Shown here in pieces: positions 1-64,000 of a stretch of DNA of 64,000 bases. The notes beneath the pieces were generated by a model. That model had not been told where the DNA came from and ran no database searches. It saw nothing but the letters and a program-made list of their open reading frames with translations. The position numbers and the translations under genes were made by a program. Numbering within the stretch: position 1 is the first letter of the stretch; the number at the start of each line of letters is the position of its first letter. This stretch comes from a virus (taxonomy: Duplodnaviria > Caudoviricetes), in IMG/VR virus record IMGVR_UViG_3300032007_000036, positions 67,443 through 131,442 of that record; one strand, 5' to 3'.

Positions 1-207
1 CCTCCCAAGAGACTTTCAGTCGAAGAAGTTCTCAGACTTCCTGACGGACCCGAGAAGAAACAACTCGAGTCTCAGTTCACTGTCGCTGAGAAGATGGAAG
101 CTGCTAAAGTCAGGTACAAGATACAGAGAGAACAGATGCGTGATATGCGCAATAAGGGATTTTCTCTTGATAACCCAATCGTTGGAGTTAATGCTCCGGC
201 GATGTGA
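1..207 (+). CDS. 3' end of a hypothetical protein running in from the window edge
   Basis: Frame 1 is open from base 1 (PPKRLSVEEVLRLPDGPEKK...GVNAPAM) to TGA at 205-207, with phage-like codon usage. Confidence 0.7.
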   Translation, partial: PPKRLSVEEVLRLPDGPEKKQLESQFTVAEKMEAAKVRYKIQREQMRDMRNKGFSLDNPIVGVNAPAM

Positions 208-240
208 GTACAATGTTATAAACTACATCGTAGCACTTGG

Positions 241-510
241 TTATGACCAGTTGGGATTTGGACGGGTCTGTAGCTTGAGTGGTTAGGTCAACGCGTTTAA
301 TCGTAAATTCACGCTAAGTGCGAGAGTCTCACGATTCACGAGAACCGTCATGCTTTCTCAGTCTCTATCTGAGATGGCATCCTGGTCTCGATAGAGCGCA
401 AGCGACTGTCCTGGTAGACTCTCGTGAACATGTTCGTGTGCGCACCTAGTGTGACACATGGCCTTACCAACCACTACATTACAGGCAACCCGTCCTCCTA
501 CTGTTGGTTA
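241..510 (+). ncRNA. Candidate structured non-coding RNA (long rod with central bubble)
   Basis: Nested complementary segments: 260-267/488-495, 268-272/480-484, 278-284/469-475, 285-290/459-464, 309-322/441-454, 335-343/420-428, 356-361/369-374. G-U pairs favour the + strand. No ORF >=60 aa in the track. Confidence 0.65.
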
Positions 511-552
511 CAACTTAAACAAATCTGGTGATAACTTTAGGAGCTGCGAATC

Positions 553-1161
553 ATGTATGACCCTGATATTCATGATCACAACTACCGACCGATAAATGAC
601 TCAGCGATGCAGCAGCAATGCGATATGCCGCAGGTCACGATCTACTCGGACGGAAGTTATAAGCCGCAGATCAACTTTGGTGGTTATGGCACTCTCATGG
701 AGTGCAATGGACACAGAGCTTTACTCTACGGCGGATCTCCATCGGACTCCAACAACAGAATGGAAATTACAGGAGTGTTGGCTGGACTTCGATTGCTGAA
801 CAGACCATGTGTTGTCACTGTTATCTCCGACTCGAGGTACGTTGTTGATGCCATCAACGGCTACATCTGGTCATGGGTGTCGAACGACTGGATGACTTCT
901 CAGAAGAAGCCAGTCGCCAACCGCGACCTTTGGGAAGAGATGCTGCAGTACATACAGATCCACAGGATCCATGGTGTATGGATCAAGGGCCATACTGGTC
1001 ATCCGGAAAATGAACGTTGTGATAGGCTTGCAACAATGGGCGCTTATCACTCGGCCAGTTTGCCGGTACCCGCTAGTAAGCAGTTACTGTACGACCTGTC
1101 GAAAGGAAAGTTTCCAGGTTCTGAGGATGACGACACGATTGAAAGTTACGATCTTCCCTAA
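553..1161 (+). CDS. rnhA: Ribonuclease HI
   Basis: YSDGS, NNRMEITGVL, SDSRYVV and WIKGHTGHPENERCDRLA match the RNase HI catalytic motifs; AGGAG SD at ~539. Confidence 0.95.
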   Translation: MYDPDIHDHNYRPINDSAMQQQCDMPQVTIYSDGSYKPQINFGGYGTLMECNGHRALLYGGSPSDSNNRMEITGVLAGLRLLNRPCVVTVISDSRYVVDAINGYIWSWVSNDWMTSQKKPVANRDLWEEMLQYIQIHRIHGVWIKGHTGHPENERCDRLATMGAYHSASLPVPASKQLLYDLSKGKFPGSEDDDTIESYDLP

Positions 1162-1166
1162 CAGCA

Positions 1167-1206
1167 CTCTAGGCTCCCGGCGGTTCTTACCGTCAGGAGT
1201 CTAGAG
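1167..1206 (+). terminator. Hairpin directly after rnhA
   Basis: CTCTAGGCTCC/GGAGTCTAGAG plus GGCGGT/ACCGTC stems; only a weak U-tract. Confidence 0.5.
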
Positions 1207-1401
1207 CTAACTGTTATCTTGGGTGGGTCTGGGGTACAGTACAGAGTATCTCAAATTTGAGATGACTGAGAGCAGTTCACGCAAGTAATGTGTGATGATT
1301 TTTGGGATTTAGAACTTGATCAAAAAAGAAACACTCTTTGAATTTAGCAAAAAAGAAAGGACCGCGTTAGCGATCCAGTCTCCGTAACCGGATTTCTCCG
1401 G

Positions 1402-1833
1402 TTACTTCTCGACGACCTTGACCAGGTCGTTCTCGAGCAGCTTCCTGATCTGGTCGATGTCAAGAGTGCAGTCGATCCCACAGAAGGTACGGAAGAGCGT
1501 GATCGTCGTCTCGTACTTGTTCGAGAGAGCGTCCACGTTCGTGACCTCCAGGATCTCACCGATGTTCACCGTGTCAGCGCTAGCACGCTTGTCCGGATCG
1601 ACATCACCAGAAGGAAGGTTGAAGTCGCCGATCACCTCGAGCTTGTCACCCTTGTGGGCAACGAAGCAACGAGCGATATCACGCTTCCTGTACGCATCGT
1701 GCTCATCCTTACGAGACTCCTTCTCGGCAATTTCCTTGTCGATAAGAGCACGGAAGTGATGCAGATCATCTGCGATCGACTTCATCGTGTCGTTGAAGGC
1801 AGCGAGGCGGTTTTCGAGTACTGTCAGGTTCAT
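1402..1833 (-). CDS. Hypothetical protein (N-terminal coiled coil)
   Basis: 143 aa ORF, AAGGAG SD, strong phage codon bias. Confidence 0.8.
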   Translation of the reverse strand: MNLTVLENRLAAFNDTMKSIADDLHHFRALIDKEIAEKESRKDEHDAYRKRDIARCFVAHKGDKLEVIGDFNLPSGDVDPDKRASADTVNIGEILEVTNVDALSNKYETTITLFRTFCGIDCTLDIDQIRKLLENDLVKVVEK

Positions 1834-1975
1834 TTCTTATTTCTCCTTGTTTGGTTGTTTGTGGAAAGGGTTGCAGACAGTAAAGCGTTATGTGAGTCGC
1901 TAGCTCACTTGCTCTCCACGGGCTTCCTGCTTCTGCCTGCATGATTGTAATTAGTACATGAAAAAAGAAGAACTA

Positions 1976-2009
1976 CACCAGGTGGAGGGATCAATCCCTC
2001 CACCTGGTG
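1976..2009 (-). terminator. Intrinsic terminator
   Basis: CACCAGGTGGAGGGAT/ATCCCTCCACCTGGTG stem followed on the minus strand by TTCTTTTTT. Confidence 0.8.
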
Positions 2010-2027
2010 AGTATGTTCCAGTCGATC

Positions 2028-3977
2028 TTAACGACGGCTGTTGAGCAGACGACTCATCTCACGATCCTGGATATCGCCAATCTTGAACCAGCGATCAGGT
2101 TCGTTGTGAGTGTTGAGCCAGCTACCCTCGGTGCCACGCTCCATGTCGGTGTGTGCAACCCAAACGCGATAGTACGCACCGTTCTTCATCTTGACGATGG
2201 AGAATGTGTAGTCCTCGAATGCAATCATGCGCTCGATGGTGTCCGTACCGGTCAGCTCGTACTCATCGCCGCCAGCGCACTTCTTTAGCATGTTGACGAC
2301 ATGGAGGATAGACGGATTCGGAGTGCCGAACAGCATGTTCATGTATTCGCTCTGGGTATGCTCTTCCGAGCATTTCTTCGTGTTCGGCTCTTCGCCGATC
2401 GGCTTCATGTTCGTCTGCGGCACAGCGACTTCCGTCTTGATCTCATCGAACCACTCGGTGGGCATGATTCCCTTGTTGTTCACGACCATCTCCTGCGTGA
2501 TCTTGCGGTTGGCCTTGAACTTCTTGCCGGGGGCCTGAGGGAACTCAGCCTCATCACCCTCGTTGTAGATGACGATTTCTTCCATGATGTTTCCTTTCGT
2601 TAGAGATTCCTGGATTGGGCTGTCCTTCTCTTTGACCTCCATCAGGAGATCGAACAGAGTTCCGTTCTTGGTAGCCTCAGCGACCTCGACGTCAGTGAGA
2701 TCCTTGGTGAGGCAGACGAACTCCTTACCAGGATATTCATCAAGAGTGACGAGTTCGCCCTTCTTGATAACGACGACAGGTTCCTTGACCTCAGCCTGAT
2801 GATCAATGTCTGCCACAACAGAGGCAGGCTTCTCAGCATCAGGCTCAGCATCGCTCATCTCGAAGGCTTCTTCCTTGAACGCTTCTGCGATTTCGCTCGC
2901 CGGTGCGTCAAAGGAATCGTTCCAGAGATCGTAGTCGACGATGTAGATCTTCTCAGGATTGACGAAGTTCTTGAACTCGATGTCCGTGAACTCGTGAAGC
3001 ACTGCCGCCTCCTCACCGTCCTTCTCAGGAACCGAGAGAATCCGGACAACGCCTTCATCGCTGATATCGAACTTGACCCTAGTGGACATGAGGAGAACAC
3101 GCTCGTTCTGAACTTCCTTAGCAGCCGGAGTGTCTGGCTTCTGTTTCTCAACAGGATTTTCCTGAGTGGTGTTCTCAGCACGCTGCACACGTTCGAACTT
3201 CTCGAGGAATGTATCGAGCATGCTCTCAGTGGAGCACTCGAACACATCGTCGATAGCGACGTACGTTGCGGCAGAAGCAACCTTGTTCTCAGGATCCTTG
3301 AAAGACCAGACATCGACCTTCTGACCTTCCTCATCTTCCACGAAGATGGTGGCATCACCGTCCTTGGAGATCGTCGTGACGATATCACCCTTGTGGAAGA
3401 CGAGGTTCTTTGGAGGCTCATTCTCTTGCTGCTCCTCGGCAGGAGCGTCTCCAGGCTCAGGCATAGGCGGCTGTTCCTGGTTGATCGGCTTAAGATCTTC
3501 CTCCTTCACAGGTTTCGGAAGATCCTCCTCTATGCACATGTCCTGAATGAGACGAAACACGGGAACGTTCTTACCGTCCTTGAGCTCATTGGCGATCGTG
3601 CCAACAAGACGAGTCCAGCGCTTCAGGTTCTTCTGGTCTGTGACGACGAAGACGAAGTTGATAACCGTTCCTTTGCCTTCAGGGATAGGTTCCCTGATGA
3701 CCTTGAACTGAGCCCATGAGGGATCAGGTCCGATGTCGAACGAGATCACCTCCCCCGTGAACTTGTTGGAGATGACGTTCGACGAGAACTCCTTGAGCTT
3801 GCCCATCAGTGTGGCATGCCGCTGGAGGCTCTTCATAACCTCGCTTGTGTCCACCCGCTCACCCAAACCGAGAATACGACGGAAGACGACGATAGGGCTC
3901 ATCGACTTGACCGTGGACTTGTCCTTGGCGAGTGCGTCCAGGAAGACGCTAGTGAAGGTACTGTTGATGTTATTCAT
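2028..3977 (-). CDS. Acidic multi-domain hypothetical protein, translationally coupled to the DNA polymerase gene
   Basis: 649 aa, E/P-rich linkers; start overlaps the polymerase stop region (3970-3977). Confidence 0.85.
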   Translation of the reverse strand: MNNINSTFTSVFLDALAKDKSTVKSMSPIVVFRRILGLGERVDTSEVMKSLQRHATLMGKLKEFSSNVISNKFTGEVISFDIGPDPSWAQFKVIREPIPEGKGTVINFVFVVTDQKNLKRWTRLVGTIANELKDGKNVPVFRLIQDMCIEEDLPKPVKEEDLKPINQEQPPMPEPGDAPAEEQQENEPPKNLVFHKGDIVTTISKDGDATIFVEDEEGQKVDVWSFKDPENKVASAATYVAIDDVFECSTESMLDTFLEKFERVQRAENTTQENPVEKQKPDTPAAKEVQNERVLLMSTRVKFDISDEGVVRILSVPEKDGEEAAVLHEFTDIEFKNFVNPEKIYIVDYDLWNDSFDAPASEIAEAFKEEAFEMSDAEPDAEKPASVVADIDHQAEVKEPVVVIKKGELVTLDEYPGKEFVCLTKDLTDVEVAEATKNGTLFDLLMEVKEKDSPIQESLTKGNIMEEIVIYNEGDEAEFPQAPGKKFKANRKITQEMVVNNKGIMPTEWFDEIKTEVAVPQTNMKPIGEEPNTKKCSEEHTQSEYMNMLFGTPNPSILHVVNMLKKCAGGDEYELTGTDTIERMIAFEDYTFSIVKMKNGAYYRVWVAHTDMERGTEGSWLNTHNEPDRWFKIGDIQDREMSRLLNSRR

Positions 3978-6114
3978 CTTGTTGTTTCCTTGTTGTGTTT
4001 ACCAAACGTGAGAGGATCCGGTGATCACCGTACACCTCGTTGAAGAGAAGTTTTGCGTTATCGTCATCGACGAACCCACAAGTTACACCGAGTTGCTGAA
4101 GGATTAGCCTAATCGGTCTCGTGTTTTCGTGAACGATGTCACGCACCATTACGAGAGGCATCAGTTCCTTGGGAATGACTGCCACCGTAGGAGCCAGAGC
4201 AATCTTGCTTGGCGGTTTCTTGTTCGCTAGGATAAATCCTTCGAACAGCTTTGCTACTTTAGGACTCGATTTCCTCAGGTCATCGAAATACTCCCTAGTC
4301 GGCTCTGCTATAGGAACAACGACGCACTTGGTAGGGATCTGGATATCGCCATACTTCCATGCAAAGATTTCCTGCCATGCGTAGTAGTAATAGTACGGAC
4401 TAGACATGGGTTTAGCATAACCGTCTTTAGATTTGATCGACTGTGGCTGACACCACGTGATACTGCCCTTAACAACTTCGCTGTAGATCTTGAGTTCCCA
4501 CTCCATTGCTTTCTTGATGAGCTCGTGACCAGAGATCTTCTGGTTGAGCGAACCCAGCAGAATGTCCTGTACAATGAAGTTCTCACCGTACTGAGTTGCT
4601 GCCTTACAGATATCAGAACCCTTGAGCTGAACACCTTTTATGTCGGTGGATGGATTAGGCAGGATAACTCCTTCCTGCACAGTAATAACACCAGCGTAGG
4701 TTTTCTTGATATCTGCGAGACACATGGTCGGATAGAGGAACTCGTTCTTCATCGCCATGTCTTTAACTCGATCTCCCTTAGCTCCGTGGCAGATGCTGTA
4801 CAGCTTGAGAACATGGGCAACAGCCAGAGTTATCCAGTAGATCATGAGACAGGCGATGTGGTAAGTGCCGGGAGAGATCTTGTAGATGTCTCCGGTGTAC
4901 CACTGAACCCAATCCTTGACAGTGAAGATAACCGAGTCTGTGTCGGAAATAACCGAGGAGTTGCGTTGCATGAACTTACGGTTGAGAACATCCGGGACAC
5001 AGAGATCTGTGAAGATGAACGTGTCGAAGATGTCTTCCATTTTCTTCAGCTCACTCTCCACATGTCTGGCGATGTTGACGAACTTGACCGCTTTGTCAGG
5101 CATGTGTTTAGGCAGATCGTACACCTGGATCTCAGGATCTCCAGAACCCACAACGTCGTTGAATGCAACGTTGACCATGGTTACAAGAGCACCGTCGAGT
5201 TTGAACAAGTCATCTGCAACAACTCCATGTTCATCCTTGACAGAGCTCAGATCGAACATAGCCTCTGCCCACGGACGGAAGATGCCGTCGTTGCCCATGA
5301 TGATGTGCCGTAGATTCTGGTAGTACCAGAAGAATTGCACTTCCTCATCGGTCAGATGGCTTACTAGGTCGTCGACCCTTGAAAGTTCCTGTTCTTTATA
5401 CCTGTGATAAATACACAACATGTCCTTGAAGAACTTGGAAAGCTCAGCCTTGCTGACGAATCTCATACCGTGATTCTGCAGACAGTTAAGAACTTTCTCA
5501 GGATCGATGCTACCTTGCAGGTGTATAGTCACATGGTTGATAAGCTGATCCAGAGAGAACCAGCCGAAGTTTCCTCCGAGAACATGCTCGATACAGGTAT
5601 TGGCATAACCGATCAAAGCTCGACCAGCACTGGTGATGCTATTGTAGTTAGCCTTGTCATAGAAGATCGAATAAGAAGAGCCGTAATTCCCAGGCAGGGA
5701 GTTGACGCCGATTTTGATAACAGTCTGCAAGTAGTAGCAGATCAGCTGGTTGACAGTGTCGCCGATTGCTTTGTATTTGAGCATGTCTTTCTTGAACTTC
5801 TTCCTGAGCTTCAGTCGGTTCAAGATCATTTGAATCGTCTTACCAGTCTTCTTATCGTGTTGGCAGTAGAAACTGCCGTTGGGAGACAGGATGTCATCCG
5901 CATGTTTGTCAAGGTAAGTTACTAAGTCAACAGCTTTGAGCTGAGGTAGTCCCTCTGTAAGAGTATCCACCACCACAGCCGTCATCGGGCTGTAGCGGTC
6001 TTTACAGGCCAGACGGAATCGCCGATCTGCCTCCTCTTCAGAGAAACCAAACTTCCGTTGCAAATGGGTGACCATCGTGTCCCTGTACGTTTGTAATATC
6101 CTAGGACGTGACAT
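3970..6114 (-). CDS. Family B DNA polymerase, catalytic subunit of the split phiKZ-type enzyme (phiKZ gp50-like)
   Basis: LSPNG, motif B KIGVNSLPG, ITSAGR, motif C ISDTDS, KKTYAG, IKGVQL; no exonuclease domain or motif A visible. Confidence 0.9.
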   Translation of the reverse strand: MSRPRILQTYRDTMVTHLQRKFGFSEEEADRRFRLACKDRYSPMTAVVVDTLTEGLPQLKAVDLVTYLDKHADDILSPNGSFYCQHDKKTGKTIQMILNRLKLRKKFKKDMLKYKAIGDTVNQLICYYLQTVIKIGVNSLPGNYGSSYSIFYDKANYNSITSAGRALIGYANTCIEHVLGGNFGWFSLDQLINHVTIHLQGSIDPEKVLNCLQNHGMRFVSKAELSKFFKDMLCIYHRYKEQELSRVDDLVSHLTDEEVQFFWYYQNLRHIIMGNDGIFRPWAEAMFDLSSVKDEHGVVADDLFKLDGALVTMVNVAFNDVVGSGDPEIQVYDLPKHMPDKAVKFVNIARHVESELKKMEDIFDTFIFTDLCVPDVLNRKFMQRNSSVISDTDSVIFTVKDWVQWYTGDIYKISPGTYHIACLMIYWITLAVAHVLKLYSICHGAKGDRVKDMAMKNEFLYPTMCLADIKKTYAGVITVQEGVILPNPSTDIKGVQLKGSDICKAATQYGENFIVQDILLGSLNQKISGHELIKKAMEWELKIYSEVVKGSITWCQPQSIKSKDGYAKPMSSPYYYYYAWQEIFAWKYGDIQIPTKCVVVPIAEPTREYFDDLRKSSPKVAKLFEGFILANKKPPSKIALAPTVAVIPKELMPLVMVRDIVHENTRPIRLILQQLGVTCGFVDDDNAKLLFNEVYGDHRILSRLVNTTRKQQDE

Positions 6115-6226
6115 GGTTCAGTTTCCTTGTTTATAGTCTAGGTGACCAATTTAGTAATTTATATACGTTCAGGTATTGGGAATTGCAATTTTATGAATTG
6201 TTTCATCCTAAAAATAAGGAGTTCAA

Positions 6227-6874
6227 ATGCTTATTCCTACAAAAGTCCTTCGCGACGAGAAGCAGACGGACAACAAAGTGAAACCCGATGACCAGATGTC
6301 GGCAGCAGCCATTTTCAAGGCACGTTGCTCAGTTGTCACTGGTATTGTGCGTTCTCTCGTACTTTACCTGTACCAGAACAATATCGATTCCGATACCGTC
6401 GAGAACAAGATAACAACAGTTATCAACGCTTTTGCCTCCACCAAGGAGATTCAGTCCAACGATCTCACCTGGCTGCGCAACTGCTACGTTCCATCGCTTG
6501 CCTCCATGCGGTGTGCGATTGACTCGGAGTGCCCGTACGTCTCCATCTCGAATCAGGCTTACCTCTACTGGTACACGATCGTAGGTAACACCCTCGATGA
6601 TACGTCTGCGTTCGAGTACATGTACGAGTCGGAGAACAACGGCCCGAAGCTCAACGACAACGAGAAGTCTATTGTGTCGTCCTACCGTGAGGCTCAGAAA
6701 GCCTACTACGAGGCTCGTCGTAAGTTTGAGGATTATTTCCGCAAAGTTACTATCACGGCTCTCCGTGAAGTCCTTCTCCGTCACGGAACAATGTTCCAGC
6801 AGGTTGCTCCCGATTGGTACAAGTACGTTTCCAAGAGCGCAGGCTGCGATGCAGGTGAAGAGTCGGAGGGATAA
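6227..6874 (+). CDS. Hypothetical protein
   Basis: 215 aa, AGGAG SD, ATTTTATG motif at 6188-6195. Confidence 0.8.
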   Translation: MLIPTKVLRDEKQTDNKVKPDDQMSAAAIFKARCSVVTGIVRSLVLYLYQNNIDSDTVENKITTVINAFASTKEIQSNDLTWLRNCYVPSLASMRCAIDSECPYVSISNQAYLYWYTIVGNTLDDTSAFEYMYESENNGPKLNDNEKSIVSSYREAQKAYYEARRKFEDYFRKVTITALREVLLRHGTMFQQVAPDWYKYVSKSAGCDAGEESEG

Positions 6875-7081
6875 ATGCAAACTCAGGCATCCGCAACAAA
6901 GCAGATCGATAGCCGTCTTGATGAGTTAGAACGTCAGGACATAACGATTCAGCATGAAGTTTCGATGCTGCGAATGCATGTCACCCAGAACATAATCAAT
7001 GTCGTCCCTGTCAGAACTGGCATACGAGCAGCGATGAATCTGGCGACATCTAAAACGTTACAACTTGTCCCTATGAAATGA
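6875..7081 (+). CDS. Small hypothetical protein
   Basis: 68 aa, abuts the upstream stop, GGAGG upstream. Confidence 0.6.
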   Translation: MQTQASATKQIDSRLDELERQDITIQHEVSMLRMHVTQNIINVVPVRTGIRAAMNLATSKTLQLVPMK

Positions 7082-7103
7082 CAACCTTCAAGGAGGTTCT
7101 TTC

Positions 7104-7883
7104 ATGGACAAAGAAGCGAAACAGAAGTTTGCAGAGCAGTTCAACATCGTGAAGTTGGTTACCTCGTCGATATTTGCGAGGAAACAGAAGTTCTTGATCT
7201 TGAACGGCAACAAGCCCGATACGTTCTACTACACGAACATTCCTCATGAGAGGATGGCATTGTATCGGGCTGCCCCAGACGATGTCATAAGCAAAGTGAC
7301 TGTTAAGTCACCTGATGTGATGAATGCTCTCTACGATGCATTTCCGACGTTGAAGTCGGTTATAGCTGAAGTAGATGTTCAGGATTTGAGTACGAATCTG
7401 AACAAAGCCAAAAAAGAATACGGCGATTCGTTTCCTCCGATTGACATTGGCAAACTTAATGAAAACAGTTTGTCGATGAATGTTGGTGGAGTGGATAAAC
7501 CGATAGGAAGACTGTTACCTGAACACGGTCCAGTGTACTATGAAGAAGTCCTGGACAACTTCAACAGATTCAGCGACAATGTTGTCAAGCGTCAGTTTAA
7601 AGCATCAGAGCAGATTGGTGATGACAAACTTGTTCTGGAGATAGTTGATCTTGAGATGGGCGACGGATCGAAGTGTGAGTTCGGTATTCCGGTTAAGGAT
7701 GGAGTAGCGATGGTGTCTACGAAGGAATATGTCAACAAGCGGAATTTGGAGCCTGTGTACGACATCCTTCTTCGTGTGAATCCAGAGACAAGAACATCCA
7801 GGTCGGCGATATTGTATTCGGATGATTGGCTTGACTCAATGACAATTATGCCAGGATTACTCTGGTTCATGACAAAAATGTGA
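7104..7883 (+). CDS. Hypothetical protein
   Basis: 259 aa, AAGGAGG SD. Confidence 0.8.
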   Translation: MDKEAKQKFAEQFNIVKLVTSSIFARKQKFLILNGNKPDTFYYTNIPHERMALYRAAPDDVISKVTVKSPDVMNALYDAFPTLKSVIAEVDVQDLSTNLNKAKKEYGDSFPPIDIGKLNENSLSMNVGGVDKPIGRLLPEHGPVYYEEVLDNFNRFSDNVVKRQFKASEQIGDDKLVLEIVDLEMGDGSKCEFGIPVKDGVAMVSTKEYVNKRNLEPVYDILLRVNPETRTSRSAILYSDDWLDSMTIMPGLLWFMTKM

Positions 7884-7895
7884 CGTTTCTTGGTA

Positions 7896-7928
7896 GGAGA
7901 GAGGTGCCAGTTTGTGGCACCTCTCTCC
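7896..7928 (+). terminator. Intrinsic terminator
   Basis: GGAGAGAGGTGCCA/TGGCACCTCTCTCC stem followed by a T-tract. Confidence 0.8.
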
Positions 7929-7995
7929 CAACTTTTTATTTATTTGATACTACCTACCATAATACGTTTATCGCATTAAAACATAGGAGATAATC

Positions 7996-9705
7996 ATGAG
8001 TGAAAATCCCAGTGCAGTCGATCTTGACAACTCTGCAGTTGAGCAGGTGGCAGCAGAACCTGTAACAAGTGAGACTAAAGCTGATCCAGTTGTTCCTGCA
8101 CCTGGATCAGTTCTTCGTGCTGCTGGAGCCGACCCTACTGCTCAGGCTCCTGATGAATCGGCACTTGCTGCTGCTTTGGCTGGTGAATCCGAACAACCTC
8201 TTCCCGCAGAGCAAGAGCTCGCTGATCCCGATGATGATGAGGATGATGAAGGACAGTGGAAGGATCCTGCTGCGGAGTACGTGGACGACAAGTCTCGTGC
8301 ATCCATCCTCGACAAAGACCTTTACCTCAACCAGGTGACTACTGGCAACCGTGATCCTAGGAAGGTTGCTGCAGTTCTCCGCAAGTTCTATCCTACTAAG
8401 GAAGCCCAGGAGAAAGCAGCTCAGGATCCTGTGTCTCTGTACAACCTTCTCTTGATTGCATTCAAGCAGGGTTGGGGAACTAACCAGGCTGCTTCGTACA
8501 GCAGTGCTCTTACTGCCAAGCAGGAAGACGGTTCTGCAGCTATCGACCATCTCGTTGATGTGAAATCTGTTGGTCTTGAGGACAAGACCGCCAAGCGTAT
8601 CAAGCACACCGAAGTCAACCTCACAGGAGATGCTGCGTACAACGCGTTCATGTCCAGGATGTGCGGTTATCGCAAGATCAACCTTCTCAACTCTGGATTC
8701 TGGGTATCTGTTCGTCGTCCTGTGATTGACGAACTACAGGACATGTACGACATTATCGACATGGAGCAGAAGGAACTCGGTTATGCGATAGGTTCACACT
8801 TCGCTCTGTGCACCGACATGTACGTCAAGATGAAGTTCTGCGAACTCTGCATCAAGTTCAAGATCATCGTGGATTCCAACCTGAAGGGTCTGTACAAGGA
8901 TGACAACTTCATTCGTGCTCTGTCGATCCATGACTACGATGTTCTGATGCATGGGGTTCTGTCGCTGATGTCTCGCAAAGGACTTCGTCTCAGGATGGTC
9001 TGCCCTGACTGCTTCAAGTCTTCTGTTGTGGACAACATCGATCTGTCGTCTGCACGTTATGTGAACCTAAACCTCCTCACTCCTGCTGTTCGCGAATGGT
9101 GGAACAAACCTGGCGTGACTCCGGATGGCAAGAGAGTTCTCTACACTCTCAAGGATCTTGAGAACTACCGTGAGAACATCCTCAACTTCAAGATGACGTT
9201 TGAGACGACGATCGGTGAAGCCAAGATCAGGTTCAACATGCGTGTGCCCACCATGTACGAGTTCATTGAGGACGGTCGTATCCTTCTTGGACGTCTGCAG
9301 GAGATCATCGAGAACAGTTCGGATACTGATACTCGTAGGTCTCAGCAGCTGATGTCCAACATCGATGCCCACTTCGTCAAGATGATTTCTCCGTGGGTAA
9401 AGAACACAGAGGAACTTGACGATGACGGTAACGTCGTCACTCGTACAGAAGACTCCAACACTATTCTCAGCATCCTTGATATTGCCACGCAAGAACAGAC
9501 GGATGTTCCGTTTGACAAGTTCACGGAATTCCTTGGCAGAAGCAAGATCACTTACATTGGAACCTACTCTCTCGAGTGTCCTCATTGCCACGCCAAGCCG
9601 GACGTCGGCCTTAAGAATCAGTTTTATCCTCTAGAGGTGCAGACGATTTTTTTCGGCCAAATGTTCCGTCTCTTGCCTGCGGAGCTTACTCAGTCGGCAC
9701 GCTGA
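7996..9705 (+). CDS. Putative baseplate-hub/tail assembly chaperone with two CxxC motifs (T4 gp26-like architecture)
   Basis: 569 aa; acidic N-terminus, CPDC and CPHC, RVPT motif, IFF near the C-terminus at a slippery site. Confidence 0.6.
   Translation: MSENPSAVDLDNSAVEQVAAEPVTSETKADPVVPAPGSVLRAAGADPTAQAPDESALAAALAGESEQPLPAEQELADPDDDEDDEGQWKDPAAEYVDDKSRASILDKDLYLNQVTTGNRDPRKVAAVLRKFYPTKEAQEKAAQDPVSLYNLLLIAFKQGWGTNQAASYSSALTAKQEDGSAAIDHLVDVKSVGLEDKTAKRIKHTEVNLTGDAAYNAFMSRMCGYRKINLLNSGFWVSVRRPVIDELQDMYDIIDMEQKELGYAIGSHFALCTDMYVKMKFCELCIKFKIIVDSNLKGLYKDDNFIRALSIHDYDVLMHGVLSLMSRKGLRLRMVCPDCFKSSVVDNIDLSSARYVNLNLLTPAVREWWNKPGVTPDGKRVLYTLKDLENYRENILNFKMTFETTIGEAKIRFNMRVPTMYEFIEDGRILLGRLQEIIENSSDTDTRRSQQLMSNIDAHFVKMISPWVKNTEELDDDGNVVTRTEDSNTILSILDIATQEQTDVPFDKFTEFLGRSKITYIGTYSLECPHCHAKPDVGLKNQFYPLEVQTIFFGQMFRLLPAELTQSAR
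9648..9654 (+). other. Candidate -1 programmed ribosomal frameshift site T_TTT_TTC
   Basis: X_XXY_YYZ heptamer in frame; the -1 frame is open from 9615 through 10169. Confidence 0.7.
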
Positions 9706-9779
9706 ACCAACTTCAAGCAATAGCAACGTCTGCGCTGCTTAAGAACTTCGAGCGTATCTCTAATGAACCAGATGGTAGA

Positions 9780-10169
9780 GTGAGAGATCTTCTCATTCGC
9801 TTCTGTAACTGCAGCGATATGTTCTGGTTCAAGAATCTAGCTACACCGTGGAAACTACACCAAGTTCATGCGTGGGCTCCAAAGGTTGAGGTAGAAGACC
9901 CTGTTACGCACAAGATCGTTCTGGATGATCCAATACTTCCTAACGACTGGCGTGAGAGGGTCCTCAACCTTTGTGAGTATGAGTTCACGCATCAGAACTT
10001 CGGTCTAGGGTACAAAGATCTCATGGCGATGGATGTGGCAACATTCGAGGAAATCGAAGACAGGGTCCACGCCATGGCATCCAGACGAGCTGACGAGATG
10101 AAGAAACTTTCAAAGCCGGTCGAACAAGGATCTGGTGAAGACATATTGAAAGGAATTAAACAGAAATGA
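9780..10169 (+). CDS. Hypothetical protein, probably the frameshift extension of 7996-9705 (T4 gp51/gpT-like role)
   Basis: GTG start without a clear SD; frame is open ~165 nt upstream across the slippery site. Confidence 0.7.
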   Translation: MRDLLIRFCNCSDMFWFKNLATPWKLHQVHAWAPKVEVEDPVTHKIVLDDPILPNDWRERVLNLCEYEFTHQNFGLGYKDLMAMDVATFEEIEDRVHAMASRRADEMKKLSKPVEQGSGEDILKGIKQK

Positions 10170-12220
10170 CAAGGACCGAAATGCCTCCTGCCCAGAGGAT
10201 GATCCTTAACAGTAATCAGGGGATTGTCAACATCATCGAGAGCGAAACTATCCGCAAGGACATGTGGAGAATCGTTGATGAGATCTTCTCCAAGCTCAAG
10301 GATCACTATGGACCGTACAGTATGTTCGCTGGTCTTGACGACAACACACCTTTGTCTGACTCTGTGTTCACAAAGGACGGTGCAAATATTGTCAAGAACA
10401 TCAGCTACTCCAGTCCTCTTGAAGACTGGATGAGGAGAGCGATCCTGTACATCGGTACGAACATCGAGAAGTCTGCTGGAGACGGAACCACGTCTTCGAT
10501 GATGTTCGCATGCTCTATGTTGAAGCACATGAACTCCAGCATAGATGCACTCAAACCAATCAACTACTCGCAGTTCAGGGATGCCTGGGCTGAGTTCGTC
10601 AAGGAAGTTGAAGAGCGTACCAAGAAATACATCTTCTCTGCCAAGAACTCCAATGGTGAGTACGATCCCAAGAAGGTAAGGGATATTGTATACATGCAGG
10701 CTTACACGTCATCCCACGGTGACAAGGAGCTTGCTGAGGCGGTAGCAACTATCTTCGAGGATACTCCTTCTCACATGTGGGCGAAGATGGGATTTGGTCG
10801 CCGTCGCTATGAATCCAAGAAACGGTTCGAGGTTATCGAGCAGGAACAGCAGTACCTGATGGAAACCGAGATCATGTCCAAGACTGTGTTCAACAAGGAC
10901 ATGGGTCGTTACTTGGAGTACGAGAATGCAACTCTCATCGTCATAAACGGATCGATCAGTATAGACTCTGTCTGGTGGCCGAAGATCAAGGAAGTTCTCG
11001 AGAAGTCGACAAAAGAAAAACCTGCAGTTATTCTGTGCTACAACGACTTCGACAATGCGACGTTCGCTGAACTCATGAGGATGACTTCCGTCAACACGGA
11101 AGAGGAGCATTACTGTTTCGCAGTGTTCGGTAACAAACCGGTTCACCCGACTGTTAACGACTTCACTGTCATTCAGGCTATCGCTGGTGCCAATGTCCTT
11201 GAGTACACCAACGGTGAGTTCACCGAGAAGCCGATGTTCATTGACAACGTGTACGTCAAGTACGAGTTCAAGAGACTTGAGCTTGGTAACTTGTACGATG
11301 ATCCTCGTCCTAAAGCAAGGATGATTCGTGAACGTCCGTTCTACAATGATCCGGCTAAAGCTTTCTACCGTGAGTTTGCTGACACCATTCAGAAGTTCAT
11401 CGAGTCTTACGAGATGGCTGACCTTGATGCTCTCAAGCAGAAGGAGCTCAGTAACCACAAGGAGATGTACAACAGGCTCCGTTACGACAAGACTATAACG
11501 CTGATCATTGGTGGCAACACCTTCGATAACCTTGCGATGTTTGATGTCGTTGACGATGTCATCCGTGCTTCTATCCGTACGCTCGAGAATGGAGCAGTCC
11601 TGTCTAACAACAAGACTACCTATCGGGTTATGGAGGAGATGCTGGAAGACTACTCCAAGAAGGAGGAGCTTACTCCGCAGGAGAGGACTATCCGTTGGTT
11701 CGCTGCCAACACTAAAGCTGCATTCGAAGAGTTCGCTGCTGTTGTGATGGAACAGCTGTATCCTCATGGTACTCAGGGAGTTAGTGGTGCTGTACCAGCA
11801 TCGCTCTTCTCTCGTCTCGGTGGGTTCTTCAGTACTGACATTGATCCTATCACTGGACTTCCCAAGAACAACTACGAATCTTGCTGCATGAGTGAATTCT
11901 TCATGTCTGACAAGGTGAAGTATGCGTTCAGCGAGAAGGACAAACGCGATTTCTGCGACTGGTGGTTCCACCATGCTGTTGACTTGCTCAAGTACGACAG
12001 CAAGCAGTTGTGGGATTGTCAGGACTGGCAGAACGCTGTTGATGTCCGTGATCCGATGGCTAACCTTGAGTTCGGTCCCTTCTGGTTCATCATACAGCCG
12101 GCCAACGCCGACATTGTTATGCTAGACAGATTCGGCGAGATCGCTCTTAAGTTCATCCTTACCGAGCGCATCATCGTTAAAGATGCAGCATACATCAACA
12201 AGAAGGGCTCTAAGAAATGA
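10166..12220 (+). CDS. Divergent GroEL-like chaperonin (Cpn60 family)
   Basis: YGP, TKDGANIV, AGDGTTS ATP-binding motif, and DDVIRA..LENG equivalent of the GroEL catalytic Asp region. Confidence 0.85.
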   Translation: MTRTEMPPAQRMILNSNQGIVNIIESETIRKDMWRIVDEIFSKLKDHYGPYSMFAGLDDNTPLSDSVFTKDGANIVKNISYSSPLEDWMRRAILYIGTNIEKSAGDGTTSSMMFACSMLKHMNSSIDALKPINYSQFRDAWAEFVKEVEERTKKYIFSAKNSNGEYDPKKVRDIVYMQAYTSSHGDKELAEAVATIFEDTPSHMWAKMGFGRRRYESKKRFEVIEQEQQYLMETEIMSKTVFNKDMGRYLEYENATLIVINGSISIDSVWWPKIKEVLEKSTKEKPAVILCYNDFDNATFAELMRMTSVNTEEEHYCFAVFGNKPVHPTVNDFTVIQAIAGANVLEYTNGEFTEKPMFIDNVYVKYEFKRLELGNLYDDPRPKARMIRERPFYNDPAKAFYREFADTIQKFIESYEMADLDALKQKELSNHKEMYNRLRYDKTITLIIGGNTFDNLAMFDVVDDVIRASIRTLENGAVLSNNKTTYRVMEEMLEDYSKKEELTPQERTIRWFAANTKAAFEEFAAVVMEQLYPHGTQGVSGAVPASLFSRLGGFFSTDIDPITGLPKNNYESCCMSEFFMSDKVKYAFSEKDKRDFCDWWFHHAVDLLKYDSKQLWDCQDWQNAVDVRDPMANLEFGPFWFIIQPANADIVMLDRFGEIALKFILTERIIVKDAAYINKKGSKK

Positions 12221-12609
12221 TTACCGCACTCAACAACGTACAGCTCAACATCAACATTGAAGTCAAGTTCACCCTCAAGAGCTTGGTGGATAAGCAGGTG
12301 TGGAGAGGTCGTATCATCGGCGTCTGCGGCTTTGATGTCGCGATGCAGTACAACGATGTTGTCGCTACTCACAACAACATGCCCGCAGCAGTTGCCAAAC
12401 AGGAACCTGTGTCTCTTACATACATCCTGGTCAAGTGCACTGATGGTCAGATTAGACCGTTCGCTACTGCGTGGATCAATGAGTCTGAGTTCGAGCGCAC
12501 AGACAACGTTACGGATGTGACTGTTATCATCCACAACGTGACAGACACGTCCAAGGCAAAGATACTCACTGAGATCCGTGATCTCGGATTCGAGGTTACT
12601 GTGGTGTAA
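12217..12609 (+). CDS. Conserved phiKZ-like phage small protein
   Basis: 130 aa; Y.L.K..DG....FA..WI.ES and C-terminal IRDLGF pattern, recalled from phiKZ-like phages; ATGA overlap with the chaperonin. Confidence 0.6.
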   Translation: MITALNNVQLNINIEVKFTLKSLVDKQVWRGRIIGVCGFDVAMQYNDVVATHNNMPAAVAKQEPVSLTYILVKCTDGQIRPFATAWINESEFERTDNVTDVTVIIHNVTDTSKAKILTEIRDLGFEVTVV

Positions 12610-12626
12610 AAGAAACAAACAAGTTG

Positions 12627-12662
12627 ACCAGATGGGGCTCCCTTGCGGGAGCCCCATCTGGT
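12627..12662. terminator. Bidirectional terminator between convergent genes
   Basis: 16-bp stem ACCAGATGGGGCTCCC/GGGAGCCCCATCTGGT with A-rich and T-rich flanks. Confidence 0.85.
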
Positions 12663-12674
12663 TACCTGTTCTTT

Positions 12675-13973
12675 TTATTTCTTATTTGCAGCATCGTTGA
12701 TCTTGGTAACGATCCTGTTACACAGAGTGCGGATACGTTCCATGTCAGTGACGCAGTAGCTGATGTGCATGACAACCTCAGCCACCCACTGTCCTTGTTT
12801 CTGGAGACCACGTTCAAGATTGGTGTCAGCTCCAGTTCCCATCTCACGGGAAGTCTTCAGGTTGTTTGCGTGCGCACGAGCAATTTCGCCTACCTGAGTC
12901 AGGAACACCTTGGACTCATTAATGTACTTGATGATACCATCCTGGTTCTCCATGCCAGAGCGGAGAAGAACCGATTTACAAGCGATGAGAAGGTTCTTGT
13001 AGTCTTCCTCATTCTTGAACACGGTGGTGTAATCAATGGCAGCAATGCTGGTATCCAGAACACCCTTGTTGAAGAAGATCGTCCCACCATTGTTCGTGAT
13101 AGAATAACCAGCTTTCTCAAGCATTGACTTGAGAGGACGAGGATTGTCCAAGAACCGAGTTCCGATGAATCCAACGATCGGGCTGGTCTTGATGACCTCA
13201 GCAGGATTGGACTCAATGTTCTCCATGAGTTTCTTCATAATGGCGTTGGGTGGGTTACGACCCTCACCACAGTACTCAAGGAACTTGCTGTCGACCAGAT
13301 CAGAAGGACCATTGACAGGAGACTTGGTTCCGCACACCTGAGGTGTCGTACGGCAGAGAGAGGTTGCAATGTTCATGTCAATGCAGAACCTGCTGATGAG
13401 CTCACGGATATCTAAGTTTAGACCTCCGCGACTACCAGCATCATTGACGGCTTTACCGATACGAAGTATACGTTCTTCAGTCGTTTCACCAGAATTGACA
13501 ATCTGGAGAGTCTTGATGCACTTGTCGATGATGTGAGTGTCACCTCTCCAAACACGGATAAGGCGGCTGAGGAATCCGACGATACGGTTGAACATATCGA
13601 CGATCCAGTCCCAGATCTTCTTGAGGATGGTTCCGATGGTGGCGAAGAGACCTTCCATGCAGACAGCACCCTTTTCCTCGTCAGTACCGAGAAGGTTAAC
13701 GAGCTCGACATTGGTGTTCTCAAGGAACGAACCGTCTTCGTTGACGAGGTTGAACCACTCGTCGGAGTAACCGTTGGCTTCTAGCGAACCCTTGATGGTG
13801 TCAAGAGCCTCAAGAGTAGCTACGAGCTGCTTGCCCATGAGGACGTTCTCGGCAAGCTGTTCTCTCGCCTCAGCGATCTGAACCTTGAGTTCGTCACAGT
13901 CCGGAAGTGAGTTGAGCAGCTGAGATGTTCTCTGGTTGATTGAACTCAGAGAAGTTCTGATTGATAGATTCAT
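12675..13973 (-). CDS. Inner head protein paralogue (phiKZ gp93-like family)
   Basis: Acidic propeptide, then CMEG followed by an amphipathic helix ILKKIWDWIVDMF. Confidence 0.7.
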   Translation of the reverse strand: MNLSIRTSLSSINQRTSQLLNSLPDCDELKVQIAEAREQLAENVLMGKQLVATLEALDTIKGSLEANGYSDEWFNLVNEDGSFLENTNVELVNLLGTDEEKGAVCMEGLFATIGTILKKIWDWIVDMFNRIVGFLSRLIRVWRGDTHIIDKCIKTLQIVNSGETTEERILRIGKAVNDAGSRGGLNLDIRELISRFCIDMNIATSLCRTTPQVCGTKSPVNGPSDLVDSKFLEYCGEGRNPPNAIMKKLMENIESNPAEVIKTSPIVGFIGTRFLDNPRPLKSMLEKAGYSITNNGGTIFFNKGVLDTSIAAIDYTTVFKNEEDYKNLLIACKSVLLRSGMENQDGIIKYINESKVFLTQVGEIARAHANNLKTSREMGTGADTNLERGLQKQGQWVAEVVMHISYCVTDMERIRTLCNRIVTKINDAANKK

Positions 13974-15550
13974 GATTTGTTTCCTGAAAGTTGTTTGAAC
14001 TTAGCCTCAAAGTATCCGAGGAGGTTATCACTCAGCTGATGGATATCAGTCATGAGTTCCTCCAGTTCCTGTTCGGCCCTACCGTTGGTGAACCAAGCGA
14101 TGAACGACGGCAGTGAGCAGTACTTCATGAAGAGTCGATACTTCTTCTGCATCAACTCGAAGTACTTGTCACTTCTGGATACGTTGTCAATGGTCGTGAG
14201 TATCGTCTCTATGTCCTTGATGTACTTGTCGACATACTCAGCCGAAGCTCCGTGGATCTTGAGCTGCTTGACAGAATGGTTGAGGATCTCTCTGTAACGC
14301 TCACTCGTTGGAGGATACGACCTGAAGGTATAATCACCGAAAGACTGCTGTACCCAAAACAGAAGTCTGAGTTTAGCATACAGACCGAGAGCTTTACCTT
14401 GAGCCTCTTCCTTGAGTAGAGCGGCAATATCTTTCTCAGACTTGCCTATCATTCCATAGAACTTCGTGATCTTCTCCAGAGCCGTAACTTGGTCTGCGCC
14501 GAATCCATGAGTGAATGCGTATTCATCTGCTTTGCGCTCCTGCCAAGTCCACATACGTTCACTTACAGGAAGATCAGCCAGCTTCTTCTTCTGTCCGTCA
14601 CGAAGTCTAAGTAAAAAACGCGTTCTGTCAGTAATAAGTAGATCCAGTGCTCCAGACAGGACAACCGACAACAGATAGAAAGCAGAACCTATCGTGCTAC
14701 CGATGAACGAAGCACGTGTAGGAGCAGGCATCCTCTGACCAGATGACTGATAGTCTTTCTCAGCCTGAGTTACAGCCTTAAGTAATCCAGCAGCTTCCTT
14801 GGTGTAGCCATTGGAAGAAGCAATGTTCGCAACTCTCTTGCCAAGTTCAATCGACTTCTCTACAGTAGCAGTCTTCTTGAAGTAGGCTTCAAGAGTCCTG
14901 AATGTAGCAGCACGAGCATACAGATCAGCAGCGTGTTCGACGAGGGTTAGGTTGTGTCCGATCTCGTGAAGCATGATAGCGGTAAGCTCACGGGCAGTGA
15001 GGTACTCAGCTCCACTGTTCTTGGGAAGATAGTCAACACTCAGAAATCCGAGAGACAGATCGAAACCGATTGCACAACGAACGATCTTCTTGATCTGTTC
15101 ACGATGCTCAGGTTTGATGATGCCCTTCTCGACATCATAGCTCTTAGCGAGAGCGATCAACTCATCCACAGTGAATTCCTCACCACGGAGAGAAGTGAAC
15201 CAATCACTAGCCTGACCATTGAGGCTGTCAACGATCTGACTTGTACCACGTGCAGTGAGCTCGTCACCCTTCTGTATGCAGATCCACGTGCAGAAGCTGA
15301 CCTCAAAATTCGGTTTGAAGAACACGGCTTCTATATTCAGTCCAGTGTTCTTGTAGACGATGTCGATGAAGCGCTTGGCTATCTTCTTAGCGAAGAAGTT
15401 CTGAATCGAAGTCAGTCTTCCCTGGAAAGACACACCGTTCAGATCGTTATCCCGGTAGTCTATAACTTCCTGGAATAGAGCTGTCAGCTCATCACCGATC
15501 TTGGATCGGGTGACGGCCGACATAGCTTCTAAAGATGGTGAAAAACGCAT
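13970..15550 (-). CDS. Virion protein with a zincin HEXXH motif (phiKZ gp86-like)
   Basis: ELTAIMLHEIGH and QERKADEYA (M48-like); N-terminal SLE cleavage motif. Confidence 0.75.
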   Translation of the reverse strand: MRFSPSLEAMSAVTRSKIGDELTALFQEVIDYRDNDLNGVSFQGRLTSIQNFFAKKIAKRFIDIVYKNTGLNIEAVFFKPNFEVSFCTWICIQKGDELTARGTSQIVDSLNGQASDWFTSLRGEEFTVDELIALAKSYDVEKGIIKPEHREQIKKIVRCAIGFDLSLGFLSVDYLPKNSGAEYLTARELTAIMLHEIGHNLTLVEHAADLYARAATFRTLEAYFKKTATVEKSIELGKRVANIASSNGYTKEAAGLLKAVTQAEKDYQSSGQRMPAPTRASFIGSTIGSAFYLLSVVLSGALDLLITDRTRFLLRLRDGQKKKLADLPVSERMWTWQERKADEYAFTHGFGADQVTALEKITKFYGMIGKSEKDIAALLKEEAQGKALGLYAKLRLLFWVQQSFGDYTFRSYPPTSERYREILNHSVKQLKIHGASAEYVDKYIKDIETILTTIDNVSRSDKYFELMQKKYRLFMKYCSLPSFIAWFTNGRAEQELEELMTDIHQLSDNLLGYFEAKFKQLSGNKS

Positions 15551-15649
15551 AAATGCTCTTTCTTAAAGTTGTTGATTTTAGTTATATTATCGTCTATTTA
15601 GTAGGCACTTTTACCAAAAATGACAGCAAAAAATGAAGAGATGAATAGA

Positions 15650-15685
15650 GGTACACACGGGGCACCGAAATGCCCCGTGTGTACC
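15650..15685 (-). terminator. Intrinsic terminator
   Basis: GGTACACACGGGGCA/TGCCCCGTGTGTACC stem; T-rich tract downstream on the minus strand. Confidence 0.75.
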
Positions 15686-15709
15686 GGTTGACTTGGACGG
15701 AGGGACTCC

Positions 15710-15835
15710 TTAGATACATGCTACGAGCATGCACCTGGAGACCATGAGTTTACTTACACCGAAGTGCATGATCAAGGGCGTTGACTCAACGCTACCTATC
15801 AACATGCTCCCCAACAGTGCCGGTAGACTAATCAT
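15710..15835 (-). CDS. 41-aa hydrophobic small protein (not in ORF track)
   Basis: MISLPALLGSMLIGSVESTPLIMHFGVSKLMVSRCMLVACI; GGAGG SD; GTATATATCAC promoter-like motif upstream; terminator downstream. Confidence 0.55.
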   Translation of the reverse strand: MISLPALLGSMLIGSVESTPLIMHFGVSKLMVSRCMLVACI

Positions 15836-15902
15836 GTTTAACCTCCATTCTTCAATCGCTTTGCCATCATGGCTTAGCAAATTAGTGATATATACTCAAC
15901 CG

Positions 15903-16904
15903 TTAATCATCTTCATTGGGGATCTGACCCTTCTGAAGAGTAGCGGCATCGCGAGCAGCTCTACCGATAACAGTGTCGATAGTAGCCACACGCTTGGTAA
16001 GTATCACCAGACCTGCTTGCGTGAAATTGAGAACTTTGGTCTTGAACACGAGTTTCTTCTGAGTTTCAGAAAGAGTGACGTCATCTGCTCCATCGGAGAC
16101 CTTGTTGTTGATCTGCCGTTTCAGTTCATTGATATCACTCTCCAGTTCGCGTTCAATGTTCTTGAGTTTGACAGCTGCTCCGCAGAGGTTGACATATGCA
16201 ACACATACAGAGTTAGCCTTCTTTAGAGACCACCCGCATGTGCCGTACGTACCAGAGATAACCTCAATGTTCTCGCTATCAGCATCAAGGAACTGTGTAC
16301 CGTTGAACTTGATTCCGCATCGTTCAGATTCACGAGTGATGTACATATCGACCCCCTCTGAGTCTCTGAACTCATTTGCGTCCCTAAGCATAAGTACGAT
16401 TTGGTGTGTGTGAGATATGTACTTATCAAGATCTTCCGGATTGACAGTGTCGAATACCTCAAGGTTAGCGAACTTGTCCGCTACTCCAGAAGTGGAGTCG
16501 GCCAACATGAACATCTGCCTGTACTTGACAGCTGTCGACGCTGCGCGGTACTGGGAGTTGAACATCCACCTGAAACAGTGCTTAACACCGTCCCAAAGCT
16601 TGAGAAGCATACGCCAGAGTTCAGAGATGACGCGCTTGACGATCTCCCACGCAGACTCTTCAGCTGCGCTGATCTCAATCACGTTCTCAGAGAACATGGA
16701 GCAGATATCCTCGTAGTCCTTGATGTAGTCAAGAACTTCAGTAGCAACAGGATCGTTCATCTTGTACTGCTTGGATAACCTGTCCGTAATGTCAATGCCT
16801 CTGTTGATCGCTTGTACAAGGATGTTAGAGCGACGGAACTCCTCGTCTATCTCTGCAGCATTGATGCGCAGATAACCGTTGGTTGTGTAGGAAAGTGTCA
16901 TCAC
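15903..16904 (-). CDS. Inner head protein paralogue
   Basis: SAAEES followed by the helix WEIVKRVISELWRMLLKLWDGVKHCFRWMF. Confidence 0.7.
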   Translation of the reverse strand: MMTLSYTTNGYLRINAAEIDEEFRRSNILVQAINRGIDITDRLSKQYKMNDPVATEVLDYIKDYEDICSMFSENVIEISAAEESAWEIVKRVISELWRMLLKLWDGVKHCFRWMFNSQYRAASTAVKYRQMFMLADSTSGVADKFANLEVFDTVNPEDLDKYISHTHQIVLMLRDANEFRDSEGVDMYITRESERCGIKFNGTQFLDADSENIEVISGTYGTCGWSLKKANSVCVAYVNLCGAAVKLKNIERELESDINELKRQINNKVSDGADDVTLSETQKKLVFKTKVLNFTQAGLVILTKRVATIDTVIGRAARDAATLQKGQIPNEDD

Positions 16905-18181
16905 TTAGCTCCTTCCCTGAAACGCTTGATACGCTCGACAGCAGTTCTCTTCTGTCCGTACTGGAACTCGGCTTCACACTTGAGGAACTGACCTACGATG
17001 ATGGAAGGTTTAGCACGACGAGCCGTCAGGTACTCTGACAACCTCGTAAGCCTGTACTCCCACGTGATGTAGGTCGAGTTACCGCACATGTTGCCTATGC
17101 ACAGCGCAGCATCAGGTGTTACTCCCATATAGGTTCCGACGATCTTGGATAGATCGGAATTGCCGTTGTAGTCGCAGCTGTTGAACACGCGTTCGCGATC
17201 AACTCCATCCTTGAAGCGCAACATGTTGATGTTGTAATTCTCTCCGGAGTGGATGAACGCAAACTTGGCGTAAGACCTGCTACCGCTGATCAGAGAGTTG
17301 ATGTACACCAACACACCGATAATAGCAACGATAGCTTCCCTGAGCTGATTGCATAGAGGAACGTCACGAGACATAACAGCTTTGCGCATGTCATCAAGCA
17401 AACGATCCCTGAGTAAATCAAGGATGTAGCGATGACACTTGGCGAAGGAGTTGCCGATGACGTAGTCGTCCTTGTCCTGACTGTAGAACGTAGTGTTCCG
17501 CGATGGGTCGTACTTGAGTATCGAGTCCGTGTTCTTGCTGAACTTGCTGTACTCTCTACCGATGACCTCAGGTATCGCAGCAGCATAAAGCGCTTTGCAG
17601 TTCTCAACTATGGAGTTGAGACTGCTAACAACTGGGTTGAATCCGGATACTGCATTGATGACTGCCTTAGGCAGCCTTATCCCTACAGGGATGGCCTGAC
17701 CGATCTCGCTGTAGCAAGCTACGTAGATGATCCTCTCGATAAATTCGATGGTTCTTCCAACACGGTAGTTATCCGCCATCTTGATCAGTTCCTTGGGGAA
17801 CGGATGGTCGATGAGATCGGCAACACCGATATCGGTAACAGGGCAGTTGATTGGTGATACGGCTTTAACTCCCTCAGGGGATCCGTTACACCATCTAGAC
17901 ATGACCTTGTACAGCGGCTCGTCCTTGTTCCAGCCGTAGTAACAGAACGGATCAAGATCAAAACTGCATTTGCTGCACAGATAAGTGTAGACTGTGTCGT
18001 CCTTGGTTACGAAATCCAACTCTTTAAAGAGCATGAACCAGGACGCGTACCTAGTCCAGTCACTCCAACCTAGAGTGTCATTGGACGAGTACGGTCCTGG
18101 ATCCATGGGAGCTTCACAACACCTGTCACACCCACCTGCTTGATCGTCTACCCAATTGTAGCCTCTTAAGTAGGTGAGCAT
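16901..18181 (-). CDS. Hypothetical protein in the structural operon
   Basis: 426 aa, coupled to both neighbours, Cys-rich N-terminus. Confidence 0.75.
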   Translation of the reverse strand: MLTYLRGYNWVDDQAGGCDRCCEAPMDPGPYSSNDTLGWSDWTRYASWFMLFKELDFVTKDDTVYTYLCSKCSFDLDPFCYYGWNKDEPLYKVMSRWCNGSPEGVKAVSPINCPVTDIGVADLIDHPFPKELIKMADNYRVGRTIEFIERIIYVACYSEIGQAIPVGIRLPKAVINAVSGFNPVVSSLNSIVENCKALYAAAIPEVIGREYSKFSKNTDSILKYDPSRNTTFYSQDKDDYVIGNSFAKCHRYILDLLRDRLLDDMRKAVMSRDVPLCNQLREAIVAIIGVLVYINSLISGSRSYAKFAFIHSGENYNINMLRFKDGVDRERVFNSCDYNGNSDLSKIVGTYMGVTPDAALCIGNMCGNSTYITWEYRLTRLSEYLTARRAKPSIIVGQFLKCEAEFQYGQKRTAVERIKRFREGAK

Positions 18182-18185
18182 GGTG

Positions 18186-19169
18186 TTAGTCCTCGTTGTA
18201 GTACTTGTCGATCTTCTGGTTCAGACGATCGATCATGTCGTTGTAGTTCTTGATGATCTTGACGATGCGCTTGTAACGCTCGCTGTTCGGATCCTCGCCC
18301 TCAAGCGCCATCTGGAGGAACTCTACGCGTGCTTTGTGCTGATCGCGCATCGCACGGTTCTGACGAGCCTGGTCATCGAAGAAGTCAGTGATGAAATCAC
18401 CGATGATGCGGAAGATCCTCAGACCACGACAGCCAGAGCTGATGTCTGATTCGTTGATCTGCCCGCCGATCTTGGCGAACTTCGTGTTCGACGTGTTGTC
18501 AGCGGTAACCAGGGCAACATCGCTACCAGACTTGCGGTAGTTGATAACACCCTGCGTGAAGATCTTGCGGAGACGACCGTTGATCATCTTGCAACAGATA
18601 CCGGAAACCGCGTCAACATGGTTGGCAAGGTACTTTACCTGATAGGCAGGAACCTTGAACGTGTCAGGTTTCTTGTCGGCGATGATCGCGGCGATGAACG
18701 CCTCAGCGAACTTGGAGAGAATACGAGCGTCATCGACGATGCCGTACACAGCAACGTGACTGATCTTCGTGTTGTACAAGTTGAAGGACTTGTCGTCACC
18801 GAACAGGTCGTTGACGTTGGCAACGATCTCGCCAATAACGGCGGAAGAAGCCTGCATTGACTCGACAAGAGCACCGAGATAGTTGCTCTCCTGACGATGC
18901 TTGGCGATGCCAGTGAGTCCAGCGTTCATCTTGCTCCAGATGACCGTCGTGAGGTTCTTGTTGTTAGCCTTAGCTCCGGCGACAAGATCGCCCTGAAGTT
19001 TGGAGGTGGCAGTACCGAGATCGGTGAAGAACTGAAGGTGAGTGTTGAGTGCCGCAGCAATAGCCGTAGCATAATCAACGAACTGTTCCTTCGACATGTT
19101 CTTGGATGCAGTTCCGTTCTTGACGTCTTCCGCCACGGCTACATCGAGTTTATCCAAAGCTTTGCTCAT
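18186..19169 (-). CDS. Virion structural protein (phiKZ gp90-like)
   Basis: 327 aa; C-terminal helical pattern ..LEGEDP...KIIKNY...I..LNQKI; synteny with the gp89/88/87-like genes. Confidence 0.65.
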   Translation of the reverse strand: MSKALDKLDVAVAEDVKNGTASKNMSKEQFVDYATAIAAALNTHLQFFTDLGTATSKLQGDLVAGAKANNKNLTTVIWSKMNAGLTGIAKHRQESNYLGALVESMQASSAVIGEIVANVNDLFGDDKSFNLYNTKISHVAVYGIVDDARILSKFAEAFIAAIIADKKPDTFKVPAYQVKYLANHVDAVSGICCKMINGRLRKIFTQGVINYRKSGSDVALVTADNTSNTKFAKIGGQINESDISSGCRGLRIFRIIGDFITDFFDDQARQNRAMRDQHKARVEFLQMALEGEDPNSERYKRIVKIIKNYNDMIDRLNQKIDKYYNED

Positions 19170-19186
19170 GTGATACCTTCTCTTTC

Positions 19187-20305
19187 TTAGAAGCGAGGAG
19201 CCTGGCCTGCAGCGAACACCGACATGAGCGTCTTCATGTCAACGGAGTCCTTGCTGCCTTTACCGACAGATTCTTTAATCTGCTCGACGGAATACTTTCC
19301 AGGGTTCTGCAACCCGTTGAAGTAGATGTCGACGGTTTCGTAGTTCGGATCGAATACGACAAGCATCATTGCCATGCAGCCAGTCATGATCTTCTGACGA
19401 ACGTCATAACGACGATAGTCGAGACCTTCATCCTTCATGATCCTGTCGATTGTACGACGAGAGATAACGATGATGGACGAAGCCGAGTTGTGGTTCCTCT
19501 TGGCTATCGGAGCCATAGCAGCGGCAGCCTTTGTGATCTGGGTTTTCTTGCGATCTTCCATCTCACGGAGGATACCTTCCTTATCGGCCTTCAGTGCTTT
19601 AGCACGCTTGGCCACCAAGTCTGCTTCGAAAATGAAGTCTTTCCAGAAAGAGATCTCACCGGCCTTGAACTTGGCCCAACGAGAAGACATCGACGGCGGG
19701 AAGTTCTTGCTGATGAACACTTCGAGAACGCTCGTCGGAGTCGTGAACGGAGCCAGCTGGACATAGAAGTACAGCGGGACAGATCCGCCCTTGCCGTCAG
19801 CAACCTTAACCTCAACCAGACGACCTGTGAACAGAGCCTGCTCAAGCTTGGTCTCCTTAACAGTGTTGCCCTTGTCGTGACCCTTCTCAGTGTTATCGTC
19901 CTCAAGGTTGTCTTTGACGTCACGAGCGATCTGCACGACATCTTCCATGCCAGCGATCACTTTAACGTTCTTGTCGCCGAACTTCTCCTTGATGACATCG
20001 AGGAACTGATGGAAGTCCTCAGTTGAGATCATCGCAGCCATGTCACGAACAGTACGGCCACCGGCAACCATGTTGCTGAGACCAACAGCCGTGAACACAA
20101 ATCCACCGAGAAGGTGATTGACGAACTTCATGATTGGAAGCATGCCGTCTTCACGGACGATGCTGTCCTCAATGTACGCACGGGAGGAGATCAAGGTCTT
20201 CTTCGTGTACTCAGTCAGAGATGTGACCGAACGGTCTTTCATCTCGCAAATGAAGTCAACGACTTCCTTGATACTTCCAACTGTATCACTTGCTACATCA
20301 CTCAT
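19187..20305 (-). CDS. Virion structural protein (phiKZ gp89-like)
   Basis: SLTEYTK..., RWAKFKAGEISFWKDFIF, and terminal G.APRF patterns recalled for this family. Confidence 0.75.
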   Translation of the reverse strand: MSDVASDTVGSIKEVVDFICEMKDRSVTSLTEYTKKTLISSRAYIEDSIVREDGMLPIMKFVNHLLGGFVFTAVGLSNMVAGGRTVRDMAAMISTEDFHQFLDVIKEKFGDKNVKVIAGMEDVVQIARDVKDNLEDDNTEKGHDKGNTVKETKLEQALFTGRLVEVKVADGKGGSVPLYFYVQLAPFTTPTSVLEVFISKNFPPSMSSRWAKFKAGEISFWKDFIFEADLVAKRAKALKADKEGILREMEDRKKTQITKAAAAMAPIAKRNHNSASSIIVISRRTIDRIMKDEGLDYRRYDVRQKIMTGCMAMMLVVFDPNYETVDIYFNGLQNPGKYSVEQIKESVGKGSKDSVDMKTLMSVFAAGQAPRF

Positions 20306-20430
20306 AATAGCACCTTTGTTACTTGTTTTTAGTTGAAATAAGCTATCAAACCATAGTATAGTTTTGAGATTTGACCCCTATTTTCAGCGTGTTTTCAGGG
20401 GGATTTTCTAAAGAAGAAAGGAGGTTCTCA

Positions 20431-22053
20431 ATGAGTCTAGGATTCGTCGAAATTGACGGTCGGCGATACCGGATCAAGTACAAAGATCCGGACGAATCTG
20501 ACATAGATTCGGAGTTTAAGAAACTCAAGAACTCAGCGGGACCGAATTACAACCCAGAACTTGACAAAGAACGCTTCATGGCTAGAGCTAGAACTCTTGC
20601 CGCAAGTAAGAAATACGAGGAGGCAAGTCGTGAAGCGTACGGATACGCTACGAAAATTGTCGCCAAATTGGATGAGCTTAAAGCAGAACCTGGTATCTCA
20701 CAACGCCGTACCGCAACACTTTCAGTTGAAGGTGTGTCGAATGGAGTTCTCAAGTCTATCGAACTCGTGTCTACCAATGATTCCGATCCTCCGAATGTCA
20801 TTACTGATGAGAAGGTGAAGAAGTCGCTTGAGACTCTTGTTGCCAAACTCAACAAAGAGAACTACGATCATCAGCAGAGCAGCAAGACTCCTAAGGAAGA
20901 TACATACCTCAAGATTCCGACTCCTGATTACAGCAAACCCATTCCAGATCAGATCGAAGACCTGGCTTACTGGTTTGCTGGTGCTGGAGACAAGGATCAT
21001 CAGTTCGCGTTGGAGATGACTCGGATCAATCGATTCAACAAATCGTTCCTTCCTGCCAACAGGGAGCTTGTCGGGTACACGTTCATCACCAGACCGCACT
21101 GCAACCTTGCCAATGAGAACCTTGCGAATGTAAGAGATTTCGCACCGCTTCTGTTCTGCCATCCTAACAGCATCCAGATGGCCATCAGACAGAGCCTCGA
21201 CACCGAGTTCGCTTATCGGCATGGTGGAGAGGACAAGTTCAAGTGTCCTCTTATTGACACACAGAACCCGTTCTTCGTCATGTGCTGCAATAGTCTGAGG
21301 TCGTGCAACGGCTTCCCTGACCCTACTCTTGCTATCGAAACTACAGAAGGAGGATTCTTCTCGGAACAGCAGTCTGGAGTTATCGGTTATGATCGTATGG
21401 CCAAGGGACAGGATCTTCAGTTGACATTCCGTGACTACATCGGTGCTCCGGTGATGAGTGCGATCGATTTTTGGGTCAAGTACATGGGCTACGTCCAGGA
21501 CGGAACCATGCATCAGTACAAAGAAGACATCGAGCACAATCTCTTTGGTTATTCGGTATCGATCTACCGATTTTTGCTCGACTACTCTGGAAGGAGAATA
21601 ACTCGCTGGGCTAAGGCTACTGGCTGCTGGCCCAAGATGTCTCCGATGGGAACTATCTTCAATGTGTCTGAAGGCGAAACTGTCGTAAATGCTGCTAAGG
21701 ATAACTTCTCGGTTCCATTCCAGGCAAGTGTCTTCGAGTACAATGATCCTGAGATCTTGAGAGACTTCAACATTCTGGTAAGACGCTACTGCGCCAGCAT
21801 AGCCGACGGTGAACCTACCGGAGGCAAGGGTGATGGCAATGAGCTCCTTCCCGATCTTCGTACACACATAACGAACAACAGAGCAGGCATTCCGTATGTG
21901 ACATTCAGATACGGTGCACCTGAGTTGATCTGGAAAGTTCCTGTTGGCCACTCTAGTGGTAACGGAACTGCAGTCAACACTCCAGTTGTCAGTAATTCAG
22001 ACTACAAGGAGCCGAAGGATCCTGATAGCGATTACTTGAGATTTCCTCACTAA
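20431..22053 (+). CDS. Virion structural protein (phiKZ gp88-like) with N-terminal extension
   Basis: GYTFITRP.CNL, NPFF..N.L.S..GFPD and IYRFLLD motifs; start moved to ATG 20431 because of the AGGAGG SD. Confidence 0.75.
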   Translation: MSLGFVEIDGRRYRIKYKDPDESDIDSEFKKLKNSAGPNYNPELDKERFMARARTLAASKKYEEASREAYGYATKIVAKLDELKAEPGISQRRTATLSVEGVSNGVLKSIELVSTNDSDPPNVITDEKVKKSLETLVAKLNKENYDHQQSSKTPKEDTYLKIPTPDYSKPIPDQIEDLAYWFAGAGDKDHQFALEMTRINRFNKSFLPANRELVGYTFITRPHCNLANENLANVRDFAPLLFCHPNSIQMAIRQSLDTEFAYRHGGEDKFKCPLIDTQNPFFVMCCNSLRSCNGFPDPTLAIETTEGGFFSEQQSGVIGYDRMAKGQDLQLTFRDYIGAPVMSAIDFWVKYMGYVQDGTMHQYKEDIEHNLFGYSVSIYRFLLDYSGRRITRWAKATGCWPKMSPMGTIFNVSEGETVVNAAKDNFSVPFQASVFEYNDPEILRDFNILVRRYCASIADGEPTGGKGDGNELLPDLRTHITNNRAGIPYVTFRYGAPELIWKVPVGHSSGNGTAVNTPVVSNSDYKEPKDPDSDYLRFPH

Positions 22054-22072
22054 CTAAATAGAAGGGACATTC

Positions 22073-25000
22073 ATGTCTACGAGTATTGACGATTGGACAC
22101 TTGACGGTATCAAGAACCCACAAGTGCTCCAGAGTTACATACTGGATAAGTTCAGTGAGAGCACAGGTGGGAAGCAGGTGATTGTTGACGGCAATAATCC
22201 AACCAGCTTCCTCATCGAAGGCTTTTCTAGCTTGACTTCCAAGCTTATCCAGAAGATCGATGATACTGTTCTTCCTGCCATCTATCCTAGCAGAGCACAG
22301 AGTATCACCGACCTTTACAAACATCTGAGCGACTACGACTACCTCGGTCTGTTCGCGTCCCCTGCATCGTGCACAATCGTGCTGATAGTTGAGCAGGGCT
22401 ACCTAATGCGCAATGCAGTTGAAGTGGGAACTGTAGATGGCGTTACTGTAAAGCAGGTCGTTATTCCACAGACCACTCGGTTCAAGATCGGTAATTATGT
22501 CTTCGGACTCTACTATCCGATCAGGATCCGTGTGTCTTCAGAGACAGGCATGTTCGTCGTGGAATACGACAACACTGTCAACAACCCGCTTCACATCCTC
22601 AGCCAGAACATCCTCGAACACTCGTTCTACAGGAACGAAGGGTTGAACCTGGCCTACATCAAGATTCCTGTGTACCAGTTCGATACCCAGACGACTGAAG
22701 AGCCTCTGGTTGACTCGACTGGTTACCGCAGAGTTATCGAGTACACCGACAAGTTCTATGCACTCAAGTGCACTGCGGACGTTCGTGATCCTGAGACCGA
22801 CACCTGGTCTAACCAGGAACTTGCACTTGCTCTGTCTGGCAGAACATACAACCCAGAGAAACCCACAGTTGTGTTCTCGATTGATCCTGCCAACAAGCAG
22901 TGTATCGTGGAGATTCCGTACATCTATTTCACGCAGAACCTTATCCGTGGAAACATCCGTGTTGACATCTACACGACCGCTGGTTACTTGAACTACCAGA
23001 TCCCGACTGGAACTAATGATACTGTCGGAATCGACATGTTCACTGTTCCTCTGGACACGGAAGTCCGCAAGTACACAGAACCTTTCCGCAAGATGCCTGC
23101 CCTTACAGCTATTCCTGTTACTACACAAGTGGTTGGTGGAACTAACGGGTATTCCTACTCGGATCTTCGCAAGAAGGTTATCGCTGATGCGTTCGGTGAC
23201 GCTACTCTGCAGACTCCTGCGGATATCGATGCGTACTTCTCCAACATCGGCTATGTGACGTCGCTGTTCAAGGACGGTATAACCGACCGTATCTTCAACG
23301 CCCATGCCACACTGCGTGACACGGACGATGCGATTATTGCGGCTGGTTGTGTGGATACTCTCATTACCTTGGATACGCTGAAGTCGAGCAACTCCTCGAC
23401 TATTATCACGACTGGTGAGAACGTGTACACGATCCTCCCGTCTACAAGGTACAAGTTTGACTCGGACAAGGGAATCTGTGTTCCTCTGACTGACAATGAA
23501 CTAAACGCTCTTAATGGTCTTGGAGCTGCCGATAAGGTTAATGCGTTCAACAACGCGACCTACACTCTCTGCCCGTTCCACATCCAGCTATCGCTCAAAG
23601 ATCGTTATCCTACATCTGCAACATTCGACATGACTGACTCGGCTATTGAGTCGAGAACATCTGTCCGTACTCGTACAGACGTGGCTCAGCACCTGGCTAT
23701 CAACTCTGCGTTGCTTAGCATTGTTCCTGTTGATGCCACACGTGATGATGACATGATCACGGATAAGTACAGGATCACCCTGAACATTATCCGTTCTGGT
23801 ATGAACAATGTGGAAGCGATCATTTCGAACGGTGAGTCACAGGGAATTGCCAACATCAGGTGTATCGTCGGTATCAAGACACTTGACGGAAGTTATGTGT
23901 TCGCTGACGCTGAGTACCTTGGTCGTGAGTCCGAGATCGATACCTATCAGTTGCTCGTATCTGCTACTGCAGCGTTCACCAGTACTGAGGAAGGTCGTGC
24001 TGTGCGTATTAAAGCTCCGTTCTCTGTTAACGGAGTTGATGTGCTTCTCACAACTGAAATCCGCATTATCCTCTGTGTACGCAACACAGTCAACGGTATC
24101 GCTGAGACGGTTAGCGGCAGTAAGTACAACTCGACCAAGATCCTTGACACCGACTTCACGATGGCAGAACTCGATGACATCGGTTCCTACATCGCCCTGT
24201 CTGAACATCAGCTGGTAGTTCGCTTCGGCAAGATGGTCAATGAAGTTGACCAGCGTATTGCTCTGAGCTACAGTGGCATCCAGTATAAGAAGTATGCTAC
24301 GACAGAGATGGCAACTCTGGATTATCCGGTCTACGTGACTGATGAGAACGGAGTGCCGATTCTGTCGCATGGTGAACTTCAGGTAAAGTATGCTGCTGGC
24401 ACACTCAAGGCTGCGACTATAGCCGTGACTGAAGACAAGCCTATCTCATACTTCCTCAGGAAGAACTTGGCTGGCTGTGAAGCAATCTACAACAACAATA
24501 GAGTAACTCTGCCCTCGGTAAACAACTGGGTGATCGCAGATGGCAAATACTCTGGAACAGATGCTGCCATGCTCACTGATGTGGATGGCACAGCTATTCC
24601 TGTGGATGGATTTATTGTTCCGAGTTTTGAGATAACGGCTGCAAGACTTACCCTTGCCGGTATCAACCCGATCATCGGTACGTACGAGGTAGCAGATGCC
24701 AAGAACACTGGCCCTCTGTCCTCGGCTTCCGATGAGTGGTACCGTGTGTTCAAGACTTCTGAGGTCAACACTTCAGGTGGTACCGATAGTGTGACTAATG
24801 TTTACAAGATCGGTGCTATGGACGCACTCAAGTTCGTTGTCAACTACATCCTTACCAGGAACGGAGCTAAATCTCCTGTTCATGTTGTTGATGCTGCTGA
24901 GTATGTGACTGACCTGGTGACAGGTGAAGTTTCCATCATCGGTTATGTGGACAACAAGATCAATACTCTCACAGAGTACACTGACGGAATGTTTGTGCTT

Positions 25001-26302
25001 GTTGAACACGACACTGGGGATGAACTCTCTCATCCTGCAAGGCTGTACCTTCGTAAGAACAACACTTGGAACGTTGTCAAGACGTTCGAGGTTGAAACCT
25101 ACGACGGAGTAGTTGGGCTTATAGCAGCAGACGAACTTGGTATGATCAAGCCTACAGAGACGACATATCTGTCCACGAGGAAATACTTCCACATGGAAGG
25201 TAACATCTGGGCCAAGATGACAGTTGTTCCTGGCGAACCTGTTGCAAACGATGCCTACGTGTACTCTCCGCAGTCCAACGGTTACGTCTATCTCCTTCGT
25301 CGTATTAAACCGATGGATCCTAACGGAGTAGACTACGAGTGGAAGTCCACGGAAACCAAGGTTCAGTACGTCGCATTTCTCACTCAGACAGAGGGCGGTA
25401 TTCCTGATTTCACAAGGAGACCTACTTCTTCTGATGCACTTATCTTTGCTGCAGACGATAACTCCATCCTGGATGGAACGTTCAAGAAGGATGAGTTCTG
25501 GAAGAGCTACGTCAACAAGTGGCCTTGGGAAGTTACAGAGTGGAACAGACTTGACACCTCGTTGTCTATAGACAACGTTCCTGTCAACGCCTACAAGGTT
25601 GACGATCAGGTAGTTACCGAGTTTGATGTTGCGCGCATGGAGAAATACTGCGTGCACACCTCCGGACAAGTCATTCTGACCAATGGGCAACCCACTCCTG
25701 TTGAAGGTAGTGGAAGAGAGGTTCAGTACCTCGTCAACGTGCTTCATGTTGATGCCAAGTTGGCTGAGACTACGACTAACAAAGTGATCAGGACCTATCC
25801 TGGTTCTGTTGTGGAAACCATGAGATCTCACTTCAACAACTTGGGTGCGGTCAAGAACAGGTTGTACACAAGCACCAAGCTCTACTTCGAGCCGATGCGT
25901 TCACTTGGGTTCGGAAGGTTCTACACTGACGGTGAGACAGTTGCGACTTACCCGTTGGATATCTCGATGGCATTCAGGCTGCACGTCAGCCCTGATATCG
26001 CCGATGATTCAACGATGCTCGAGTCGCTCAGGGAATCGGTTATTAGGTTGATCGATGACCACATGGCTGAAGGCTCTACCAACATGGCTGTTATTGCGCA
26101 GCTCATCAAAGACAACAACTCTGACTCTGTCAGGTACGTTGACGTCCTTGGCATCAATGGCGACGAATCTCTCCAGACGATGCGTTGTGTTGATCCTGAA
26201 GTCAGACCTCACCTAAAGCATGAACTCAGACTGCTGGACGACAATGCGACTATTGACCTGACTCGTGGATTATCACTCGAGTTCGTCATAGCCGACGTGT
26301 AA
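22073..26302 (+). CDS. Large virion/baseplate structural protein (phiKZ gp87-like)
   Basis: 1409 aa; YP..AQ...DLYKHLSDYDYLGLFASP, D.ITDR and T.LYF.P..SLG motifs. Confidence 0.75.
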   Translation: MSTSIDDWTLDGIKNPQVLQSYILDKFSESTGGKQVIVDGNNPTSFLIEGFSSLTSKLIQKIDDTVLPAIYPSRAQSITDLYKHLSDYDYLGLFASPASCTIVLIVEQGYLMRNAVEVGTVDGVTVKQVVIPQTTRFKIGNYVFGLYYPIRIRVSSETGMFVVEYDNTVNNPLHILSQNILEHSFYRNEGLNLAYIKIPVYQFDTQTTEEPLVDSTGYRRVIEYTDKFYALKCTADVRDPETDTWSNQELALALSGRTYNPEKPTVVFSIDPANKQCIVEIPYIYFTQNLIRGNIRVDIYTTAGYLNYQIPTGTNDTVGIDMFTVPLDTEVRKYTEPFRKMPALTAIPVTTQVVGGTNGYSYSDLRKKVIADAFGDATLQTPADIDAYFSNIGYVTSLFKDGITDRIFNAHATLRDTDDAIIAAGCVDTLITLDTLKSSNSSTIITTGENVYTILPSTRYKFDSDKGICVPLTDNELNALNGLGAADKVNAFNNATYTLCPFHIQLSLKDRYPTSATFDMTDSAIESRTSVRTRTDVAQHLAINSALLSIVPVDATRDDDMITDKYRITLNIIRSGMNNVEAIISNGESQGIANIRCIVGIKTLDGSYVFADAEYLGRESEIDTYQLLVSATAAFTSTEEGRAVRIKAPFSVNGVDVLLTTEIRIILCVRNTVNGIAETVSGSKYNSTKILDTDFTMAELDDIGSYIALSEHQLVVRFGKMVNEVDQRIALSYSGIQYKKYATTEMATLDYPVYVTDENGVPILSHGELQVKYAAGTLKAATIAVTEDKPISYFLRKNLAGCEAIYNNNRVTLPSVNNWVIADGKYSGTDAAMLTDVDGTAIPVDGFIVPSFEITAARLTLAGINPIIGTYEVADAKNTGPLSSASDEWYRVFKTSEVNTSGGTDSVTNVYKIGAMDALKFVVNYILTRNGAKSPVHVVDAAEYVTDLVTGEVSIIGYVDNKINTLTEYTDGMFVLVEHDTGDELSHPARLYLRKNNTWNVVKTFEVETYDGVVGLIAADELGMIKPTETTYLSTRKYFHMEGNIWAKMTVVPGEPVANDAYVYSPQSNGYVYLLRRIKPMDPNGVDYEWKSTETKVQYVAFLTQTEGGIPDFTRRPTSSDALIFAADDNSILDGTFKKDEFWKSYVNKWPWEVTEWNRLDTSLSIDNVPVNAYKVDDQVVTEFDVARMEKYCVHTSGQVILTNGQPTPVEGSGREVQYLVNVLHVDAKLAETTTNKVIRTYPGSVVETMRSHFNNLGAVKNRLYTSTKLYFEPMRSLGFGRFYTDGETVATYPLDISMAFRLHVSPDIADDSTMLESLRESVIRLIDDHMAEGSTNMAVIAQLIKDNNSDSVRYVDVLGINGDESLQTMRCVDPEVRPHLKHELRLLDDNATIDLTRGLSLEFVIADV

Positions 26303-26338
26303 CACTTCCTACCGTGTGAAGGTAACAAAAAAGAAGAC

Positions 26339-26373
26339 ACCACCTCGGTGCGGGCTAACCGCACCGAGGTGGT
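26339..26373. terminator. Bidirectional terminator
   Basis: ACCACCTCGGTGCGG/CCGCACCGAGGTGGT stem flanked by CAAAAAAGAA and TCTTTTTATTTTT. Confidence 0.85.
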
Positions 26374-26390
26374 AAGTCTTTTATTTTTGG

Positions 26391-26744
26391 TCACTGCTCC
26401 AGTACACTGCTTGGATGAGACAGTTGCAGTTTCGATTTATTGTTCTTGCCTTTAATTGCTAGTACGTCGTACGGCCAACAGACCGTGTCGACGACAGCTT
26501 CAAGACAAGTGTCGACAGCTGGTACAAGTGCCAACGGGATGGTGATGATGTTGATCGGATAGAACTTGTCACTGGCGCCAGGGGACATGACCTGTGGCCA
26601 AGCGACAATGTAAGTCCACGCAATCATTTCCTGAGTGCACTGATAAGTGTCAACGATCTCTTTATCTGTTCCAGGACACCTGGTATACAGATTCATGCAG
26701 CCACATGTAGCAGCAAGCAAGATAAGACAGATGAGTTTCTTCAT
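26391..26744 (-). CDS. YceK/YidQ-family lipoprotein
   Basis: MKKLICLILLAATCGC lipobox; C-terminal VDTCLEAVVDTVCWPYD resembles the family D.P...V.DT...PYD motif. Confidence 0.7.
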   Translation of the reverse strand: MKKLICLILLAATCGCMNLYTRCPGTDKEIVDTYQCTQEMIAWTYIVAWPQVMSPGASDKFYPINIITIPLALVPAVDTCLEAVVDTVCWPYDVLAIKGKNNKSKLQLSHPSSVLEQ

Positions 26745-26746
26745 GA

Positions 26747-27268
26747 TCAGTCCTTTATGCTGCATTTGATTTTCAGTGGTTCCTGACGGATATCCACCGA
26801 GACAATGTCCTCGAGAACGTGTTCGATGTGAAGGTCTTCGATTTCATGCCAAATGGAAGCGGGGTTCTCCTTGGCAGTTTTGTCGATTCCCCACATAGTG
26901 CTATTCGCAGCGTTAAAGCTATGGAACCTGTAGGCGTCCACGAGACGATCTACTAGAACACTAGTGGAGTTAGTGTGGTAGAGTTTCTTACCGTTCTTGA
27001 CACCGGCAATCACGTAGCATACGGCAGTGGTGTCATGATCAGCAACTTTCCAGAGAATAGCATCTCCACCAGCTTCAGGACGCTCTGCAAGATGGTAGAC
27101 GCAGAACTCACGGTCATCCCAACGTTTCTTGAGTTCCTCGATAGTGGACTGAGCAAACGCTGGAGTTACAAACACCATAGTGTCCGAGTTGATGTCAACT
27201 GTACTTCCAGCGTTCGCAACGACACGGTACTCATCGCCCTTCTTGGAGACGATCAGATACACGTTCAT
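26747..27268 (-). CDS. Hypothetical protein
   Basis: 173 aa, coupled to its neighbours. Confidence 0.7.
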   Translation of the reverse strand: MNVYLIVSKKGDEYRVVANAGSTVDINSDTMVFVTPAFAQSTIEELKKRWDDREFCVYHLAERPEAGGDAILWKVADHDTTAVCYVIAGVKNGKKLYHTNSTSVLVDRLVDAYRFHSFNAANSTMWGIDKTAKENPASIWHEIEDLHIEHVLEDIVSVDIRQEPLKIKCSIKD

Positions 27269-27504
27269 TTCTTCTTGCCCTTCTTGGCTTTCTTCCTGGT
27301 CGGACGGTTCTTCTTGCGAGCCGCCTTGGCAACCTTACGAGCCTTATCGCTCTTGGCTTTCACATTGCTGTCGTGATTAGCGACGTCTTTCGGCTTGTAG
27401 CAGAAGGCAGGCTGAAGGTCACGGATCCGTTCCCTTAGCCTCTGCTCTTCAGTGACGGCTTCCACCATTTCGGGGAAGGTCGTTATTCCTTCAGGTATGT
27501 GCAT
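27265..27504 (-). CDS. Small protein with a very basic C-terminal tail
   Basis: MHIPEG...KARKVAKAARKKNRPTRKKAKKGKKK; AAGGA SD. Confidence 0.7.
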   Translation of the reverse strand: MHIPEGITTFPEMVEAVTEEQRLRERIRDLQPAFCYKPKDVANHDSNVKAKSDKARKVAKAARKKNRPTRKKAKKGKKK

Positions 27505-27577
27505 TGTGTTTGTTCCTTGTTGAGGGTTGTTGTGTGTACACATTTAGATAATAAATACTTGACCTCTAGTCGAGATC

Positions 27578-28231
27578 TTAAGCGTGGAGGAAGATTCCTT
27601 TGGACTGTAGGAACTCTCCTGTGATAGCAAGACCAACCCTGGACCCGAATTCCTTAGCAGTAGGTGAGTCATTGACAAGAGTGTAATCTACTTCAATCTT
27701 GTCGATGTAGGCTTCAGACTCATGCTTCTGCCAGTCTGCAGTCTCGAGTCCTTCACGCTTGACTCTGACGAGGAATCCTCCGTGCTTCTTGATCATCTCA
27801 GCTTCATTAGGGAACCGGACATCGGTAATGATCCTGACATGAGTTGGATTTCCATTAGGTTCGATCTCGTTCTTCGCCTCTTCGATATCGTCAAGGAGAA
27901 CCTTCTCCACGATCTTGACCCAACAATCCTTGTCAAGGTGGTTGCGGAACATCTCGGAACCGACAAGCTGCATGAACTTTCGAGGTGTAACCATCGGGAA
28001 CATTGGATTGCAAAATGTCTCCTTGAGAGACTGATCCGACATCTGCTCTTTCGTGTAGCCGAACAGTAAACCTATCTTTCTAATAGTGTCTGCAAATGCA
28101 AGATTGCTAACAGGTATCTTGAATAGATCCCAAACACATGTCTGAATGCCACGTGCAGCAGTGTCTTTTCCGGACTTTGCGTACCCGACAAGACCGATGA
28201 AAACAGGATAGTTTTTAGGACGATTTTCCAT
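27578..28231 (-). CDS. Deoxynucleoside monophosphate kinase (T4 gp1-like)
   Basis: GLVGYAKSGKDT P-loop, FAD, TPRKFMQLVGSE, ITDVRFPNE, HESE. Confidence 0.92.
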   Translation of the reverse strand: MENRPKNYPVFIGLVGYAKSGKDTAARGIQTCVWDLFKIPVSNLAFADTIRKIGLLFGYTKEQMSDQSLKETFCNPMFPMVTPRKFMQLVGSEMFRNHLDKDCWVKIVEKVLLDDIEEAKNEIEPNGNPTHVRIITDVRFPNEAEMIKKHGGFLVRVKREGLETADWQKHESEAYIDKIEVDYTLVNDSPTAKEFGSRVGLAITGEFLQSKGIFLHA

Positions 28232-28300
28232 GGATTACTCCTTAGTTTTGTGCTATTTTATGTGTTCAAAACCATACAAAAATAAATAGGAGTTTACCCT

Positions 28301-28486
28301 ATGCCAGGTTGTATAACGAAGCGGCAGGTTCTGGCTTTCCTTGCCGTCTATGCTATCACCAGAGGCGTGATAGATGAAATCAAGCCTGTCGATGACGGGA
28401 CGACAGAATCGTCCACCTTCGACAAAACCGCGTTCGACGCCACTATGGGCGCAATCGAAGCTAAGACAAACTGCGAAGGAAAGTAA
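28301..28486 (+). CDS. Small hypothetical protein
   Basis: 61 aa, AGGAG SD, ATTTTATG upstream. Confidence 0.65.
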   Translation: MPGCITKRQVLAFLAVYAITRGVIDEIKPVDDGTTESSTFDKTAFDATMGAIEAKTNCEGK

Positions 28487-28496
28487 AGGTTAAGCT

Positions 28497-30116
28497 ATGG
28501 CAGATCTTACTGGATTTCGGCAGATGCTTGCCGATAGGGCTGAGGCCGATAAGGGTCTCCCCAAAGTGTGCCTGAAGTGCACGACTGACTTGGATTTGGC
28601 TCTCGCTCGTCTGATCACTGTTGACAGCCGGTCGGAGGACGAGACGGATGGGCAGGTTGCTGCCCGTTACCTCGATGAGATATGTGCAGAACTGGCTAAG
28701 CCGGAGAATGAAGATGTGGTGAAGCACATCAATGCTGTCATTGCAGCTTTCAAGGAGAAGATCTCCGCAGCCACATCTGCTCTTGGAGACATCAAGACTG
28801 CGGCCAACCAACTGGCTGGCTACATGGAGACGTACAAGAACGACGCACTTGCTCGCGATCCGTTCGTGTCTACGCACGCCAACTTCACCAAACTCTCGGT
28901 CGACTATCCGACCTGGGATTGGTCTGGTCCGGCGATCGTTGGTACGCCTACCTACATCAAGGAGCGCGTCGGCGCTATGCTTGTGGCCAAGGATGCTTCG
29001 GTTCCTACCGAGTACGACTACAGGCTGTTCATCCTTGGTGTATCCAACATCTCACGCAAGGTCAATTTCCAACAGGTTGAGCTCAGTGAAGAGCATCGTA
29101 CGACGATCGTTGACTCCGCTATCGACATCCTGGTCGATAACACCAAGGAAGACATCACCGACGTCGTTGACGTGCTAGTTGGCACCAAGAGTATCAACGG
29201 GATTGTGGCGGATCTTTCTAGGCTGCAGAACATGGATCCCGCCGATCTGTTCGACAGGATCAAGGAGTACGATGCGTTCATTCACAAGTACTACTCGGTC
29301 GCTGCCGCCATCATCGACGAGAAGATCCCGCTCCCGGAGATTGAGGGTAGAGACACTATCAAGAGCAACGCGGAGTGTGTCAAGCTCCTCTGCGAGTTCA
29401 TGGCCTACTTCGAATTGATGGAACGCGAATCAGTGTTCAACAAGGCAGTTCTCCTCCAGGGAGGACTCATCAACTCGGATGAGAAAACCGCGTACGAGAG
29501 TGCTGGTGGAACGACGCTTATGATCGCCCACTACATTCGCTACATGTACAAAGACGATGTCTCGAAGATTCCTGCGCGTGGTATCTCTAGCAAGGTGATA
29601 ATTGAATCGGCCGCACATAACGAGAAAGTTGTTAAGGCGGATATCAGCAACGTCGCCAATCGCATAGCGATCGCTACAACCAGCGCCCGTGTTGAGGCAT
29701 TCAACACTGTGGCACATCGATACATTGTCAACAAAGTCAATCACGACAATCCCGACATGGCCGATGGTGCTAAGACCACGGAAGTCGAGAATATCATGAA
29801 GGCCCTTGTGAAGAAGATTGCCAATCGCATCCTTCATCACGACATCGCCTTTGTTGACGCGGCTCTCATGCTGATCGTTGAAGCCGATTATCATGGAACC
29901 TTCGTCGAGAGCATGTACAATGAACTTGGTGCAGCATATCTGGCTCGTATCCAGACGGCCGAGGACGGTAAGGTTACCGACTTCGACCTGCAGGTCGCCG
30001 AGATGGGTGTTGTTGCACGGATGGTCAGCAACTTCGTTGTTGAACATCTGATCACGTGCTGCTCTGACTGCAAGGACAACACTGTCAAGTCTCCTGTTGT
30101 TCCTGAGAAGGAGTGA
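28497..30116 (+). CDS. Hypothetical alpha-helical protein (probably virion)
   Basis: 539 aa with strong codon bias in a late-type operon. Confidence 0.8.
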   Translation: MADLTGFRQMLADRAEADKGLPKVCLKCTTDLDLALARLITVDSRSEDETDGQVAARYLDEICAELAKPENEDVVKHINAVIAAFKEKISAATSALGDIKTAANQLAGYMETYKNDALARDPFVSTHANFTKLSVDYPTWDWSGPAIVGTPTYIKERVGAMLVAKDASVPTEYDYRLFILGVSNISRKVNFQQVELSEEHRTTIVDSAIDILVDNTKEDITDVVDVLVGTKSINGIVADLSRLQNMDPADLFDRIKEYDAFIHKYYSVAAAIIDEKIPLPEIEGRDTIKSNAECVKLLCEFMAYFELMERESVFNKAVLLQGGLINSDEKTAYESAGGTTLMIAHYIRYMYKDDVSKIPARGISSKVIIESAAHNEKVVKADISNVANRIAIATTSARVEAFNTVAHRYIVNKVNHDNPDMADGAKTTEVENIMKALVKKIANRILHHDIAFVDAALMLIVEADYHGTFVESMYNELGAAYLARIQTAEDGKVTDFDLQVAEMGVVARMVSNFVVEHLITCCSDCKDNTVKSPVVPEKE

Positions 30117-30150
30117 TAGGAGTTAGACACTTAACCAGAAGGAGTTCAGA

Positions 30151-30324
30151 ATGAAGATTCTTTACGCTTTTCTGGTCGGAACTGCCCTGCTGTGCTGCGG
30201 TTGCAGCACAGCAGGTTGTGTATCTTCTGACCATAAACCGGTAGCACCTGATACCTACATTGACGGTGGTTCTGAGACAGGTGATCCTCAGCTACCTCCT
30301 ATGAAACCTCACTGGAAGGACTAA
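30151..30324 (+). CDS. 57-aa lipoprotein (not in ORF track)
   Basis: MKILYAFLVGTALLCCGC-STAG...; AAGGAG SD; Pro-rich mature part. Confidence 0.7.
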   Translation: MKILYAFLVGTALLCCGCSTAGCVSSDHKPVAPDTYIDGGSETGDPQLPPMKPHWKD

Positions 30325-30328
30325 TGCC

Positions 30329-31120
30329 ATGTTTAAGTGGTTGAAAGATCTCTTTAGTTGGGGTGAGAAAGATGACCTCAACAAAGATGAACCGCTAACC
30401 AACGAAGAGGCCTACAGTCTTATCGTTGATGGGCGCAAGAAGTATAAACTGAATTGCGTCAAGGTTCCTGAGAGGGTCAAGACCAAAAGTCTCGCTGCGT
30501 TGGCGGCCAGTCCTAGGTTTACTGCACCTAAAACTGTAGACCTTCGTGACTACTGTACTCAGACAGAGAATCAGGGTAATCTTCCTTATTGTGCGGCATA
30601 CACAGCAGTAGGATTCGCTGAGAACGTGATGTGGCGTAGAGACGACTACATCACTCAGATTGATCCTGTTGCTATCTACAAGCGTGCAAAAGAAATAGAT
30701 GGAGATCCTGGAGAGGGAACCTCTCTTACCGCTGTTCTCGATGTTCTTCTCGAAAAGAAGTACTTCGACCCTAATCTCTGCAAGATCCAGGTTATTTATG
30801 ATACCATTGGATTTGAACAGTCTATCAAATACGCCATCCACAAGTTCGGGTGCTTACTCCTTGCGTGCGATATCACTGAAGAATGGTATCTCTGCGGTCC
30901 AAAGAAGACCGCTATAACTGGGAAGAACAACAATCGGTCTGTAGGTGGTCATGCTATACTCTGCTGCGGTTATAATCGTGACGGTGTTATTATCCATAAC
31001 TCTTGGGGTGAGGAATGGGGTGCTTATGGTTATGCCCTCATTACCTGGGAAGCACTCAGGAAACAGTTCCTGTATGCTGCTGTCCTTACCAACTGTCTTA
31101 ACAATTTGAAACTCAACTAA
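30329..31120 (+). CDS. Papain-like (C1 family) cysteine peptidase
   Basis: VDLR, QGNLPYCAAY (oxyanion Gln and catalytic Cys), GGHAIL (His), HNSWGEEWG..GY (Asn). Confidence 0.92.
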   Translation: MFKWLKDLFSWGEKDDLNKDEPLTNEEAYSLIVDGRKKYKLNCVKVPERVKTKSLAALAASPRFTAPKTVDLRDYCTQTENQGNLPYCAAYTAVGFAENVMWRRDDYITQIDPVAIYKRAKEIDGDPGEGTSLTAVLDVLLEKKYFDPNLCKIQVIYDTIGFEQSIKYAIHKFGCLLLACDITEEWYLCGPKKTAITGKNNNRSVGGHAILCCGYNRDGVIIHNSWGEEWGAYGYALITWEALRKQFLYAAVLTNCLNNLKLN

Positions 31121-31134
31121 GGAGAATTCAAAAA

Positions 31135-32208
31135 ATGAAATTCGGTACACAGAGCGCTGAGCGTGCAGTACGTGCTGCAGCTGAAGACGCTGTAACTGCG
31201 GCCACTGAGGCCCTCGTTATCGGGCAGGATCTCGTGGCTGCTTCCGCTGAAGCAAAGGAACTCATGGATGTGATTGCCAACATCACTCTCATCAGTGACC
31301 TCATCAAGCAGAACGGTCTTAAGTCCAGCTACCATATGACCAAGAGCGTCCAGTCTTTTGCAGACAGCTTCGCTCTTGAGAGCTACACGGCTGGTATGGA
31401 TAATGCATCCGTCAAGCTTCTTGAAGCCAAGTATGTCGAGGCTTCTCAGGAAGGCGTTAAGGAGATGTGGACGCGTTTCCTTGAAGCCATTAAGACCCTC
31501 TGGGCCAAGCTGGTTCAGTGGATCAAGACCACGTTCACGATGCGAGGGATCTATCTCAACCGCATCAAGGACAAGCTTGAGAAGTTCGATGGCTTCGACT
31601 CTGAGGCCAGTGTGAAAGCGATGAAGAAGGATGATGCGGAATCCTGTATCAAGGTAATCGATGCGTTCCACAACATCTTCAAGACAAGTGCCAATGCTCG
31701 TGTCCCTGATGTATATGGTGGGTCGATTCCGTTCTTTGCCAACCCTGATGATCTAGTCGATGCGTTCGATGCTTGTGGCATCACTCTCTCGATGAAGGAT
31801 AAGGATGTTGACATGTCTTCCGCTGGGCGCACGATAGATGAGCTCTATCCTGTGGCTGAGAAGAAGGCTTCTGAGCTTGGTTATTCTAGCAGCGCTATCG
31901 TTACCGGAATTGCCAATCAGGTTAAGAGCATTGAGTCCAAGGCGGACTTCAAGAAGTGCGCTGGTAACGTCGAATCGTTCATCAAGAATACCTATGATGG
32001 AATCACGACTGCGATCAACTCCATCAAGGATGCGGATGGCTCTGGTGAGAAGGAGGTAGTCGAGAAAGTTCGTACGCGTGGTCAGTTGATCCGCGTGGTG
32101 AACAAGGCAATCACCCTTGAGAACACACTCATGGTTCGTGTGTGCAAGACTGTTCTTGCACTGCTCGATGCCAAGAAGAAGGAAGCTGCTGCTCCTGCTA
32201 ACGCGTAA
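31135..32208 (+). CDS. Inner head protein paralogue
   Basis: ALES and ASQEG followed by WTRFLEAIKTLWAKLVQWIK; clearly similar to 45389-46399. Confidence 0.75.
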   Translation: MKFGTQSAERAVRAAAEDAVTAATEALVIGQDLVAASAEAKELMDVIANITLISDLIKQNGLKSSYHMTKSVQSFADSFALESYTAGMDNASVKLLEAKYVEASQEGVKEMWTRFLEAIKTLWAKLVQWIKTTFTMRGIYLNRIKDKLEKFDGFDSEASVKAMKKDDAESCIKVIDAFHNIFKTSANARVPDVYGGSIPFFANPDDLVDAFDACGITLSMKDKDVDMSSAGRTIDELYPVAEKKASELGYSSSAIVTGIANQVKSIESKADFKKCAGNVESFIKNTYDGITTAINSIKDADGSGEKEVVEKVRTRGQLIRVVNKAITLENTLMVRVCKTVLALLDAKKKEAAAPANA

Positions 32209-32273
32209 GCAAAATGAAGCTAGGTTAGGGCGATCCCACAAGGGACGCCCTAACCTAGTTATCATCTTTTGTT

Positions 32274-32819
32274 TCAGAACATTCCCAAGAGTTGAGAGAT
32301 CATATCCCAGATACTACCACCCTTGAAGATCATGAACAGTATGGACAGACCTACCAGACACACGGCGGTCATCTTCCATCTGAACTTGGAGTTATCCTCC
32401 TCAGCAGCACTGAGTCGATTGATCTCCTTAACAGCCGCTTTCCATTCCTGGTCAACTTTCTTGACATACTTGTTGACCTCTCCAAGATTGCGTTTGTTGA
32501 TAGCCACGCTCTCACCGAACTTATCGAGCTTGACATCGTGAGCCTTGAGCAGTGTGCTGATATCAGAGATCGTCCTAATGAGGACTTGGAGATGGTTCAT
32601 CGCACTGCCGATACGCATGGTTATTCTGCCTATCTGTTCAGTGTACTTGCTCTCATCTTCCCCAAGACGATCTTCCAACTCAACTATCTGCTTCTGAAGT
32701 GCCTGGCACTTCTCATCGACATCTTCTTTAACGTGGGATATTCTTTCCGATAACGACTCTAGTGTAAGCTGTTCATCTGATTTGGCATGTTCAATACCAT
32801 CCATGCACAGCCTCCTCAC
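32274..32819 (-). CDS. Coiled-coil protein with a C-terminal transmembrane anchor
   Basis: Heptad-rich body; MTAVCLVGLSILFMIF hydrophobic segment. Confidence 0.7.
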   Translation of the reverse strand: MRRLCMDGIEHAKSDEQLTLESLSERISHVKEDVDEKCQALQKQIVELEDRLGEDESKYTEQIGRITMRIGSAMNHLQVLIRTISDISTLLKAHDVKLDKFGESVAINKRNLGEVNKYVKKVDQEWKAAVKEINRLSAAEEDNSKFRWKMTAVCLVGLSILFMIFKGGSIWDMISQLLGMF

Positions 32820-33682
32820 CTAGCGTTGTCGTACAGTCTGTTCAGACAGAGAATGTAGTTGTGCTCAAGCTGCATCTGGCGTGTAGTAGCCATGCCATAA
32901 GAGTCGAACACAAGCGCGATACCTTTAACTATCTCAGACATGTTCTTGAGGTCCTTACCGGATACTTCAGAGGCATTGTCGTTGACAGAAGAGACAATAG
33001 CCTTGAGAGTTCCCTCGATGTCTGTTATGGTTTCACCCATGCGACGTACATCCTGGAGTCTGCTCTCCATGGAGATGAGATCCATACGGACATCGACCCA
33101 TTCCTTGGTGGAGAGGAAGACTTTGGAGAAAGGAACCTTGACTGCAAACTTCCCAGAAAACTCTCCTAAGCACACATCTACAGCGGCCTTACTTCCTGAC
33201 AGAACCCTGTGCATTATTAGGGCTGTAGCATCTATTTGCTGGGAGAGGTTCTTGTTGCTGGCGTTGATAGAACCGAGTATTTCCTTGAAGGAAGTAGCAA
33301 CAAGTTTGCCGTTGTTGATAGCATTAAGGCGCTGGTACACAGCACCGATAGCATCAACAGCAGACTTGTAGGTTCCCTTGAGGTTCTCAGGAACATCGAC
33401 TTCGATGTTCATCGCCTTGTCGTAGGCTATACCATCAACCACCCTTGTCTTGAGCATGTTTGAGGATACGAACTCATTAAGTTCAGACCTCTTGATGGAC
33501 TTGGTTATGTTTACCAGGTTGGAACCAAATGTATTCAGAAGTTGTCCGAAGGTATCGACAACACCAACGAAGAGTCTTCCAATGATGTTAGAGTTAAGAC
33601 CCTCGACGGATCCATACATCACTCCTTGTTCTGCATACAGGGCGTCTATCTCAAGACAGACAGACGAATAAAAGCTTTCCAT
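32816..33682 (-). CDS. Probable virion head protein
   Basis: 288 aa, SVEG motif after a short propeptide, ATTTTATG upstream. Confidence 0.65.
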   Translation of the reverse strand: MESFYSSVCLEIDALYAEQGVMYGSVEGLNSNIIGRLFVGVVDTFGQLLNTFGSNLVNITKSIKRSELNEFVSSNMLKTRVVDGIAYDKAMNIEVDVPENLKGTYKSAVDAIGAVYQRLNAINNGKLVATSFKEILGSINASNKNLSQQIDATALIMHRVLSGSKAAVDVCLGEFSGKFAVKVPFSKVFLSTKEWVDVRMDLISMESRLQDVRRMGETITDIEGTLKAIVSSVNDNASEVSGKDLKNMSEIVKGIALVFDSYGMATTRQMQLEHNYILCLNRLYDNAR

Positions 33683-33763
33683 AAGAAACTCCTTATTATT
33701 TTTAAAGCATAAAATGGCAACCTAGTTGGGAGTTTTAGGCTCCCAACTAGGTGCTTAAGAACG

Positions 33764-34225
33764 TTAGACTTTGAGCTTGTTCTTGATGCAGGTGTAGACC
33801 AGCTGAAGGAGAGTCTCCTTGATATTTGTGTCGATCTCGGAGGCATTGACCTTGATGTTTTCGGATATATAGATATCCCCCTTAGAGAGGATCTCGTACG
33901 CAACCTTCCAAGCATCCTTGCCCTTGAGACCAGCCTCAATAGCAGTGAGAACTGCCAGTTTGGCAAGAGTCTGGTTCTTCTCATTGTTGATGATGAAGAC
34001 AACAGTCTCTTTAACACCGAAGAATACGACCTTGACGACAGAGACGAATAACGCCTTTGCCCAACCGAACATCTTCTTGTACCAAGGAGTTTTCTTGTTC
34101 TCCTCCTCTACCTCTCTGTCGATGGTAGCCTGAGCTCTAAGCTTAGCGGCTTCAATCGCCTCGTTGAGTTCAATATCAGACTGAACCTCTTTAGTTGCGG
34201 TTTCGCTCGCTTCTCCCATAACCAT
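33764..34225 (-). CDS. Hypothetical protein with an amphipathic/hydrophobic segment
   Basis: 153 aa, AAAGGA SD. Confidence 0.7.
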   Translation of the reverse strand: MVMGEASETATKEVQSDIELNEAIEAAKLRAQATIDREVEEENKKTPWYKKMFGWAKALFVSVVKVVFFGVKETVVFIINNEKNQTLAKLAVLTAIEAGLKGKDAWKVAYEILSKGDIYISENIKVNASEIDTNIKETLLQLVYTCIKNKLKV

Positions 34226-34273
34226 AATCCTTTCTGCTGGTAGATGCCAGCATAGGATAATCAGTTTGGATGG

Positions 34274-36451
34274 TTACATGAGGAGGTCGTACGAGACTTC
34301 GTAGACCGTTTCGTTGTCGTGGAGTTTAACTCCAGCCGCAGCCCGTTCGTCTGCGAGCTGATTATCTGCAACAGATATGCAAGCCTCTGTAAGAGACGCA
34401 TCTGATGTGACGAGCAAGAGCTTGTCGGTTCCTCCAGTTGGAACACTGTGGTTAGGAACAATGAATACACAGTACTTGTGGGTAGGATCTTCGCTATCCA
34501 CAAAATACGTGATCTTTCTTTCCTTGACGACTCCAGATCCTGTGTTGTACGATTTCAGCAACGTCATCTTGTCTTCACAGATGTGAGCATACGCTTCGAA
34601 GTCAGCTGCAATGAGCGACGGAGACTCTACAGTGGAATAGTACAACTCGATAAATCCTGTCGGATCACTAGAGCTATACCAATCGACAATGATGTACTTA
34701 GATTCAGGTACTTTAACACCTGTCTCGAACAGACCAGCAGAAACCTGGGTTGAGTTGTGCCTACTATGTATGAACTTGATAGTCTTACGCCTGGAGTTAC
34801 GAACGAACTGCCTCAACGTGTACATGATACCGTAGGTGTAAACATTATCAGAACTAAACGTTGAGTAGGTGGCGTTCGAACTATTGATAGTTACATTGCT
34901 AGTCTTCCAAGCATTGAAGTAGTTGTAGAAAGTCTGAGATCCTTCAACGATCTTGAACGATTGGGTCATCCAGATGTTAGGAGTCTCGTGACTACCTAGG
35001 AGTTTAACTCCGTTATCAAGTGCACCGTACTTCTGCCAGTAAGAGGTAGTTCCAGATATGAGGTTGTTGATAGTTTTGTACTTGCTATCTGAACCATCGA
35101 TGATGTTACCGAACCGCATTTCTGTATACGTAGTTGCAGGCGCAGATGTCGCACTAGAGTCGTAGTCCTTGGTGACTCGTGCAGCTACAAGACGTAGAGG
35201 ACGATTGGTAGGAGCTGTGATTTCAGCACGATTTGCTCTAGTGGGATTTGTCCTAGATGCTTTCCAGTAGAACGGATCTATCGCGACGATGTTCTTGAGC
35301 ATCTTTCCAGTTTCTGTCGCTCTCTTCCTGTAGAACAGAGCAGAACCTCTTGTCCTACAATTGTTTCTGTCATAACCAAACGACAGAGATGTGACTGTTG
35401 AATAGAGAACATCAATGAACTCCCAAGTATTGAACTTGTAGATCTTACAATGAGCTTCTCTATTCTCCGATATAGAGGCGACAGATCTTGTGCTTCCAGT
35501 GGTTGTTTTATCTTCATCCCATTGAGATCCGAGGATGTGGTAGAACCCTGTGATTGACGCGTTCGAAGTTATAACTGCTCCAAACTCATATTCGTAGCCA
35601 TCCGATTCACTCTGTGTTATCGTCCTAGAGTCATAGGTAAGGATTTCTTCCATACCAGAGAACGGTACTTTGACCCAACCGTCACTTGAATCAAATCCGT
35701 AGTCCTCAGCAACAAGTGTAGGAAGAGCTGATATAGATCCGGTATCAGTTATAGAACCAATATTTTCAGATGTATCCGGATCAGATGCAAATAGTGTGAA
35801 ACTCCCCTCAGCCTTGTAGATTGATACCTGGAACACACTATCTTCAGATTCTTCTGTATACGTTTTAACTGTGACGAATGCTGGGTTATTGCTAGCTACA
35901 CCACAAACAAATGTGTTGCCTACTGTAGTAGATGCTGCTGTCAGACGATAACCATCAGATCCTGAGTAAGTTCCACCGAAGACATAAGCTCCTCCAGGGT
36001 ATACATCTATGTTTGTATCAGTCAGATAGATCTTACTAGCTCCACTGTACGGTATGGATATGTTTCTTGTCTGTGCAGAAGTGTTATTGTAAGTTGTTCC
36101 AAAGAACGAACTGTACATTGCACCTTTGATTTTCTTGGAAGAATGCTCATTGGTGTTGGTATTCCAGTAACCAATGTACATCGTCCCATAAGTCCACTCT
36201 CCAGGAACTACATCGTGATCGTTCTCGAAATCCACGATCATTGTCCATCCGTTGGCTGCTGGGAAATCAGGATCTGTTGAATCACACCACATTAGACCTG
36301 TTCCATCGTAGGACGGTCTAGAGGATGGTATGTCTGCAAATACAAATTGGTCTGGTCCCTTGAGATAAGCAGGAAGACAGTCGTATTCCATAAAACTTCC
36401 ACACTTAATGAAGGCCAGATTTTTAACAGGCTGCATTGTAGGGGCTGCCAT
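34274..36451 (-). CDS. Putative tail fibre/receptor-binding-region protein
   Basis: 725 aa, S/T/G/Y-rich beta-type composition, AAGGAGG SD, ATTTTATG upstream. Confidence 0.55.
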   Translation of the reverse strand: MAAPTMQPVKNLAFIKCGSFMEYDCLPAYLKGPDQFVFADIPSSRPSYDGTGLMWCDSTDPDFPAANGWTMIVDFENDHDVVPGEWTYGTMYIGYWNTNTNEHSSKKIKGAMYSSFFGTTYNNTSAQTRNISIPYSGASKIYLTDTNIDVYPGGAYVFGGTYSGSDGYRLTAASTTVGNTFVCGVASNNPAFVTVKTYTEESEDSVFQVSIYKAEGSFTLFASDPDTSENIGSITDTGSISALPTLVAEDYGFDSSDGWVKVPFSGMEEILTYDSRTITQSESDGYEYEFGAVITSNASITGFYHILGSQWDEDKTTTGSTRSVASISENREAHCKIYKFNTWEFIDVLYSTVTSLSFGYDRNNCRTRGSALFYRKRATETGKMLKNIVAIDPFYWKASRTNPTRANRAEITAPTNRPLRLVAARVTKDYDSSATSAPATTYTEMRFGNIIDGSDSKYKTINNLISGTTSYWQKYGALDNGVKLLGSHETPNIWMTQSFKIVEGSQTFYNYFNAWKTSNVTINSSNATYSTFSSDNVYTYGIMYTLRQFVRNSRRKTIKFIHSRHNSTQVSAGLFETGVKVPESKYIIVDWYSSSDPTGFIELYYSTVESPSLIAADFEAYAHICEDKMTLLKSYNTGSGVVKERKITYFVDSEDPTHKYCVFIVPNHSVPTGGTDKLLLVTSDASLTEACISVADNQLADERAAAGVKLHDNETVYEVSYDLLM

Positions 36452-36550
36452 AAGTAACCTCCTTAATTTTGAAAATCATAAAATTGCCATCTACCTGTGC
36501 GATATCCTTTCTAGTTTTAATTGACTAATCAATAGTTGCAAAATAAAACA

Positions 36551-36582
36551 CCCTCCAGTGGTCCTTAAGGACCACTGGAGGG
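36551..36582. repeat. Perfect 32-bp palindrome (terminator position)
   Basis: CCCTCCAGTGGTCCTT|AAGGACCACTGGAGGG. Confidence 0.9.
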
Positions 36583-36593
36583 CACTGGAGAAA

Positions 36594-38195
36594 TTAGACT
36601 TGTTGATGCTGAACTGCACATCTCTGAAGTATATCAAATACCTGATTGATGGACATTCCAAGTGCGCTGGCTGCTGCTTCGATATACGGTACACAAAGCT
36701 GATTGTTGGTATTCAGCTCATTAGCCGTATCATAGAAGTGCTTAACGGGCTTAGTCTCTCCATTACCGAAGTCAATGTCAGGAAGTGAACCCAAGAATGT
36801 TTCAAAAACGTCTAGTTTTCCTAGTGTTCCGAGCGTGTACTCAAGAGCTAGCTTGGACACACGAATCACTGGGTATGGGACATAAGGATACACTAGAGTT
36901 ATGGTTCCGGCCGCTTCATCCTTGACTCTCTCAGGAGCACCTCCTTCATAGAGGTAACCAGACGGAGGCTTAGGACCTTCATCGATGATCTTCCACACCT
37001 TGTAGACATGAGTTTTGGTGAGGTTCTCTTCATCAGATTCCCAGTGGTCCTCAGCTTCTTCGTCTTCGGCCAATTCCGGAGGATTGTCCACGATGTTCCA
37101 CACTCTGTAGTTGTGAGTGTTAGTGCCAGCATCCAGATCTAGATCCCATCCGAGATCTTCTAGTTCCTGGTTCTCACCAACTTCAGGAGGATTATCGACT
37201 CTGGTTATAACGACATACACGTGTGTGCGTGTGGTACCATCATCTTCCCAGCGATCCTCGTAGATGTACTGATTCTCCTGTAATTCTGGAGGATTGTCTA
37301 CAATGAACCTTACTTCATAGACGTGAGTCTTTGTAGTACCATCGTCGTCCCAGTGTTCATCGACTATCTCCTGTCCTTCTTCGAGAGTGGGAGGATTGTC
37401 TACAATAAACCTGACCTCGTATGCAAAGGTTACGGTTTCACCATCGTCAGATTCTTCATAACGATTGATGATCTGCTGACCTTCTTCAAGAACAGGAGGA
37501 TTGTCAACTACGAAGCGAATTCGGTCATAGACCTTGGTCTTGTAAGTACCATCGTCTTCCCAATGGAAGTCGAGGACTTGCTGACCCTCCTCAAGGACTG
37601 GTGGGTGATCTACGATGATGCGCACCTCATAACGATGAACGTACTTATCGTCGACCACTTCCCAACGATCAGACACGATCTCCATGCCATCAGAGAGTTC
37701 TGGAGGATTATCGACGCGTTCGAGTACATGATAGACGTGAGTCTTGGTCATGTTCTCATTGTCATAGACCCACTCGTCTCCGTTATAGTGATGAGTGGAT
37801 TCGTCGACCTCAGGCATTCCGCCGTCAATGACAGTCCATACCGGATACACATGTACGTACTTATCACCCTGTTCTTCCCAGTGGTCATTTTCAATAACCT
37901 GGTTATCTGCTAACTCCGGCGGATTGTCTGCATTCTGAAGCTTGCGTATGTGACGATACACGTATTTATCGCCGTTCTCAAGCTCGGCGTACTTGTACCC
38001 ATCATCGAGGATTGTGTATCCTTCTTCTTCCTGCGGGCGTTCCCACTGCTCAAGAGGCCAGTAACCCAGTTTGTGGAAAACCTCAATCGGTGCATTTTCG
38101 TATTTTATACCGTTGTGTTCAGGAACGGCAGGTGCCAATTCAACATTGGCACCTCCGTCTATCACACGGTACAACTCAGTTGTTAGTGTGTTCAT
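36594..38195 (-). CDS. Acidic tandem-repeat protein with tail-fibre-assembly-like terminal domains
   Basis: About 10 repeats of ~34 aa, consensus VDNPPxLxExQxIxxxxWEDDGxxKTHVYxV. Confidence 0.8.
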   Translation of the reverse strand: MNTLTTELYRVIDGGANVELAPAVPEHNGIKYENAPIEVFHKLGYWPLEQWERPQEEEGYTILDDGYKYAELENGDKYVYRHIRKLQNADNPPELADNQVIENDHWEEQGDKYVHVYPVWTVIDGGMPEVDESTHHYNGDEWVYDNENMTKTHVYHVLERVDNPPELSDGMEIVSDRWEVVDDKYVHRYEVRIIVDHPPVLEEGQQVLDFHWEDDGTYKTKVYDRIRFVVDNPPVLEEGQQIINRYEESDDGETVTFAYEVRFIVDNPPTLEEGQEIVDEHWDDDGTTKTHVYEVRFIVDNPPELQENQYIYEDRWEDDGTTRTHVYVVITRVDNPPEVGENQELEDLGWDLDLDAGTNTHNYRVWNIVDNPPELAEDEEAEDHWESDEENLTKTHVYKVWKIIDEGPKPPSGYLYEGGAPERVKDEAAGTITLVYPYVPYPVIRVSKLALEYTLGTLGKLDVFETFLGSLPDIDFGNGETKPVKHFYDTANELNTNNQLCVPYIEAAASALGMSINQVFDILQRCAVQHQQV

Positions 38196-38206
38196 TTAAC
38201 ATCTCC

Positions 38207-40552
38207 TTAGGGAAGGGTGTCGTAGTTTACAGTAAACTCCGCCGCTGTCTTTCCGCACTTTGTCTCGTAGATCAGTGTAATAGGAATAACAGTGCCGGAT
38301 GTTGCAACCGGGGTCTCACCAGACGCCGGGGTATACTCGAACTTGACTATGTAACTGTAAAATGTTCCATCAAGTATTCCCTGATCGTTAAGATCGGAAG
38401 ATACTGAGACATCACGAGTTATTATAGTTCCTCCAGATATCGGATATTTAATCTTTAGAGAGACTCCAGAGTGTAGATTAGTTCCCTCTAATAGCTTACT
38501 TCCATCTGCAGTGAACTTTGTACCATCCCACTTAACATGTGAGGCCGTGATGATTGGAGACCAGTCGGTTCCGTCATCCATCTCTGTGAGCTCACCAATG
38601 ACAAGTCTGCTATAAGGCTGAGTAATCTTAACCTTAGCTGGAAGCTTATGAGCTTGCCATTTTTCATTTACAATTACTGTCTTTATTCCTTTTGGTAACT
38701 CATCAAAGTTGAAACCTACTGGCATTCCTGAACACATCTCCGGTTCATTTGGAAGATATATTTCGTAGTTACGAAGACCTCCCACAGGAGGGTCTAAATA
38801 TATTTCAGTCGAAGGACCGCAGTTGAATTCAGGAAGTATGGTAGATATGGACCCAGGTTCTAGATTAATTGCTATCTCTCCACCTGAGGAGATCACATCA
38901 GAAGAAATGACAGCTTCTTTTGGATCTGCAGAACCTCCGACAAGTCTCCCGTTCTCCACAATCTTGACTCCCATGAACTGAAGAGAATTTGGAGTTGAGT
39001 TGGTTCCTGTTCCTATCTGGAATGCTCCGGCGGCATCAGCTTTGGCTCGATATCCAATTGCTCCTGTACTCTCATCTGTTGCTTTTGCATTGAATCCAAC
39101 TGCAATAGCATTCGCTCCAGACGCAAGTGCCAGATCAGAGTTTGGATTCACTGTACCGTTCATTGTATTAGTTAAGAAGTAATTCTGTCCTGACTTTTGA
39201 GCGGCACCTATTGCGATTGAGTTATCTCCTACAGCGTTGGCGCGCCAACCTAATGCAATACCGTACTTTCCATAAGCAAATGAGTTAGGTCCTAACGCAA
39301 CTGCTGCCTGTCCTGGAGCATCAGAATCGCGACCAATAGCCACGTTCTGCAAATGCGTCCCAGAAGATCCATTCGCACTGGAATTTTGTCCAATGGATAC
39401 ACTGTAATCTAGTTGGGTCTTAACTACTGCAGTACCATTGACGAAATTTGTAACTACTCGGGTTTCTCCTAAATGATTTCCTGTAAGATCTGACAGGTTC
39501 CGATCGTTTACGTAAACTCCACATAAAGGATTATCTAAGAAACTAGGAACAACAAAATTAACAGTTCCATCTCCGTGCGATACACCGTAATCGGCGTTAT
39601 GTCTGCCACGTTTCCAGTCTGGAGGATCTAACTCGTATTGTACATATCTACCGTTTGAATCTGGAGAATCCAGCACAGCAGTTATGCCTACAAGTGTCTC
39701 AGTTAACGCTTTCTTGGTTCCACCACTAGGAGTATATACAACTCTTATACTGATGATGTTGTCAACTACTCTCTTATCAGCATTAGCAGCCGTTGTTGAC
39801 GGAGTGCGACACCATTCTTCAAACTCAATAACTACACCTGCAGCATTAGCTGAAATTGCAGCTTGAGATGACGCATCAGATTCTGATATCACTCTATCGA
39901 AGTAAAAATCTGCACTAGGTCTAACGCCGTGACCTATGACAACAGATCTATTGTGTAGCGCTGTCAACCCGTAACCAAGTGTCGTGGAATTAGGAGAAAG
40001 AGAATTCAGCTGACTTCCGAATGCGTAAGAATGCATGTACTTAGCCTTGTTGCTCACACCAACTGAAATAGAATATCTTGCTTCATTCGGTTTAAGAACT
40101 CCTCCTTTAAGTACACCTCCAACCCAATCGTCACCATAACCTACCATACTGTCTATTCCGATGACAGTATTGAACGATCCATAAGCGTATGAAGGATACG
40201 CTCCGTACGGATTTATAGCAACAATGCCCAAAGGTTGTCCATAAGCATTAGTTGCAGCATTTGCACCTCCACCTATGGCAACATTTCCTTTCTCGACTCC
40301 AGAAATATTTGTAGATACATTCGAGAACGGACCTATCTTCGCATACAGAGCATCTTCTTTTTCACCTGCAATCTCAGTGGCAATTTCTACCACGTTGCTG
40401 TGCATCACATACTCAGTTTTAGAAGGAGCAGTACTTTTGGTGTACTGGTACGTGCTGGTAACGCCATTGTGCACTACCTCTTTGTCGGCATATGACATAT
40501 GCGACATGAGTGTCGATGCTGCAATCAATCCTGCAACAATTAATTTTTTCAT
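38207..40552 (-). CDS. Signal-peptide-bearing protein with YadA-head-like repeats
   Basis: MKKLIVAGLIAASTLMSHMSYA; repeats NVAIG, SVSIG, AVALG, GIALG, NSIAIG, AIAVG, TGAIG. Confidence 0.7.
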   Translation of the reverse strand: MKKLIVAGLIAASTLMSHMSYADKEVVHNGVTSTYQYTKSTAPSKTEYVMHSNVVEIATEIAGEKEDALYAKIGPFSNVSTNISGVEKGNVAIGGGANAATNAYGQPLGIVAINPYGAYPSYAYGSFNTVIGIDSMVGYGDDWVGGVLKGGVLKPNEARYSISVGVSNKAKYMHSYAFGSQLNSLSPNSTTLGYGLTALHNRSVVIGHGVRPSADFYFDRVISESDASSQAAISANAAGVVIEFEEWCRTPSTTAANADKRVVDNIISIRVVYTPSGGTKKALTETLVGITAVLDSPDSNGRYVQYELDPPDWKRGRHNADYGVSHGDGTVNFVVPSFLDNPLCGVYVNDRNLSDLTGNHLGETRVVTNFVNGTAVVKTQLDYSVSIGQNSSANGSSGTHLQNVAIGRDSDAPGQAAVALGPNSFAYGKYGIALGWRANAVGDNSIAIGAAQKSGQNYFLTNTMNGTVNPNSDLALASGANAIAVGFNAKATDESTGAIGYRAKADAAGAFQIGTGTNSTPNSLQFMGVKIVENGRLVGGSADPKEAVISSDVISSGGEIAINLEPGSISTILPEFNCGPSTEIYLDPPVGGLRNYEIYLPNEPEMCSGMPVGFNFDELPKGIKTVIVNEKWQAHKLPAKVKITQPYSRLVIGELTEMDDGTDWSPIITASHVKWDGTKFTADGSKLLEGTNLHSGVSLKIKYPISGGTIITRDVSVSSDLNDQGILDGTFYSYIVKFEYTPASGETPVATSGTVIPITLIYETKCGKTAAEFTVNYDTLP

Positions 40553-40629
40553 TGTCGTTCCTTTCGAATCTTTTTGCTTGGTTGACTAAAGTAGGTACAT
40601 AAATACATAAGAGAAAACTCTTTTTATAC

Positions 40630-41076
40630 CTACTTTTGTTTAGACGGATAGTACTTCTCTATGACTTCATCGAACACGTCGAATCCGTTCTGTGCTCTAG
40701 GCATACCAGTATTCTTGTCGATCTGGACTGCAGAGTCATCACAGAAGAACATCATTTCCCAGTCCTTTTCAGAAGTGACAGGGAGTTCTTCCCCTATGTG
40801 CTTCTTCGCCCACGCCCTGATGACATTGGCCATGTCTTCATAGGAGACCTTGTTCAATGACCTAGAAGCGTGAGACAGTCTAGCAGTGAAGATCTTGACT
40901 ATAATTCCTCTCTTCCTCCAGGCTTTGATCCTGTCGACCATCTTCGGTACAGGATCACCTATGTAATCCCAACTTTTGAAGTGATCGTACTTGGCGAGAG
41001 TACCATCCAGATCCACTCCTATCCATCCCTGAGCTTTAGGTTTGTCTTGGTCTTCCCTAGTGGCAAATTTGATCAT
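40630..41076 (-). CDS. HAD-superfamily (capless, PNK-phosphatase-like) protein
   Basis: WIGVDLDGTLA (motif I), IFTAR, K, and CDD (motif IV). Confidence 0.85.
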   Translation of the reverse strand: MIKFATREDQDKPKAQGWIGVDLDGTLAKYDHFKSWDYIGDPVPKMVDRIKAWRKRGIIVKIFTARLSHASRSLNKVSYEDMANVIRAWAKKHIGEELPVTSEKDWEMMFFCDDSAVQIDKNTGMPRAQNGFDVFDEVIEKYYPSKQK

Positions 41077-41161
41077 AACTACTTCCTTGTAGTAATGTTT
41101 ATAACTATAAAATCGTCAAAAAAGAGACCGATCCTACAGCGAGGAAAGGTCTCTCCCGGAC

Positions 41162-41860
41162 TTAGTTAGGCCTGGGCAGGGTAACCCCACAGATATCACC
41201 GATTCTAGGTCCGAACTGGTGTTTGTGGAGTCTTGCAGCGACCCTGCGATCAGCAGCTTTTTCTAGGAAGGAAGCCACACGAAATGCAGTGAAGATATGG
41301 AAGGATTCCATACCCTTAGTCATCTCGTTGAGTTTAGCAACCTTGAAGTTGTGCCTCTGTGCAGAGCGTGCAGCAGCAACTGCGGATTTGGGTGAAGGGA
41401 AGGTGATCATAGCCAATCCTGGCATGCAATCCATCAGGTAATTGATGAGGTCGACTACTTTCCTGTGAGTGATAACATCCTTGTGAGCTACAAGCTTACC
41501 GGATGCTACTGCCCTGGAAATCAGCGATCCATCTACAATCCCGTAGGCCTCCCTGAGTGAAGCCTCGAAGACAATCGACCTGTCTTCATTGCGCTTGTTG
41601 ATGAACTCATCAAGCACCGCAAGAAGCGCAGGCTTCTCCTCGAAGTCCTCCCAACCGTTAACCACCTCTCTGGCGGCGATAACGTCTTCCGTGAGCATGG
41701 AAGGATTAACCTTCCTGTACAACAGAAGAGTACCGAAGTCGAAGAGGCACGACTTGCCTTTCACCTGGACTTTGTTGTAACCGAGTGGAACGATCCACTT
41801 GTTCCCTGTGAACGACATAATCGTCGCAGTCTTGTTTCTGTAGTCAAAACGTACGATCAT
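41162..41860 (-). CDS. Hypothetical protein behind the conserved promoter cassette
   Basis: 232 aa, AAGGAG SD. Confidence 0.75.
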   Translation of the reverse strand: MIVRFDYRNKTATIMSFTGNKWIVPLGYNKVQVKGKSCLFDFGTLLLYRKVNPSMLTEDVIAAREVVNGWEDFEEKPALLAVLDEFINKRNEDRSIVFEASLREAYGIVDGSLISRAVASGKLVAHKDVITHRKVVDLINYLMDCMPGLAMITFPSPKSAVAAARSAQRHNFKVAKLNEMTKGMESFHIFTAFRVASFLEKAADRRVAARLHKHQFGPRIGDICGVTLPRPN

Positions 41861-41869
41861 AATTTCTCC

Positions 41870-41901
41870 TTTGTGGTTATAGACTACAGATGTAATTTAT
41901 A
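41870..41901 (-). promoter_or_regulatory. Dispersed promoter/leader cassette, copy 1 (lacks upstream TGTAG)
   Basis: TATAAATTACATCTGTAGTCTATAACCACAAA directly before the SD. Confidence 0.7.
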
Positions 41902-41940
41902 TTCTAGATGGAATGATAAACAAAAAGAAAGTCCCCTAAC

Positions 41941-42306
41941 CTATTGGGAATCCCAATAGGTTAGGTAACTGTTGTCAGCCACCGGAAGGGTAGCACCGGT
42001 GCACTCAACCTTGGCTTGATCCATGTTCATTGGCTTACCGCAGTCATCTCCTGGAACATCCCAGAACGACGGCATGCGTTTGTTCAGACGTACTGAATGC
42101 TTGAGTTTGCATGGACCTGAAACATCCACGAAATCGTGTGATCCGCAGAACGGGCAGGTTATTGTCATCGGAACAGGCTTGTAATGTTCAGGCATAGTCT
42201 TGGTGCCTAATCCAAGACCAGTGTCGATATACATCCTACATCCTTTTCTGCACTTCATACATCCGTACATCATGTAGTACTCAGCATGTCTGGAGTGTTT
42301 AGCCAT
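41941..42306 (-). CDS. Small Zn-finger protein
   Basis: CMKC...CPFC; start reassigned to MAKHSR at 42306. Confidence 0.7.
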   Translation of the reverse strand: MAKHSRHAEYYMMYGCMKCRKGCRMYIDTGLGLGTKTMPEHYKPVPMTITCPFCGSHDFVDVSGPCKLKHSVRLNKRMPSFWDVPGDDCGKPMNMDQAKVECTGATLPVADNSYLTYWDSQ

Positions 42307-42730
42307 CGGATGGTTCCTTACATAGGTTGTTATCGTTCTTGAGTGTGTATTCGATTCCGAAGATGTACCACTGTCCGGCCTTGTAGTAACTGACTTCTTT
42401 TTCTGGAACGATCTTGAAATCGGAATCGAACTCACTGGCAGTAACTTTCGACCCATACAACTCTACAGGATGCATGAATAGAGTTACGCTGTCACAATTA
42501 TACTTGAATTTCACCTTAGCAGTGAACTTCAGTACAAGTGTGTTGTTGCACGGATTGTACTGCGGTGTCTGGTTAAGCACCATCTCAGCATCGTTGCCCT
42601 GGAAGGGATAATCGTTTTTCGTCGATAACCCTCTCATGCAAACGTTGAACTTTGATGGTATGTAGTTCGACATCAGTTCCTTGAACCTGTGAAGAACTGG
42701 GTGCGCAAGCTTGATAGCAATGTCTTTCAT
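42299..42730 (-). CDS. Hypothetical protein
   Basis: 143 aa, GGAGG SD, coupled. Confidence 0.7.
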   Translation of the reverse strand: MKDIAIKLAHPVLHRFKELMSNYIPSKFNVCMRGLSTKNDYPFQGNDAEMVLNQTPQYNPCNNTLVLKFTAKVKFKYNCDSVTLFMHPVELYGSKVTASEFDSDFKIVPEKEVSYYKAGQWYIFGIEYTLKNDNNLCKEPSDG

Positions 42731-43302
42731 CAGTGTCCTCCAGTTGCAACAAATTCAATTTGTTTTCTGATCTTGTTGACTCTGTCCCAGTTAGTAGTTA
42801 GTATACTTTCAACTGAGTAGACAGTGGAGTATCTGATGGAAGAGTCTACCCCGAAGATAGCATCGATCCATGTTTTAAGCCTTGGTCTACAGGTGCGAAG
42901 ATTTTCATTTAGATTGATCTTGCTGACAAGCTTATCAATCTTCTTTTCTATCTTCTGAGATTTAGGCTTTCCGTTGTAGAATGGTGTGTTACGATCGATT
43001 CTACGGACTTTACCATACTTATCGATAGTTAGTTCTACAACAGGACACGACGTGTAGTCGAACCCTCTTCCCCAGTCGCCATAACCAGAGTAGTAATTGC
43101 CTATGTCGATCCTGATGAGTTCAACTTCTTGAGGTATACAGCTATACGCGTTCTTTCCTTCAGGAGACAGTTTGTACTCTGCGCTGTAGTTGACCCCATT
43201 CCAGATGCGCACAGTGCCTTCTCCGAGGATAGATATGAGTTTGTCCACTGGAGACATCCTCAAATAGTTTATCCACGATAGAAATTTGCTTAGCATTGTC
43301 AC
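42730..43302 (-). CDS. Hypothetical protein
   Basis: 190 aa, coupled. Confidence 0.7.
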   Translation of the reverse strand: MTMLSKFLSWINYLRMSPVDKLISILGEGTVRIWNGVNYSAEYKLSPEGKNAYSCIPQEVELIRIDIGNYYSGYGDWGRGFDYTSCPVVELTIDKYGKVRRIDRNTPFYNGKPKSQKIEKKIDKLVSKINLNENLRTCRPRLKTWIDAIFGVDSSIRYSTVYSVESILTTNWDRVNKIRKQIEFVATGGH

Positions 43303-43715
43303 TGTCCTCTGTGAATGATTTCTTCGACTGTTTGCTTCATGCGACTTTCCAACATTCCACTGAAAGCCGTGGCTGTTATGAAGTTGTCGAGGAGGTTCTG
43401 CATGATGGCTGCAGCCAAGATCTCTCTGTAGTTGTTCTTGAGATCGTCGAGCATAGCCTTCTTGATCTCCTCGATCTCTGGACCGAACTTGATCTCCTTG
43501 ACAGCTGCTTCTGCGAGAGGTCCGAGAACGATCTTCTTGTTGTAGTAATCACCTGTTTCTTTGATTAAGGCACCGTGAAGATTCGGGTTCTTGTTGAACG
43601 ACTCAAGAATGACCTGCTTGAGGATGTCCGCGAGTTCTTCCTTGGTGAGACTTTCTAGTCCGTCGTTGATGACCTTCTCGAAGGACGACGCTTCAACTTC
43701 GATGTTCAGTTTCAT
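43299..43715 (-). CDS. Hypothetical protein
   Basis: 138 aa, AAAGGA SD. Confidence 0.75.
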   Translation of the reverse strand: MKLNIEVEASSFEKVINDGLESLTKEELADILKQVILESFNKNPNLHGALIKETGDYYNKKIVLGPLAEAAVKEIKFGPEIEEIKKAMLDDLKNNYREILAAAIMQNLLDNFITATAFSGMLESRMKQTVEEIIHRGQ

Positions 43716-43827
43716 GTGAGTTTCCTTTCGTTTTGATGATTAGGACATAGAAGTTATATATTTCTTAAAGTAATACGAAAAAGAACACCCCCGTGGGAGG
43801 TGCTCTTCCCACGGAGCACATGAAGGT

Positions 43828-43968
43828 TCACTTCATGTACACCGTGTCTCCAATGATATCGCCGACGATGGTACCGTCGACGACAAGCTTCGCACTGCGG
43901 TCATCGCCTACGACTTCGGCTTTGATTCCGGCGTGCTCAAGACGCTCAAGCATAACAGACAGGCTCAT
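43828..43968 (-). CDS. 46-aa hypothetical protein
   Basis: MSLSVMLERLEHAG...; AAGGA SD; GTATATATCAC upstream. Confidence 0.6.
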   Translation of the reverse strand: MSLSVMLERLEHAGIKAEVVGDDRSAKLVVDGTIVGDIIGDTVYMK

Positions 43969-44111
43969 GGTTTGTTCCTTTTTACTGAAGGCGTAATTAC
44001 CATTCAGTCTACCAAGGTGATATATACTTGAAGTCAAAACGATCTAGGAAAGAAAAGAACTAACTACCTCCAGGCTCCATGAAGGAACCCGGAGGTAGTG
44101 TAGTCATTGAG

Positions 44112-45269
44112 TTATGCAGAGAGTTCCTTGAGAGGAAGCGCCGACACGTCCCTGGCAGCAATAGACAGTGCTGCAGGCATCTTCTTGGCGTGAGCAAGCA
44201 TCTGTGCACGAATCTGCATCATGTACATAACAGCCTGCATAGCCTGGAACTTGAGCCTCTGAATCTCTTCGTCGTCACCGGAGCTGTTACCGAGTTTGTT
44301 TTTGATCTCAGTAACAGCGGTGTCGCAAGACTTGCCGAGATTCTGGCATCCGAGGTAGATCACACCGTTGTTGGTAAGAAGACCAGCAACCTTGTTGCAA
44401 TCTTCGAGTGACTTGATACCTGCTTTCTCGCAGGTGACCTCAGACCACTCTGCCTCGATGATGTTGTTCTCAACGTCGTTCTTGTCCGTGATCTGGAGAA
44501 GCTCAGCTTTGGATTTGGTGCACCAATCCTTCGCCTCACGAATAGCAAGAGCATATTCTTCTTTGCTCTTAGCAGACTTAAACTTATTCAGGATACCATC
44601 GCACAGACCCATCAAGCTGCGTATCTTCTCGAAGAGAGTGCTGAGCCACTTCTTGAGGTTAGCAAGCGACAAGAAACTGAATATACCTTTCTTGGTCTTC
44701 TTCTCATCAGCTCCGCAGAACTTCTTGAACCCGTCGTAAGCTGCCTTTGTTGAAGCAACAGACTTCGGGACCGGTTCAGTCTTGACCTTCTCCTTAGCCT
44801 TCTCGACTTTCTCCTTGGGAGCTTCAGTTTCTTTCTTCTTGGCATCGCGCATGTTTTGCTGTGTCTGCTGATCAGCATCCGTAACCGCCTTGGCAGAAGC
44901 ATCGTTCTTGAAAAGACCTTTGATCCAGTCAATGAAACGTTTTACCCATTCAGATACCGTGTTCCACGCATCCTTGAGAAGACCTTCCATACCAGCCTGT
45001 ACTTTAACAGTGCTGAGTGCTTCGCATGCACACCCAAGAGACTTGGCAAGAGTTCCTTCAGGATCGCAGTTGTCGATGTACCACTGAACGCCGTTCTTCG
45101 CGATGCAATCCTGAGCGAACTTCATGTTGTCGATCACAGTACCTAGTTCGTTAACTTCAATACCGAGAGCAAGAACTGATTCGTAAGCGGAATAAACTTC
45201 TTCCGCCTGATCGAACAGATCAGTCATCTCCACCGTGGAAGACTGATCCTGCGTACCGAATTTGATCAT
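44112..45269 (-). CDS. Inner head protein paralogue
   Basis: AGMEG followed by AWNTVSEWVKRFIDWIKGLF. Confidence 0.75.
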   Translation of the reverse strand: MIKFGTQDQSSTVEMTDLFDQAEEVYSAYESVLALGIEVNELGTVIDNMKFAQDCIAKNGVQWYIDNCDPEGTLAKSLGCACEALSTVKVQAGMEGLLKDAWNTVSEWVKRFIDWIKGLFKNDASAKAVTDADQQTQQNMRDAKKKETEAPKEKVEKAKEKVKTEPVPKSVASTKAAYDGFKKFCGADEKKTKKGIFSFLSLANLKKWLSTLFEKIRSLMGLCDGILNKFKSAKSKEEYALAIREAKDWCTKSKAELLQITDKNDVENNIIEAEWSEVTCEKAGIKSLEDCNKVAGLLTNNGVIYLGCQNLGKSCDTAVTEIKNKLGNSSGDDEEIQRLKFQAMQAVMYMMQIRAQMLAHAKKMPAALSIAARDVSALPLKELSA

Positions 45270-45388
45270 AGTAAGACCTCTGTTTTAGGGTTAAATCTAT
45301 AAAATAGTCCTAATAAAAAAATAAGGGGTAGTTGGAGGAGATTCGTCTCCTCCAACTACCTTCCTCATTGCTGTATCGAGTGTACAGA

Positions 45389-46399
45389 TTACTTGGCCTT
45401 GGGAGCCTTGTAACCGACCTTGACCGCCTTCGCGAGCTGGGCACCGATCTTGAGAACGAGCTTGTTCTCATAACGGACCATCTCGAGAGCCTGGCGATAA
45501 GCCTCGTACTTGTCCTTGATAGCCTGACGCTTGGCATCTCCAGTAGAACCTTCGATGTTGGCAGCGGCGCCGGCTTCCTTGACGAGAGCATCCATACCAG
45601 CCGTGAGGTACTTGGACGCGTTCTGGAGCTGCACGCTGCGAGCCGCGTTGATGTACCAGGAGACATGCTCCACGAGCGTCTGGAAGGAGAAGAGAGACGA
45701 GAGTTTGGCTTCCTGCCGGCTCTTGCTGCAGAAATCGTCGATCGACTTCTTGTTGCCCTCCCATCCCTTGAGTTCGCGCATACCGTTGCCACCGACCTTG
45801 GCCGTCTTGACGGCGGTCTCGATCATGGTGACGAGAGCAGCGTGCGTGGACTCGATCTGCTTGAGCTCCTGCTGACCAGCGCAAGCGACCATAGCATCGC
45901 CGTTGAAGCTCTCAGCCTTCCAGGTCTTGATGACCTCGACGGCCTTGATGTACTTCGCACGCGCGGTGAAGAGCGACTTGAACCAGTTGACGATCTTCGC
46001 CCAGAGGTTCTTGAGGTACTGAACGAACTTCGCCCAGTACTCAGCCATCTTGCCCTCGACGCCCTCGACATACTTGGCCGAGAGAGCCTTGACCTGATCC
46101 TCACCGAGCGCTTCGAGACCAGCAACCGTCAGATTCTCCTGACCGATGCAAGCCGAGAGTTCGCCTTCGGAGTTGAACACGCCAAGCACATTGGCCGTGA
46201 GACCGCCGTTCTTGAGCGACTCGCAGGCAATCGACAGATTGTCGAACACCTGGCAGATTTCGGCGCCATCAGCCTGAGCTTCCATGAGCGCTTCGGTAGC
46301 GGCGGAAAGCTCTTCGATCGACTCGATGAGCGACTCCTCACTAGCGACAACACTCTTGACACGCTGCAGGGATGCATTCGTATCGAACTTAAGTGCCAT
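45389..46399 (-). CDS. Inner head protein paralogue (probably abundant)
   Basis: AGLEA and GVEG followed by YWAKFVQYLKNLWAKIVNWFKSLF; very strong C/G-ending codon bias. Confidence 0.8.
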   Translation of the reverse strand: MALKFDTNASLQRVKSVVASEESLIESIEELSAATEALMEAQADGAEICQVFDNLSIACESLKNGGLTANVLGVFNSEGELSACIGQENLTVAGLEALGEDQVKALSAKYVEGVEGKMAEYWAKFVQYLKNLWAKIVNWFKSLFTARAKYIKAVEVIKTWKAESFNGDAMVACAGQQELKQIESTHAALVTMIETAVKTAKVGGNGMRELKGWEGNKKSIDDFCSKSRQEAKLSSLFSFQTLVEHVSWYINAARSVQLQNASKYLTAGMDALVKEAGAAANIEGSTGDAKRQAIKDKYEAYRQALEMVRYENKLVLKIGAQLAKAVKVGYKAPKAK

Positions 46400-46464
46400 A
46401 TGCTACACTTTCTTGTTTAATTGTTCTTAGCACGCATAACATAGTAGACATGAAGTATTTAAGT

Positions 46465-47274
46465 TTACAACCACTCATAATCCCATGCTACATACTTAAA
46501 TTCACCGACGGAATAGGTTCTGTTGATACCAAGAGTACGGATTTTACCTATTTGTTCATAGGTGTCACCTCTAGCAGGATCATACCAGTTTACCACGAAG
46601 GCTTGATCCTCCTCATGAGCTATTAGCCTAAGGAATCCGATTATGGAATGTGTAGCCGGGCTCCTGATAGTTCCACCTTTTTCGAAATCAAGATGAAACT
46701 TACTCGTGCACTTCTCGAATGTTGCTTCGATTAGGTCTTTGTCAGGAGTTCCGGTGTCAGAACGAACAAGAATAGCTTGTTTGGTCTTGTTCTTGAGGTA
46801 GTCTGACTTAGATACTAACTTGATCCTCTCGGCAGTAGCATCCATGAGATAGATCTCATCCTTAATGTTGATAAGGTTGAAGACATGTCCGCTACCAGAC
46901 TCCCATGTAGTTGAGATAATGGCTCTTGCACCATTTCCCCACTTCTTCATAGTAGATTCGATCTTGCTGACGCAGTCCTTCCCAGGAATAGCAACAGGAT
47001 CAATCTTCTTGAATAGGTGCCACATGGCATGTGGTGACTTACTTCCATTAGGAACGTCGAATACCCTGTCGAACGGAGAGTTAGTCGGAGTTACCTCCTT
47101 ACTTACGCCTCTGTACTTGAGTTCCAGAGCAGCAGCAAACTTCTGACAATTGTTGGAGACATTGAACTTGCTAAGTTCCTTGAGGAATTTCTTGGCTTTC
47201 TTGATCTCTGGATCTTCAGGGTCTCCTGGTTTTGTATCCTTAGATTCTAGAGCCAATTCGAATTTCACTTTCAT
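46465..47274 (-). CDS. Papain-fold toxin-like (Tox-PL/glutamine deamidase-type) domain protein
   Basis: NNCQKFAAALELKYRG (Cys), GARAII..W..GSGHVFN (His), IYLMDA (Asp); N-terminal ALES. Confidence 0.7.
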   Translation of the reverse strand: MKVKFELALESKDTKPGDPEDPEIKKAKKFLKELSKFNVSNNCQKFAAALELKYRGVSKEVTPTNSPFDRVFDVPNGSKSPHAMWHLFKKIDPVAIPGKDCVSKIESTMKKWGNGARAIISTTWESGSGHVFNLINIKDEIYLMDATAERIKLVSKSDYLKNKTKQAILVRSDTGTPDKDLIEATFEKCTSKFHLDFEKGGTIRSPATHSIIGFLRLIAHEEDQAFVVNWYDPARGDTYEQIGKIRTLGINRTYSVGEFKYVAWDYEWL

Positions 47275-47930
47275 TTGAATACCTCGCTGTCCGGTTTAGT
47301 GTATCTTTCTCCAGGATTAGGTATTGACTGTTCAAGTTTGAAAGTTTTCTTAGATTTCTTTCCTTTGAATACACCGTTTCCGAGATGTTCTAGTTCTTCC
47401 CACTCGCACCCCTTAAGAAGTTTGGATGCGATGATTATTTCAGGATAAGCGTCTTTCGGATGATGCTTGTCAAAATATTCCAGAGTACCTAGATACAAAC
47501 CACCCTTCATTTCGCTCAATTTTTTACCAAACCTCTTTAGTACACGTTGTTCATGTTCCTTAAACGCTTTTTGCAACTGTTTGTCGCTATAGTCGCCATT
47601 AATGACAGCATCTCGCATCTTCTTAAGAAGCTCCGGATGTTTAGTGTGGATGAAATGATAGTGTGAATTCAATCCACAACACATCGTCGTACCGGCGAGA
47701 TTCTTTGGACGTTTGATGGCGTATATTCTATCAGTTTCATTTTTGAAATAATGACCGATCCAAGAGTAGATGACTGGGGATATGTAGATCTCGTCAGTTG
47801 CGTTTTCTAAAGGGTCATCCTTAGACCATGAACCAGATTTAAGAGGGTTGTTCCCGTCTGTAATTCTGAAAACGTACTCAACGTAAAACTTATCAGTTGA
47901 CTCGTTTTTTAGACTAAATTTAACAGCCAT
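47271..47930 (-). CDS. Hypothetical protein
   Basis: 219 aa, in an operon with toxin-like genes. Confidence 0.75.
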   Translation of the reverse strand: MAVKFSLKNESTDKFYVEYVFRITDGNNPLKSGSWSKDDPLENATDEIYISPVIYSWIGHYFKNETDRIYAIKRPKNLAGTTMCCGLNSHYHFIHTKHPELLKKMRDAVINGDYSDKQLQKAFKEHEQRVLKRFGKKLSEMKGGLYLGTLEYFDKHHPKDAYPEIIIASKLLKGCEWEELEHLGNGVFKGKKSKKTFKLEQSIPNPGERYTKPDSEVFK

Positions 47931-47943
47931 TTTTGTAACCCTT

Positions 47944-48960
47944 TCATTTCGTATACTCTTTTTCTGGTTTACAAGTCATTACTTTGGATCCTTTTCTGCA
48001 GAACGTTTCGAATTCTGTCATATCGCATCCGTATTTAGGATAGCCTGATAATTCATGGATTTGTATTTCTTTTCTATCCATGTTAGCCATGGCTGTTCCT
48101 ATCCACTTGATAAGATCTTTGGGATTCTTGGCGTGCCAGTCATTGTTCTTGAACGGGCCCCAAGATCCTTCTAGCCACTTCCATTCATCGTCAGTGTCCC
48201 AGTAGATAAGGAACGTGTGAGTTGGGCAATCCATGAACACTCCGTCCTTATCAACCATGAAGAATGTCCTGAACTGAATGTTCTTGGCTCTCTTTAGGTA
48301 CTCTCTACTTATAGCGACTGTATCATAACAATTTCCAACTTCGGCCTTAATAGTTTGTTCTGGAGTACCAAGTCTCCATATAGATTCTACATTTCCTCCC
48401 AACTTTTGAAATTCTTCTTCGTTATGTACAGCTTCGCCAGTATTAGGATTTCGCCAACCGTAATGAATCTTACTGAAGATATTCTTGATTTCTTCTATAG
48501 GAGTGAAGACCCTTTCATATTCCCAGTCGCATGGCTTGCCTACATAATCAGTGTCGGTATCTTTACGATGAACAATAAGAGTATGTTCTTTACCGGCAGA
48601 CACTACTTTAATCATCATTTTGTATTTGAGCTTTACCGGACACGTCACCCACACTTCATGCGTTATGTGTACATCCGGCACCATGTCTTTTGTAGGATAG
48701 ACTATGTTGCTCTTAAGTTTGTCAGGAGATATATCAGGTTCAAATACATAAAAGACTTTTCCTAGTATGTTTCTACCAAGACCAGTCAAACATTTTCCAA
48801 TAGACCTGGCAAACGACACTCTCTTGGTCTCACCGTCTTCAACTCCCCACTTGATAAATTCGTTGTTTGGAACTCTAGGTGTAAGAATCTTACCATTTAG
48901 GTTCTGCTCACTAATGTGATAAAGCCTAGGAACAGAATCTTTACCAAAATTGACTTTCAT
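47944..48960 (-). CDS. Two-domain protein: putative ADP-ribosyltransferase-fold N-domain plus transglutaminase-like C-domain
   Basis: LYHIS...RVSFA...VPD..ITHEVW; GNCYD...THTFL...WLE (Cys-His-Glu). Confidence 0.55.
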   Translation of the reverse strand: MKVNFGKDSVPRLYHISEQNLNGKILTPRVPNNEFIKWGVEDGETKRVSFARSIGKCLTGLGRNILGKVFYVFEPDISPDKLKSNIVYPTKDMVPDVHITHEVWVTCPVKLKYKMMIKVVSAGKEHTLIVHRKDTDTDYVGKPCDWEYERVFTPIEEIKNIFSKIHYGWRNPNTGEAVHNEEEFQKLGGNVESIWRLGTPEQTIKAEVGNCYDTVAISREYLKRAKNIQFRTFFMVDKDGVFMDCPTHTFLIYWDTDDEWKWLEGSWGPFKNNDWHAKNPKDLIKWIGTAMANMDRKEIQIHELSGYPKYGCDMTEFETFCRKGSKVMTCKPEKEYTK

Positions 48961-49044
48961 TGATGATCCTCCTTATGAAATTGTCCTAAACACAAAAAAG
49001 AAATCCCCGCTGGAAGCGGGGCTCTTTTGTTGTGAAGATGTTTG

Positions 49045-49761
49045 CTAGACAATCTTCACGTAGCGGACACCTGCCGATCGCGCGGCACTTACCGAAACAA
49101 GATCTCCAGGCTTGATTCCAGGGATCAACTTCTCGACGCGACTCGGCATGACAGGGTCTCCGGGGTGGAACGTAGCCAGGATCGGCTTGTGCTCCACCAT
49201 GTTGCCGTTGGAGTCGCGCTCAGCGAGCTCGACTATCGCGACCGCGAAGTCGACCGGAACACCTGGCCGGCGGAGAGCATTAAGACCGCTCGAGTCCCAC
49301 TTGTAGTGAAGCTCAATGTGCCCGGTTTGCTTAGGGTCTGCCGCGACAAGATCGATCGTGTCGTCGAAGCGGCCACGATCTGCATCCAGATCTAGGACAC
49401 CGACAACGCACGGAATCCCGTACCCACCGCTGTGGGACTGTGCCCACGACGTCAAATCAATCTTGAAAGCTTCGCAACCTTCAAGAAGATTGGGGCAGTC
49501 GGGATAGGCTTTCCAGCCTTCAATGTTGTCTGCGAAGAGCCGGTGTGCCGGCGACTCGATCACGCCGTCGCTCTTGCGCGTTAGGAATTCCTTCGTAAAG
49601 AAGCTTCCCGCCTGGTCAGGGTGTCCCTCCGTCCTCTGACGGTTCATGGTCGTCAAGTACGACGGACCGTCGGGCCCTTTGAGGTGCAGCAGACGTGCAT
49701 TCACGCCCGCGAGTGCGAGCTTCTCGGGGACGCTCAGCGCGTCCCATGCCTTCTTGTCCAT
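49045..49761 (-). CDS. Hypothetical protein
   Basis: Start reassigned to MDKKAW at 49761 (AGGAGG SD); GC-richer than its neighbours. Confidence 0.75.
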   Translation of the reverse strand: MDKKAWDALSVPEKLALAGVNARLLHLKGPDGPSYLTTMNRQRTEGHPDQAGSFFTKEFLTRKSDGVIESPAHRLFADNIEGWKAYPDCPNLLEGCEAFKIDLTSWAQSHSGGYGIPCVVGVLDLDADRGRFDDTIDLVAADPKQTGHIELHYKWDSSGLNALRRPGVPVDFAVAIVELAERDSNGNMVEHKPILATFHPGDPVMPSRVEKLIPGIKPGDLVSVSAARSAGVRYVKIV

Positions 49762-49861
49762 ACTTCCTCCTTTCTGCCATTTGGCTTTGATCGACGGACC
49801 CATTTCCGCCAATCGGATGTATAGACTACATTAATAATACATATTTAAAAAAATATGAAAT

Positions 49862-49899
49862 GCACCAACACTCGGGCGCATGCGCCCGAGTGTTGGTGC
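49862..49899. repeat. Perfect 38-bp palindrome (terminator position)
   Basis: GCACCAACACTCGGGCGCA|TGCGCCCGAGTGTTGGTGC. Confidence 0.9.
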
Positions 49900-49923
49900 T
49901 GAGGACGAGTGTTGGTACTGGGA

Positions 49924-50223
49924 TTAGATTACATCCCAGTCCTCCGACGCCTCAGCGTCGACATCCCATTCCTCAATTTCGGTAACCGTGCCGTCGTCAT
50001 GCCTGTGGCGAGGACGACAATCTTTATCCAGTCGTACGACGAACGCACCTCCTGGTATTGTCGCTTCCTCTTCAGAGGCCCCGTCGTCCATAAAGTCGAC
50101 GTCCACGACGTCTTTGAAACCAATAACGGTCCCGCACAACGGCGGTTTCCCGTCAAAGGCGAAATTCCGCTTTACGCGGTTGCCGACCTTGAGGGTCGGG
50201 AAGATTTCAGAATTGTCTTTCAT
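49924..50223 (-). CDS. Small acidic protein, possibly SH3-like
   Basis: 99 aa; LKVGNRVK..GTVIG..VVRLD pattern. Confidence 0.7.
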   Translation of the reverse strand: MKDNSEIFPTLKVGNRVKRNFAFDGKPPLCGTVIGFKDVVDVDFMDDGASEEEATIPGGAFVVRLDKDCRPRHRHDDGTVTEIEEWDVDAEASEDWDVI

Positions 50224-50237
50224 TGTTGTTTTCCTTT

Positions 50238-50289
50238 TTGTGGTTATAGACTACAGATGTAATTAATACACAACTTTACTTCAACTACA
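50238..50289 (-). promoter_or_regulatory. Dispersed promoter/leader cassette, copy 2
   Basis: TGTAG-N16-TATTAATTACATCTGTAGTCTATAACCACAA. Confidence 0.75.
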
Positions 50290-50350
50290 AAAAGAAACCG
50301 CACTGGAATGTGCGGCTCTTCCTCCACCCTTGCAGGTGGAGTAACCGGTG

Positions 50351-51091
50351 TCAGTCCGTCCACGGACCGCACCAGTCGTTGCGGAACCCATTCTCCGTGA
50401 GCACGATGTGATCGTGCCCAGGATCATAAGGTCCCTTAGGCTCTGCCTCAGCGTGGTGAGCGCCAAGCACATTGAGCACCTCAGCGGCCTTCTCCTCAGT
50501 GATAGAGGAAGCGAAGCGATAATGATCGCTGCCCCTTCCACCGTAGTTGGAAGACTTGGTCTCTTTCCTGATCTCAATCAGGTCAAGACCCAGCGCCTTG
50601 CACTTGGCTTTCATCTCATCCCATCCTGAAGTCGGATCCTGATTTCTGTACCATCTAAGCTTCTGCTCGCACGAAGCATCGACCGCCCTGCACACATTCT
50701 CGAGCACTTCATCTTTGTGCCAAGAAATGTACTCGTCGAGCGCGGCGATGCGATCTGCGACCTTGCCTCTCGGTCCGTCGAATACCAAGACTGCAACCTT
50801 GGCATTGTTCTGGAAATCAGCCATCATGGAAGGAGGAACAAAGATGTCTCCATAACTGGTGGCCACGAATCCGTAGGCCTGCTCAACGCCCTGTTTCTTG
50901 GCGCGAAGTACCTTGCCGGCCACAGCTCCTTTAGGAAGCATCTTGGAGATGTAGTAGAAGTCGTCACCCATTTCGCTGAGGAAAGCTTGAGCTTCCTCAA
51001 GCGAGCACTTCTTCTGGAGTGATTCCAACTCAGCCGCGTGGGCGGCAACCTTTTCGGAGACCGTGGTGTCATTGAGTATTGTCGTTGTCAT
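50351..51091 (-). CDS. Protein with an internal cold-shock/OB-like domain
   Basis: AYGFV....GDIFV...V.V...DGPRG..A..I matches CSD RNP1/RNP2 spacing. Confidence 0.6.
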   Translation of the reverse strand: MTTTILNDTTVSEKVAAHAAELESLQKKCSLEEAQAFLSEMGDDFYYISKMLPKGAVAGKVLRAKKQGVEQAYGFVATSYGDIFVPPSMMADFQNNAKVAVLVFDGPRGKVADRIAALDEYISWHKDEVLENVCRAVDASCEQKLRWYRNQDPTSGWDEMKAKCKALGLDLIEIRKETKSSNYGGRGSDHYRFASSITEEKAAEVLNVLGAHHAEAEPKGPYDPGHDHIVLTENGFRNDWCGPWTD

Positions 51092-51103
51092 TGTTGTTTC
51101 CTT

Positions 51104-51156
51104 TTTGTGGTTAAAGACTACATCTGTAATTTATATCCAGACAGCATTCAACTACA
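51104..51156 (-). promoter_or_regulatory. Dispersed promoter/leader cassette, copy 3
   Basis: TGTAG-N16-TATAAATTACAGATGTAGTCTTTAACCACAA. Confidence 0.75.
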
Positions 51157-51219
51157 AAAAAGAATTCCCTACCCTGATGCGGACAATCCGCATCAGGGTA
51201 GGTTATTATCCAACACACT

Positions 51220-51798
51220 TTAATCTTTGTTCTTGCGAGGTGCAATAGTCGACACCATGAACCTGTCGCAGTCGAATGCGAACTTAAACAAGTCCGCCGG
51301 GAACTCAGCTGAAACTCCATACGGGTTCTGAAGAGTATCGGCATCGTAGAACATAGCCAGAGGAGCGAGCTCGATGAACCTGAAGACGTCCTTGGACTTG
51401 GGCATCTTGATTTCGGTGAACTCAGGCTCGAACCCTGCGTAACTGAATCCCCTAAGAATAGTTTTCGCGTCGTTGAACATACCCTCATCGGTGATAGTCC
51501 AAGTCGGAGGCGTGAGTTCCTCAGGCTCAATGCCACTGACGTCGTAAGCCTTGACGTTGAGAACGAGACTGCCACCAACGTCGTGCTTCCTTCTGAGAAG
51601 CATCTTGACAGGAATTCCCTTATCGAAGTCGGAGACATACACGGTGAGTGTCTTCTCTTCGTAGTCGTAAGCTGCTGACAGACCAGGGATCCGGTCGATC
51701 ATCGCTTTGATGCGGTTAGCAGCAAGAGTCACCGGATTAGCCAGATCCAGCTTCTTGTTCTGCTGATTGCATTGATTGTTGTTCTTTTTGGTTGCCAT
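51220..51798 (-). CDS. Hypothetical protein
   Basis: 192 aa, followed by a long terminator hairpin at ~51168-51202. Confidence 0.75.
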   Translation of the reverse strand: MATKKNNNQCNQQNKKLDLANPVTLAANRIKAMIDRIPGLSAAYDYEEKTLTVYVSDFDKGIPVKMLLRRKHDVGGSLVLNVKAYDVSGIEPEELTPPTWTITDEGMFNDAKTILRGFSYAGFEPEFTEIKMPKSKDVFRFIELAPLAMFYDADTLQNPYGVSAEFPADLFKFAFDCDRFMVSTIAPRKNKD

Positions 51799-51894
51799 AT
51801 GGTTATAACCCTTCTGAGTTCGTTTGAACTCATATAGTTTCTAAAAATAATCAAAAAAGATGACACCCACTAGTGGCGCCATCTTTTCAGTCTG

Positions 51895-52428
51895 CTAGAT
51901 CTGAGTCCAGCAGATGAAGTTCCATCTTAACCTACGACCTCTACGGTCACGATCAAGTTCCTCTTCCGTGAGGAAGATCTTCTCGAACACTGGAACCCAG
52001 ATCTTGGTATACTTGTACGCAATGTCGAACTCTTCCTGGGAGACTTTGTCATCCAGGAGACCTCTTAAGTACTCGTTGCGAGCAGCGACAATTGTAGCTA
52101 GCGTACCAGGAGCTTTATGTCTGACAATGCAGAACACATCGATGGAATCATCGGCATCAGTGTCGTCTTCGACGCGCTTGCTAATGCCTTTGACTATCCT
52201 TCTCCAGATTTCCACGTTCTGTTTGCGGTTGTGAGTGTCGTCTGTGTCCAAGTTCCAGGTAACTCCTAACGGATACTTGAACCAGTTGCACACACCGTAC
52301 CTCCCTCCGGAATCACATCCTGGAAGGAAGCGAATTACGTCTTTGTTAGGCGGTAGGTCTTTGGTATCTTCTTCTGGTGCGAGATCGAAAATGTGAATCA
52401 TAGTCAATAATCTCCTTCTTGTTGACAT
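51895..52428 (-). CDS. Hypothetical protein
   Basis: 177 aa; true start may be slightly downstream, after AAGGAG. Confidence 0.65.
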   Translation of the reverse strand: MSTRRRLLTMIHIFDLAPEEDTKDLPPNKDVIRFLPGCDSGGRYGVCNWFKYPLGVTWNLDTDDTHNRKQNVEIWRRIVKGISKRVEDDTDADDSIDVFCIVRHKAPGTLATIVAARNEYLRGLLDDKVSQEEFDIAYKYTKIWVPVFEKIFLTEEELDRDRRGRRLRWNFICWTQI

Positions 52429-52713
52429 TTAGCAGCAGAACACATCAAGGTCTGCAAATGAGCGAAGAGTCGTTTCAGTACGACGCTTCTTGGTCGAGTT
52501 GAGTTTTCCTTTCGTTTGTTTGGGTGATTGTGATGGAGTAGTTGTCCTATTGAACGGATCTACTCCTTGGTAACGCTCACGGAACTTTTCAGATTGAGTC
52601 TTACCGTTACCTTGGCGCAGTTTAATAGGCGGACGTTGTTCCGCCTGGTAGCAAGCGAAGAACAGTTTGGTGTCGTCGCTCGCCTTAGGCTTTCTCTTGA
52701 GGAAGTTGAACAT
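52429..52713 (-). CDS. Small basic hypothetical protein
   Basis: MFNFLKRK start with GGAG SD. Confidence 0.6.
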   Translation of the reverse strand: MFNFLKRKPKASDDTKLFFACYQAEQRPPIKLRQGNGKTQSEKFRERYQGVDPFNRTTTPSQSPKQTKGKLNSTKKRRTETTLRSFADLDVFCC

Positions 52714-52744
52714 AGTAGTTCTCCAAGAACCAGATATGACGCCG

Positions 52745-52903
52745 TTATAGCGTAATCTCCGGCTCAAATGAATCAGGCTTCTCTACGCCACAGCAAGAAC
52801 ATTTGGTGACGAAGTAGCTGCCACCTAGCCCACCGTAGCAATATCGCTGCCAGTTGTGATGTTTTCTGATCTTGCAGATCAGCTTGCGTATCCACTGAAT
52901 CAT
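52745..52903 (-). CDS. 52-aa Cys/His-rich small protein (not in ORF track)
   Basis: MIQWIRKLICKIRKHHNW...KCSCCG; AAGGA upstream. Confidence 0.5.
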   Translation of the reverse strand: MIQWIRKLICKIRKHHNWQRYCYGGLGGSYFVTKCSCCGVEKPDSFEPEITL

Positions 52904-53067
52904 TGTGGATCATCCTTTCCTTGTTGCTACCAAAACGTCATAGAGTCTGTGAAGATTGGTCTCGATCCGAACGCGACATACTTTCGTATGTCGCATCCGA
53001 ATGAGATGTAGAACTTGTCAGGCCCTACCCCTATGAATTCAATTGGCATTGCTGCCCTCATCTATCA

Positions 53068-53568
53068 CTAGACAATGTGTTCTACGTTGACCATATCGGC
53101 TTGCAGAGAAGCCTCAACACAGTCTGCCAGAAGCAGTCCTGTAGATTCGGCTACTCTGCGGATATCGTCACGGTTGACCCACATGAGTCCACCGCACTTT
53201 TCAGGCTCTTCATTCCGAGCTTGATACCAGATGCTATCTGGATAGCACTCCTGGCTGTCAACATGGAAGACAAATGTCTCGACGTTGACTAGTGTACCAT
53301 CGAAGTCGTAGGTCTTCTTGAACTGTGTCCTGAGGTTGACATGAGCTTCGTTGATCATAGTGTCCTGTAGCTTGACACCTAACTCCTCCCACATCTCACG
53401 GCATAACGCATTGAAGAGGAATTCATCCTTGTGGACTTTACCTATAGGAAGAGTAAGCATGTGGTGCTTTAGGTTGATGCTCAAGAGCCACTTCTTCTCG
53501 TGAGTTGCGAGCAGAGCTACTGTGCGATGGTCAACCTTGTCTTCGGCATTGAACTGTTGTTCTTTCAT
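53068..53568 (-). CDS. NUDIX hydrolase
   Basis: LPIGKVHKDE....ALCREMWEELG Nudix box; NEEPEKC..L.W; start at MKEQQ with AAGGAG SD. Confidence 0.85.
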   Translation of the reverse strand: MKEQQFNAEDKVDHRTVALLATHEKKWLLSINLKHHMLTLPIGKVHKDEFLFNALCREMWEELGVKLQDTMINEAHVNLRTQFKKTYDFDGTLVNVETFVFHVDSQECYPDSIWYQARNEEPEKCGGLMWVNRDDIRRVAESTGLLLADCVEASLQADMVNVEHIV

Positions 53569-53821
53569 CTGTTTCTCCTTTGTAGTCAGGATCCTTTTTG
53601 TAGATCCCTTTTGTCCAGTAGGACGAGTTTTTGTCTTGTTTCCAGTGAGTCTTACCACAGTACCACTGACCACTGCCAACGAATCCATGTGTAGGAAGTG
53701 CTCCCAGCATGAATCCATGGCAGTGCTTTCCACATACAGGACAAGTGAAGAACTTCCTCCACTTCTCGTACTCCTCTTGTTCAGCTCTCCAATCTCTTTT
53801 TGGTTTGAGTATTGACATCAT
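53531..53821 (-). CDS. Small Zn-finger protein
   Basis: CPVCG..C and YC motifs; 96 aa. Confidence 0.55.
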   Translation of the reverse strand: MMSILKPKRDWRAEQEEYEKWRKFFTCPVCGKHCHGFMLGALPTHGFVGSGQWYCGKTHWKQDKNSSYWTKGIYKKDPDYKGETDERTTVQCRRQG

Positions 53822-53831
53822 TTAATCCTTC

Positions 53832-54230
53832 CTAGGTTTCCTTTCTTTTGGTTGTTACCCCTTCAGCACGGATGATGAAGTAGTAAGGTGTTCTGTAGAC
53901 AAGGAACCTAGTTGCAGAGAGGTTCTCGTGTAACTTGCCCTTACCGTTGCTGAAAACAACGATGGAATCGCAACTTGGGTTGTGCCTCCATTCAAGAGGC
54001 AGAATCGGATAGTAATCATCAAGGTGCAATGCCTTGAGATAGTTAACCGCACCGGATACCTTTCGGTACAGCTTGCACACATCTTCTTGGATAAAACCGA
54101 AGTCCGATCCCAGTCTGGAATCACACAGATACTTGAATTTCTCAAGTAGTCCGTCTCCTGTTTTGGATTTGAGGATAGTGTCGCACCAGCTCATCTGTAG
54201 CTTGTGGATCTTGTATGGTCGTTTGCCCAT
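53832..54230 (-). CDS. Hypothetical protein
   Basis: 132 aa, AAGGA SD, CATAAATTAC upstream. Confidence 0.7.
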   Translation of the reverse strand: MGKRPYKIHKLQMSWCDTILKSKTGDGLLEKFKYLCDSRLGSDFGFIQEDVCKLYRKVSGAVNYLKALHLDDYYPILPLEWRHNPSCDSIVVFSNGKGKLHENLSATRFLVYRTPYYFIIRAEGVTTKRKET

Positions 54231-54357
54231 GGAACTATTCCTTGTTAATGGGTTGTTGATAAGTCTCTCAAGTAATTTATGTATAAATGTAAAATGAAAA
54301 AAGAACGAACTCTACGCACAGCAACCGCGATTGGTTGCTGTGCGTAGGTGTTGCATG

Positions 54358-54819
54358 TTAGGGTTCTGGGGTATCAACCTGAGTTCCGTTGAGAGCACTC
54401 TTCATAGCGAACAGTACATCCCATAGGTCTGTGACGGTGAGATTGTCCTTGTCAGGTAGAAGCACAGATGACGCTGCTCCGACCTTAGCTTCGAGTTCAG
54501 TGCATCTAGTCTTGAGAGCTTCAACGTCTGCTGAGTAATTACCGTTCATGGCTTTCCATGAAGGAGCTTCTCCGTTATCACTGACATACCTGTAAGCCGT
54601 GTATGTAGTGTTAGCGACATCAACAGTCTTTATCACTGCAAGGCTGCCAACTTTAACAGTCTTACCGGCGGTGATACGTGCCAGAACTGCAGAATCCGTT
54701 TCATCCTGCTTCCGCGTACCTTCAAAATAGGGTATTTTACTACCAAGAAGTTCATCAACCTCTTGTGTCGAATACACTTCTGTCGACGCAGCAGTCATGC
54801 TGCCTAGCTTACTGGCCAT
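54358..54819 (-). CDS. Probable virion/fibre-associated protein
   Basis: 153 aa, YS.QEVDELL motif and short coiled coil, ATTTTATG upstream. Confidence 0.65.
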   Translation of the reverse strand: MASKLGSMTAASTEVYSTQEVDELLGSKIPYFEGTRKQDETDSAVLARITAGKTVKVGSLAVIKTVDVANTTYTAYRYVSDNGEAPSWKAMNGNYSADVEALKTRCTELEAKVGAASSVLLPDKDNLTVTDLWDVLFAMKSALNGTQVDTPEP

Positions 54820-54923
54820 GCTAAGTTACCTTTCTGGAAAAAATTAACAGCATAAAATTGTCGAGACTAGCTAGAGGTGCGGTTTGTACGCACCTCTAGC
54901 TAGCTTAGCAAGAATGTTTGTTC

Positions 54924-55823
54924 TTAGTCACCAACTTCGACTTTGCAAACACGAGCGAGACGGTAGAGCGCACGCTTGGCGGCTAGGAAGTTATTTTCCA
55001 GAGCACCAATCGTGAAGAACCAGCCTCCATCGTAGTCGTAGATGGAGCAGCAGCCGTACATGAAAATGTGCCACAACTCCTTCATACCCAACGGAAGCTT
55101 GCCAGTGTGATCTACACGTAATTTGTCCGAAGCAAAGTCGCAGAGAGTGTTGTTCGCTGCGTACATTGCCTTGGTGAACTGACCGATCTTTCCTGAATCT
55201 TCAACGAACTCTCTCCAACTGTCAAAGATAGGCGCGAAGTCATTTGGATTTGTGTAGCCAAGTTGTTTGTATGTCTTGCCCTTGGAATCGTTGTTCCAAA
55301 TGTCTACAGTGTGATCTGTTGCGCCGCACTTGGCAAAGTACGTGTTGTCAGAGTACATTGCAACCACATGGACAGGATTAGTCTTCTGAGACTTGATGGT
55401 CTTGGCCATATCGAGACACTTCTTGTTGAACTCGGCAAGTTTACCGACTTCCTTTCCACGGAGGAACTCTGCCACATCCTTATCTGAGATCGACATCATC
55501 TTCTTGAACATAGGAATAACCTGTGAGTTCAAGAATGAAGTAGCTCCAGGAATAGCAGTGAGGAAATTAGCAAACTCTTGCTTGCTGTACATCGGATAGC
55601 CAGCTTCGCGATCACTCATATCGGCGAAGGCTTCCATATCAGCATTGCCCAACGCAGCTACTATCTTCTTGCAGTCTGCTGCTTTCAATAAGTCAGAGGC
55701 GTTGGATTTCATCCTGTCTTTGACATCCTTCAACCAAGATATCAGACCTTCCTGACCAGGAGAAACAAACTCCCTGCGTGTGGGATACTTTTTCTCCAGA
55801 TCAAGGGAATTTAGTTTAACCAT
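54924..55823 (-). CDS. Inner head protein paralogue (short propeptide)
   Basis: PGQEG followed by LISWLKDVKDRM; TYKQLGY motif shared with other paralogues. Confidence 0.65.
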   Translation of the reverse strand: MVKLNSLDLEKKYPTRREFVSPGQEGLISWLKDVKDRMKSNASDLLKAADCKKIVAALGNADMEAFADMSDREAGYPMYSKQEFANFLTAIPGATSFLNSQVIPMFKKMMSISDKDVAEFLRGKEVGKLAEFNKKCLDMAKTIKSQKTNPVHVVAMYSDNTYFAKCGATDHTVDIWNNDSKGKTYKQLGYTNPNDFAPIFDSWREFVEDSGKIGQFTKAMYAANNTLCDFASDKLRVDHTGKLPLGMKELWHIFMYGCCSIYDYDGGWFFTIGALENNFLAAKRALYRLARVCKVEVGD

Positions 55824-55912
55824 AGGTTGGCATTCCGTAATCTTCTCGTGAAAATAATTGACACAGACTACCCCGAGAATTGAGGAGGATAGACTGTCTG
55901 TGCTTCAAGCAC

Positions 55913-56992
55913 TTACTGTTGTTCTATCAAACACGCCTGACATACACGCATAGCGGTAGTCCAAGACATGTCGAAAGCTTTCGTGTAGATGTTGACCATC
56001 TGGGCAACAAGAGAGGCATACTTGACAAGTGCCGCACACACGTACGGATCCTTGGTGCAGTAGTCCGTCGAAATACGACGAACCTCATCCATGATGTCGA
56101 CCGTGATCTGGTACAGAGCCCTGAAGTCTCTGCTTATTCCCTCAGCGTTCTTGAGAACGAGAGATTCCTTCACCTGATCGACATCAGTCCATCCTGCCTC
56201 AAGTAGAGTCTGACTCATCTCAAGTTTGTTGAACCTTTCGCTAGGCACAACCTTAACCAGACCCTCGATACCGTTAACATCCGGTTCCCCGAAAGTCAAC
56301 TCTACCAAGTTCCTGGCCTTGAGATACTTCATCATCTCACCTTCGTGGAGCATTTCAGTGAGGTTCTTGAGTTCGGCTTTGATCCCATCGTCATTTGACT
56401 TCGAGAAGTTCCTCCTCATCCTACCTAGAACCTGAAGCCAAGCCTGTAACGCCTTTACCTGGTTCCTGCTACCATCCACTATAGGGTTGCCGATCTCGCA
56501 GTAGTCTCCATAAGTCATGACAACCATGCGCATGGAGGTATCGATCTCTACGAACTTGCTAGTGTCTATACTCTTGTTCACTCTGAGTTTTTTGATAAAG
56601 AAGTCGAATAGTCCAGTCGAGTACTGTTTGACAGTGCTCGTCATGGTCTGAACGAACGTCGTGATTTTCTTGGCGTAATCATCGACTGCTCCTTCGAGCC
56701 CTGAGTGAATGTCGTGAAGAGAGTAGTCCTTGTTACTTGCGATGACCGAGTTGACGACGCTTCGAACCTCAGCAGAACTAGATGCTATCTGCTCCAGCGA
56801 TAAACAACCAACAGTGGCAAGCCTGTCAATTCTCTTCTGTGCAAGTTTGCAATTGACCATTGCGGTACAGTCATTCCTGAGCGATGTGTGCATCGCAGGC
56901 AACGACTGCCGCAGTTTGACAAGGTCCTCTTCGATGAGTCCCATGTCTCGCAGCGACTCCGTAGAAGCCGATGCATTGAAACTAATAGCCAT
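55913..56992 (-). CDS. Inner head protein paralogue
   Basis: STES, SLEQ and SGLEG sites; TLLEAGW motif; ATTTTATG upstream. Confidence 0.7.
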   Translation of the reverse strand: MAISFNASASTESLRDMGLIEEDLVKLRQSLPAMHTSLRNDCTAMVNCKLAQKRIDRLATVGCLSLEQIASSSAEVRSVVNSVIASNKDYSLHDIHSGLEGAVDDYAKKITTFVQTMTSTVKQYSTGLFDFFIKKLRVNKSIDTSKFVEIDTSMRMVVMTYGDYCEIGNPIVDGSRNQVKALQAWLQVLGRMRRNFSKSNDDGIKAELKNLTEMLHEGEMMKYLKARNLVELTFGEPDVNGIEGLVKVVPSERFNKLEMSQTLLEAGWTDVDQVKESLVLKNAEGISRDFRALYQITVDIMDEVRRISTDYCTKDPYVCAALVKYASLVAQMVNIYTKAFDMSWTTAMRVCQACLIEQQ

Positions 56993-57094
56993 TTATGAAC
57001 TCCTTAATTCAACAATTTCATAAAATTGCTAAGTGCGTTAAGGACAAAAAGAAGATCCCCTTGCGGGAACCTTCCTTCTGACCTCAAGGTCTTG

Positions 57095-57514
57095 TTAGAC
57101 CTCGAAGTCAGTCGGCACCGACGAGCAGAGCTCGAGCTCGTACTTCTCGCGCTTCGCCAGGCGGTCGGCCGAATCCTCCTTGACCTCATCGATCCAGGTG
57201 AGAAGGTCGTGCTTGACATGCTTCCAAGCCTTGAGAAGTTCCACCTTGAACTCCAGACTGGTATCACCAACCTTCTCGCACTGGTCGTTGGGACCATCAT
57301 CCTCGTCAGTGTACGTCGTGTGGATCTCGACCTTACCGCTGCAGTATTTGGAGACAGAGACAGTGAGCTCGAGATCGTTGTTGGGATAATCCCTCATGGC
57401 GATGGTGAACGTTTTGGAGTACGACCCGACGATCTTCTCTCCGAGGGAGAGCAGCTTACCATGGACGTATTCCTCGATCTCACCAGCATGTGTCGTAACC
57501 TGTGATTTGTTCAT
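57095..57514 (-). CDS. Hypothetical protein behind the conserved promoter cassette
   Basis: 139 aa, AAAGGA SD. Confidence 0.75.
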   Translation of the reverse strand: MNKSQVTTHAGEIEEYVHGKLLSLGEKIVGSYSKTFTIAMRDYPNNDLELTVSVSKYCSGKVEIHTTYTDEDDGPNDQCEKVGDTSLEFKVELLKAWKHVKHDLLTWIDEVKEDSADRLAKREKYELELCSSVPTDFEV

Positions 57515-57534
57515 TGTTTTATCCTTTCTTGTGA

Positions 57535-57587
57535 TTTGTGGCTAAAGACTACTTCTGTAATTAATACCCAACATTTCTAGACCTACA
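57535..57587 (-). promoter_or_regulatory. Dispersed promoter/leader cassette, copy 4
   Basis: TGTAG-N16-TATTAATTACAGAAGTAGTCTTTAGCCACAAA. Confidence 0.75.
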
Positions 57588-57651
57588 CAAACTGAAATAC
57601 CAACCACTGTGGAAGGACTAAGCCCTCCACAGTGGTCAGTCATGTTTCGCA

Positions 57652-57909
57652 CTACTTCTTCTGCGAGCCAAGGAGTTTTCTGAAGACAATGTCAACGTGA
57701 TCTCCAACAGTGTTGAGATTCTCCGCTTCCTCCTCGGTGATGGCGATGTTGTACTCCTCTTCTAGATACGCGATGAGCTCTACATAGTCCAACTCATCTG
57801 CCCCTAGGTTCTTGAGAGTAGAAGATTTGTCAACATCGGATGGTTTAACGCCTAGAAGGTCTGCAACAAGCATAGTTACCCTCTCGGCGATAGCATTCTC
57901 CTCTGTCAT
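57652..57909 (-). CDS. Acyl carrier protein-like protein lacking the phosphopantetheine Ser
   Basis: ERV...VA..LGV, LGADELDYVELI..LEEEY.I.I.EEEAE.L.TVGD; AGGAGG SD. Confidence 0.88.
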   Translation of the reverse strand: MTEENAIAERVTMLVADLLGVKPSDVDKSSTLKNLGADELDYVELIAYLEEEYNIAITEEEAENLNTVGDHVDIVFRKLLGSQKK

Positions 57910-57995
57910 AGCTACCTCCTATTCTGATACGTAAAATGGTTACTGGAACCTTCCATCCTATGTTCATTTTATTACCTTAAAATAAGGGATGAGTT

Positions 57996-59627
57996 ATGGC
58001 TCAACTTCAGCCTTTTAACATCACTATACTTGACGTAGACAAGATCGTCAAGGACGAGATGCTCAAGGAAGTTACCTCGGAGTTCATCCGGGAGTCGTCT
58101 TCCAACAAGTTCCATCCTGAAGGACTGTTCTCTGAGCAAATCTTCGGAGAAGTAGCTTCTCAGGCAAGGTTCTCCAGGTGTGGCTACATCAACCTTAACT
58201 GCAAGGTGTTCCACCCTGTGATCTACCAGGACCTTAAAGCCATCAAGAGGTTCTATATCGAGATCCTGTCTGGTGTGTCTTACGCAGTCTGGGATCCTGA
58301 AGCTAACGACTTCGCTCGTGCTTCTGAGGCAGAAGAGAACGCTCAAACCGGGTTCTCGTTCTTCCTTAAGTACTTCGACAAGATCGATCTCAAGAAGAAC
58401 AACTCTCTCCGCCGCAACGACAAGATCGACGTCATCACTAAGTTTTCTAAACTCAAGATGATGGATAAACTTATCGTTATTCCTGCTGGTCCTCGTGACA
58501 TCAAGGAGGAAGGTGGTAGAGATGAAAAAGGATCGATCAACTCGATCTATGCCTCGATCCTTCGTAACGCCAGGTGCATGGTCAAGGGTGCAGACATGAA
58601 CCCTCTCTACGATTCCGTCCACTACACCATCCAGAAACGAGTCATTGAAGCGTATGAGAAGATAGCGGAAATGGTTCGTGGTAAGAGAGGGTTTCTCGAA
58701 GGTAAGTATTATCATCGTCATGTAGCCCGTGGTACTCGTAACGTAGTTACTGCAACCAATCTGGACGCAGAGTCTCCAGACGATCCTCAGTATCACAAGA
58801 CCAACGAAGTCAAAGTACCTCTCTTTCAGGCTGCTAAGGGTGGGGCTAACTTCTTGGTCTACTGGTACAAGACACTGTTCTACGACCAGGTTGTTTCGAT
58901 AACATCAGAGAACGTACCTCTCATTAACCCCAAGACTTACAACCTTGAGTATGTTCCGATCGATCCTAAGGATAAGGATCGTCTAACTACAGCAGAGGGA
59001 ATAGAGCGTACGATAGACAGGTTCCGTGATCCGTTCAACCGGTTCAAACCTGTTACAATCAACTCAAACAACAAACCCTACTACATGTTCTTGGTGTATG
59101 ACAAAGATAATGTCATCAACATCATCCGTAACCTAGCTGAGTTCAAACAAGCTCTACAGGAAGCAGGTGAAACATTTGATGAAGCTTATCTTCGTCCCAT
59201 CACACATGCTGAGATGCTGTATATCTGCGCGTTCTCTGCGTTCCATGGCGGACACGGTCTTGTAACTCGGTACCCAATCACCGATGAACAGTCAATGTAC
59301 CCTGCGGAAACGCATGTTGTGACAACATCTCCTGCGAGAGTTGTAAGGTTTGCGAGATATGTCAAACCTAGTCCGGATGACGTGATACTTCCTGAGTATC
59401 CGGATCTCAATGGTAAGTTCCTGGATGCTTTGATGTTACATCCTACGAGACTGAAGAGCTTGTGTGCTGACTTTGATGGCGATACATGCTCCTGGACACC
59501 GATCTTCTCTGAAGAAGCCAATAAGGAATGCGCGGCATACTTGCGTACTCCGGGTAATCTCATATTGCCTTCAGGAGATGCTATTGCAGACATTACGAGA
59601 GATCTTCCGGATATGAAGAAAAAATAA
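57996..59627 (+). CDS. Phage multisubunit RNA polymerase beta' subunit with the catalytic motif (probably virion RNAP, phiKZ gp180-like)
   Basis: FHPEGLFSEQIFG, GK.GF.EGK...R....GTRNV, TRYPI, ADFDGD. Confidence 0.92.
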   Translation: MAQLQPFNITILDVDKIVKDEMLKEVTSEFIRESSSNKFHPEGLFSEQIFGEVASQARFSRCGYINLNCKVFHPVIYQDLKAIKRFYIEILSGVSYAVWDPEANDFARASEAEENAQTGFSFFLKYFDKIDLKKNNSLRRNDKIDVITKFSKLKMMDKLIVIPAGPRDIKEEGGRDEKGSINSIYASILRNARCMVKGADMNPLYDSVHYTIQKRVIEAYEKIAEMVRGKRGFLEGKYYHRHVARGTRNVVTATNLDAESPDDPQYHKTNEVKVPLFQAAKGGANFLVYWYKTLFYDQVVSITSENVPLINPKTYNLEYVPIDPKDKDRLTTAEGIERTIDRFRDPFNRFKPVTINSNNKPYYMFLVYDKDNVINIIRNLAEFKQALQEAGETFDEAYLRPITHAEMLYICAFSAFHGGHGLVTRYPITDEQSMYPAETHVVTTSPARVVRFARYVKPSPDDVILPEYPDLNGKFLDALMLHPTRLKSLCADFDGDTCSWTPIFSEEANKECAAYLRTPGNLILPSGDAIADITRDLPDMKKK

Positions 59628-59686
59628 ATCTGGTAATCTGCGATCCACCTGCAGGACGAGAGATCGTCCTGCAGGTGGGGAGCTTC

Positions 59687-60031
59687 CTAATCATCCGAAT
59701 GTTTGCTATCGTAGCGCTCCCACGCGGTCTTCTCACAGTAGGCTTTAACTACAGGGATGTAACCGAGCAGGTCGAACAGCTCCTCGGCAGAGTCGCTATT
59801 CAGTACATCCTCGTGACGGTTGTACTTCTTGCGCACACTGATGATCACCTCACCACTGTGTGCACGCTTGAAGCCGTACTCGATGACGTACTTGTCATCG
59901 AATCCGTCATGAGATGCAAAGAACTCGTACCGACCATCTCCGAGATGGCCAGCAACGTTGTCCCCATACTCCATGATGAGAGCGTACAGTTCGCAACCAA
60001 TCTTGTTCCTGAGCTTGTCAACAATGTTCAT
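59687..60031 (-). CDS. Hypothetical protein behind the conserved promoter cassette
   Basis: Start at MNIVDK with AAGGAG SD. Confidence 0.75.
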   Translation of the reverse strand: MNIVDKLRNKIGCELYALIMEYGDNVAGHLGDGRYEFFASHDGFDDKYVIEYGFKRAHSGEVIISVRKKYNRHEDVLNSDSAEELFDLLGYIPVVKAYCEKTAWERYDSKHSDD

Positions 60032-60052
60032 CGTTTTACTCCTTGTTAGGTG

Positions 60053-60105
60053 TTTGTGGTTGATTACTACTGCTGTAATTAATGCTTGACAGGAGATCAT
60101 CTACA
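60053..60105 (-). promoter_or_regulatory. Dispersed promoter/leader cassette, copy 5
   Basis: TGTAG-N16-CATTAATTACAGCAGTAGTAATCAACCACAAA. Confidence 0.7.
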
Positions 60106-60155
60106 TTCAACTCCTAGGACACCGGTGAAGGCATCCTAGGAGTCGGTAGTTGGAG

Positions 60156-60641
60156 TTAGATCATGCAGCCCGTCTCGCTAAGGAACTTGGCGAAGCGAGT
60201 TATAGAGCACTTAGGTTTGGCTGCTTTGAAGCAGGCTGTTATTGAGCGATAGACTCTGCCTTTGTAGCGGACTGGTTTAGGGGCGCTCTTGAGAATAACA
60301 GGGGTGTTCCTTGCACGCTCTTCAGACCAACCGAGTTTAGTCATGCGCTGGCACACCAGGTTGTCTGCACCGCCTAGTTTACGAGAGGCGGATTGAAGAC
60401 CTCTCTTCCTGTTCCTGCGATGGAGACGCCACTGGCGCATGTTCCACACAGCCATCTCTGGTGTTGTTCTCTTCAGGATATCGACAAACGTTCCGTAGTC
60501 GATAGCAGGTGCTCTGTGTGACACCCTGCGGATATCCAGTTTCTCCTGGTTGTAGAGAGCGAGCATCGAGGGATACTCCTCTCCTGAGAAGATGACTTTC
60601 TGTCCGGTCCATCCTCTACGCTGTTGTTGCTGGATTGCCAT
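60156..60641 (-). CDS. Basic putative DNA-binding protein with homing-endonuclease-associated motifs
   Basis: F.GEEY.SM, R...GWS.ERA..TPV and Y.G..Y.SI motifs; no nuclease motif seen. Confidence 0.55.
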   Translation of the reverse strand: MAIQQQQRRGWTGQKVIFSGEEYPSMLALYNQEKLDIRRVSHRAPAIDYGTFVDILKRTTPEMAVWNMRQWRLHRRNRKRGLQSASRKLGGADNLVCQRMTKLGWSEERARNTPVILKSAPKPVRYKGRVYRSITACFKAAKPKCSITRFAKFLSETGCMI

Positions 60642-60749
60642 GATTAAGTCCTTGTTGTTGAGGTATTAGTTACGATAGAATCGTAAGACTCGACAAAAAA
60701 GAATCGAACCACCGGATGGTTACACCTCCGGTGGTATGATCCGGTTTGC

Positions 60750-61349
60750 TTACGTAAGGTACTTCAGTTCCTTGAGCGCATAGAAAGCAGCTGGACCTAT
60801 GAACGGTACGCTAGCAAGATCTATCTGTGGAAGAGGCTTCCCTTCGCGAGTGTACGACTCGACGTGATAAGAGACGCGGTGCACCTTGACTGAGTTCTTT
60901 TCATCGAAGAGGAAGAGCCCATAAATGTCACGCCTGTTATCTTCATTGTCCATGATGAACATGTAGAACATATCAGGATTTGCTTCTTTGAGCATGTCTT
61001 CGACATCGGATGAAGGGATACAGTCGAATCTATGTTTCTTACCCTTGTCTATCCAGATGGTTCCATCTGTACCAAACTTGGTAGTCATAGTTCCCATTGC
61101 CATCTCACGGATGTAGTCACACATCGTGTCATGGTTGTTCTTACTGAAGTATCTCACAACGAATCTGTCCGTCAGAAGAGTTCTATTCGTGTTGCCCAAA
61201 TGAAAAGGGTCCGTTAGACAGCAGACACCTACGCGGAAAGGAGACACTTCTTCGGAGCACTCCTTGATTACGTTATCAAGTTCAGACCCTTCTTTGATCT
61301 GAAACTTGGTTGAATCCGACACGCTGTCGGCGAACTTTATGTATTGCAC
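60750..61349 (-). CDS. Hypothetical protein
   Basis: 199 aa, GTG start. Confidence 0.7.
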   Translation of the reverse strand: MQYIKFADSVSDSTKFQIKEGSELDNVIKECSEEVSPFRVGVCCLTDPFHLGNTNRTLLTDRFVVRYFSKNNHDTMCDYIREMAMGTMTTKFGTDGTIWIDKGKKHRFDCIPSSDVEDMLKEANPDMFYMFIMDNEDNRRDIYGLFLFDEKNSVKVHRVSYHVESYTREGKPLPQIDLASVPFIGPAAFYALKELKYLT

Positions 61350-61491
61350 CTTGTCATCCCCTTAGTTGGTTGAAGCCATTTTGTTTCATAGGCGGTTTAT
61401 TCCTATTGATTCGTTCATTCGACAGTAAAGAGTAATGAGGTAGGTAACGGTGGATGGGCATTACATCCACCGTTACCACCTTAACCGAAAG

Positions 61492-61926
61492 TTAATCTTC
61501 CAGTTTTTCAAGACTGAGGATGTACCTGATACTGTCGTCGTCTGTTACATACAACAACTTGTACCTTGCACCTTTCTCAATCTTGAGCAGAAGCATCCTG
61601 CGGTAGTCATCTTTGAAATGCCACCTGAACAGGTCTTCCAGAGCGTACATCCGGAGATTGCCATCATCATCCTTGACCAAGACATCGGCGTTACCGAGAT
61701 CGTTGGATCTGAGTACGAAGTTAACAACAGTTCCAGTAGCGTTCAGTTGAACGGTCTGGTACCGTGTGTTGATGGCAACTATCCAGCCTATGGCAATGAT
61801 GGCGTAGAGGATGTATATCACAGGGTTAGCGAGCAGGATGAAGAACAACCAGTGCGACACTACTGCTACAACCTCAACGAACCTTGGCCATATTTGCTCG
61901 TTTAAGTATTGTTTGAATTTGTTCAT
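61492..61926 (-). CDS. Membrane protein with N-terminal TM segments
   Basis: Hydrophobic stretch at aa ~15-52. Confidence 0.7.
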   Translation of the reverse strand: MNKFKQYLNEQIWPRFVEVVAVVSHWLFFILLANPVIYILYAIIAIGWIVAINTRYQTVQLNATGTVVNFVLRSNDLGNADVLVKDDDGNLRMYALEDLFRWHFKDDYRRMLLLKIEKGARYKLLYVTDDDSIRYILSLEKLED

Positions 61927-61927
61927 G

Positions 61928-63298
61928 TTACTTCCTTGTTATCCGATCGATCGGAACTATGACAGGAATGTCAGTGCTGTACCACCATATCACCTTGCCA
62001 AGTGAACCGAGATCCTCCTCGTACACACTGTCGACTCTTCCGTTAGGGTCGAGTTTAGGCAGCGAGTTCTTAAAGGTTTCAAGACTGATCTTTGACTGAT
62101 CGAGTGAGTAGAACCCGCATCGATACCATCCAGAATTGGTGAGGGTGTACCCCACTATTGAGGTAGCAATTTCATCGATATCTTGACCGATTAGGTCCAC
62201 TGCGCTAGGCAGTATTCTGATCAATTCAGACAAGTACGGATGATTGATCGCTAGACAGAGTTTGTTCACATTCTGGAAACGCGTCGTATAAGTCTTAGAT
62301 CCGAGACTGATCCTGTCACTCCTACAAGCACTCTGGTTAACCAGAGGAGAATTCTTGCGAGCTTCCAAGATCCATCTCATTTCAGATATGACTTCAGACA
62401 TCGGTCTAGGTTCCTTACGCTCAGGCATAGGGAACGGGTAGTCGCATGCTTGGAACCCTGCTGCACCAGGATGTCCTCCTCCACCAAGAGCTTTAGCGAT
62501 AGGAAGGACTTCCTTGATGTCATCAGGAGAGTAGACACTGCAGCGATACTTCTTGATGTCCGTCGCGTATTGAGACATGCACAGTGCATCTATGCCTGTC
62601 TTATCTGCAGAATCGAAGAATGTGCTATTGCCTCCCTTGATAGCAGCAACAAGACACCTTTGTCCTGACTGCAAAGTTGCCTTGTAAGTAAGGTCTTTGC
62701 AGAATATAGCATCTCTTGTCTTTCCGAACGTCTGGATCTGTTCGCCGAGAGCAATGACTTTATCCAGAGCAGCTTTGGCTATGTCAGGATTGTCGCTCAA
62801 CAGCTTGTCCCAGATGAAACAGGACTTGTAAGCCGGTCTCTGCTCGAACAACTGTATCCCAGAAGCAAACTCCATTGTTTTAGGGAGTTTGAATTTCCAG
62901 AGATCGTAGTCGTTAACGTGCTGAACAACCATCGGCATCTCTCTTCCTGGGAAGAGGAACTTCCATGCAAGAGCTGCTCCACAGAAACTAGCATCACGTA
63001 GACCAGGCAAGCAAATTCCCTTCTGCTCGAGCAGAAGGTAATTATCTTTGTGATGGTCTATCCAGATACAGTCTATGTTTAGATGCTTGCATTTTTGGAA
63101 CTCGTGTTCCAACAGAGAGTAGTCTGTGACGATCATCTTGCATCCAGGAATGAATGCAGCGCTCGGCAAAGTTCTCCCGTAGTTGCTGTAATAGATCTTG
63201 CACTCCGGATACCGCTTCTTGACAACAGCGGAAGACGCGTAGCCGTCAAGATCAGTGTGTGACACGCACACCACTGGTTGATCGTAGAATTCACTCAT
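61928..63298 (-). CDS. DHH/DHHA1-family phosphoesterase
   Basis: HTDLDG, VTDYS, WIDHH, DYDLW, GGGGHPGAAGF. Confidence 0.9.
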   Translation of the reverse strand: MSEFYDQPVVCVSHTDLDGYASSAVVKKRYPECKIYYSNYGRTLPSAAFIPGCKMIVTDYSLLEHEFQKCKHLNIDCIWIDHHKDNYLLLEQKGICLPGLRDASFCGAALAWKFLFPGREMPMVVQHVNDYDLWKFKLPKTMEFASGIQLFEQRPAYKSCFIWDKLLSDNPDIAKAALDKVIALGEQIQTFGKTRDAIFCKDLTYKATLQSGQRCLVAAIKGGNSTFFDSADKTGIDALCMSQYATDIKKYRCSVYSPDDIKEVLPIAKALGGGGHPGAAGFQACDYPFPMPERKEPRPMSEVISEMRWILEARKNSPLVNQSACRSDRISLGSKTYTTRFQNVNKLCLAINHPYLSELIRILPSAVDLIGQDIDEIATSIVGYTLTNSGWYRCGFYSLDQSKISLETFKNSLPKLDPNGRVDSVYEEDLGSLGKVIWWYSTDIPVIVPIDRITRK

Positions 63299-63591
63299 GC
63301 TAGGTTGCTCCCCGATGATGCAAGGATCGCAATGACCCTTGGATCGTTGGTTGTGATGCTGACGTTAAGCTGCATTGGTTCAGTACCTTGTGTGCAAGTG
63401 ACCTTGGTGTCATACTTACGCTGACCAACGAGCTTCTGGATCGTGTCACTCAGCTGAGTCTCGATGAGTTTCGCAACTTCCTGTCGATGACTGCCAAGGA
63501 ACGCGTTGTGTGTTGTCACTTCCTTAGGAGTGTCAACAACAGTAGGTGGGTAAGTCGGTGTGTCGGTTTCTTCGAACTCATTGTCGCTCAT
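63295..63591 (-). CDS. Hypothetical protein
   Basis: MSDNEF start, GGAG SD, coupled to both neighbours. Confidence 0.65.
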   Translation of the reverse strand: MSDNEFEETDTPTYPPTVVDTPKEVTTHNAFLGSHRQEVAKLIETQLSDTIQKLVGQRKYDTKVTCTQGTEPMQLNVSITTNDPRVIAILASSGSNLA

Positions 63592-63944
63592 GATGTTTCT
63601 CCGTTTTCTTCTTGTATGCACTCGAGAACGATTGACACGTCTCGATGCAGTGTTCTGAAATCCTTTTCGACGGAAGCTAGTCCGTCGTTGAAAGCTTTAA
63701 TCCTTTCATCTAGAGTCTTCATGACTTCCAGATCAGACTGATGTTTCATGTCAGTTACAAGCATGTCCTCTTCTCTACGAAGAGCAGCTACTCGTCTAAC
63801 AAGATCATCTAGTCTTGTTATAAGTCCCTTGACTGCCTTGGCAAACTTGGATTTGCTGTTGGCTGCTTTAACAAGGGAGTTGCGGATGTTCTCAGATGAC
63901 GAGTAGATCACGTCATACGGAAAGCCGCTTACGCTATTCGACAT
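63588..63944 (-). CDS. Coiled-coil hypothetical protein
   Basis: 118 aa, AAAGGA SD. Confidence 0.7.
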   Translation of the reverse strand: MSNSVSGFPYDVIYSSSENIRNSLVKAANSKSKFAKAVKGLITRLDDLVRRVAALRREEDMLVTDMKHQSDLEVMKTLDERIKAFNDGLASVEKDFRTLHRDVSIVLECIQEENGETS

Positions 63945-64000
63945 GTGTCGTGTCCTTTCTCATCATAATGCAATAGATGAAATGTAAAATAACAAGCTAG

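Follow-up and report, generated by a model that had tools for sequence, protein, structure and literature searches.

A new covariation-supported RNA family, most likely a cis-regulatory leader of the RNase HI gene, in uncultivated gut and rumen phages

In the leader of the maturation (A-protein) gene of phage MS2, an upstream complementary sequence pairs over a long distance with the Shine-Dalgarno (SD) sequence. The ribosome-binding sites (RBSs) of the phage T4 genes e (lysozyme), soc and I-TevI are occluded on early transcripts, and the occlusion is relieved by late promoters located inside the hairpin. 6S RNA has a length of 150-200 nt and is processed, in E. coli, from the ssrS-ygfA transcript. 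Structured RNAs of more than 300 nt that show strong covariation and have no assigned family are rare. Very little is known of how uncultivated phiKZ-like jumbo phages regulate their genes at the RNA level, and we know of no dedicated regulatory leader of an RNase HI gene described before. Literature searches for a phage 6S RNA or a jumbo-phage riboswitch-like leader found nothing relevant. 5′ UTR sRNAs of giant phages include sRNA005 of 201phi2-1 and the phiKZ gp182 leader (PMC11512511). The element described here resembles them, since it too is structured, conserved and located in the 5′ UTR of a conserved gene of phiKZ-like phages, but those RNAs are shorter than 250 nt, end at a premature terminator and lie upstream of a tail gene, and they are unrelated in sequence and context. 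Our element is a new covariation-supported RNA family, best explained as a cis-regulatory leader of the RNase HI gene (rnhA) and not as a 6S mimic.

The window, i.e., the whole stretch of DNA that was analyzed (64,000 nt), is the second half of a 131-kb IMG/VR record with a CheckV completeness of 49%. Near its start, a gap (208-552) separates a 270-aa gene, which ends at 207, from rnhA, the product of which matches phage RNase H genes by tblastn (coordinates are collected in Table 1). A family-B DNA polymerase is encoded near rnhA on the minus strand (3970-6114). Because it is ~25% identical to the enzymes of phiKZ-like jumbo phages (Xanthomonas, Vibrio, Erwinia, Bacillus), the source phage is, to judge from this gene, a distant phiKZ-like jumbo phage. 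No RNA polymerase (RNAP) domains of Pfam were detected in the 131-kb fragment, which does not show that RNAPs are absent, since such enzymes are very divergent and half of the genome is missing.

An earlier note, made from the letters of this DNA, had seen in the gap a rod-shaped RNA of ~270 nt (241-510) and had suggested a 6S-like decoy of the host RNAP or a new class of noncoding RNA. The better-than-chance folding of the plus strand is real (-107.3 kcal/mol and a z score of -5.67 for 241-510, with none of 200 dinucleotide shuffles as good), but the extent had been drawn too short. The unit covers 227-552, the 5′ strand at 228-250 pairing with 525-549, which includes the SD of rnhA, and over the full unit (227-555) the plus strand reaches -128.7 kcal/mol (z = -6.55). 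The helices listed in the note are in place (GGACGGGT at 260-267 with ACCCGTCC at 488-495, CTGTAG at 268 with TTACAG at 479, AGTGGTT at 278 with AACCACT at 469, AGGTCA at 285 with TGGCCT at 459, 309-322 with 441-454 and 335-343 with 420-428), and so is the TATG at 242-245. The gap had also been described as having no long ORF; none is conserved there, because indels of 3 and 5 nt occur among the homologues. An inverted repeat of this kind could also work as DNA, be it a cruciform or a site of recombination or protein binding, or it could be there by chance with no function as RNA. The minus strand does beat the shuffles too (-96.6 kcal/mol and z = -4.78 for 241-510, -109.2 kcal/mol and z = -4.62 for 227-555), as any inverted repeat must. 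However, the plus strand is ~20 kcal/mol more stable over 227-555, and G-U pairs, constant or in alternation with G-C, are numerous and would be A-C mismatches on the minus strand. The conserved G-U pairs and the GC-to-GU changes are tolerated on the plus strand only; the earlier note had taken the G-U pairs as an argument for selection on this strand at the RNA level. Besides, a DNA palindrome would need neither the asymmetric conserved loops nor the side hairpin, and the pairing partner is the SD of an mRNA. Given the strand asymmetry, an explanation at the DNA level is extremely unlikely, and the fold is a real, conserved RNA of ~325 nt on the plus strand.

Searches with two flanking proteins in rumen and gut metagenomes recovered relatives of the locus (contigs within L002-L015), and pattern scans added L024 from IMG/VR and L029 from the metagenome set. 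In all, the element was found in 12 further metagenome contigs, giving 13 loci and six sequence lineages: the window group (7 distinct sequences), L029, L012, L014/L024, L013 and L015. At all 13 loci it lies directly upstream of the RNase HI gene of the clade, with a conserved gap length, in the 5′ UTR position of the same strand and with neither a terminator-like site nor an ORF between. The RNase HI proteins of the clade have 193-213 aa, and most of the more distant matches ~145-180 aa. The 131-kb genome fragment holds a single copy of the element. Among GenBank phages, blastn and megablast of the region gave no match, and neither a scan with a single protein nor a long exact pattern had any match in IMG/VR. 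Looser patterns returned only L024 in IMG/VR and, in the metagenome set, L029 as a true match together with five chance matches, while a 15-mer of the conserved block described below had 106 matches in IMG/VR, essentially all by chance. In the 185,579 species genomes of GTDB, all 10 pattern matches were due to chance, their number being as expected, and nhmmer found nothing. To judge from these searches, the element is so far confined to a single clade of phiKZ-like jumbo phages, which are uncultivated and come from gut and rumen.

The alignment of the window group (A1, RNAalifold) has 102 pairs, with standard pairs in 98% of the cells. Eleven pairs changed on both sides, versus 4.2 ± 1.3 in shuffles (none of 500 reached 11) and 0-3 in slid controls, in which the partners were shifted by 1-3 columns. 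With L029 added (core 252-498), there are 80 pairs, 94.5% paired, and 23 of them carry double changes, compared with 6.6 ± 1.9 in shuffles (0/500) and 0-6 in slid controls, which amounts to strong covariation. In the comparison with L004, the leader is 78-80% conserved and the third codon positions of rnhA 66-69%. A covariance model of the 249-position core (R1) aligns the window group and L029 at 160-282 bits; it finds local marginal matches only on L012, L014 and L024 (E = 0.003-0.39) and nothing credible on L013 and L015. When 11 sequences were aligned from anchors with MAFFT, the quality sufficed for RNAalifold at P2 and the side hairpin only. Because R1 is weak or fails there, what is said of L012-L015 and L024 across lineages comes from individual folds and duplex tests and not from a single global alignment.

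In the structure models, 227-552 folds as one closed, elongated multi-helix structure of ~100 bp that carries a single small side hairpin and a number of invariant internal loops. The P2-P5 arms pair in every lineage (-22 to -38 kcal/mol), P2 becoming GAACGAGUA/UACUCGUUC in L012 and GGACGGAUGA/UCAUCCGUC in L013. In P1c, one pair shows a G-C to A-U double change in L004 (alignment pair 73/324), and AUUUG is invariant in five of the six lineages, differing only in L015, the most divergent. The 5′ strand of P1b has an alternative, a local hairpin UGGU-UAUG-ACCA, and L012, L013, L014, L024 and L029 are likewise predicted to have a local hairpin there. Two details of the first description had to be given up. 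The region 291-308, taken for an AT-rich unpaired central bubble, holds a conserved hairpin of 3-5 bp at 293-304 (longer and with another stem sequence in L004, UGCG/CGCA, and in L012, L014 and L024, GCAUG-UUAGAU-CAUGC), and, since the opposite strand has only 4-6 free nt, what had been drawn as a bubble is a junction with a small hairpin. L008 cannot form the apical TCTCAG/CTGAGA hairpin; instead, a double change from G-C to U-A (pair 121/139) preserves in it another pairing, GAGAU/GUCUC plus UCUAUC/GAUAGA, for which L029 has several further compensations; this pairing leaves the invariant UCUCA as an unpaired loop. The apical domain ends with a variable 3′ loop (403-419). Unpaired motifs invariant in most or all lineages are the AUUU bulge, the CUUGA loop, the UUUAAU hairpin loop and UCUCA, and only L013 and L015 deviate from UUUCUCAGUC, which does not vary elsewhere. 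A covarying structured domain is thus found together with invariant unpaired nucleotides (AUUUG, UUUCUCAGUC and the hairpin loop), as in an SD-sequestering leader. In addition, 322-329 can pair with 414-421, crossing P8/P9, and a pairing of other sequence exists at the same position in L008/L009 and is weak elsewhere; the pairing may be fortuitous, or else a switch helix or a pseudoknot.

Table 1. Features of the rnhA leader and its surroundings (positions in the window), with the pairing of the 5′ end and the SD region by lineage
Feature	Position	Strand	Remarks
Conserved block TGTTATAAACTAC	214-226	+	Includes TGnTATAAA (214-222), putative extended -10-like promoter element
P1a 5′ strand, upstream complementary (anti-SD) sequence	228-237	+	Pairs with 539-549
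P1b 5′ strand GGUUAU.ACCAG, including conserved UAUG 242-245	239-250	+	Pairs with 525-536
P1c 5′ strand UGGGA and invariant AUUU bulge	252-259	+	252-256 pairs with 496-500 in the minimum free energy (MFE) fold
P2-P5 5′ strands GGACGGGU, CUGUAG, AGUGGUU, AGGUCA and conserved loop CUUGA	260-290	+	Fold, covariation
Small conserved hairpin GCG-UUUAAU-CGU	293-304	+	G-U and G-C variants
P6-P9 5′ strands	309-343	+	Carry most compensatory changes (13 pairs with double changes)
Apical domain: ACAGUC/GACUGU, GCUU/AAGC, unpaired UCUCA, long hairpin UCUAUC.GAGAU/GUCUC.GAUAGA	344-419	+	
3′ strands of P9 to P2	420-495	+	Fold, covariation
Variable linker: P1c 3′ strand UCCUA and lineage-specific small hairpins	496-524	+	Longer insertions in L012, L014 and L024
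3′ strands of P1b and P1a, SD UAGGAG 538-543	525-552	+	Ends at the base before AUG
rnhA, RNase HI, 202 aa	553-1161	+	Pfam PF00075, E = 2.6e-35, residues 27-164
GC-rich hairpin, 11 bp, CTCTAGGCTCC...GGAGTCTAGAG	1167-1206	.	Directly 3′ of the rnhA stop codon, between convergent genes
5′/SD pairing, window lineage			UCGUAGC..UUGG with UAGGAGCUGCGA
5′/SD pairing, L012			UCAUC, CUCUGUU with AACGGAG, GAUGA
5′/SD pairing, L014			GUACUUCA with UGGAGUAC
5′/SD pairing, L013			UCCCUAAGUC with GACUUAGGGA
5′/SD pairing, L029			CCUAUUGC with GCAAUAGG

In every lineage, the 15-18 nt that follow the conserved block are complementary to the SD/AUG region of rnhA, with a different sequence each time (Table 1). 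The cognate duplexes have energies of -15.8 to -19.4 kcal/mol in five lineages (window, L012, L014, L013 and L029), versus an average of -8.1 ± 2.1 kcal/mol for noncognate combinations, and a single one of the 720 partner permutations was as good, namely, the true assignment. L015 has a weak duplex (-9.4 kcal/mol), and its fold shows the helix only if the first 12 coding nucleotides are included. Individual MFE folds close with the helix between the 5′ end and the SD in seven of the eight lineages folded; in the window lineage, three of the five SD bases are paired and no more. A helix that contains the SD/AUG therefore has the support of covariation and, being made of the downstream RBS with changes specific to each lineage, it points to cis-regulation of rnhA. 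We consider it probable, with some reserve, that 227-552 is a cis-acting 5′ leader that controls the translation of the rnhA mRNA. The nearest parallel in design is the MS2 A-protein leader, where the extreme 5′ sequence also pairs with the SD of the first gene across a folded domain, and translation is limited to RNA in which the helix is unformed or opened. However, MS2 has an RNA genome and a leader of ~130 nt, while here we have the mRNA of a DNA phage, a conserved core of 290 nt and invariant loops; control is kinetic in MS2, and the likeness is one of structure alone, with no sequence relation.

The same helix bears on the 6S-like decoy. Our element shares with 6S RNA (RF00013 and related families) a long, mostly double-stranded form with interruptions and the position upstream of a protein gene with no terminator between (ssrS-ygfA in E. 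coli). On the other hand, cmscan gave no match to a 6S model or to the models of large phage noncoding RNAs (E ≤ 10 for positions 1-3000 of the window, E ≤ 1 for six homologous loci), there is no open, two-sided bubble, the folded unit has ~325 nt versus the 150-200 nt of 6S, and the closing helix contains the SD and covaries with it. The decoy thus fails every 6S feature that could be examined here. At these same thresholds, nothing in Rfam 15, which includes SRP, RNase P, introns, HEARO, GOLLD and ROOL, was found in the element or its six homologues, and ARAGORN detected no tRNA or tmRNA genes in the window, in agreement with the note, in which the element was not recognized as a tmRNA, an RNase P RNA or an intron. 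Of the two suggestions made at the outset, the new class of noncoding RNA is the one that stands, the element being conserved, covarying, strand specific and without a match to any Rfam family. Still, a stand-alone RNA might be cut from the rnhA transcript and act in trans, as a decoy of the 6S kind, a protein-sequestering RNA or a guide RNA, its overlap with the SD being incidental. Such a large, very stable, rod-like RNA with invariant loops is more than SD occlusion needs, the upstream block resembles a host-type extended -10 element in a genome where TATAAT-like hexamers are otherwise rare, and sRNAs derived from 5′ UTRs have been reported in giant phages (PMC11512511). However, no Rfam family scores, 6S included; where a central bubble should be two-sided, the 5′ side is the conserved hairpin; the element has no terminator of its own; it occurs only before rnhA, once per genome fragment; and its terminal helix is the SD/AUG region and covaries with it in every lineage. 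An origin and action of this sort is decidedly unlikely, and we return to the cis-acting leader.

The block upstream of the structure, ATGTTATAA(A/T)C..AC, is invariant or nearly so in all six lineages and unique in the 131-kb fragment, and the covarying helix P1a begins 1-4 nt after it. It may be an extended -10-like element, TGnTATAAA/T, with a predicted transcript start at ~227-231. The gene next upstream in L014/L024 points the other way, at a distance of just ~75 nt, and the pairing strand must therefore have a promoter of its own at the block, which favors a start at ~227-231. The two strands of the 131 kb together have 9 copies of TATAAT and 23 of TATAAA, versus a rough expectation from base composition of ~80 each, and sigma-70-like -10 hexamers look strongly depleted in the fragment; TGnTATAA[AT] occurs three times, one of them at the leader. 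The block was also considered as a recurrent promoter class of the phage, and this was ruled out: it is unique, and its near-matches lie in coding sequence made of common codons. In five of the six lineages, (T/C)ATG follows the block at a distance of 15-16 nt, with the spacer sequence changed completely; TATG is kept in four of the six, L029 having CATG and L015 no motif. A leader peptide starting at the conserved AUG (242-244) was rejected, the ORF having 3-17 codons with frames that differ and changes that are nonsynonymous or nonsense.

In phiKZ, late promoters have the form T(-3)ATG(+1), and middle promoters carry AAanTTACc centered near -24 (PMC4666361; PMC7598289). A second, shorter transcript can be imagined in this light: a phage RNAP would start at G245, with the block as a -24-type element, and free the SD, while long transcripts would be closed, as in T4 e, soc and I-TevI. 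Like these T4 genes, rnhA has an upstream strand that sequesters the SD and a candidate internal start (TATG) between that strand and the rest of the leader. The AAACTAC of the block is centered at -22 from G245, the DNA polymerase puts the phage among the distant phiKZ-like phages, and read-through is expected in the window lineage, because only 6 nt and no terminator separate the end of the upstream gene from the block. The fixed spacing of (T/C)AUG fits a phiKZ-type start as well and counts against the leader model, since the anti-SD strand would be left out of the RNA. However, all four TATG bases are required in phiKZ (PMC4666361), and the motif is the one just described as altered in L029 and missing in L015, so that TATG is a putative start in four of the six lineages. 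The combination of block and TATG is found nowhere else in the 131 kb and is, for this reason, not a promoter class of the phage. L014/L024 have no co-oriented upstream gene to provide read-through, yet their anti-SD strand covaries. Finally, the T4 hairpins are short and a simple hairpin would suffice here too, which leaves the large conserved core of 290 nt unexplained. We judge such alternative starts unlikely.

The leader model that we prefer would work as follows. The transcript would begin just after the TGnTATAAA block, and its first 15-25 nt would pair across ~290 nt with the SD region of rnhA and, in some lineages, also with the AUG. With the 5′ end paired to the SD/AUG, the RBS would be occluded in the folded state, and this closed state, as the default, would keep the synthesis of RNase HI low or gated. 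The conserved core (AUUU bulge, CUUGA loop, UUUAAU hairpin and UCUCA loop) might be recognized by a factor that opens or locks the terminal helix, and candidates for it would be a small ligand, a nuclease that processes the RNA, or a protein, perhaps RNase HI itself. There is also a version free of any effector, a purely kinetic throttle like that of MS2. Because the core, with ~80 covarying pairs and invariant motifs, far exceeds an occluding hairpin, we favor a factor-responsive translational operator, and autoregulation by RNase HI may be one candidate. Riboswitches and protein-binding leaders (ribosomal-protein leaders, M-box) are alike in having a covarying, sensor-like 5′ UTR domain coupled to an SD helix, in a single gene family. 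In contrast, our element has no Rfam match, is an extended rod and not a compact multi-way junction, and comes from one phage clade only. It should be noted that typical riboswitch aptamers are far smaller and less rod-like than this core and that a stability of -129 kcal/mol raises the question of how the RBS ever opens; both count against the leader model. In its most far-reaching form, the leader would be a new class of large RNA sensor that couples RNase HI synthesis to the replication state of the phage (load of RNA:DNA hybrids or R-loops, a nucleotide or metal ligand, or RNase HI, detected through the invariant loops), or it would also be processed into a stable, trans-acting rod RNA that plays its own part in infection; this we hold to be doubtful. 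In any case, the leader offers a well-defined, testable case, in which a single gene goes with a single promoter-like element and a single long-range helix that includes the RBS. If an effector exists, it would be a new class of sensor RNA, and if there is none, the DNA-phage counterpart of the long-distance translational throttle of the MS2 type. The attractive idea of a phage 6S mimic is corrected as unsupported.

The gene downstream also brings to mind a role in replication similar to that of ColE1 RNA II, in which the RNA would hybridize to the template DNA as a pre-primer and be cut by the adjacent RNase HI, or in which an R-loop would report a shortage of RNase H and free the SD. The adjacency to RNase HI, the sole functional link, and the replication neighborhood with its family-B DNA polymerase speak for it, as do, in L012 and L015, the long noncoding stretches immediately before the leader, which contain palindromes and (CG)n runs. 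Nevertheless, GC skew, a weak indicator in phages, shows no inflection at this locus along the 131 kb, RNA II does not resemble a closed rod that ends 3′ within the SD of a gene that is translated, and a conserved G-rich/C-rich pair that could anchor the hybrid was not identified. The idea is purely inferential, and we find it very improbable beside the cis-acting leader. As regards the upstream regions of these two contigs (L012:2030-2600 and L015:2400-2700), there are 700-970 nt with no called gene, and they share a 22-nt near-palindrome (AACTTAATTAGATTAAGTATAC / GTATACTTAAGATAATTAAGTT) and alternating (CG)n/CACG runs. From their sequence, they may be an origin or another cis-acting DNA region.

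Several minor observations were made on the protein and its neighbors. The RNase HI of the clade (553-1161 in the window, homologues P0012-P0032) has ~26 extra residues at the N terminus and an acidic C-terminal tail of ~40 residues (…SEDDDTIESYDLP). These extensions are absent from the typical RNase HI of ~150 aa and co-occur with the leader. The hairpin at 1167-1206, which drew weak chance matches to miRNAs in Rfam, is probably a bidirectional terminator marking the end of the transcription unit. In one lineage only, an HNH_3 endonuclease gene is inserted downstream of rnhA (L014:1550-2215), and in the L004/L005 lineage there is an extra ORF of 111 aa, with no Pfam family, between a 283-aa gene and the leader (L004:3849-4184); here too, the preceding gene stops only 5-6 nt before the conserved block begins. 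The divergent intergenic region before the 270-aa gene, just outside the window on its upstream side (L001:336-655, equivalent to G000:66518-66837), holds a hairpin of 15-17 bp (GTTCACTCATCCCC...GGGGATGAGTGAAC) followed by ~130 nt that are very AT rich. The homologue of the 270-aa gene in L011 (1585-2397; 93% identical protein) matches the database protein only if TAG is read as Gln, which may reflect either recoding of the stop codon in this phage lineage or one isolated TAG variant in frame.

What the first reader, a model, noticed from the sequence alone, without database searches (positions are those of the whole stretch)
13970..56992. Shared N-terminal 'M-x(0-2)-K-F' leader: candidate capsid-loading address on head proteins and unrelated enzymes
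Seen: MKFGTQSAE (31135), MIKFGTQD (45269), MALKFDTN (46399), MAISFNASASTE (56992) and MRFSPSLE (15550) on head proteins. The same start occurs on non-homologous enzymes: MIKFATRE (HAD, 41076), MKVKFELALE (papain-fold toxin, 47274), MAVKFSLKNE (47930) and MKVNFGKD (ART/transglutaminase-like, 48960). It is often followed within ~10 aa by an x-x-E site. Genes behind the early-type cassette lack it. Known: T4 internal proteins use a short cleaved N-terminal capsid-targeting sequence. Inference: a modular tag that lets this phage load diverse effectors into the head for injection. This is my best candidate for an undescribed protein-level system here.
Basis: partly seen in the sequence, partly recalled or inferred. 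Interest (0 to 1): 0.8.

Follow-up and report, generated by a model that had tools for sequence, protein, structure and literature searches.

The report
Shared head-loading tag, phiKZ-like phage
An uncultured giant phage distantly related to phiKZ, and its relatives, put the same very short N-terminal peptide on their internal head proteins and on unrelated toxin-like enzymes; it is most likely a cut-off address label that loads these enzymes into the capsid for delivery with the DNA, though packaging has not been shown.

Summary
All nine N-termini read as stated. The motif as written (M-x(0-2)-K-F) is only about 3-fold enriched: 6 of 126 ORFs against 1.7% of 1,376 background viral ORFs (p = 0.02).

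Relatives make it convincing. One related IMG/VR contig has eight neighbouring, mutually unrelated genes that all start M-[KR]-[VI]-[ND]-F-G, with synonymous codon variation. In the HAD family the ten closest homologs carry a 12-17-residue leader extension; of the 30 remoter homologs whose N-termini I read, most start directly at the catalytic motif. The same leader "dialects" recur on three cargo families, so the leader tracks phage lineage, not cargo.

Most leaders end in (S/A/G)-x-E, the published cleavage motif of the phiKZ/SPN3US prohead protease. A homolog of that protease is encoded on this contig. phiKZ gp93-95 and gp97, and SPN3US gp53/54 (MANFVKSKLARE), carry comparable short N-terminal leaders with published cleavage sites.

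Best reading (about 0.6): the propeptide of phiKZ-type internal head proteins is reused as a T4-CTS-like capsid-targeting tag on enzymes (ART-like/transglutaminase-like, glutamine deamidase, NUDIX, HAD). Packaging, cleavage and injection are inferred.

I class it as a new variant of a known kind. This scan has already noted analogous shared leaders in other jumbo phages.

The parts
31135..32208 (+). PF12699-like internal head protein paralog; leader MKFGTQSAE (S-A-E at residues 7-9)
   Evidence: Weak PF12699 match (14.5 bits); paralog of 45389-46399 (29% identity, E 1e-13); lies in the operon behind an ATTTTATG motif at 28301.
44112..45269 (-). Internal-head-protein-like paralog; leader MIKFGTQDQSSTVE
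   Evidence: An HMM of the 31135/45389/G001 paralogs hits it at E 5.6e-8 over residues 3-120; nearest Atlas clusters carry PF12699 on 18% of members; ATTTTATAG lies 36 nt upstream.
45389..46399 (-). PF12699 (phiKZ_IP) protein; leader MALKFDTN...VVASE (A-S-E at residues 19-21)
   Evidence: Pfam PF12699 at 24.3 bits and 26.6/27.9 bits against a cut-off of 27. The longer antisense ORF 45332-46420(+) is probably spurious.
55913..56992 (-). Possible internal head protein; leader MAISFNASASTE (S-T-E at residues 10-12)
   Evidence: Atlas nearest clusters carry PF12699 on 12-30% of members, score 0.91 (a lead only); ATTTTATG 34 nt upstream; no tblastn match in cultured phages.
13970..15550 (-). Protein in the positional equivalent of the phiKZ gp90-97 operon; N-terminus MRFSPSLE|A
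   Evidence: phrog_2767, E 9e-17, function unknown. It lies downstream of the homologs of phiKZ ORFs 84986-87901, gp88 and gp89 at 19187-26302. The G001 ortholog starts MLSLGTE|A, so the [SG]-x-E-A site is kept but not the K/R-F.
12675..13973 (-).
   Evidence: PF12699 at 14.2 bits; the G001 ortholog is hit by the paralog HMM at E 1.3e-4.
40630..41076 (-). HAD-superfamily phosphatase-like enzyme with leader MIKFATRE and a linker; catalytic DLDGT at residue 22
   Evidence: PHROG/NCBIfam HAD-type hits. The 10 nearest homologs carry leaders; of the 30 remoter homologs whose N-termini were printed, most start at GWIGVDLDGT (motif at a median of residue 10 over the listed remoter hits, against 21-25). 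ATTTTATAG 37 nt upstream.
46465..47274 (-). Papain-fold glutamine deamidase toxin domain (residues 41-146) behind leader MKVKFELALE|S and an acidic, Pro-rich linker
   Evidence: PF15644 at 32.3 bits against a cut-off of 24.1. Of 22 metagenome homologs, 20 carry a leader ending in (S/A/G)-x-E, one (P0172) has no leader and one (P0159) is N-terminally truncated.
47271..47930 (-). Unknown 219-aa protein with a conserved MCCG.NS motif; leader MAVKFSLKNE
   Evidence: Homolog P0174 starts MIKLSLE|S; P0176 and P0178 lack a leader. In the AF2 model residues 1-14 have pLDDT below 50. Only weak ART-fold hints, Z at most 4.9.
47944..48960 (-). Two-domain putative effector: ART-like N-domain plus transglutaminase-like Cys-protease C-domain; leader MKVNFGKD
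   Evidence: AF2 mean pLDDT 87, residues 1-7 below 50. VIA-align: CPR-C4 Z 11.2, vasohibin Z 10.0 for residues 153-336; TreX Z 7.0, ParT Z 5.8 for residues 9-153. 31 homologs have swapped N-modules; most full-length ones have leader-like starts.
53068..53568 (-). NUDIX hydrolase; probable true start ATG 53568 (MKEQQFNAE|D), a degenerate leader
   Evidence: PF00293 at 26.1 bits; RBS AAAGGAG before 53568; the G001 ortholog starts MKIDFGTE|D.
54924..55823 (-). Unknown 299-aa protein, N-terminus MVKLNSLDLE; possible member of the K-L dialect
   Evidence: It resembles the MVKLEI / MKVNLG / MIKLGLE starts of homologs elsewhere. No family hit. Weak assignment.
30329..31120 (+). Papain-family (C1) cysteine peptidase directly upstream of the 31135 head-protein gene; an alternative candidate processing enzyme
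   Evidence: PF00112 at 34.3 bits against a cut-off of 20.7; conserved in G001 (68%) and L009 (42%).
19187..20305 (-). Homolog of phiKZ gp89 (inner-body protein); anchors the synteny of the head-protein operon
   Evidence: BLASTP to phiKZ 88994-90157, E 2e-19; phrog_3239/23804 'virion structural protein'.

Best explanation
The leader is this phage clade's version of the short N-terminal propeptide carried by phiKZ-type internal head (inner body/ejection) proteins. It is used as a portable capsid-targeting tag. The exposed, disordered first 6-10 residues (M-x(0-2)-[KRND]-[FLY]-[GSAE]) would bind a component of the assembling prohead core and take the attached protein into the prohead. The phiKZ-type prohead protease would then cut after the (S/A/G)-x-E that ends most leaders. 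The mature cargo would stay in the head and be ejected with the DNA. Besides the PF12699-like proteins, the cargo is a shuffled array of toxin-like enzymes. What is shown: the leader exists, it is modular, it is selected at protein level, it tracks lineage, it ends in the protease motif, and a protease homolog is present. What is inferred: binding to the core, cleavage, packaging and injection.
For: (1) Relative G001 has eight adjacent unrelated genes starting M[KR][VI][ND]FG. Mean pairwise identity is 0.74 in residues 2-6 against 0.07 in residues 12-31, and the codons vary synonymously. (2) The leader is an add-on. The HAD homologs from this clade have it; most of the 30 remoter homologs inspected start at the catalytic motif. 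Leaderless homologs also exist for the Gln-deamidase and 219-aa families. (3) The same dialects (KF, NFG, NLG/KL, YS[LC]E) recur on three cargo families. (4) Of 36 distinct leaders with an E, 29 have S/A/G at P3. This is the published motif of the phiKZ and SPN3US proteases (PMC5694885, PMC10052503). (5) A homolog of that protease is at G000:16414-17247 (phrog_3014 E 8e-31; tblastn and BLASTP). (6) The leader sits on PF12699-like paralogs. In phiKZ, gp93, gp94, gp95, gp97 and three more ORFs end an 11-17-residue N-terminus in S-L-E. gp93 is cut at SLE-13, and SPN3US gp53/54 share MANFVKSKLARESVE with cleavage at ARE-12 (PMC5694885, PMC10052503). (7) The leader residues are disordered in two AF2 models. 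(8) Leader genes share an ATTTTAT[AG] upstream motif with other genes, including the operon that holds the 31135 head-protein gene. Genes behind the early-type cassette lack the leader.
Against: There is no virion proteome or any experiment for this clade. The major capsid protein and any scaffold lie outside the contig (CheckV about 49% complete), so the binding partner is unknown. In the window itself the leader is degenerate and its enrichment is modest (p = 0.02). Ten of 46 distinct leaders have no E within 16 residues: eight TGase-like starts (seven of the ..LYHIS type plus P0006) and one HAD. The window's HAD (T-R-E) and 219-aa (K-N-E) leaders do not fit (S/A/G)-x-E. The G001 ortholog of the 31135 head protein starts MDKILLQDVGSE, without the NFG leader, so in that genome the tag is not shared with the one head-protein ortholog I could check. 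Known long propeptides of phiKZ-like phages (over 100 residues) and uncleaved packaged proteins show that other loading routes exist. The 'late' class of the ATTTTAT[AG] motif rests on my memory of phiKZ promoters.
Confidence: 0.6

Rival explanations
1. The leader is a real protein-level signal but for another destination or process. Possibilities are recognition by the phage's ClpP-like proteases or the adjacent papain-like peptidase for timed activation or degradation, or sorting relative to the early infection vesicle or phage nucleus of chimallivirus-type phages.
For: A C1 peptidase sits next to the 31135 gene. Toxin-like cargo might need controlled activation. The modularity and lineage tracking fit any receptor-based signal.
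Against: The leader is shared with PF12699-like proteins, whose homologs are packaged in the head. It ends in the prohead-protease motif. No chimallin homolog was seen by BLASTP in the contig, although the contig is incomplete. I know of no linear N-terminal import signal in these phages (own knowledge).
Confidence: 0.17
2. The conserved 5' end works at the nucleic-acid level. It could be a translation-initiation enhancer, or a homology patch that lets gene cassettes recombine into the array, with no role for the peptide itself.
For: The AAA second codon and an A/T-rich start are common in highly expressed genes. Array content and order differ between G000 and G001. Cassette exchange at conserved ends is my recollection of the T4 internal-protein loci, not something I checked here.
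Against: Third codon positions vary freely while the residues are kept: K AAA/AAG, V GTA/GTC/GTT, N AAC/AAT, F TTC/TTT, G GGA/GGC/GGG. The upstream RBS regions are not conserved between copies. The (S/A/G)-x-E ending lies at variable distances and is conserved as a peptide. A recombination role could coexist with targeting.
Confidence: 0.07
3. Chance combined with paralogy: M-K starts are common, and a few paralogs share an inherited N-terminus.
For: The strict motif is only about 3-fold enriched in this contig (p = 0.02). Three bearers are paralogs. 41860 is probably a chance match.
Against: G001 has eight M[KR][VI][ND]FG genes without detectable similarity beyond residue 6 (p about 1e-9). 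Cargo folds differ: HAD, NUDIX, papain-fold deamidase, ART-like plus TGase-like.
Confidence: 0.03

Closest known systems
Capsid targeting sequence (CTS) of phage T4 internal proteins IPI-III, Alt and gp24, removed by the prohead protease gp21 (Mullaney & Black 1996; reviewed in PMC3012670 and PMC5694885)
   Same: A short peptide at the extreme N terminus, shared by otherwise diverse proteins of one phage. It ends in an x-x-E protease site. The cargo genes vary between relatives and include enzymes (Alt is an ADP-ribosyltransferase).
   Different: The sequence is different and so is the preferred P3 residue: S/A/G here, against L/I for gp21. The phage lineage is phiKZ-like, with a gp175-family protease. 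The cargo is dominated by toxin-type enzyme domains rather than small basic proteins. Nothing has been tested experimentally here.
N-terminal propeptides of phiKZ-type PF12699 internal head/ejection proteins: phiKZ gp93 cut at SLE-13; SPN3US gp53/gp54 share MANFVKSKLARESVE, cut at ARE-12 (PMC5694885, PMC10052503)
   Same: The same viral lineage and protease family. An M-x-N-F type start (SPN3US) or a ...SLE ending (phiKZ gp93-95, gp97). The authors themselves called the conservation 'reminiscent of the T4 CTSs'.
   Different: In phiKZ and SPN3US the conserved N-terminus was reported only on internal head protein paralogs, followed by long propeptides (over 100 residues). Here the leader plus a short linker is grafted directly onto unrelated enzymes in a shuffled array, with lineage-specific dialects.
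N-terminal trafficking or marker domains of bacterial polymorphic toxins
   Same: A constant N-terminal address joined to interchangeable C-terminal toxin domains. PF15644 glutamine deamidase and the ART and transglutaminase-like folds belong to that repertoire.
   Different: Those are bacterial secretion-system addresses tens to hundreds of residues long. This is a 6-10-residue peptide in a phage. The resemblance is one of logic only and rests on my own knowledge.

Membership tests
T4-type capsid targeting sequence (functional class) | Short peptide at the extreme N terminus shared by otherwise unrelated proteins of one phage | tested here: met
   Window. G001: eight genes, identity 0.74 in residues 2-6 against 0.07 afterwards.
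T4-type capsid targeting sequence (functional class) | Leader ends at the cleavage motif of the phage's own prohead protease | tested here: inconclusive
   29 of 36 leaders with an E have S/A/G at P3, which matches the published phiKZ/SPN3US motif. The specificity of this phage's protease is unknown, and several leaders lack the site.
T4-type capsid targeting sequence (functional class) | Sequence relationship to the T4 CTS and its L/I-x-E site | tested here: not met
   By inspection. The leaders are K/N-F-G/S types ending in (S/A/G)-x-E, not the T4 type, so this is an analogue and not a member by sequence.
T4-type capsid targeting sequence (functional class) | Sufficient to load a foreign protein into proheads, and removed from the mature virion protein | not testable with these tools
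   Needs virion proteomics or reporter fusions. The clade is uncultured: no megablast or tblastn match in cultured phages.
T4-type capsid targeting sequence (functional class) | Cargo genes clustered in a locus whose content varies between relatives | tested here: met
   The G000 array (40.6-49 kb and 53-57 kb) and the G001 array (34.7-41.4 kb) differ in order and content. N-modules are swapped in homologs.
phiKZ-type internal head protein propeptide system | PF12699 internal head proteins present and bearing the leader | tested here: met
   45389-46399 scores 26.6/27.9 bits against a cut-off of 27. Paralogs 31135 and 44112 are linked by BLASTP and HMM. The scores are borderline.
phiKZ-type internal head protein propeptide system | gp175-family (MEROPS S80, T4 gp21-like) prohead protease encoded | tested here: met
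   G000:16414-17247: phrog_3014 E 8e-31; tblastn to annotated 'head maturation protease' genes of RSF1, RP12 and Eowyn; BLASTP to phiKZ 178350-179162, E 8e-9. PF03420 itself found nothing. I did not check the catalytic residues.
phiKZ-type internal head protein propeptide system | Synteny with the phiKZ gp86-gp97 head gene block | tested here: met
   Window 19187-26302 matches phiKZ gp89, gp88 and the ORF at 84986-87901. The operon continues through 12675-19169.
phiKZ-type internal head protein propeptide system | N-terminal cleavage seen by mass spectrometry | not testable with these tools
   Published only for phiKZ and SPN3US (PMC5694885, PMC10052503).
PF15644 Gln_amidase (papain-fold toxin 1) | Domain score above the Pfam gathering threshold | tested here: met
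   32.3 bits against 24.1 for residues 41-146 of 46465-47274. Homologs carry precomputed PF15644 hits.
Transglutaminase-like cysteine protease fold (vasohibin/LapG/CPR-C4) | Fold match with a conserved Cys and His | tested here: met
   Z 11.2 (rmsd 3.5, 151 aligned) to CPR-C4 and Z 10.0 to vasohibin. C211 and H248 are invariant in 33 sequences. Activity was not tested.
ADP-ribosyltransferase fold (N-domain of 47944-48960; 47271-47930) | Fold match and catalytic motif | tested here: inconclusive
   TreX Z 7.0, ParT 5.8 and CARDS 5.4 for residues 9-153. Only Z at most 4.9 for the 219-aa protein. The catalytic triad was not assigned.

The most novel reading that the evidence does not exclude
phiKZ-like (chimallivirus-type) phages have a true, portable capsid-targeting code. 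It is a 6-10-residue N-terminal peptide that co-evolves with each lineage's prohead core ('dialects'). Phages use it to recruit toxin-type enzymes (ART-like/transglutaminase-like, glutamine deamidase, NUDIX, HAD phosphatase) as an injected first-strike arsenal. The same code would explain how inner-body proteins are loaded in phiKZ and SPN3US, and would allow any protein to be packaged into these capsids.
Probability: 0.45. Interest if true: 0.75.

Novelty: new variant of a known kind. Interest (0 to 1): 0.6.

Why it matters
How phiKZ-like phages load the hundreds to thousands of internal proteins that they eject into the cell is an open question. The 2026 review (PMC13282480) contains no occurrence of 'targeting sequence' in my term search, and the passages I read of the Goslar virion paper name no loading signal. 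A short, sequence-defined and transferable leader would make the question directly testable, for instance by reporter fusions to the phiKZ gp93 or SPN3US gp53 leaders. It would let virion cargo be predicted from sequence in uncultured jumbo phages. It would also point to a set of enzymes, several of toxin type, that probably act in the first moments of infection before any phage gene is expressed. These are candidates for host takeover or counter-defence.

Tried and rejected
The 253-281-kb metagenome contigs that hold P0014, P0035, P0037, P0155 and P0162 could not be fetched, so a whole-proteome census of the leader in complete relatives was not possible.
- Megablast of 20 kb against cultured phages found nothing. 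tblastn of 47944-48960, 28497-30116, 13970-15550 and 55913-56992 found nothing. No proteomically studied close relative exists in that collection.
- Protein-based scans of IMG/VR found only one relative contig. The metagenome scan gave one more distant 265-kb relative (L009), with a single MRYSLEAL-type gene in the 20 kb held.
- The IMG/VR DNA scan for the MKVNFG leader gave single hits elsewhere, as expected by chance, and three hits only in G001.
- The scan for an MFKYSLE dialect found nothing at ORF starts.
- PF03420 (T4 gp21) did not detect the protease; PHROG and BLAST did.
- A home-made HMM of phiKZ gp92-97 and the 165066-166634 ORF was too weak to classify the window proteins.
- The G001 proteins starting MKRFGSF, MAKRFGE and MAKVKIG turned out to be DUF6273 fibre-like proteins, and I did not count them as leader bearers.
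- 41860 (MIVRFDY) was rejected as a leader gene because it sits behind the early-type cassette.

Full report
**What the DNA is.** The window is the right half (67443-131442) of a 131,442-bp linear IMG/VR viral contig. CheckV rates it about 49% complete.
- It is a distant, uncultured relative of phiKZ-like jumbo phages. The 1409-aa protein at 22073-26302 is about 25% identical to virion proteins of 201phi2-1 and Phabio.
- BLASTP against phiKZ ORFs finds homologs of the terminase, sheath and split RNA polymerase subunits. It also finds an ORF of portal size (phiKZ 130364-133054; my assignment), a gp175-like protease, gp88 and the inner-body protein gp89.
- No major capsid protein homolog lies on the contig, so it is presumably in the missing half.
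- Megablast against cultured phages found nothing.

**The observation.** All nine N-termini exist as stated.
- The motif as written, ^M.{0,2}KF, fits six of 126 ORFs, all between 31135 and 47930. It fits 1.67% of 1,376 ORFs from unrelated viral loci (p = 0.02).
- Taken alone this is weak. Three bearers (31135, 44112, 45389) are paralogs.

**Why it is nevertheless real.** One relative, IMGVR_UViG_3300029305_003320 (G001, 83.9 kb), shares 45-70% identical orthologs.
- It carries an array of eight adjacent genes that start M[KR][VI][ND]FG.
- These proteins share 74% identity in residues 2-6 and 7% in residues 12-31.
- The codons differ synonymously between copies and the upstream regions are not conserved, so selection acts on the peptide.
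- Three of the genes are orthologs of window genes: HAD, ART/TGase-like and Gln-deamidase. Their window leaders are MIKFATRE, MKVNFGKD and MKVKFELALE.
- A pattern derived from G001 alone is enriched in the window's contig (5/126 against 0.8%, p = 0.0036).
- An IMG/VR-wide scan for the DNA motif listed 80 of at least 119 stretches. Only G001 had more than one hit.

**Modularity.**
- HAD: the ten closest homologs (151-158 aa, some on contigs of 266-281 kb) carry a 12-17-residue extension. It begins MIKF.., MAVKF.., M[KR]VNFG.., MRIKLS.. or MIKLGLE... Of the 30 remoter homologs whose N-termini I printed, most begin directly at GWIGVDLDGT. The catalytic motif sits at a median of residue 10 among the remoter hits, against 21-25 in the clade.
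- Gln-deamidase: 20 of 22 homologs carry a leader, one has none and one is N-terminally truncated.
- The 219-aa family: two of four homologs lack it.
- The transglutaminase-like family swaps whole N-terminal modules, yet most full-length members still have a leader-like start.
- The same leader types (KF, NFG, NLG/KL, YS[LC]E) recur on all three larger families. The leader therefore follows the phage lineage, not the cargo. A signal that co-evolves with a lineage-specific receptor would behave this way.

**Link to the head and its protease.**
- Of 46 distinct leaders, 36 have a Glu within 16 residues, and in 29 of these P3 is Ser, Ala or Gly.
- (S/A/G)-x-E is the published cleavage motif for phiKZ, and A-x-E for SPN3US (PMC5694885, PMC10052503).
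- A homolog of that protease lies at G000:16414-17247, outside the window.
- In the window the leader sits on PF12699-like internal head protein paralogs (Atlas leads).
- 13970-15550 lies in the operon that continues from the gp89, gp88 and 84986-87901-ORF homologs, where phiKZ has gp90-97.
- In phiKZ itself, gp93, gp94, gp95 and gp97 end an 11-13-residue N-terminus in S-L-E. So do three further ORFs, with 14-17 residues. gp92 ends similarly in L-L-E.
- The literature reports gp93 cleavage at SLE-13. It also reports that the SPN3US paralogs gp53/gp54 share the first 15 residues MANFVKSKLARESVE, with cleavage at ARE-12, which the authors called 'reminiscent' of T4 CTSs.
- The M-x-N-F start and the S-V-E ending are close to G001's MRVNFGISVE.
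- AF2 models of two cargo proteins leave the leader disordered.

**Regulation.**
- A roughly 57-bp cassette containing TATAAATTAC heads six genes. A similar TA[TA]A[TA]ATTAC element precedes the DNA polymerase gene. None of these genes carries a convincing leader; 41860 is a relaxed match.
- ATTTTAT[AG] occurs ten times in the contig, and nine of these lie 31-46 nt upstream of an ORF. The ORFs include 41076, 45269, 56992 and the operon that holds 31135.
- Calling this class 'late' rests on my memory of phiKZ promoters.

**The cargo.**
- 47944-48960 has an ART-like N-domain (TreX Z 7.0) and a transglutaminase-like Cys-protease C-domain (CPR-C4 Z 11.2, vasohibin Z 10.0; C211 and H248 invariant).
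- 46465-47274 is a PF15644 glutamine deamidase.
- 47271-47930 is unknown, with weak ART-like hints.
- 40630-41076 is HAD-type. 53068-53568 is a NUDIX hydrolase whose true start is probably 53568.

**What remains uncertain.**
- Packaging, cleavage and injection are all inferred.
- The window's own leaders are degenerate, and some lack the protease motif.
- The G001 ortholog of the 31135 head protein lacks the NFG leader.
- The binding partner is unknown.
- Rival readings: another destination or protease (0.17), a nucleic-acid-level element (0.07) and chance (0.03).

**Novelty.**
- The logic is that of the T4 CTS (PMC3012670). The conserved, cleaved N-termini of PF12699 proteins are published.
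- In the library searched I found no description of the leader grafted onto unrelated enzymes in phiKZ-like phages, or of lineage-specific dialects.
- This scan has noted analogous shared leaders in other jumbo phages. I did not test those notes.

Noticed in passing
window 30329-31120 (+): A papain-family C1 cysteine peptidase (PF00112, 34 bits) lies between a small lipoprotein gene (30151-30324) and the 31135 internal-head-protein-like gene. It is conserved in G001 and L009, with remote homologs in Lak megaphages, XacN1 and Stenotrophomonas jumbo phages. Its role is unknown; processing or lysis are possibilities.
   Followed up: partly
window 41870-41926, 49820-49845, 50237-50293, 51104-51160, 57535-57591, 60053-60109: A dispersed cassette of about 57 bp (gene-strand reading ...TATAAATTACATCTGTAGTCTATAACCACAAAGGAG) lies directly upstream of six mostly small genes. 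A similar TA[TA]A[TA]ATTAC element precedes the DNA polymerase gene. It looks like an early-type promoter plus leader.
   Followed up: partly
whole contig; in the window at starts 6227, 28301, 33682, 36451, 41076, 45269, 54819, 56992: ATTTTAT[AG] occurs only 10 times on both strands of the 131-kb contig, and 9 of these lie 31-46 nt upstream of an ORF start in the right orientation. This is a second promoter-like class, and it includes the leader genes.
   Followed up: partly
G000:16414-17247 (-), outside the window: The gp175-like prohead protease itself starts MAENVIFSISTELE (MNGNNVVFSISTQME in L009). This resembles the MAISFNASASTE start of 55913-56992, so the protease may carry a leader-like N-terminus ending in S-T-E.
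   Followed up: no
window 36594-38195 and 38207-40552 (-): The 533-aa protein is 85% identical between G000 and G001, far above the 45-70% of neighbouring genes. The adjacent 781-aa protein has a signal-peptide-like start and YadA-head repeats (PF05658). This may be a recently exchanged host-recognition module.
   Followed up: no
window 45332-46420 (+): A 362-aa ORF lies antisense to the PF12699 gene 45389-46399 and is longer than the real gene. A longest-ORF gene caller picks the wrong strand here.
   Followed up: yes
window 53068-53733 (-): The longest ORF of the NUDIX gene starts at a GTG without an RBS. The ATG at 53568, with AAAGGAG upstream, is the likely start.
   Followed up: yes
G001 37847-38443 (L015:18847-19443, -): This 198-aa leader-bearing gene corresponds to the N-terminal module that is fused to the transglutaminase-like domain in metagenome homologs P0016 and P0021-P0030. 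It shows domain shuffling within the leader-tagged gene set.
   Followed up: partly
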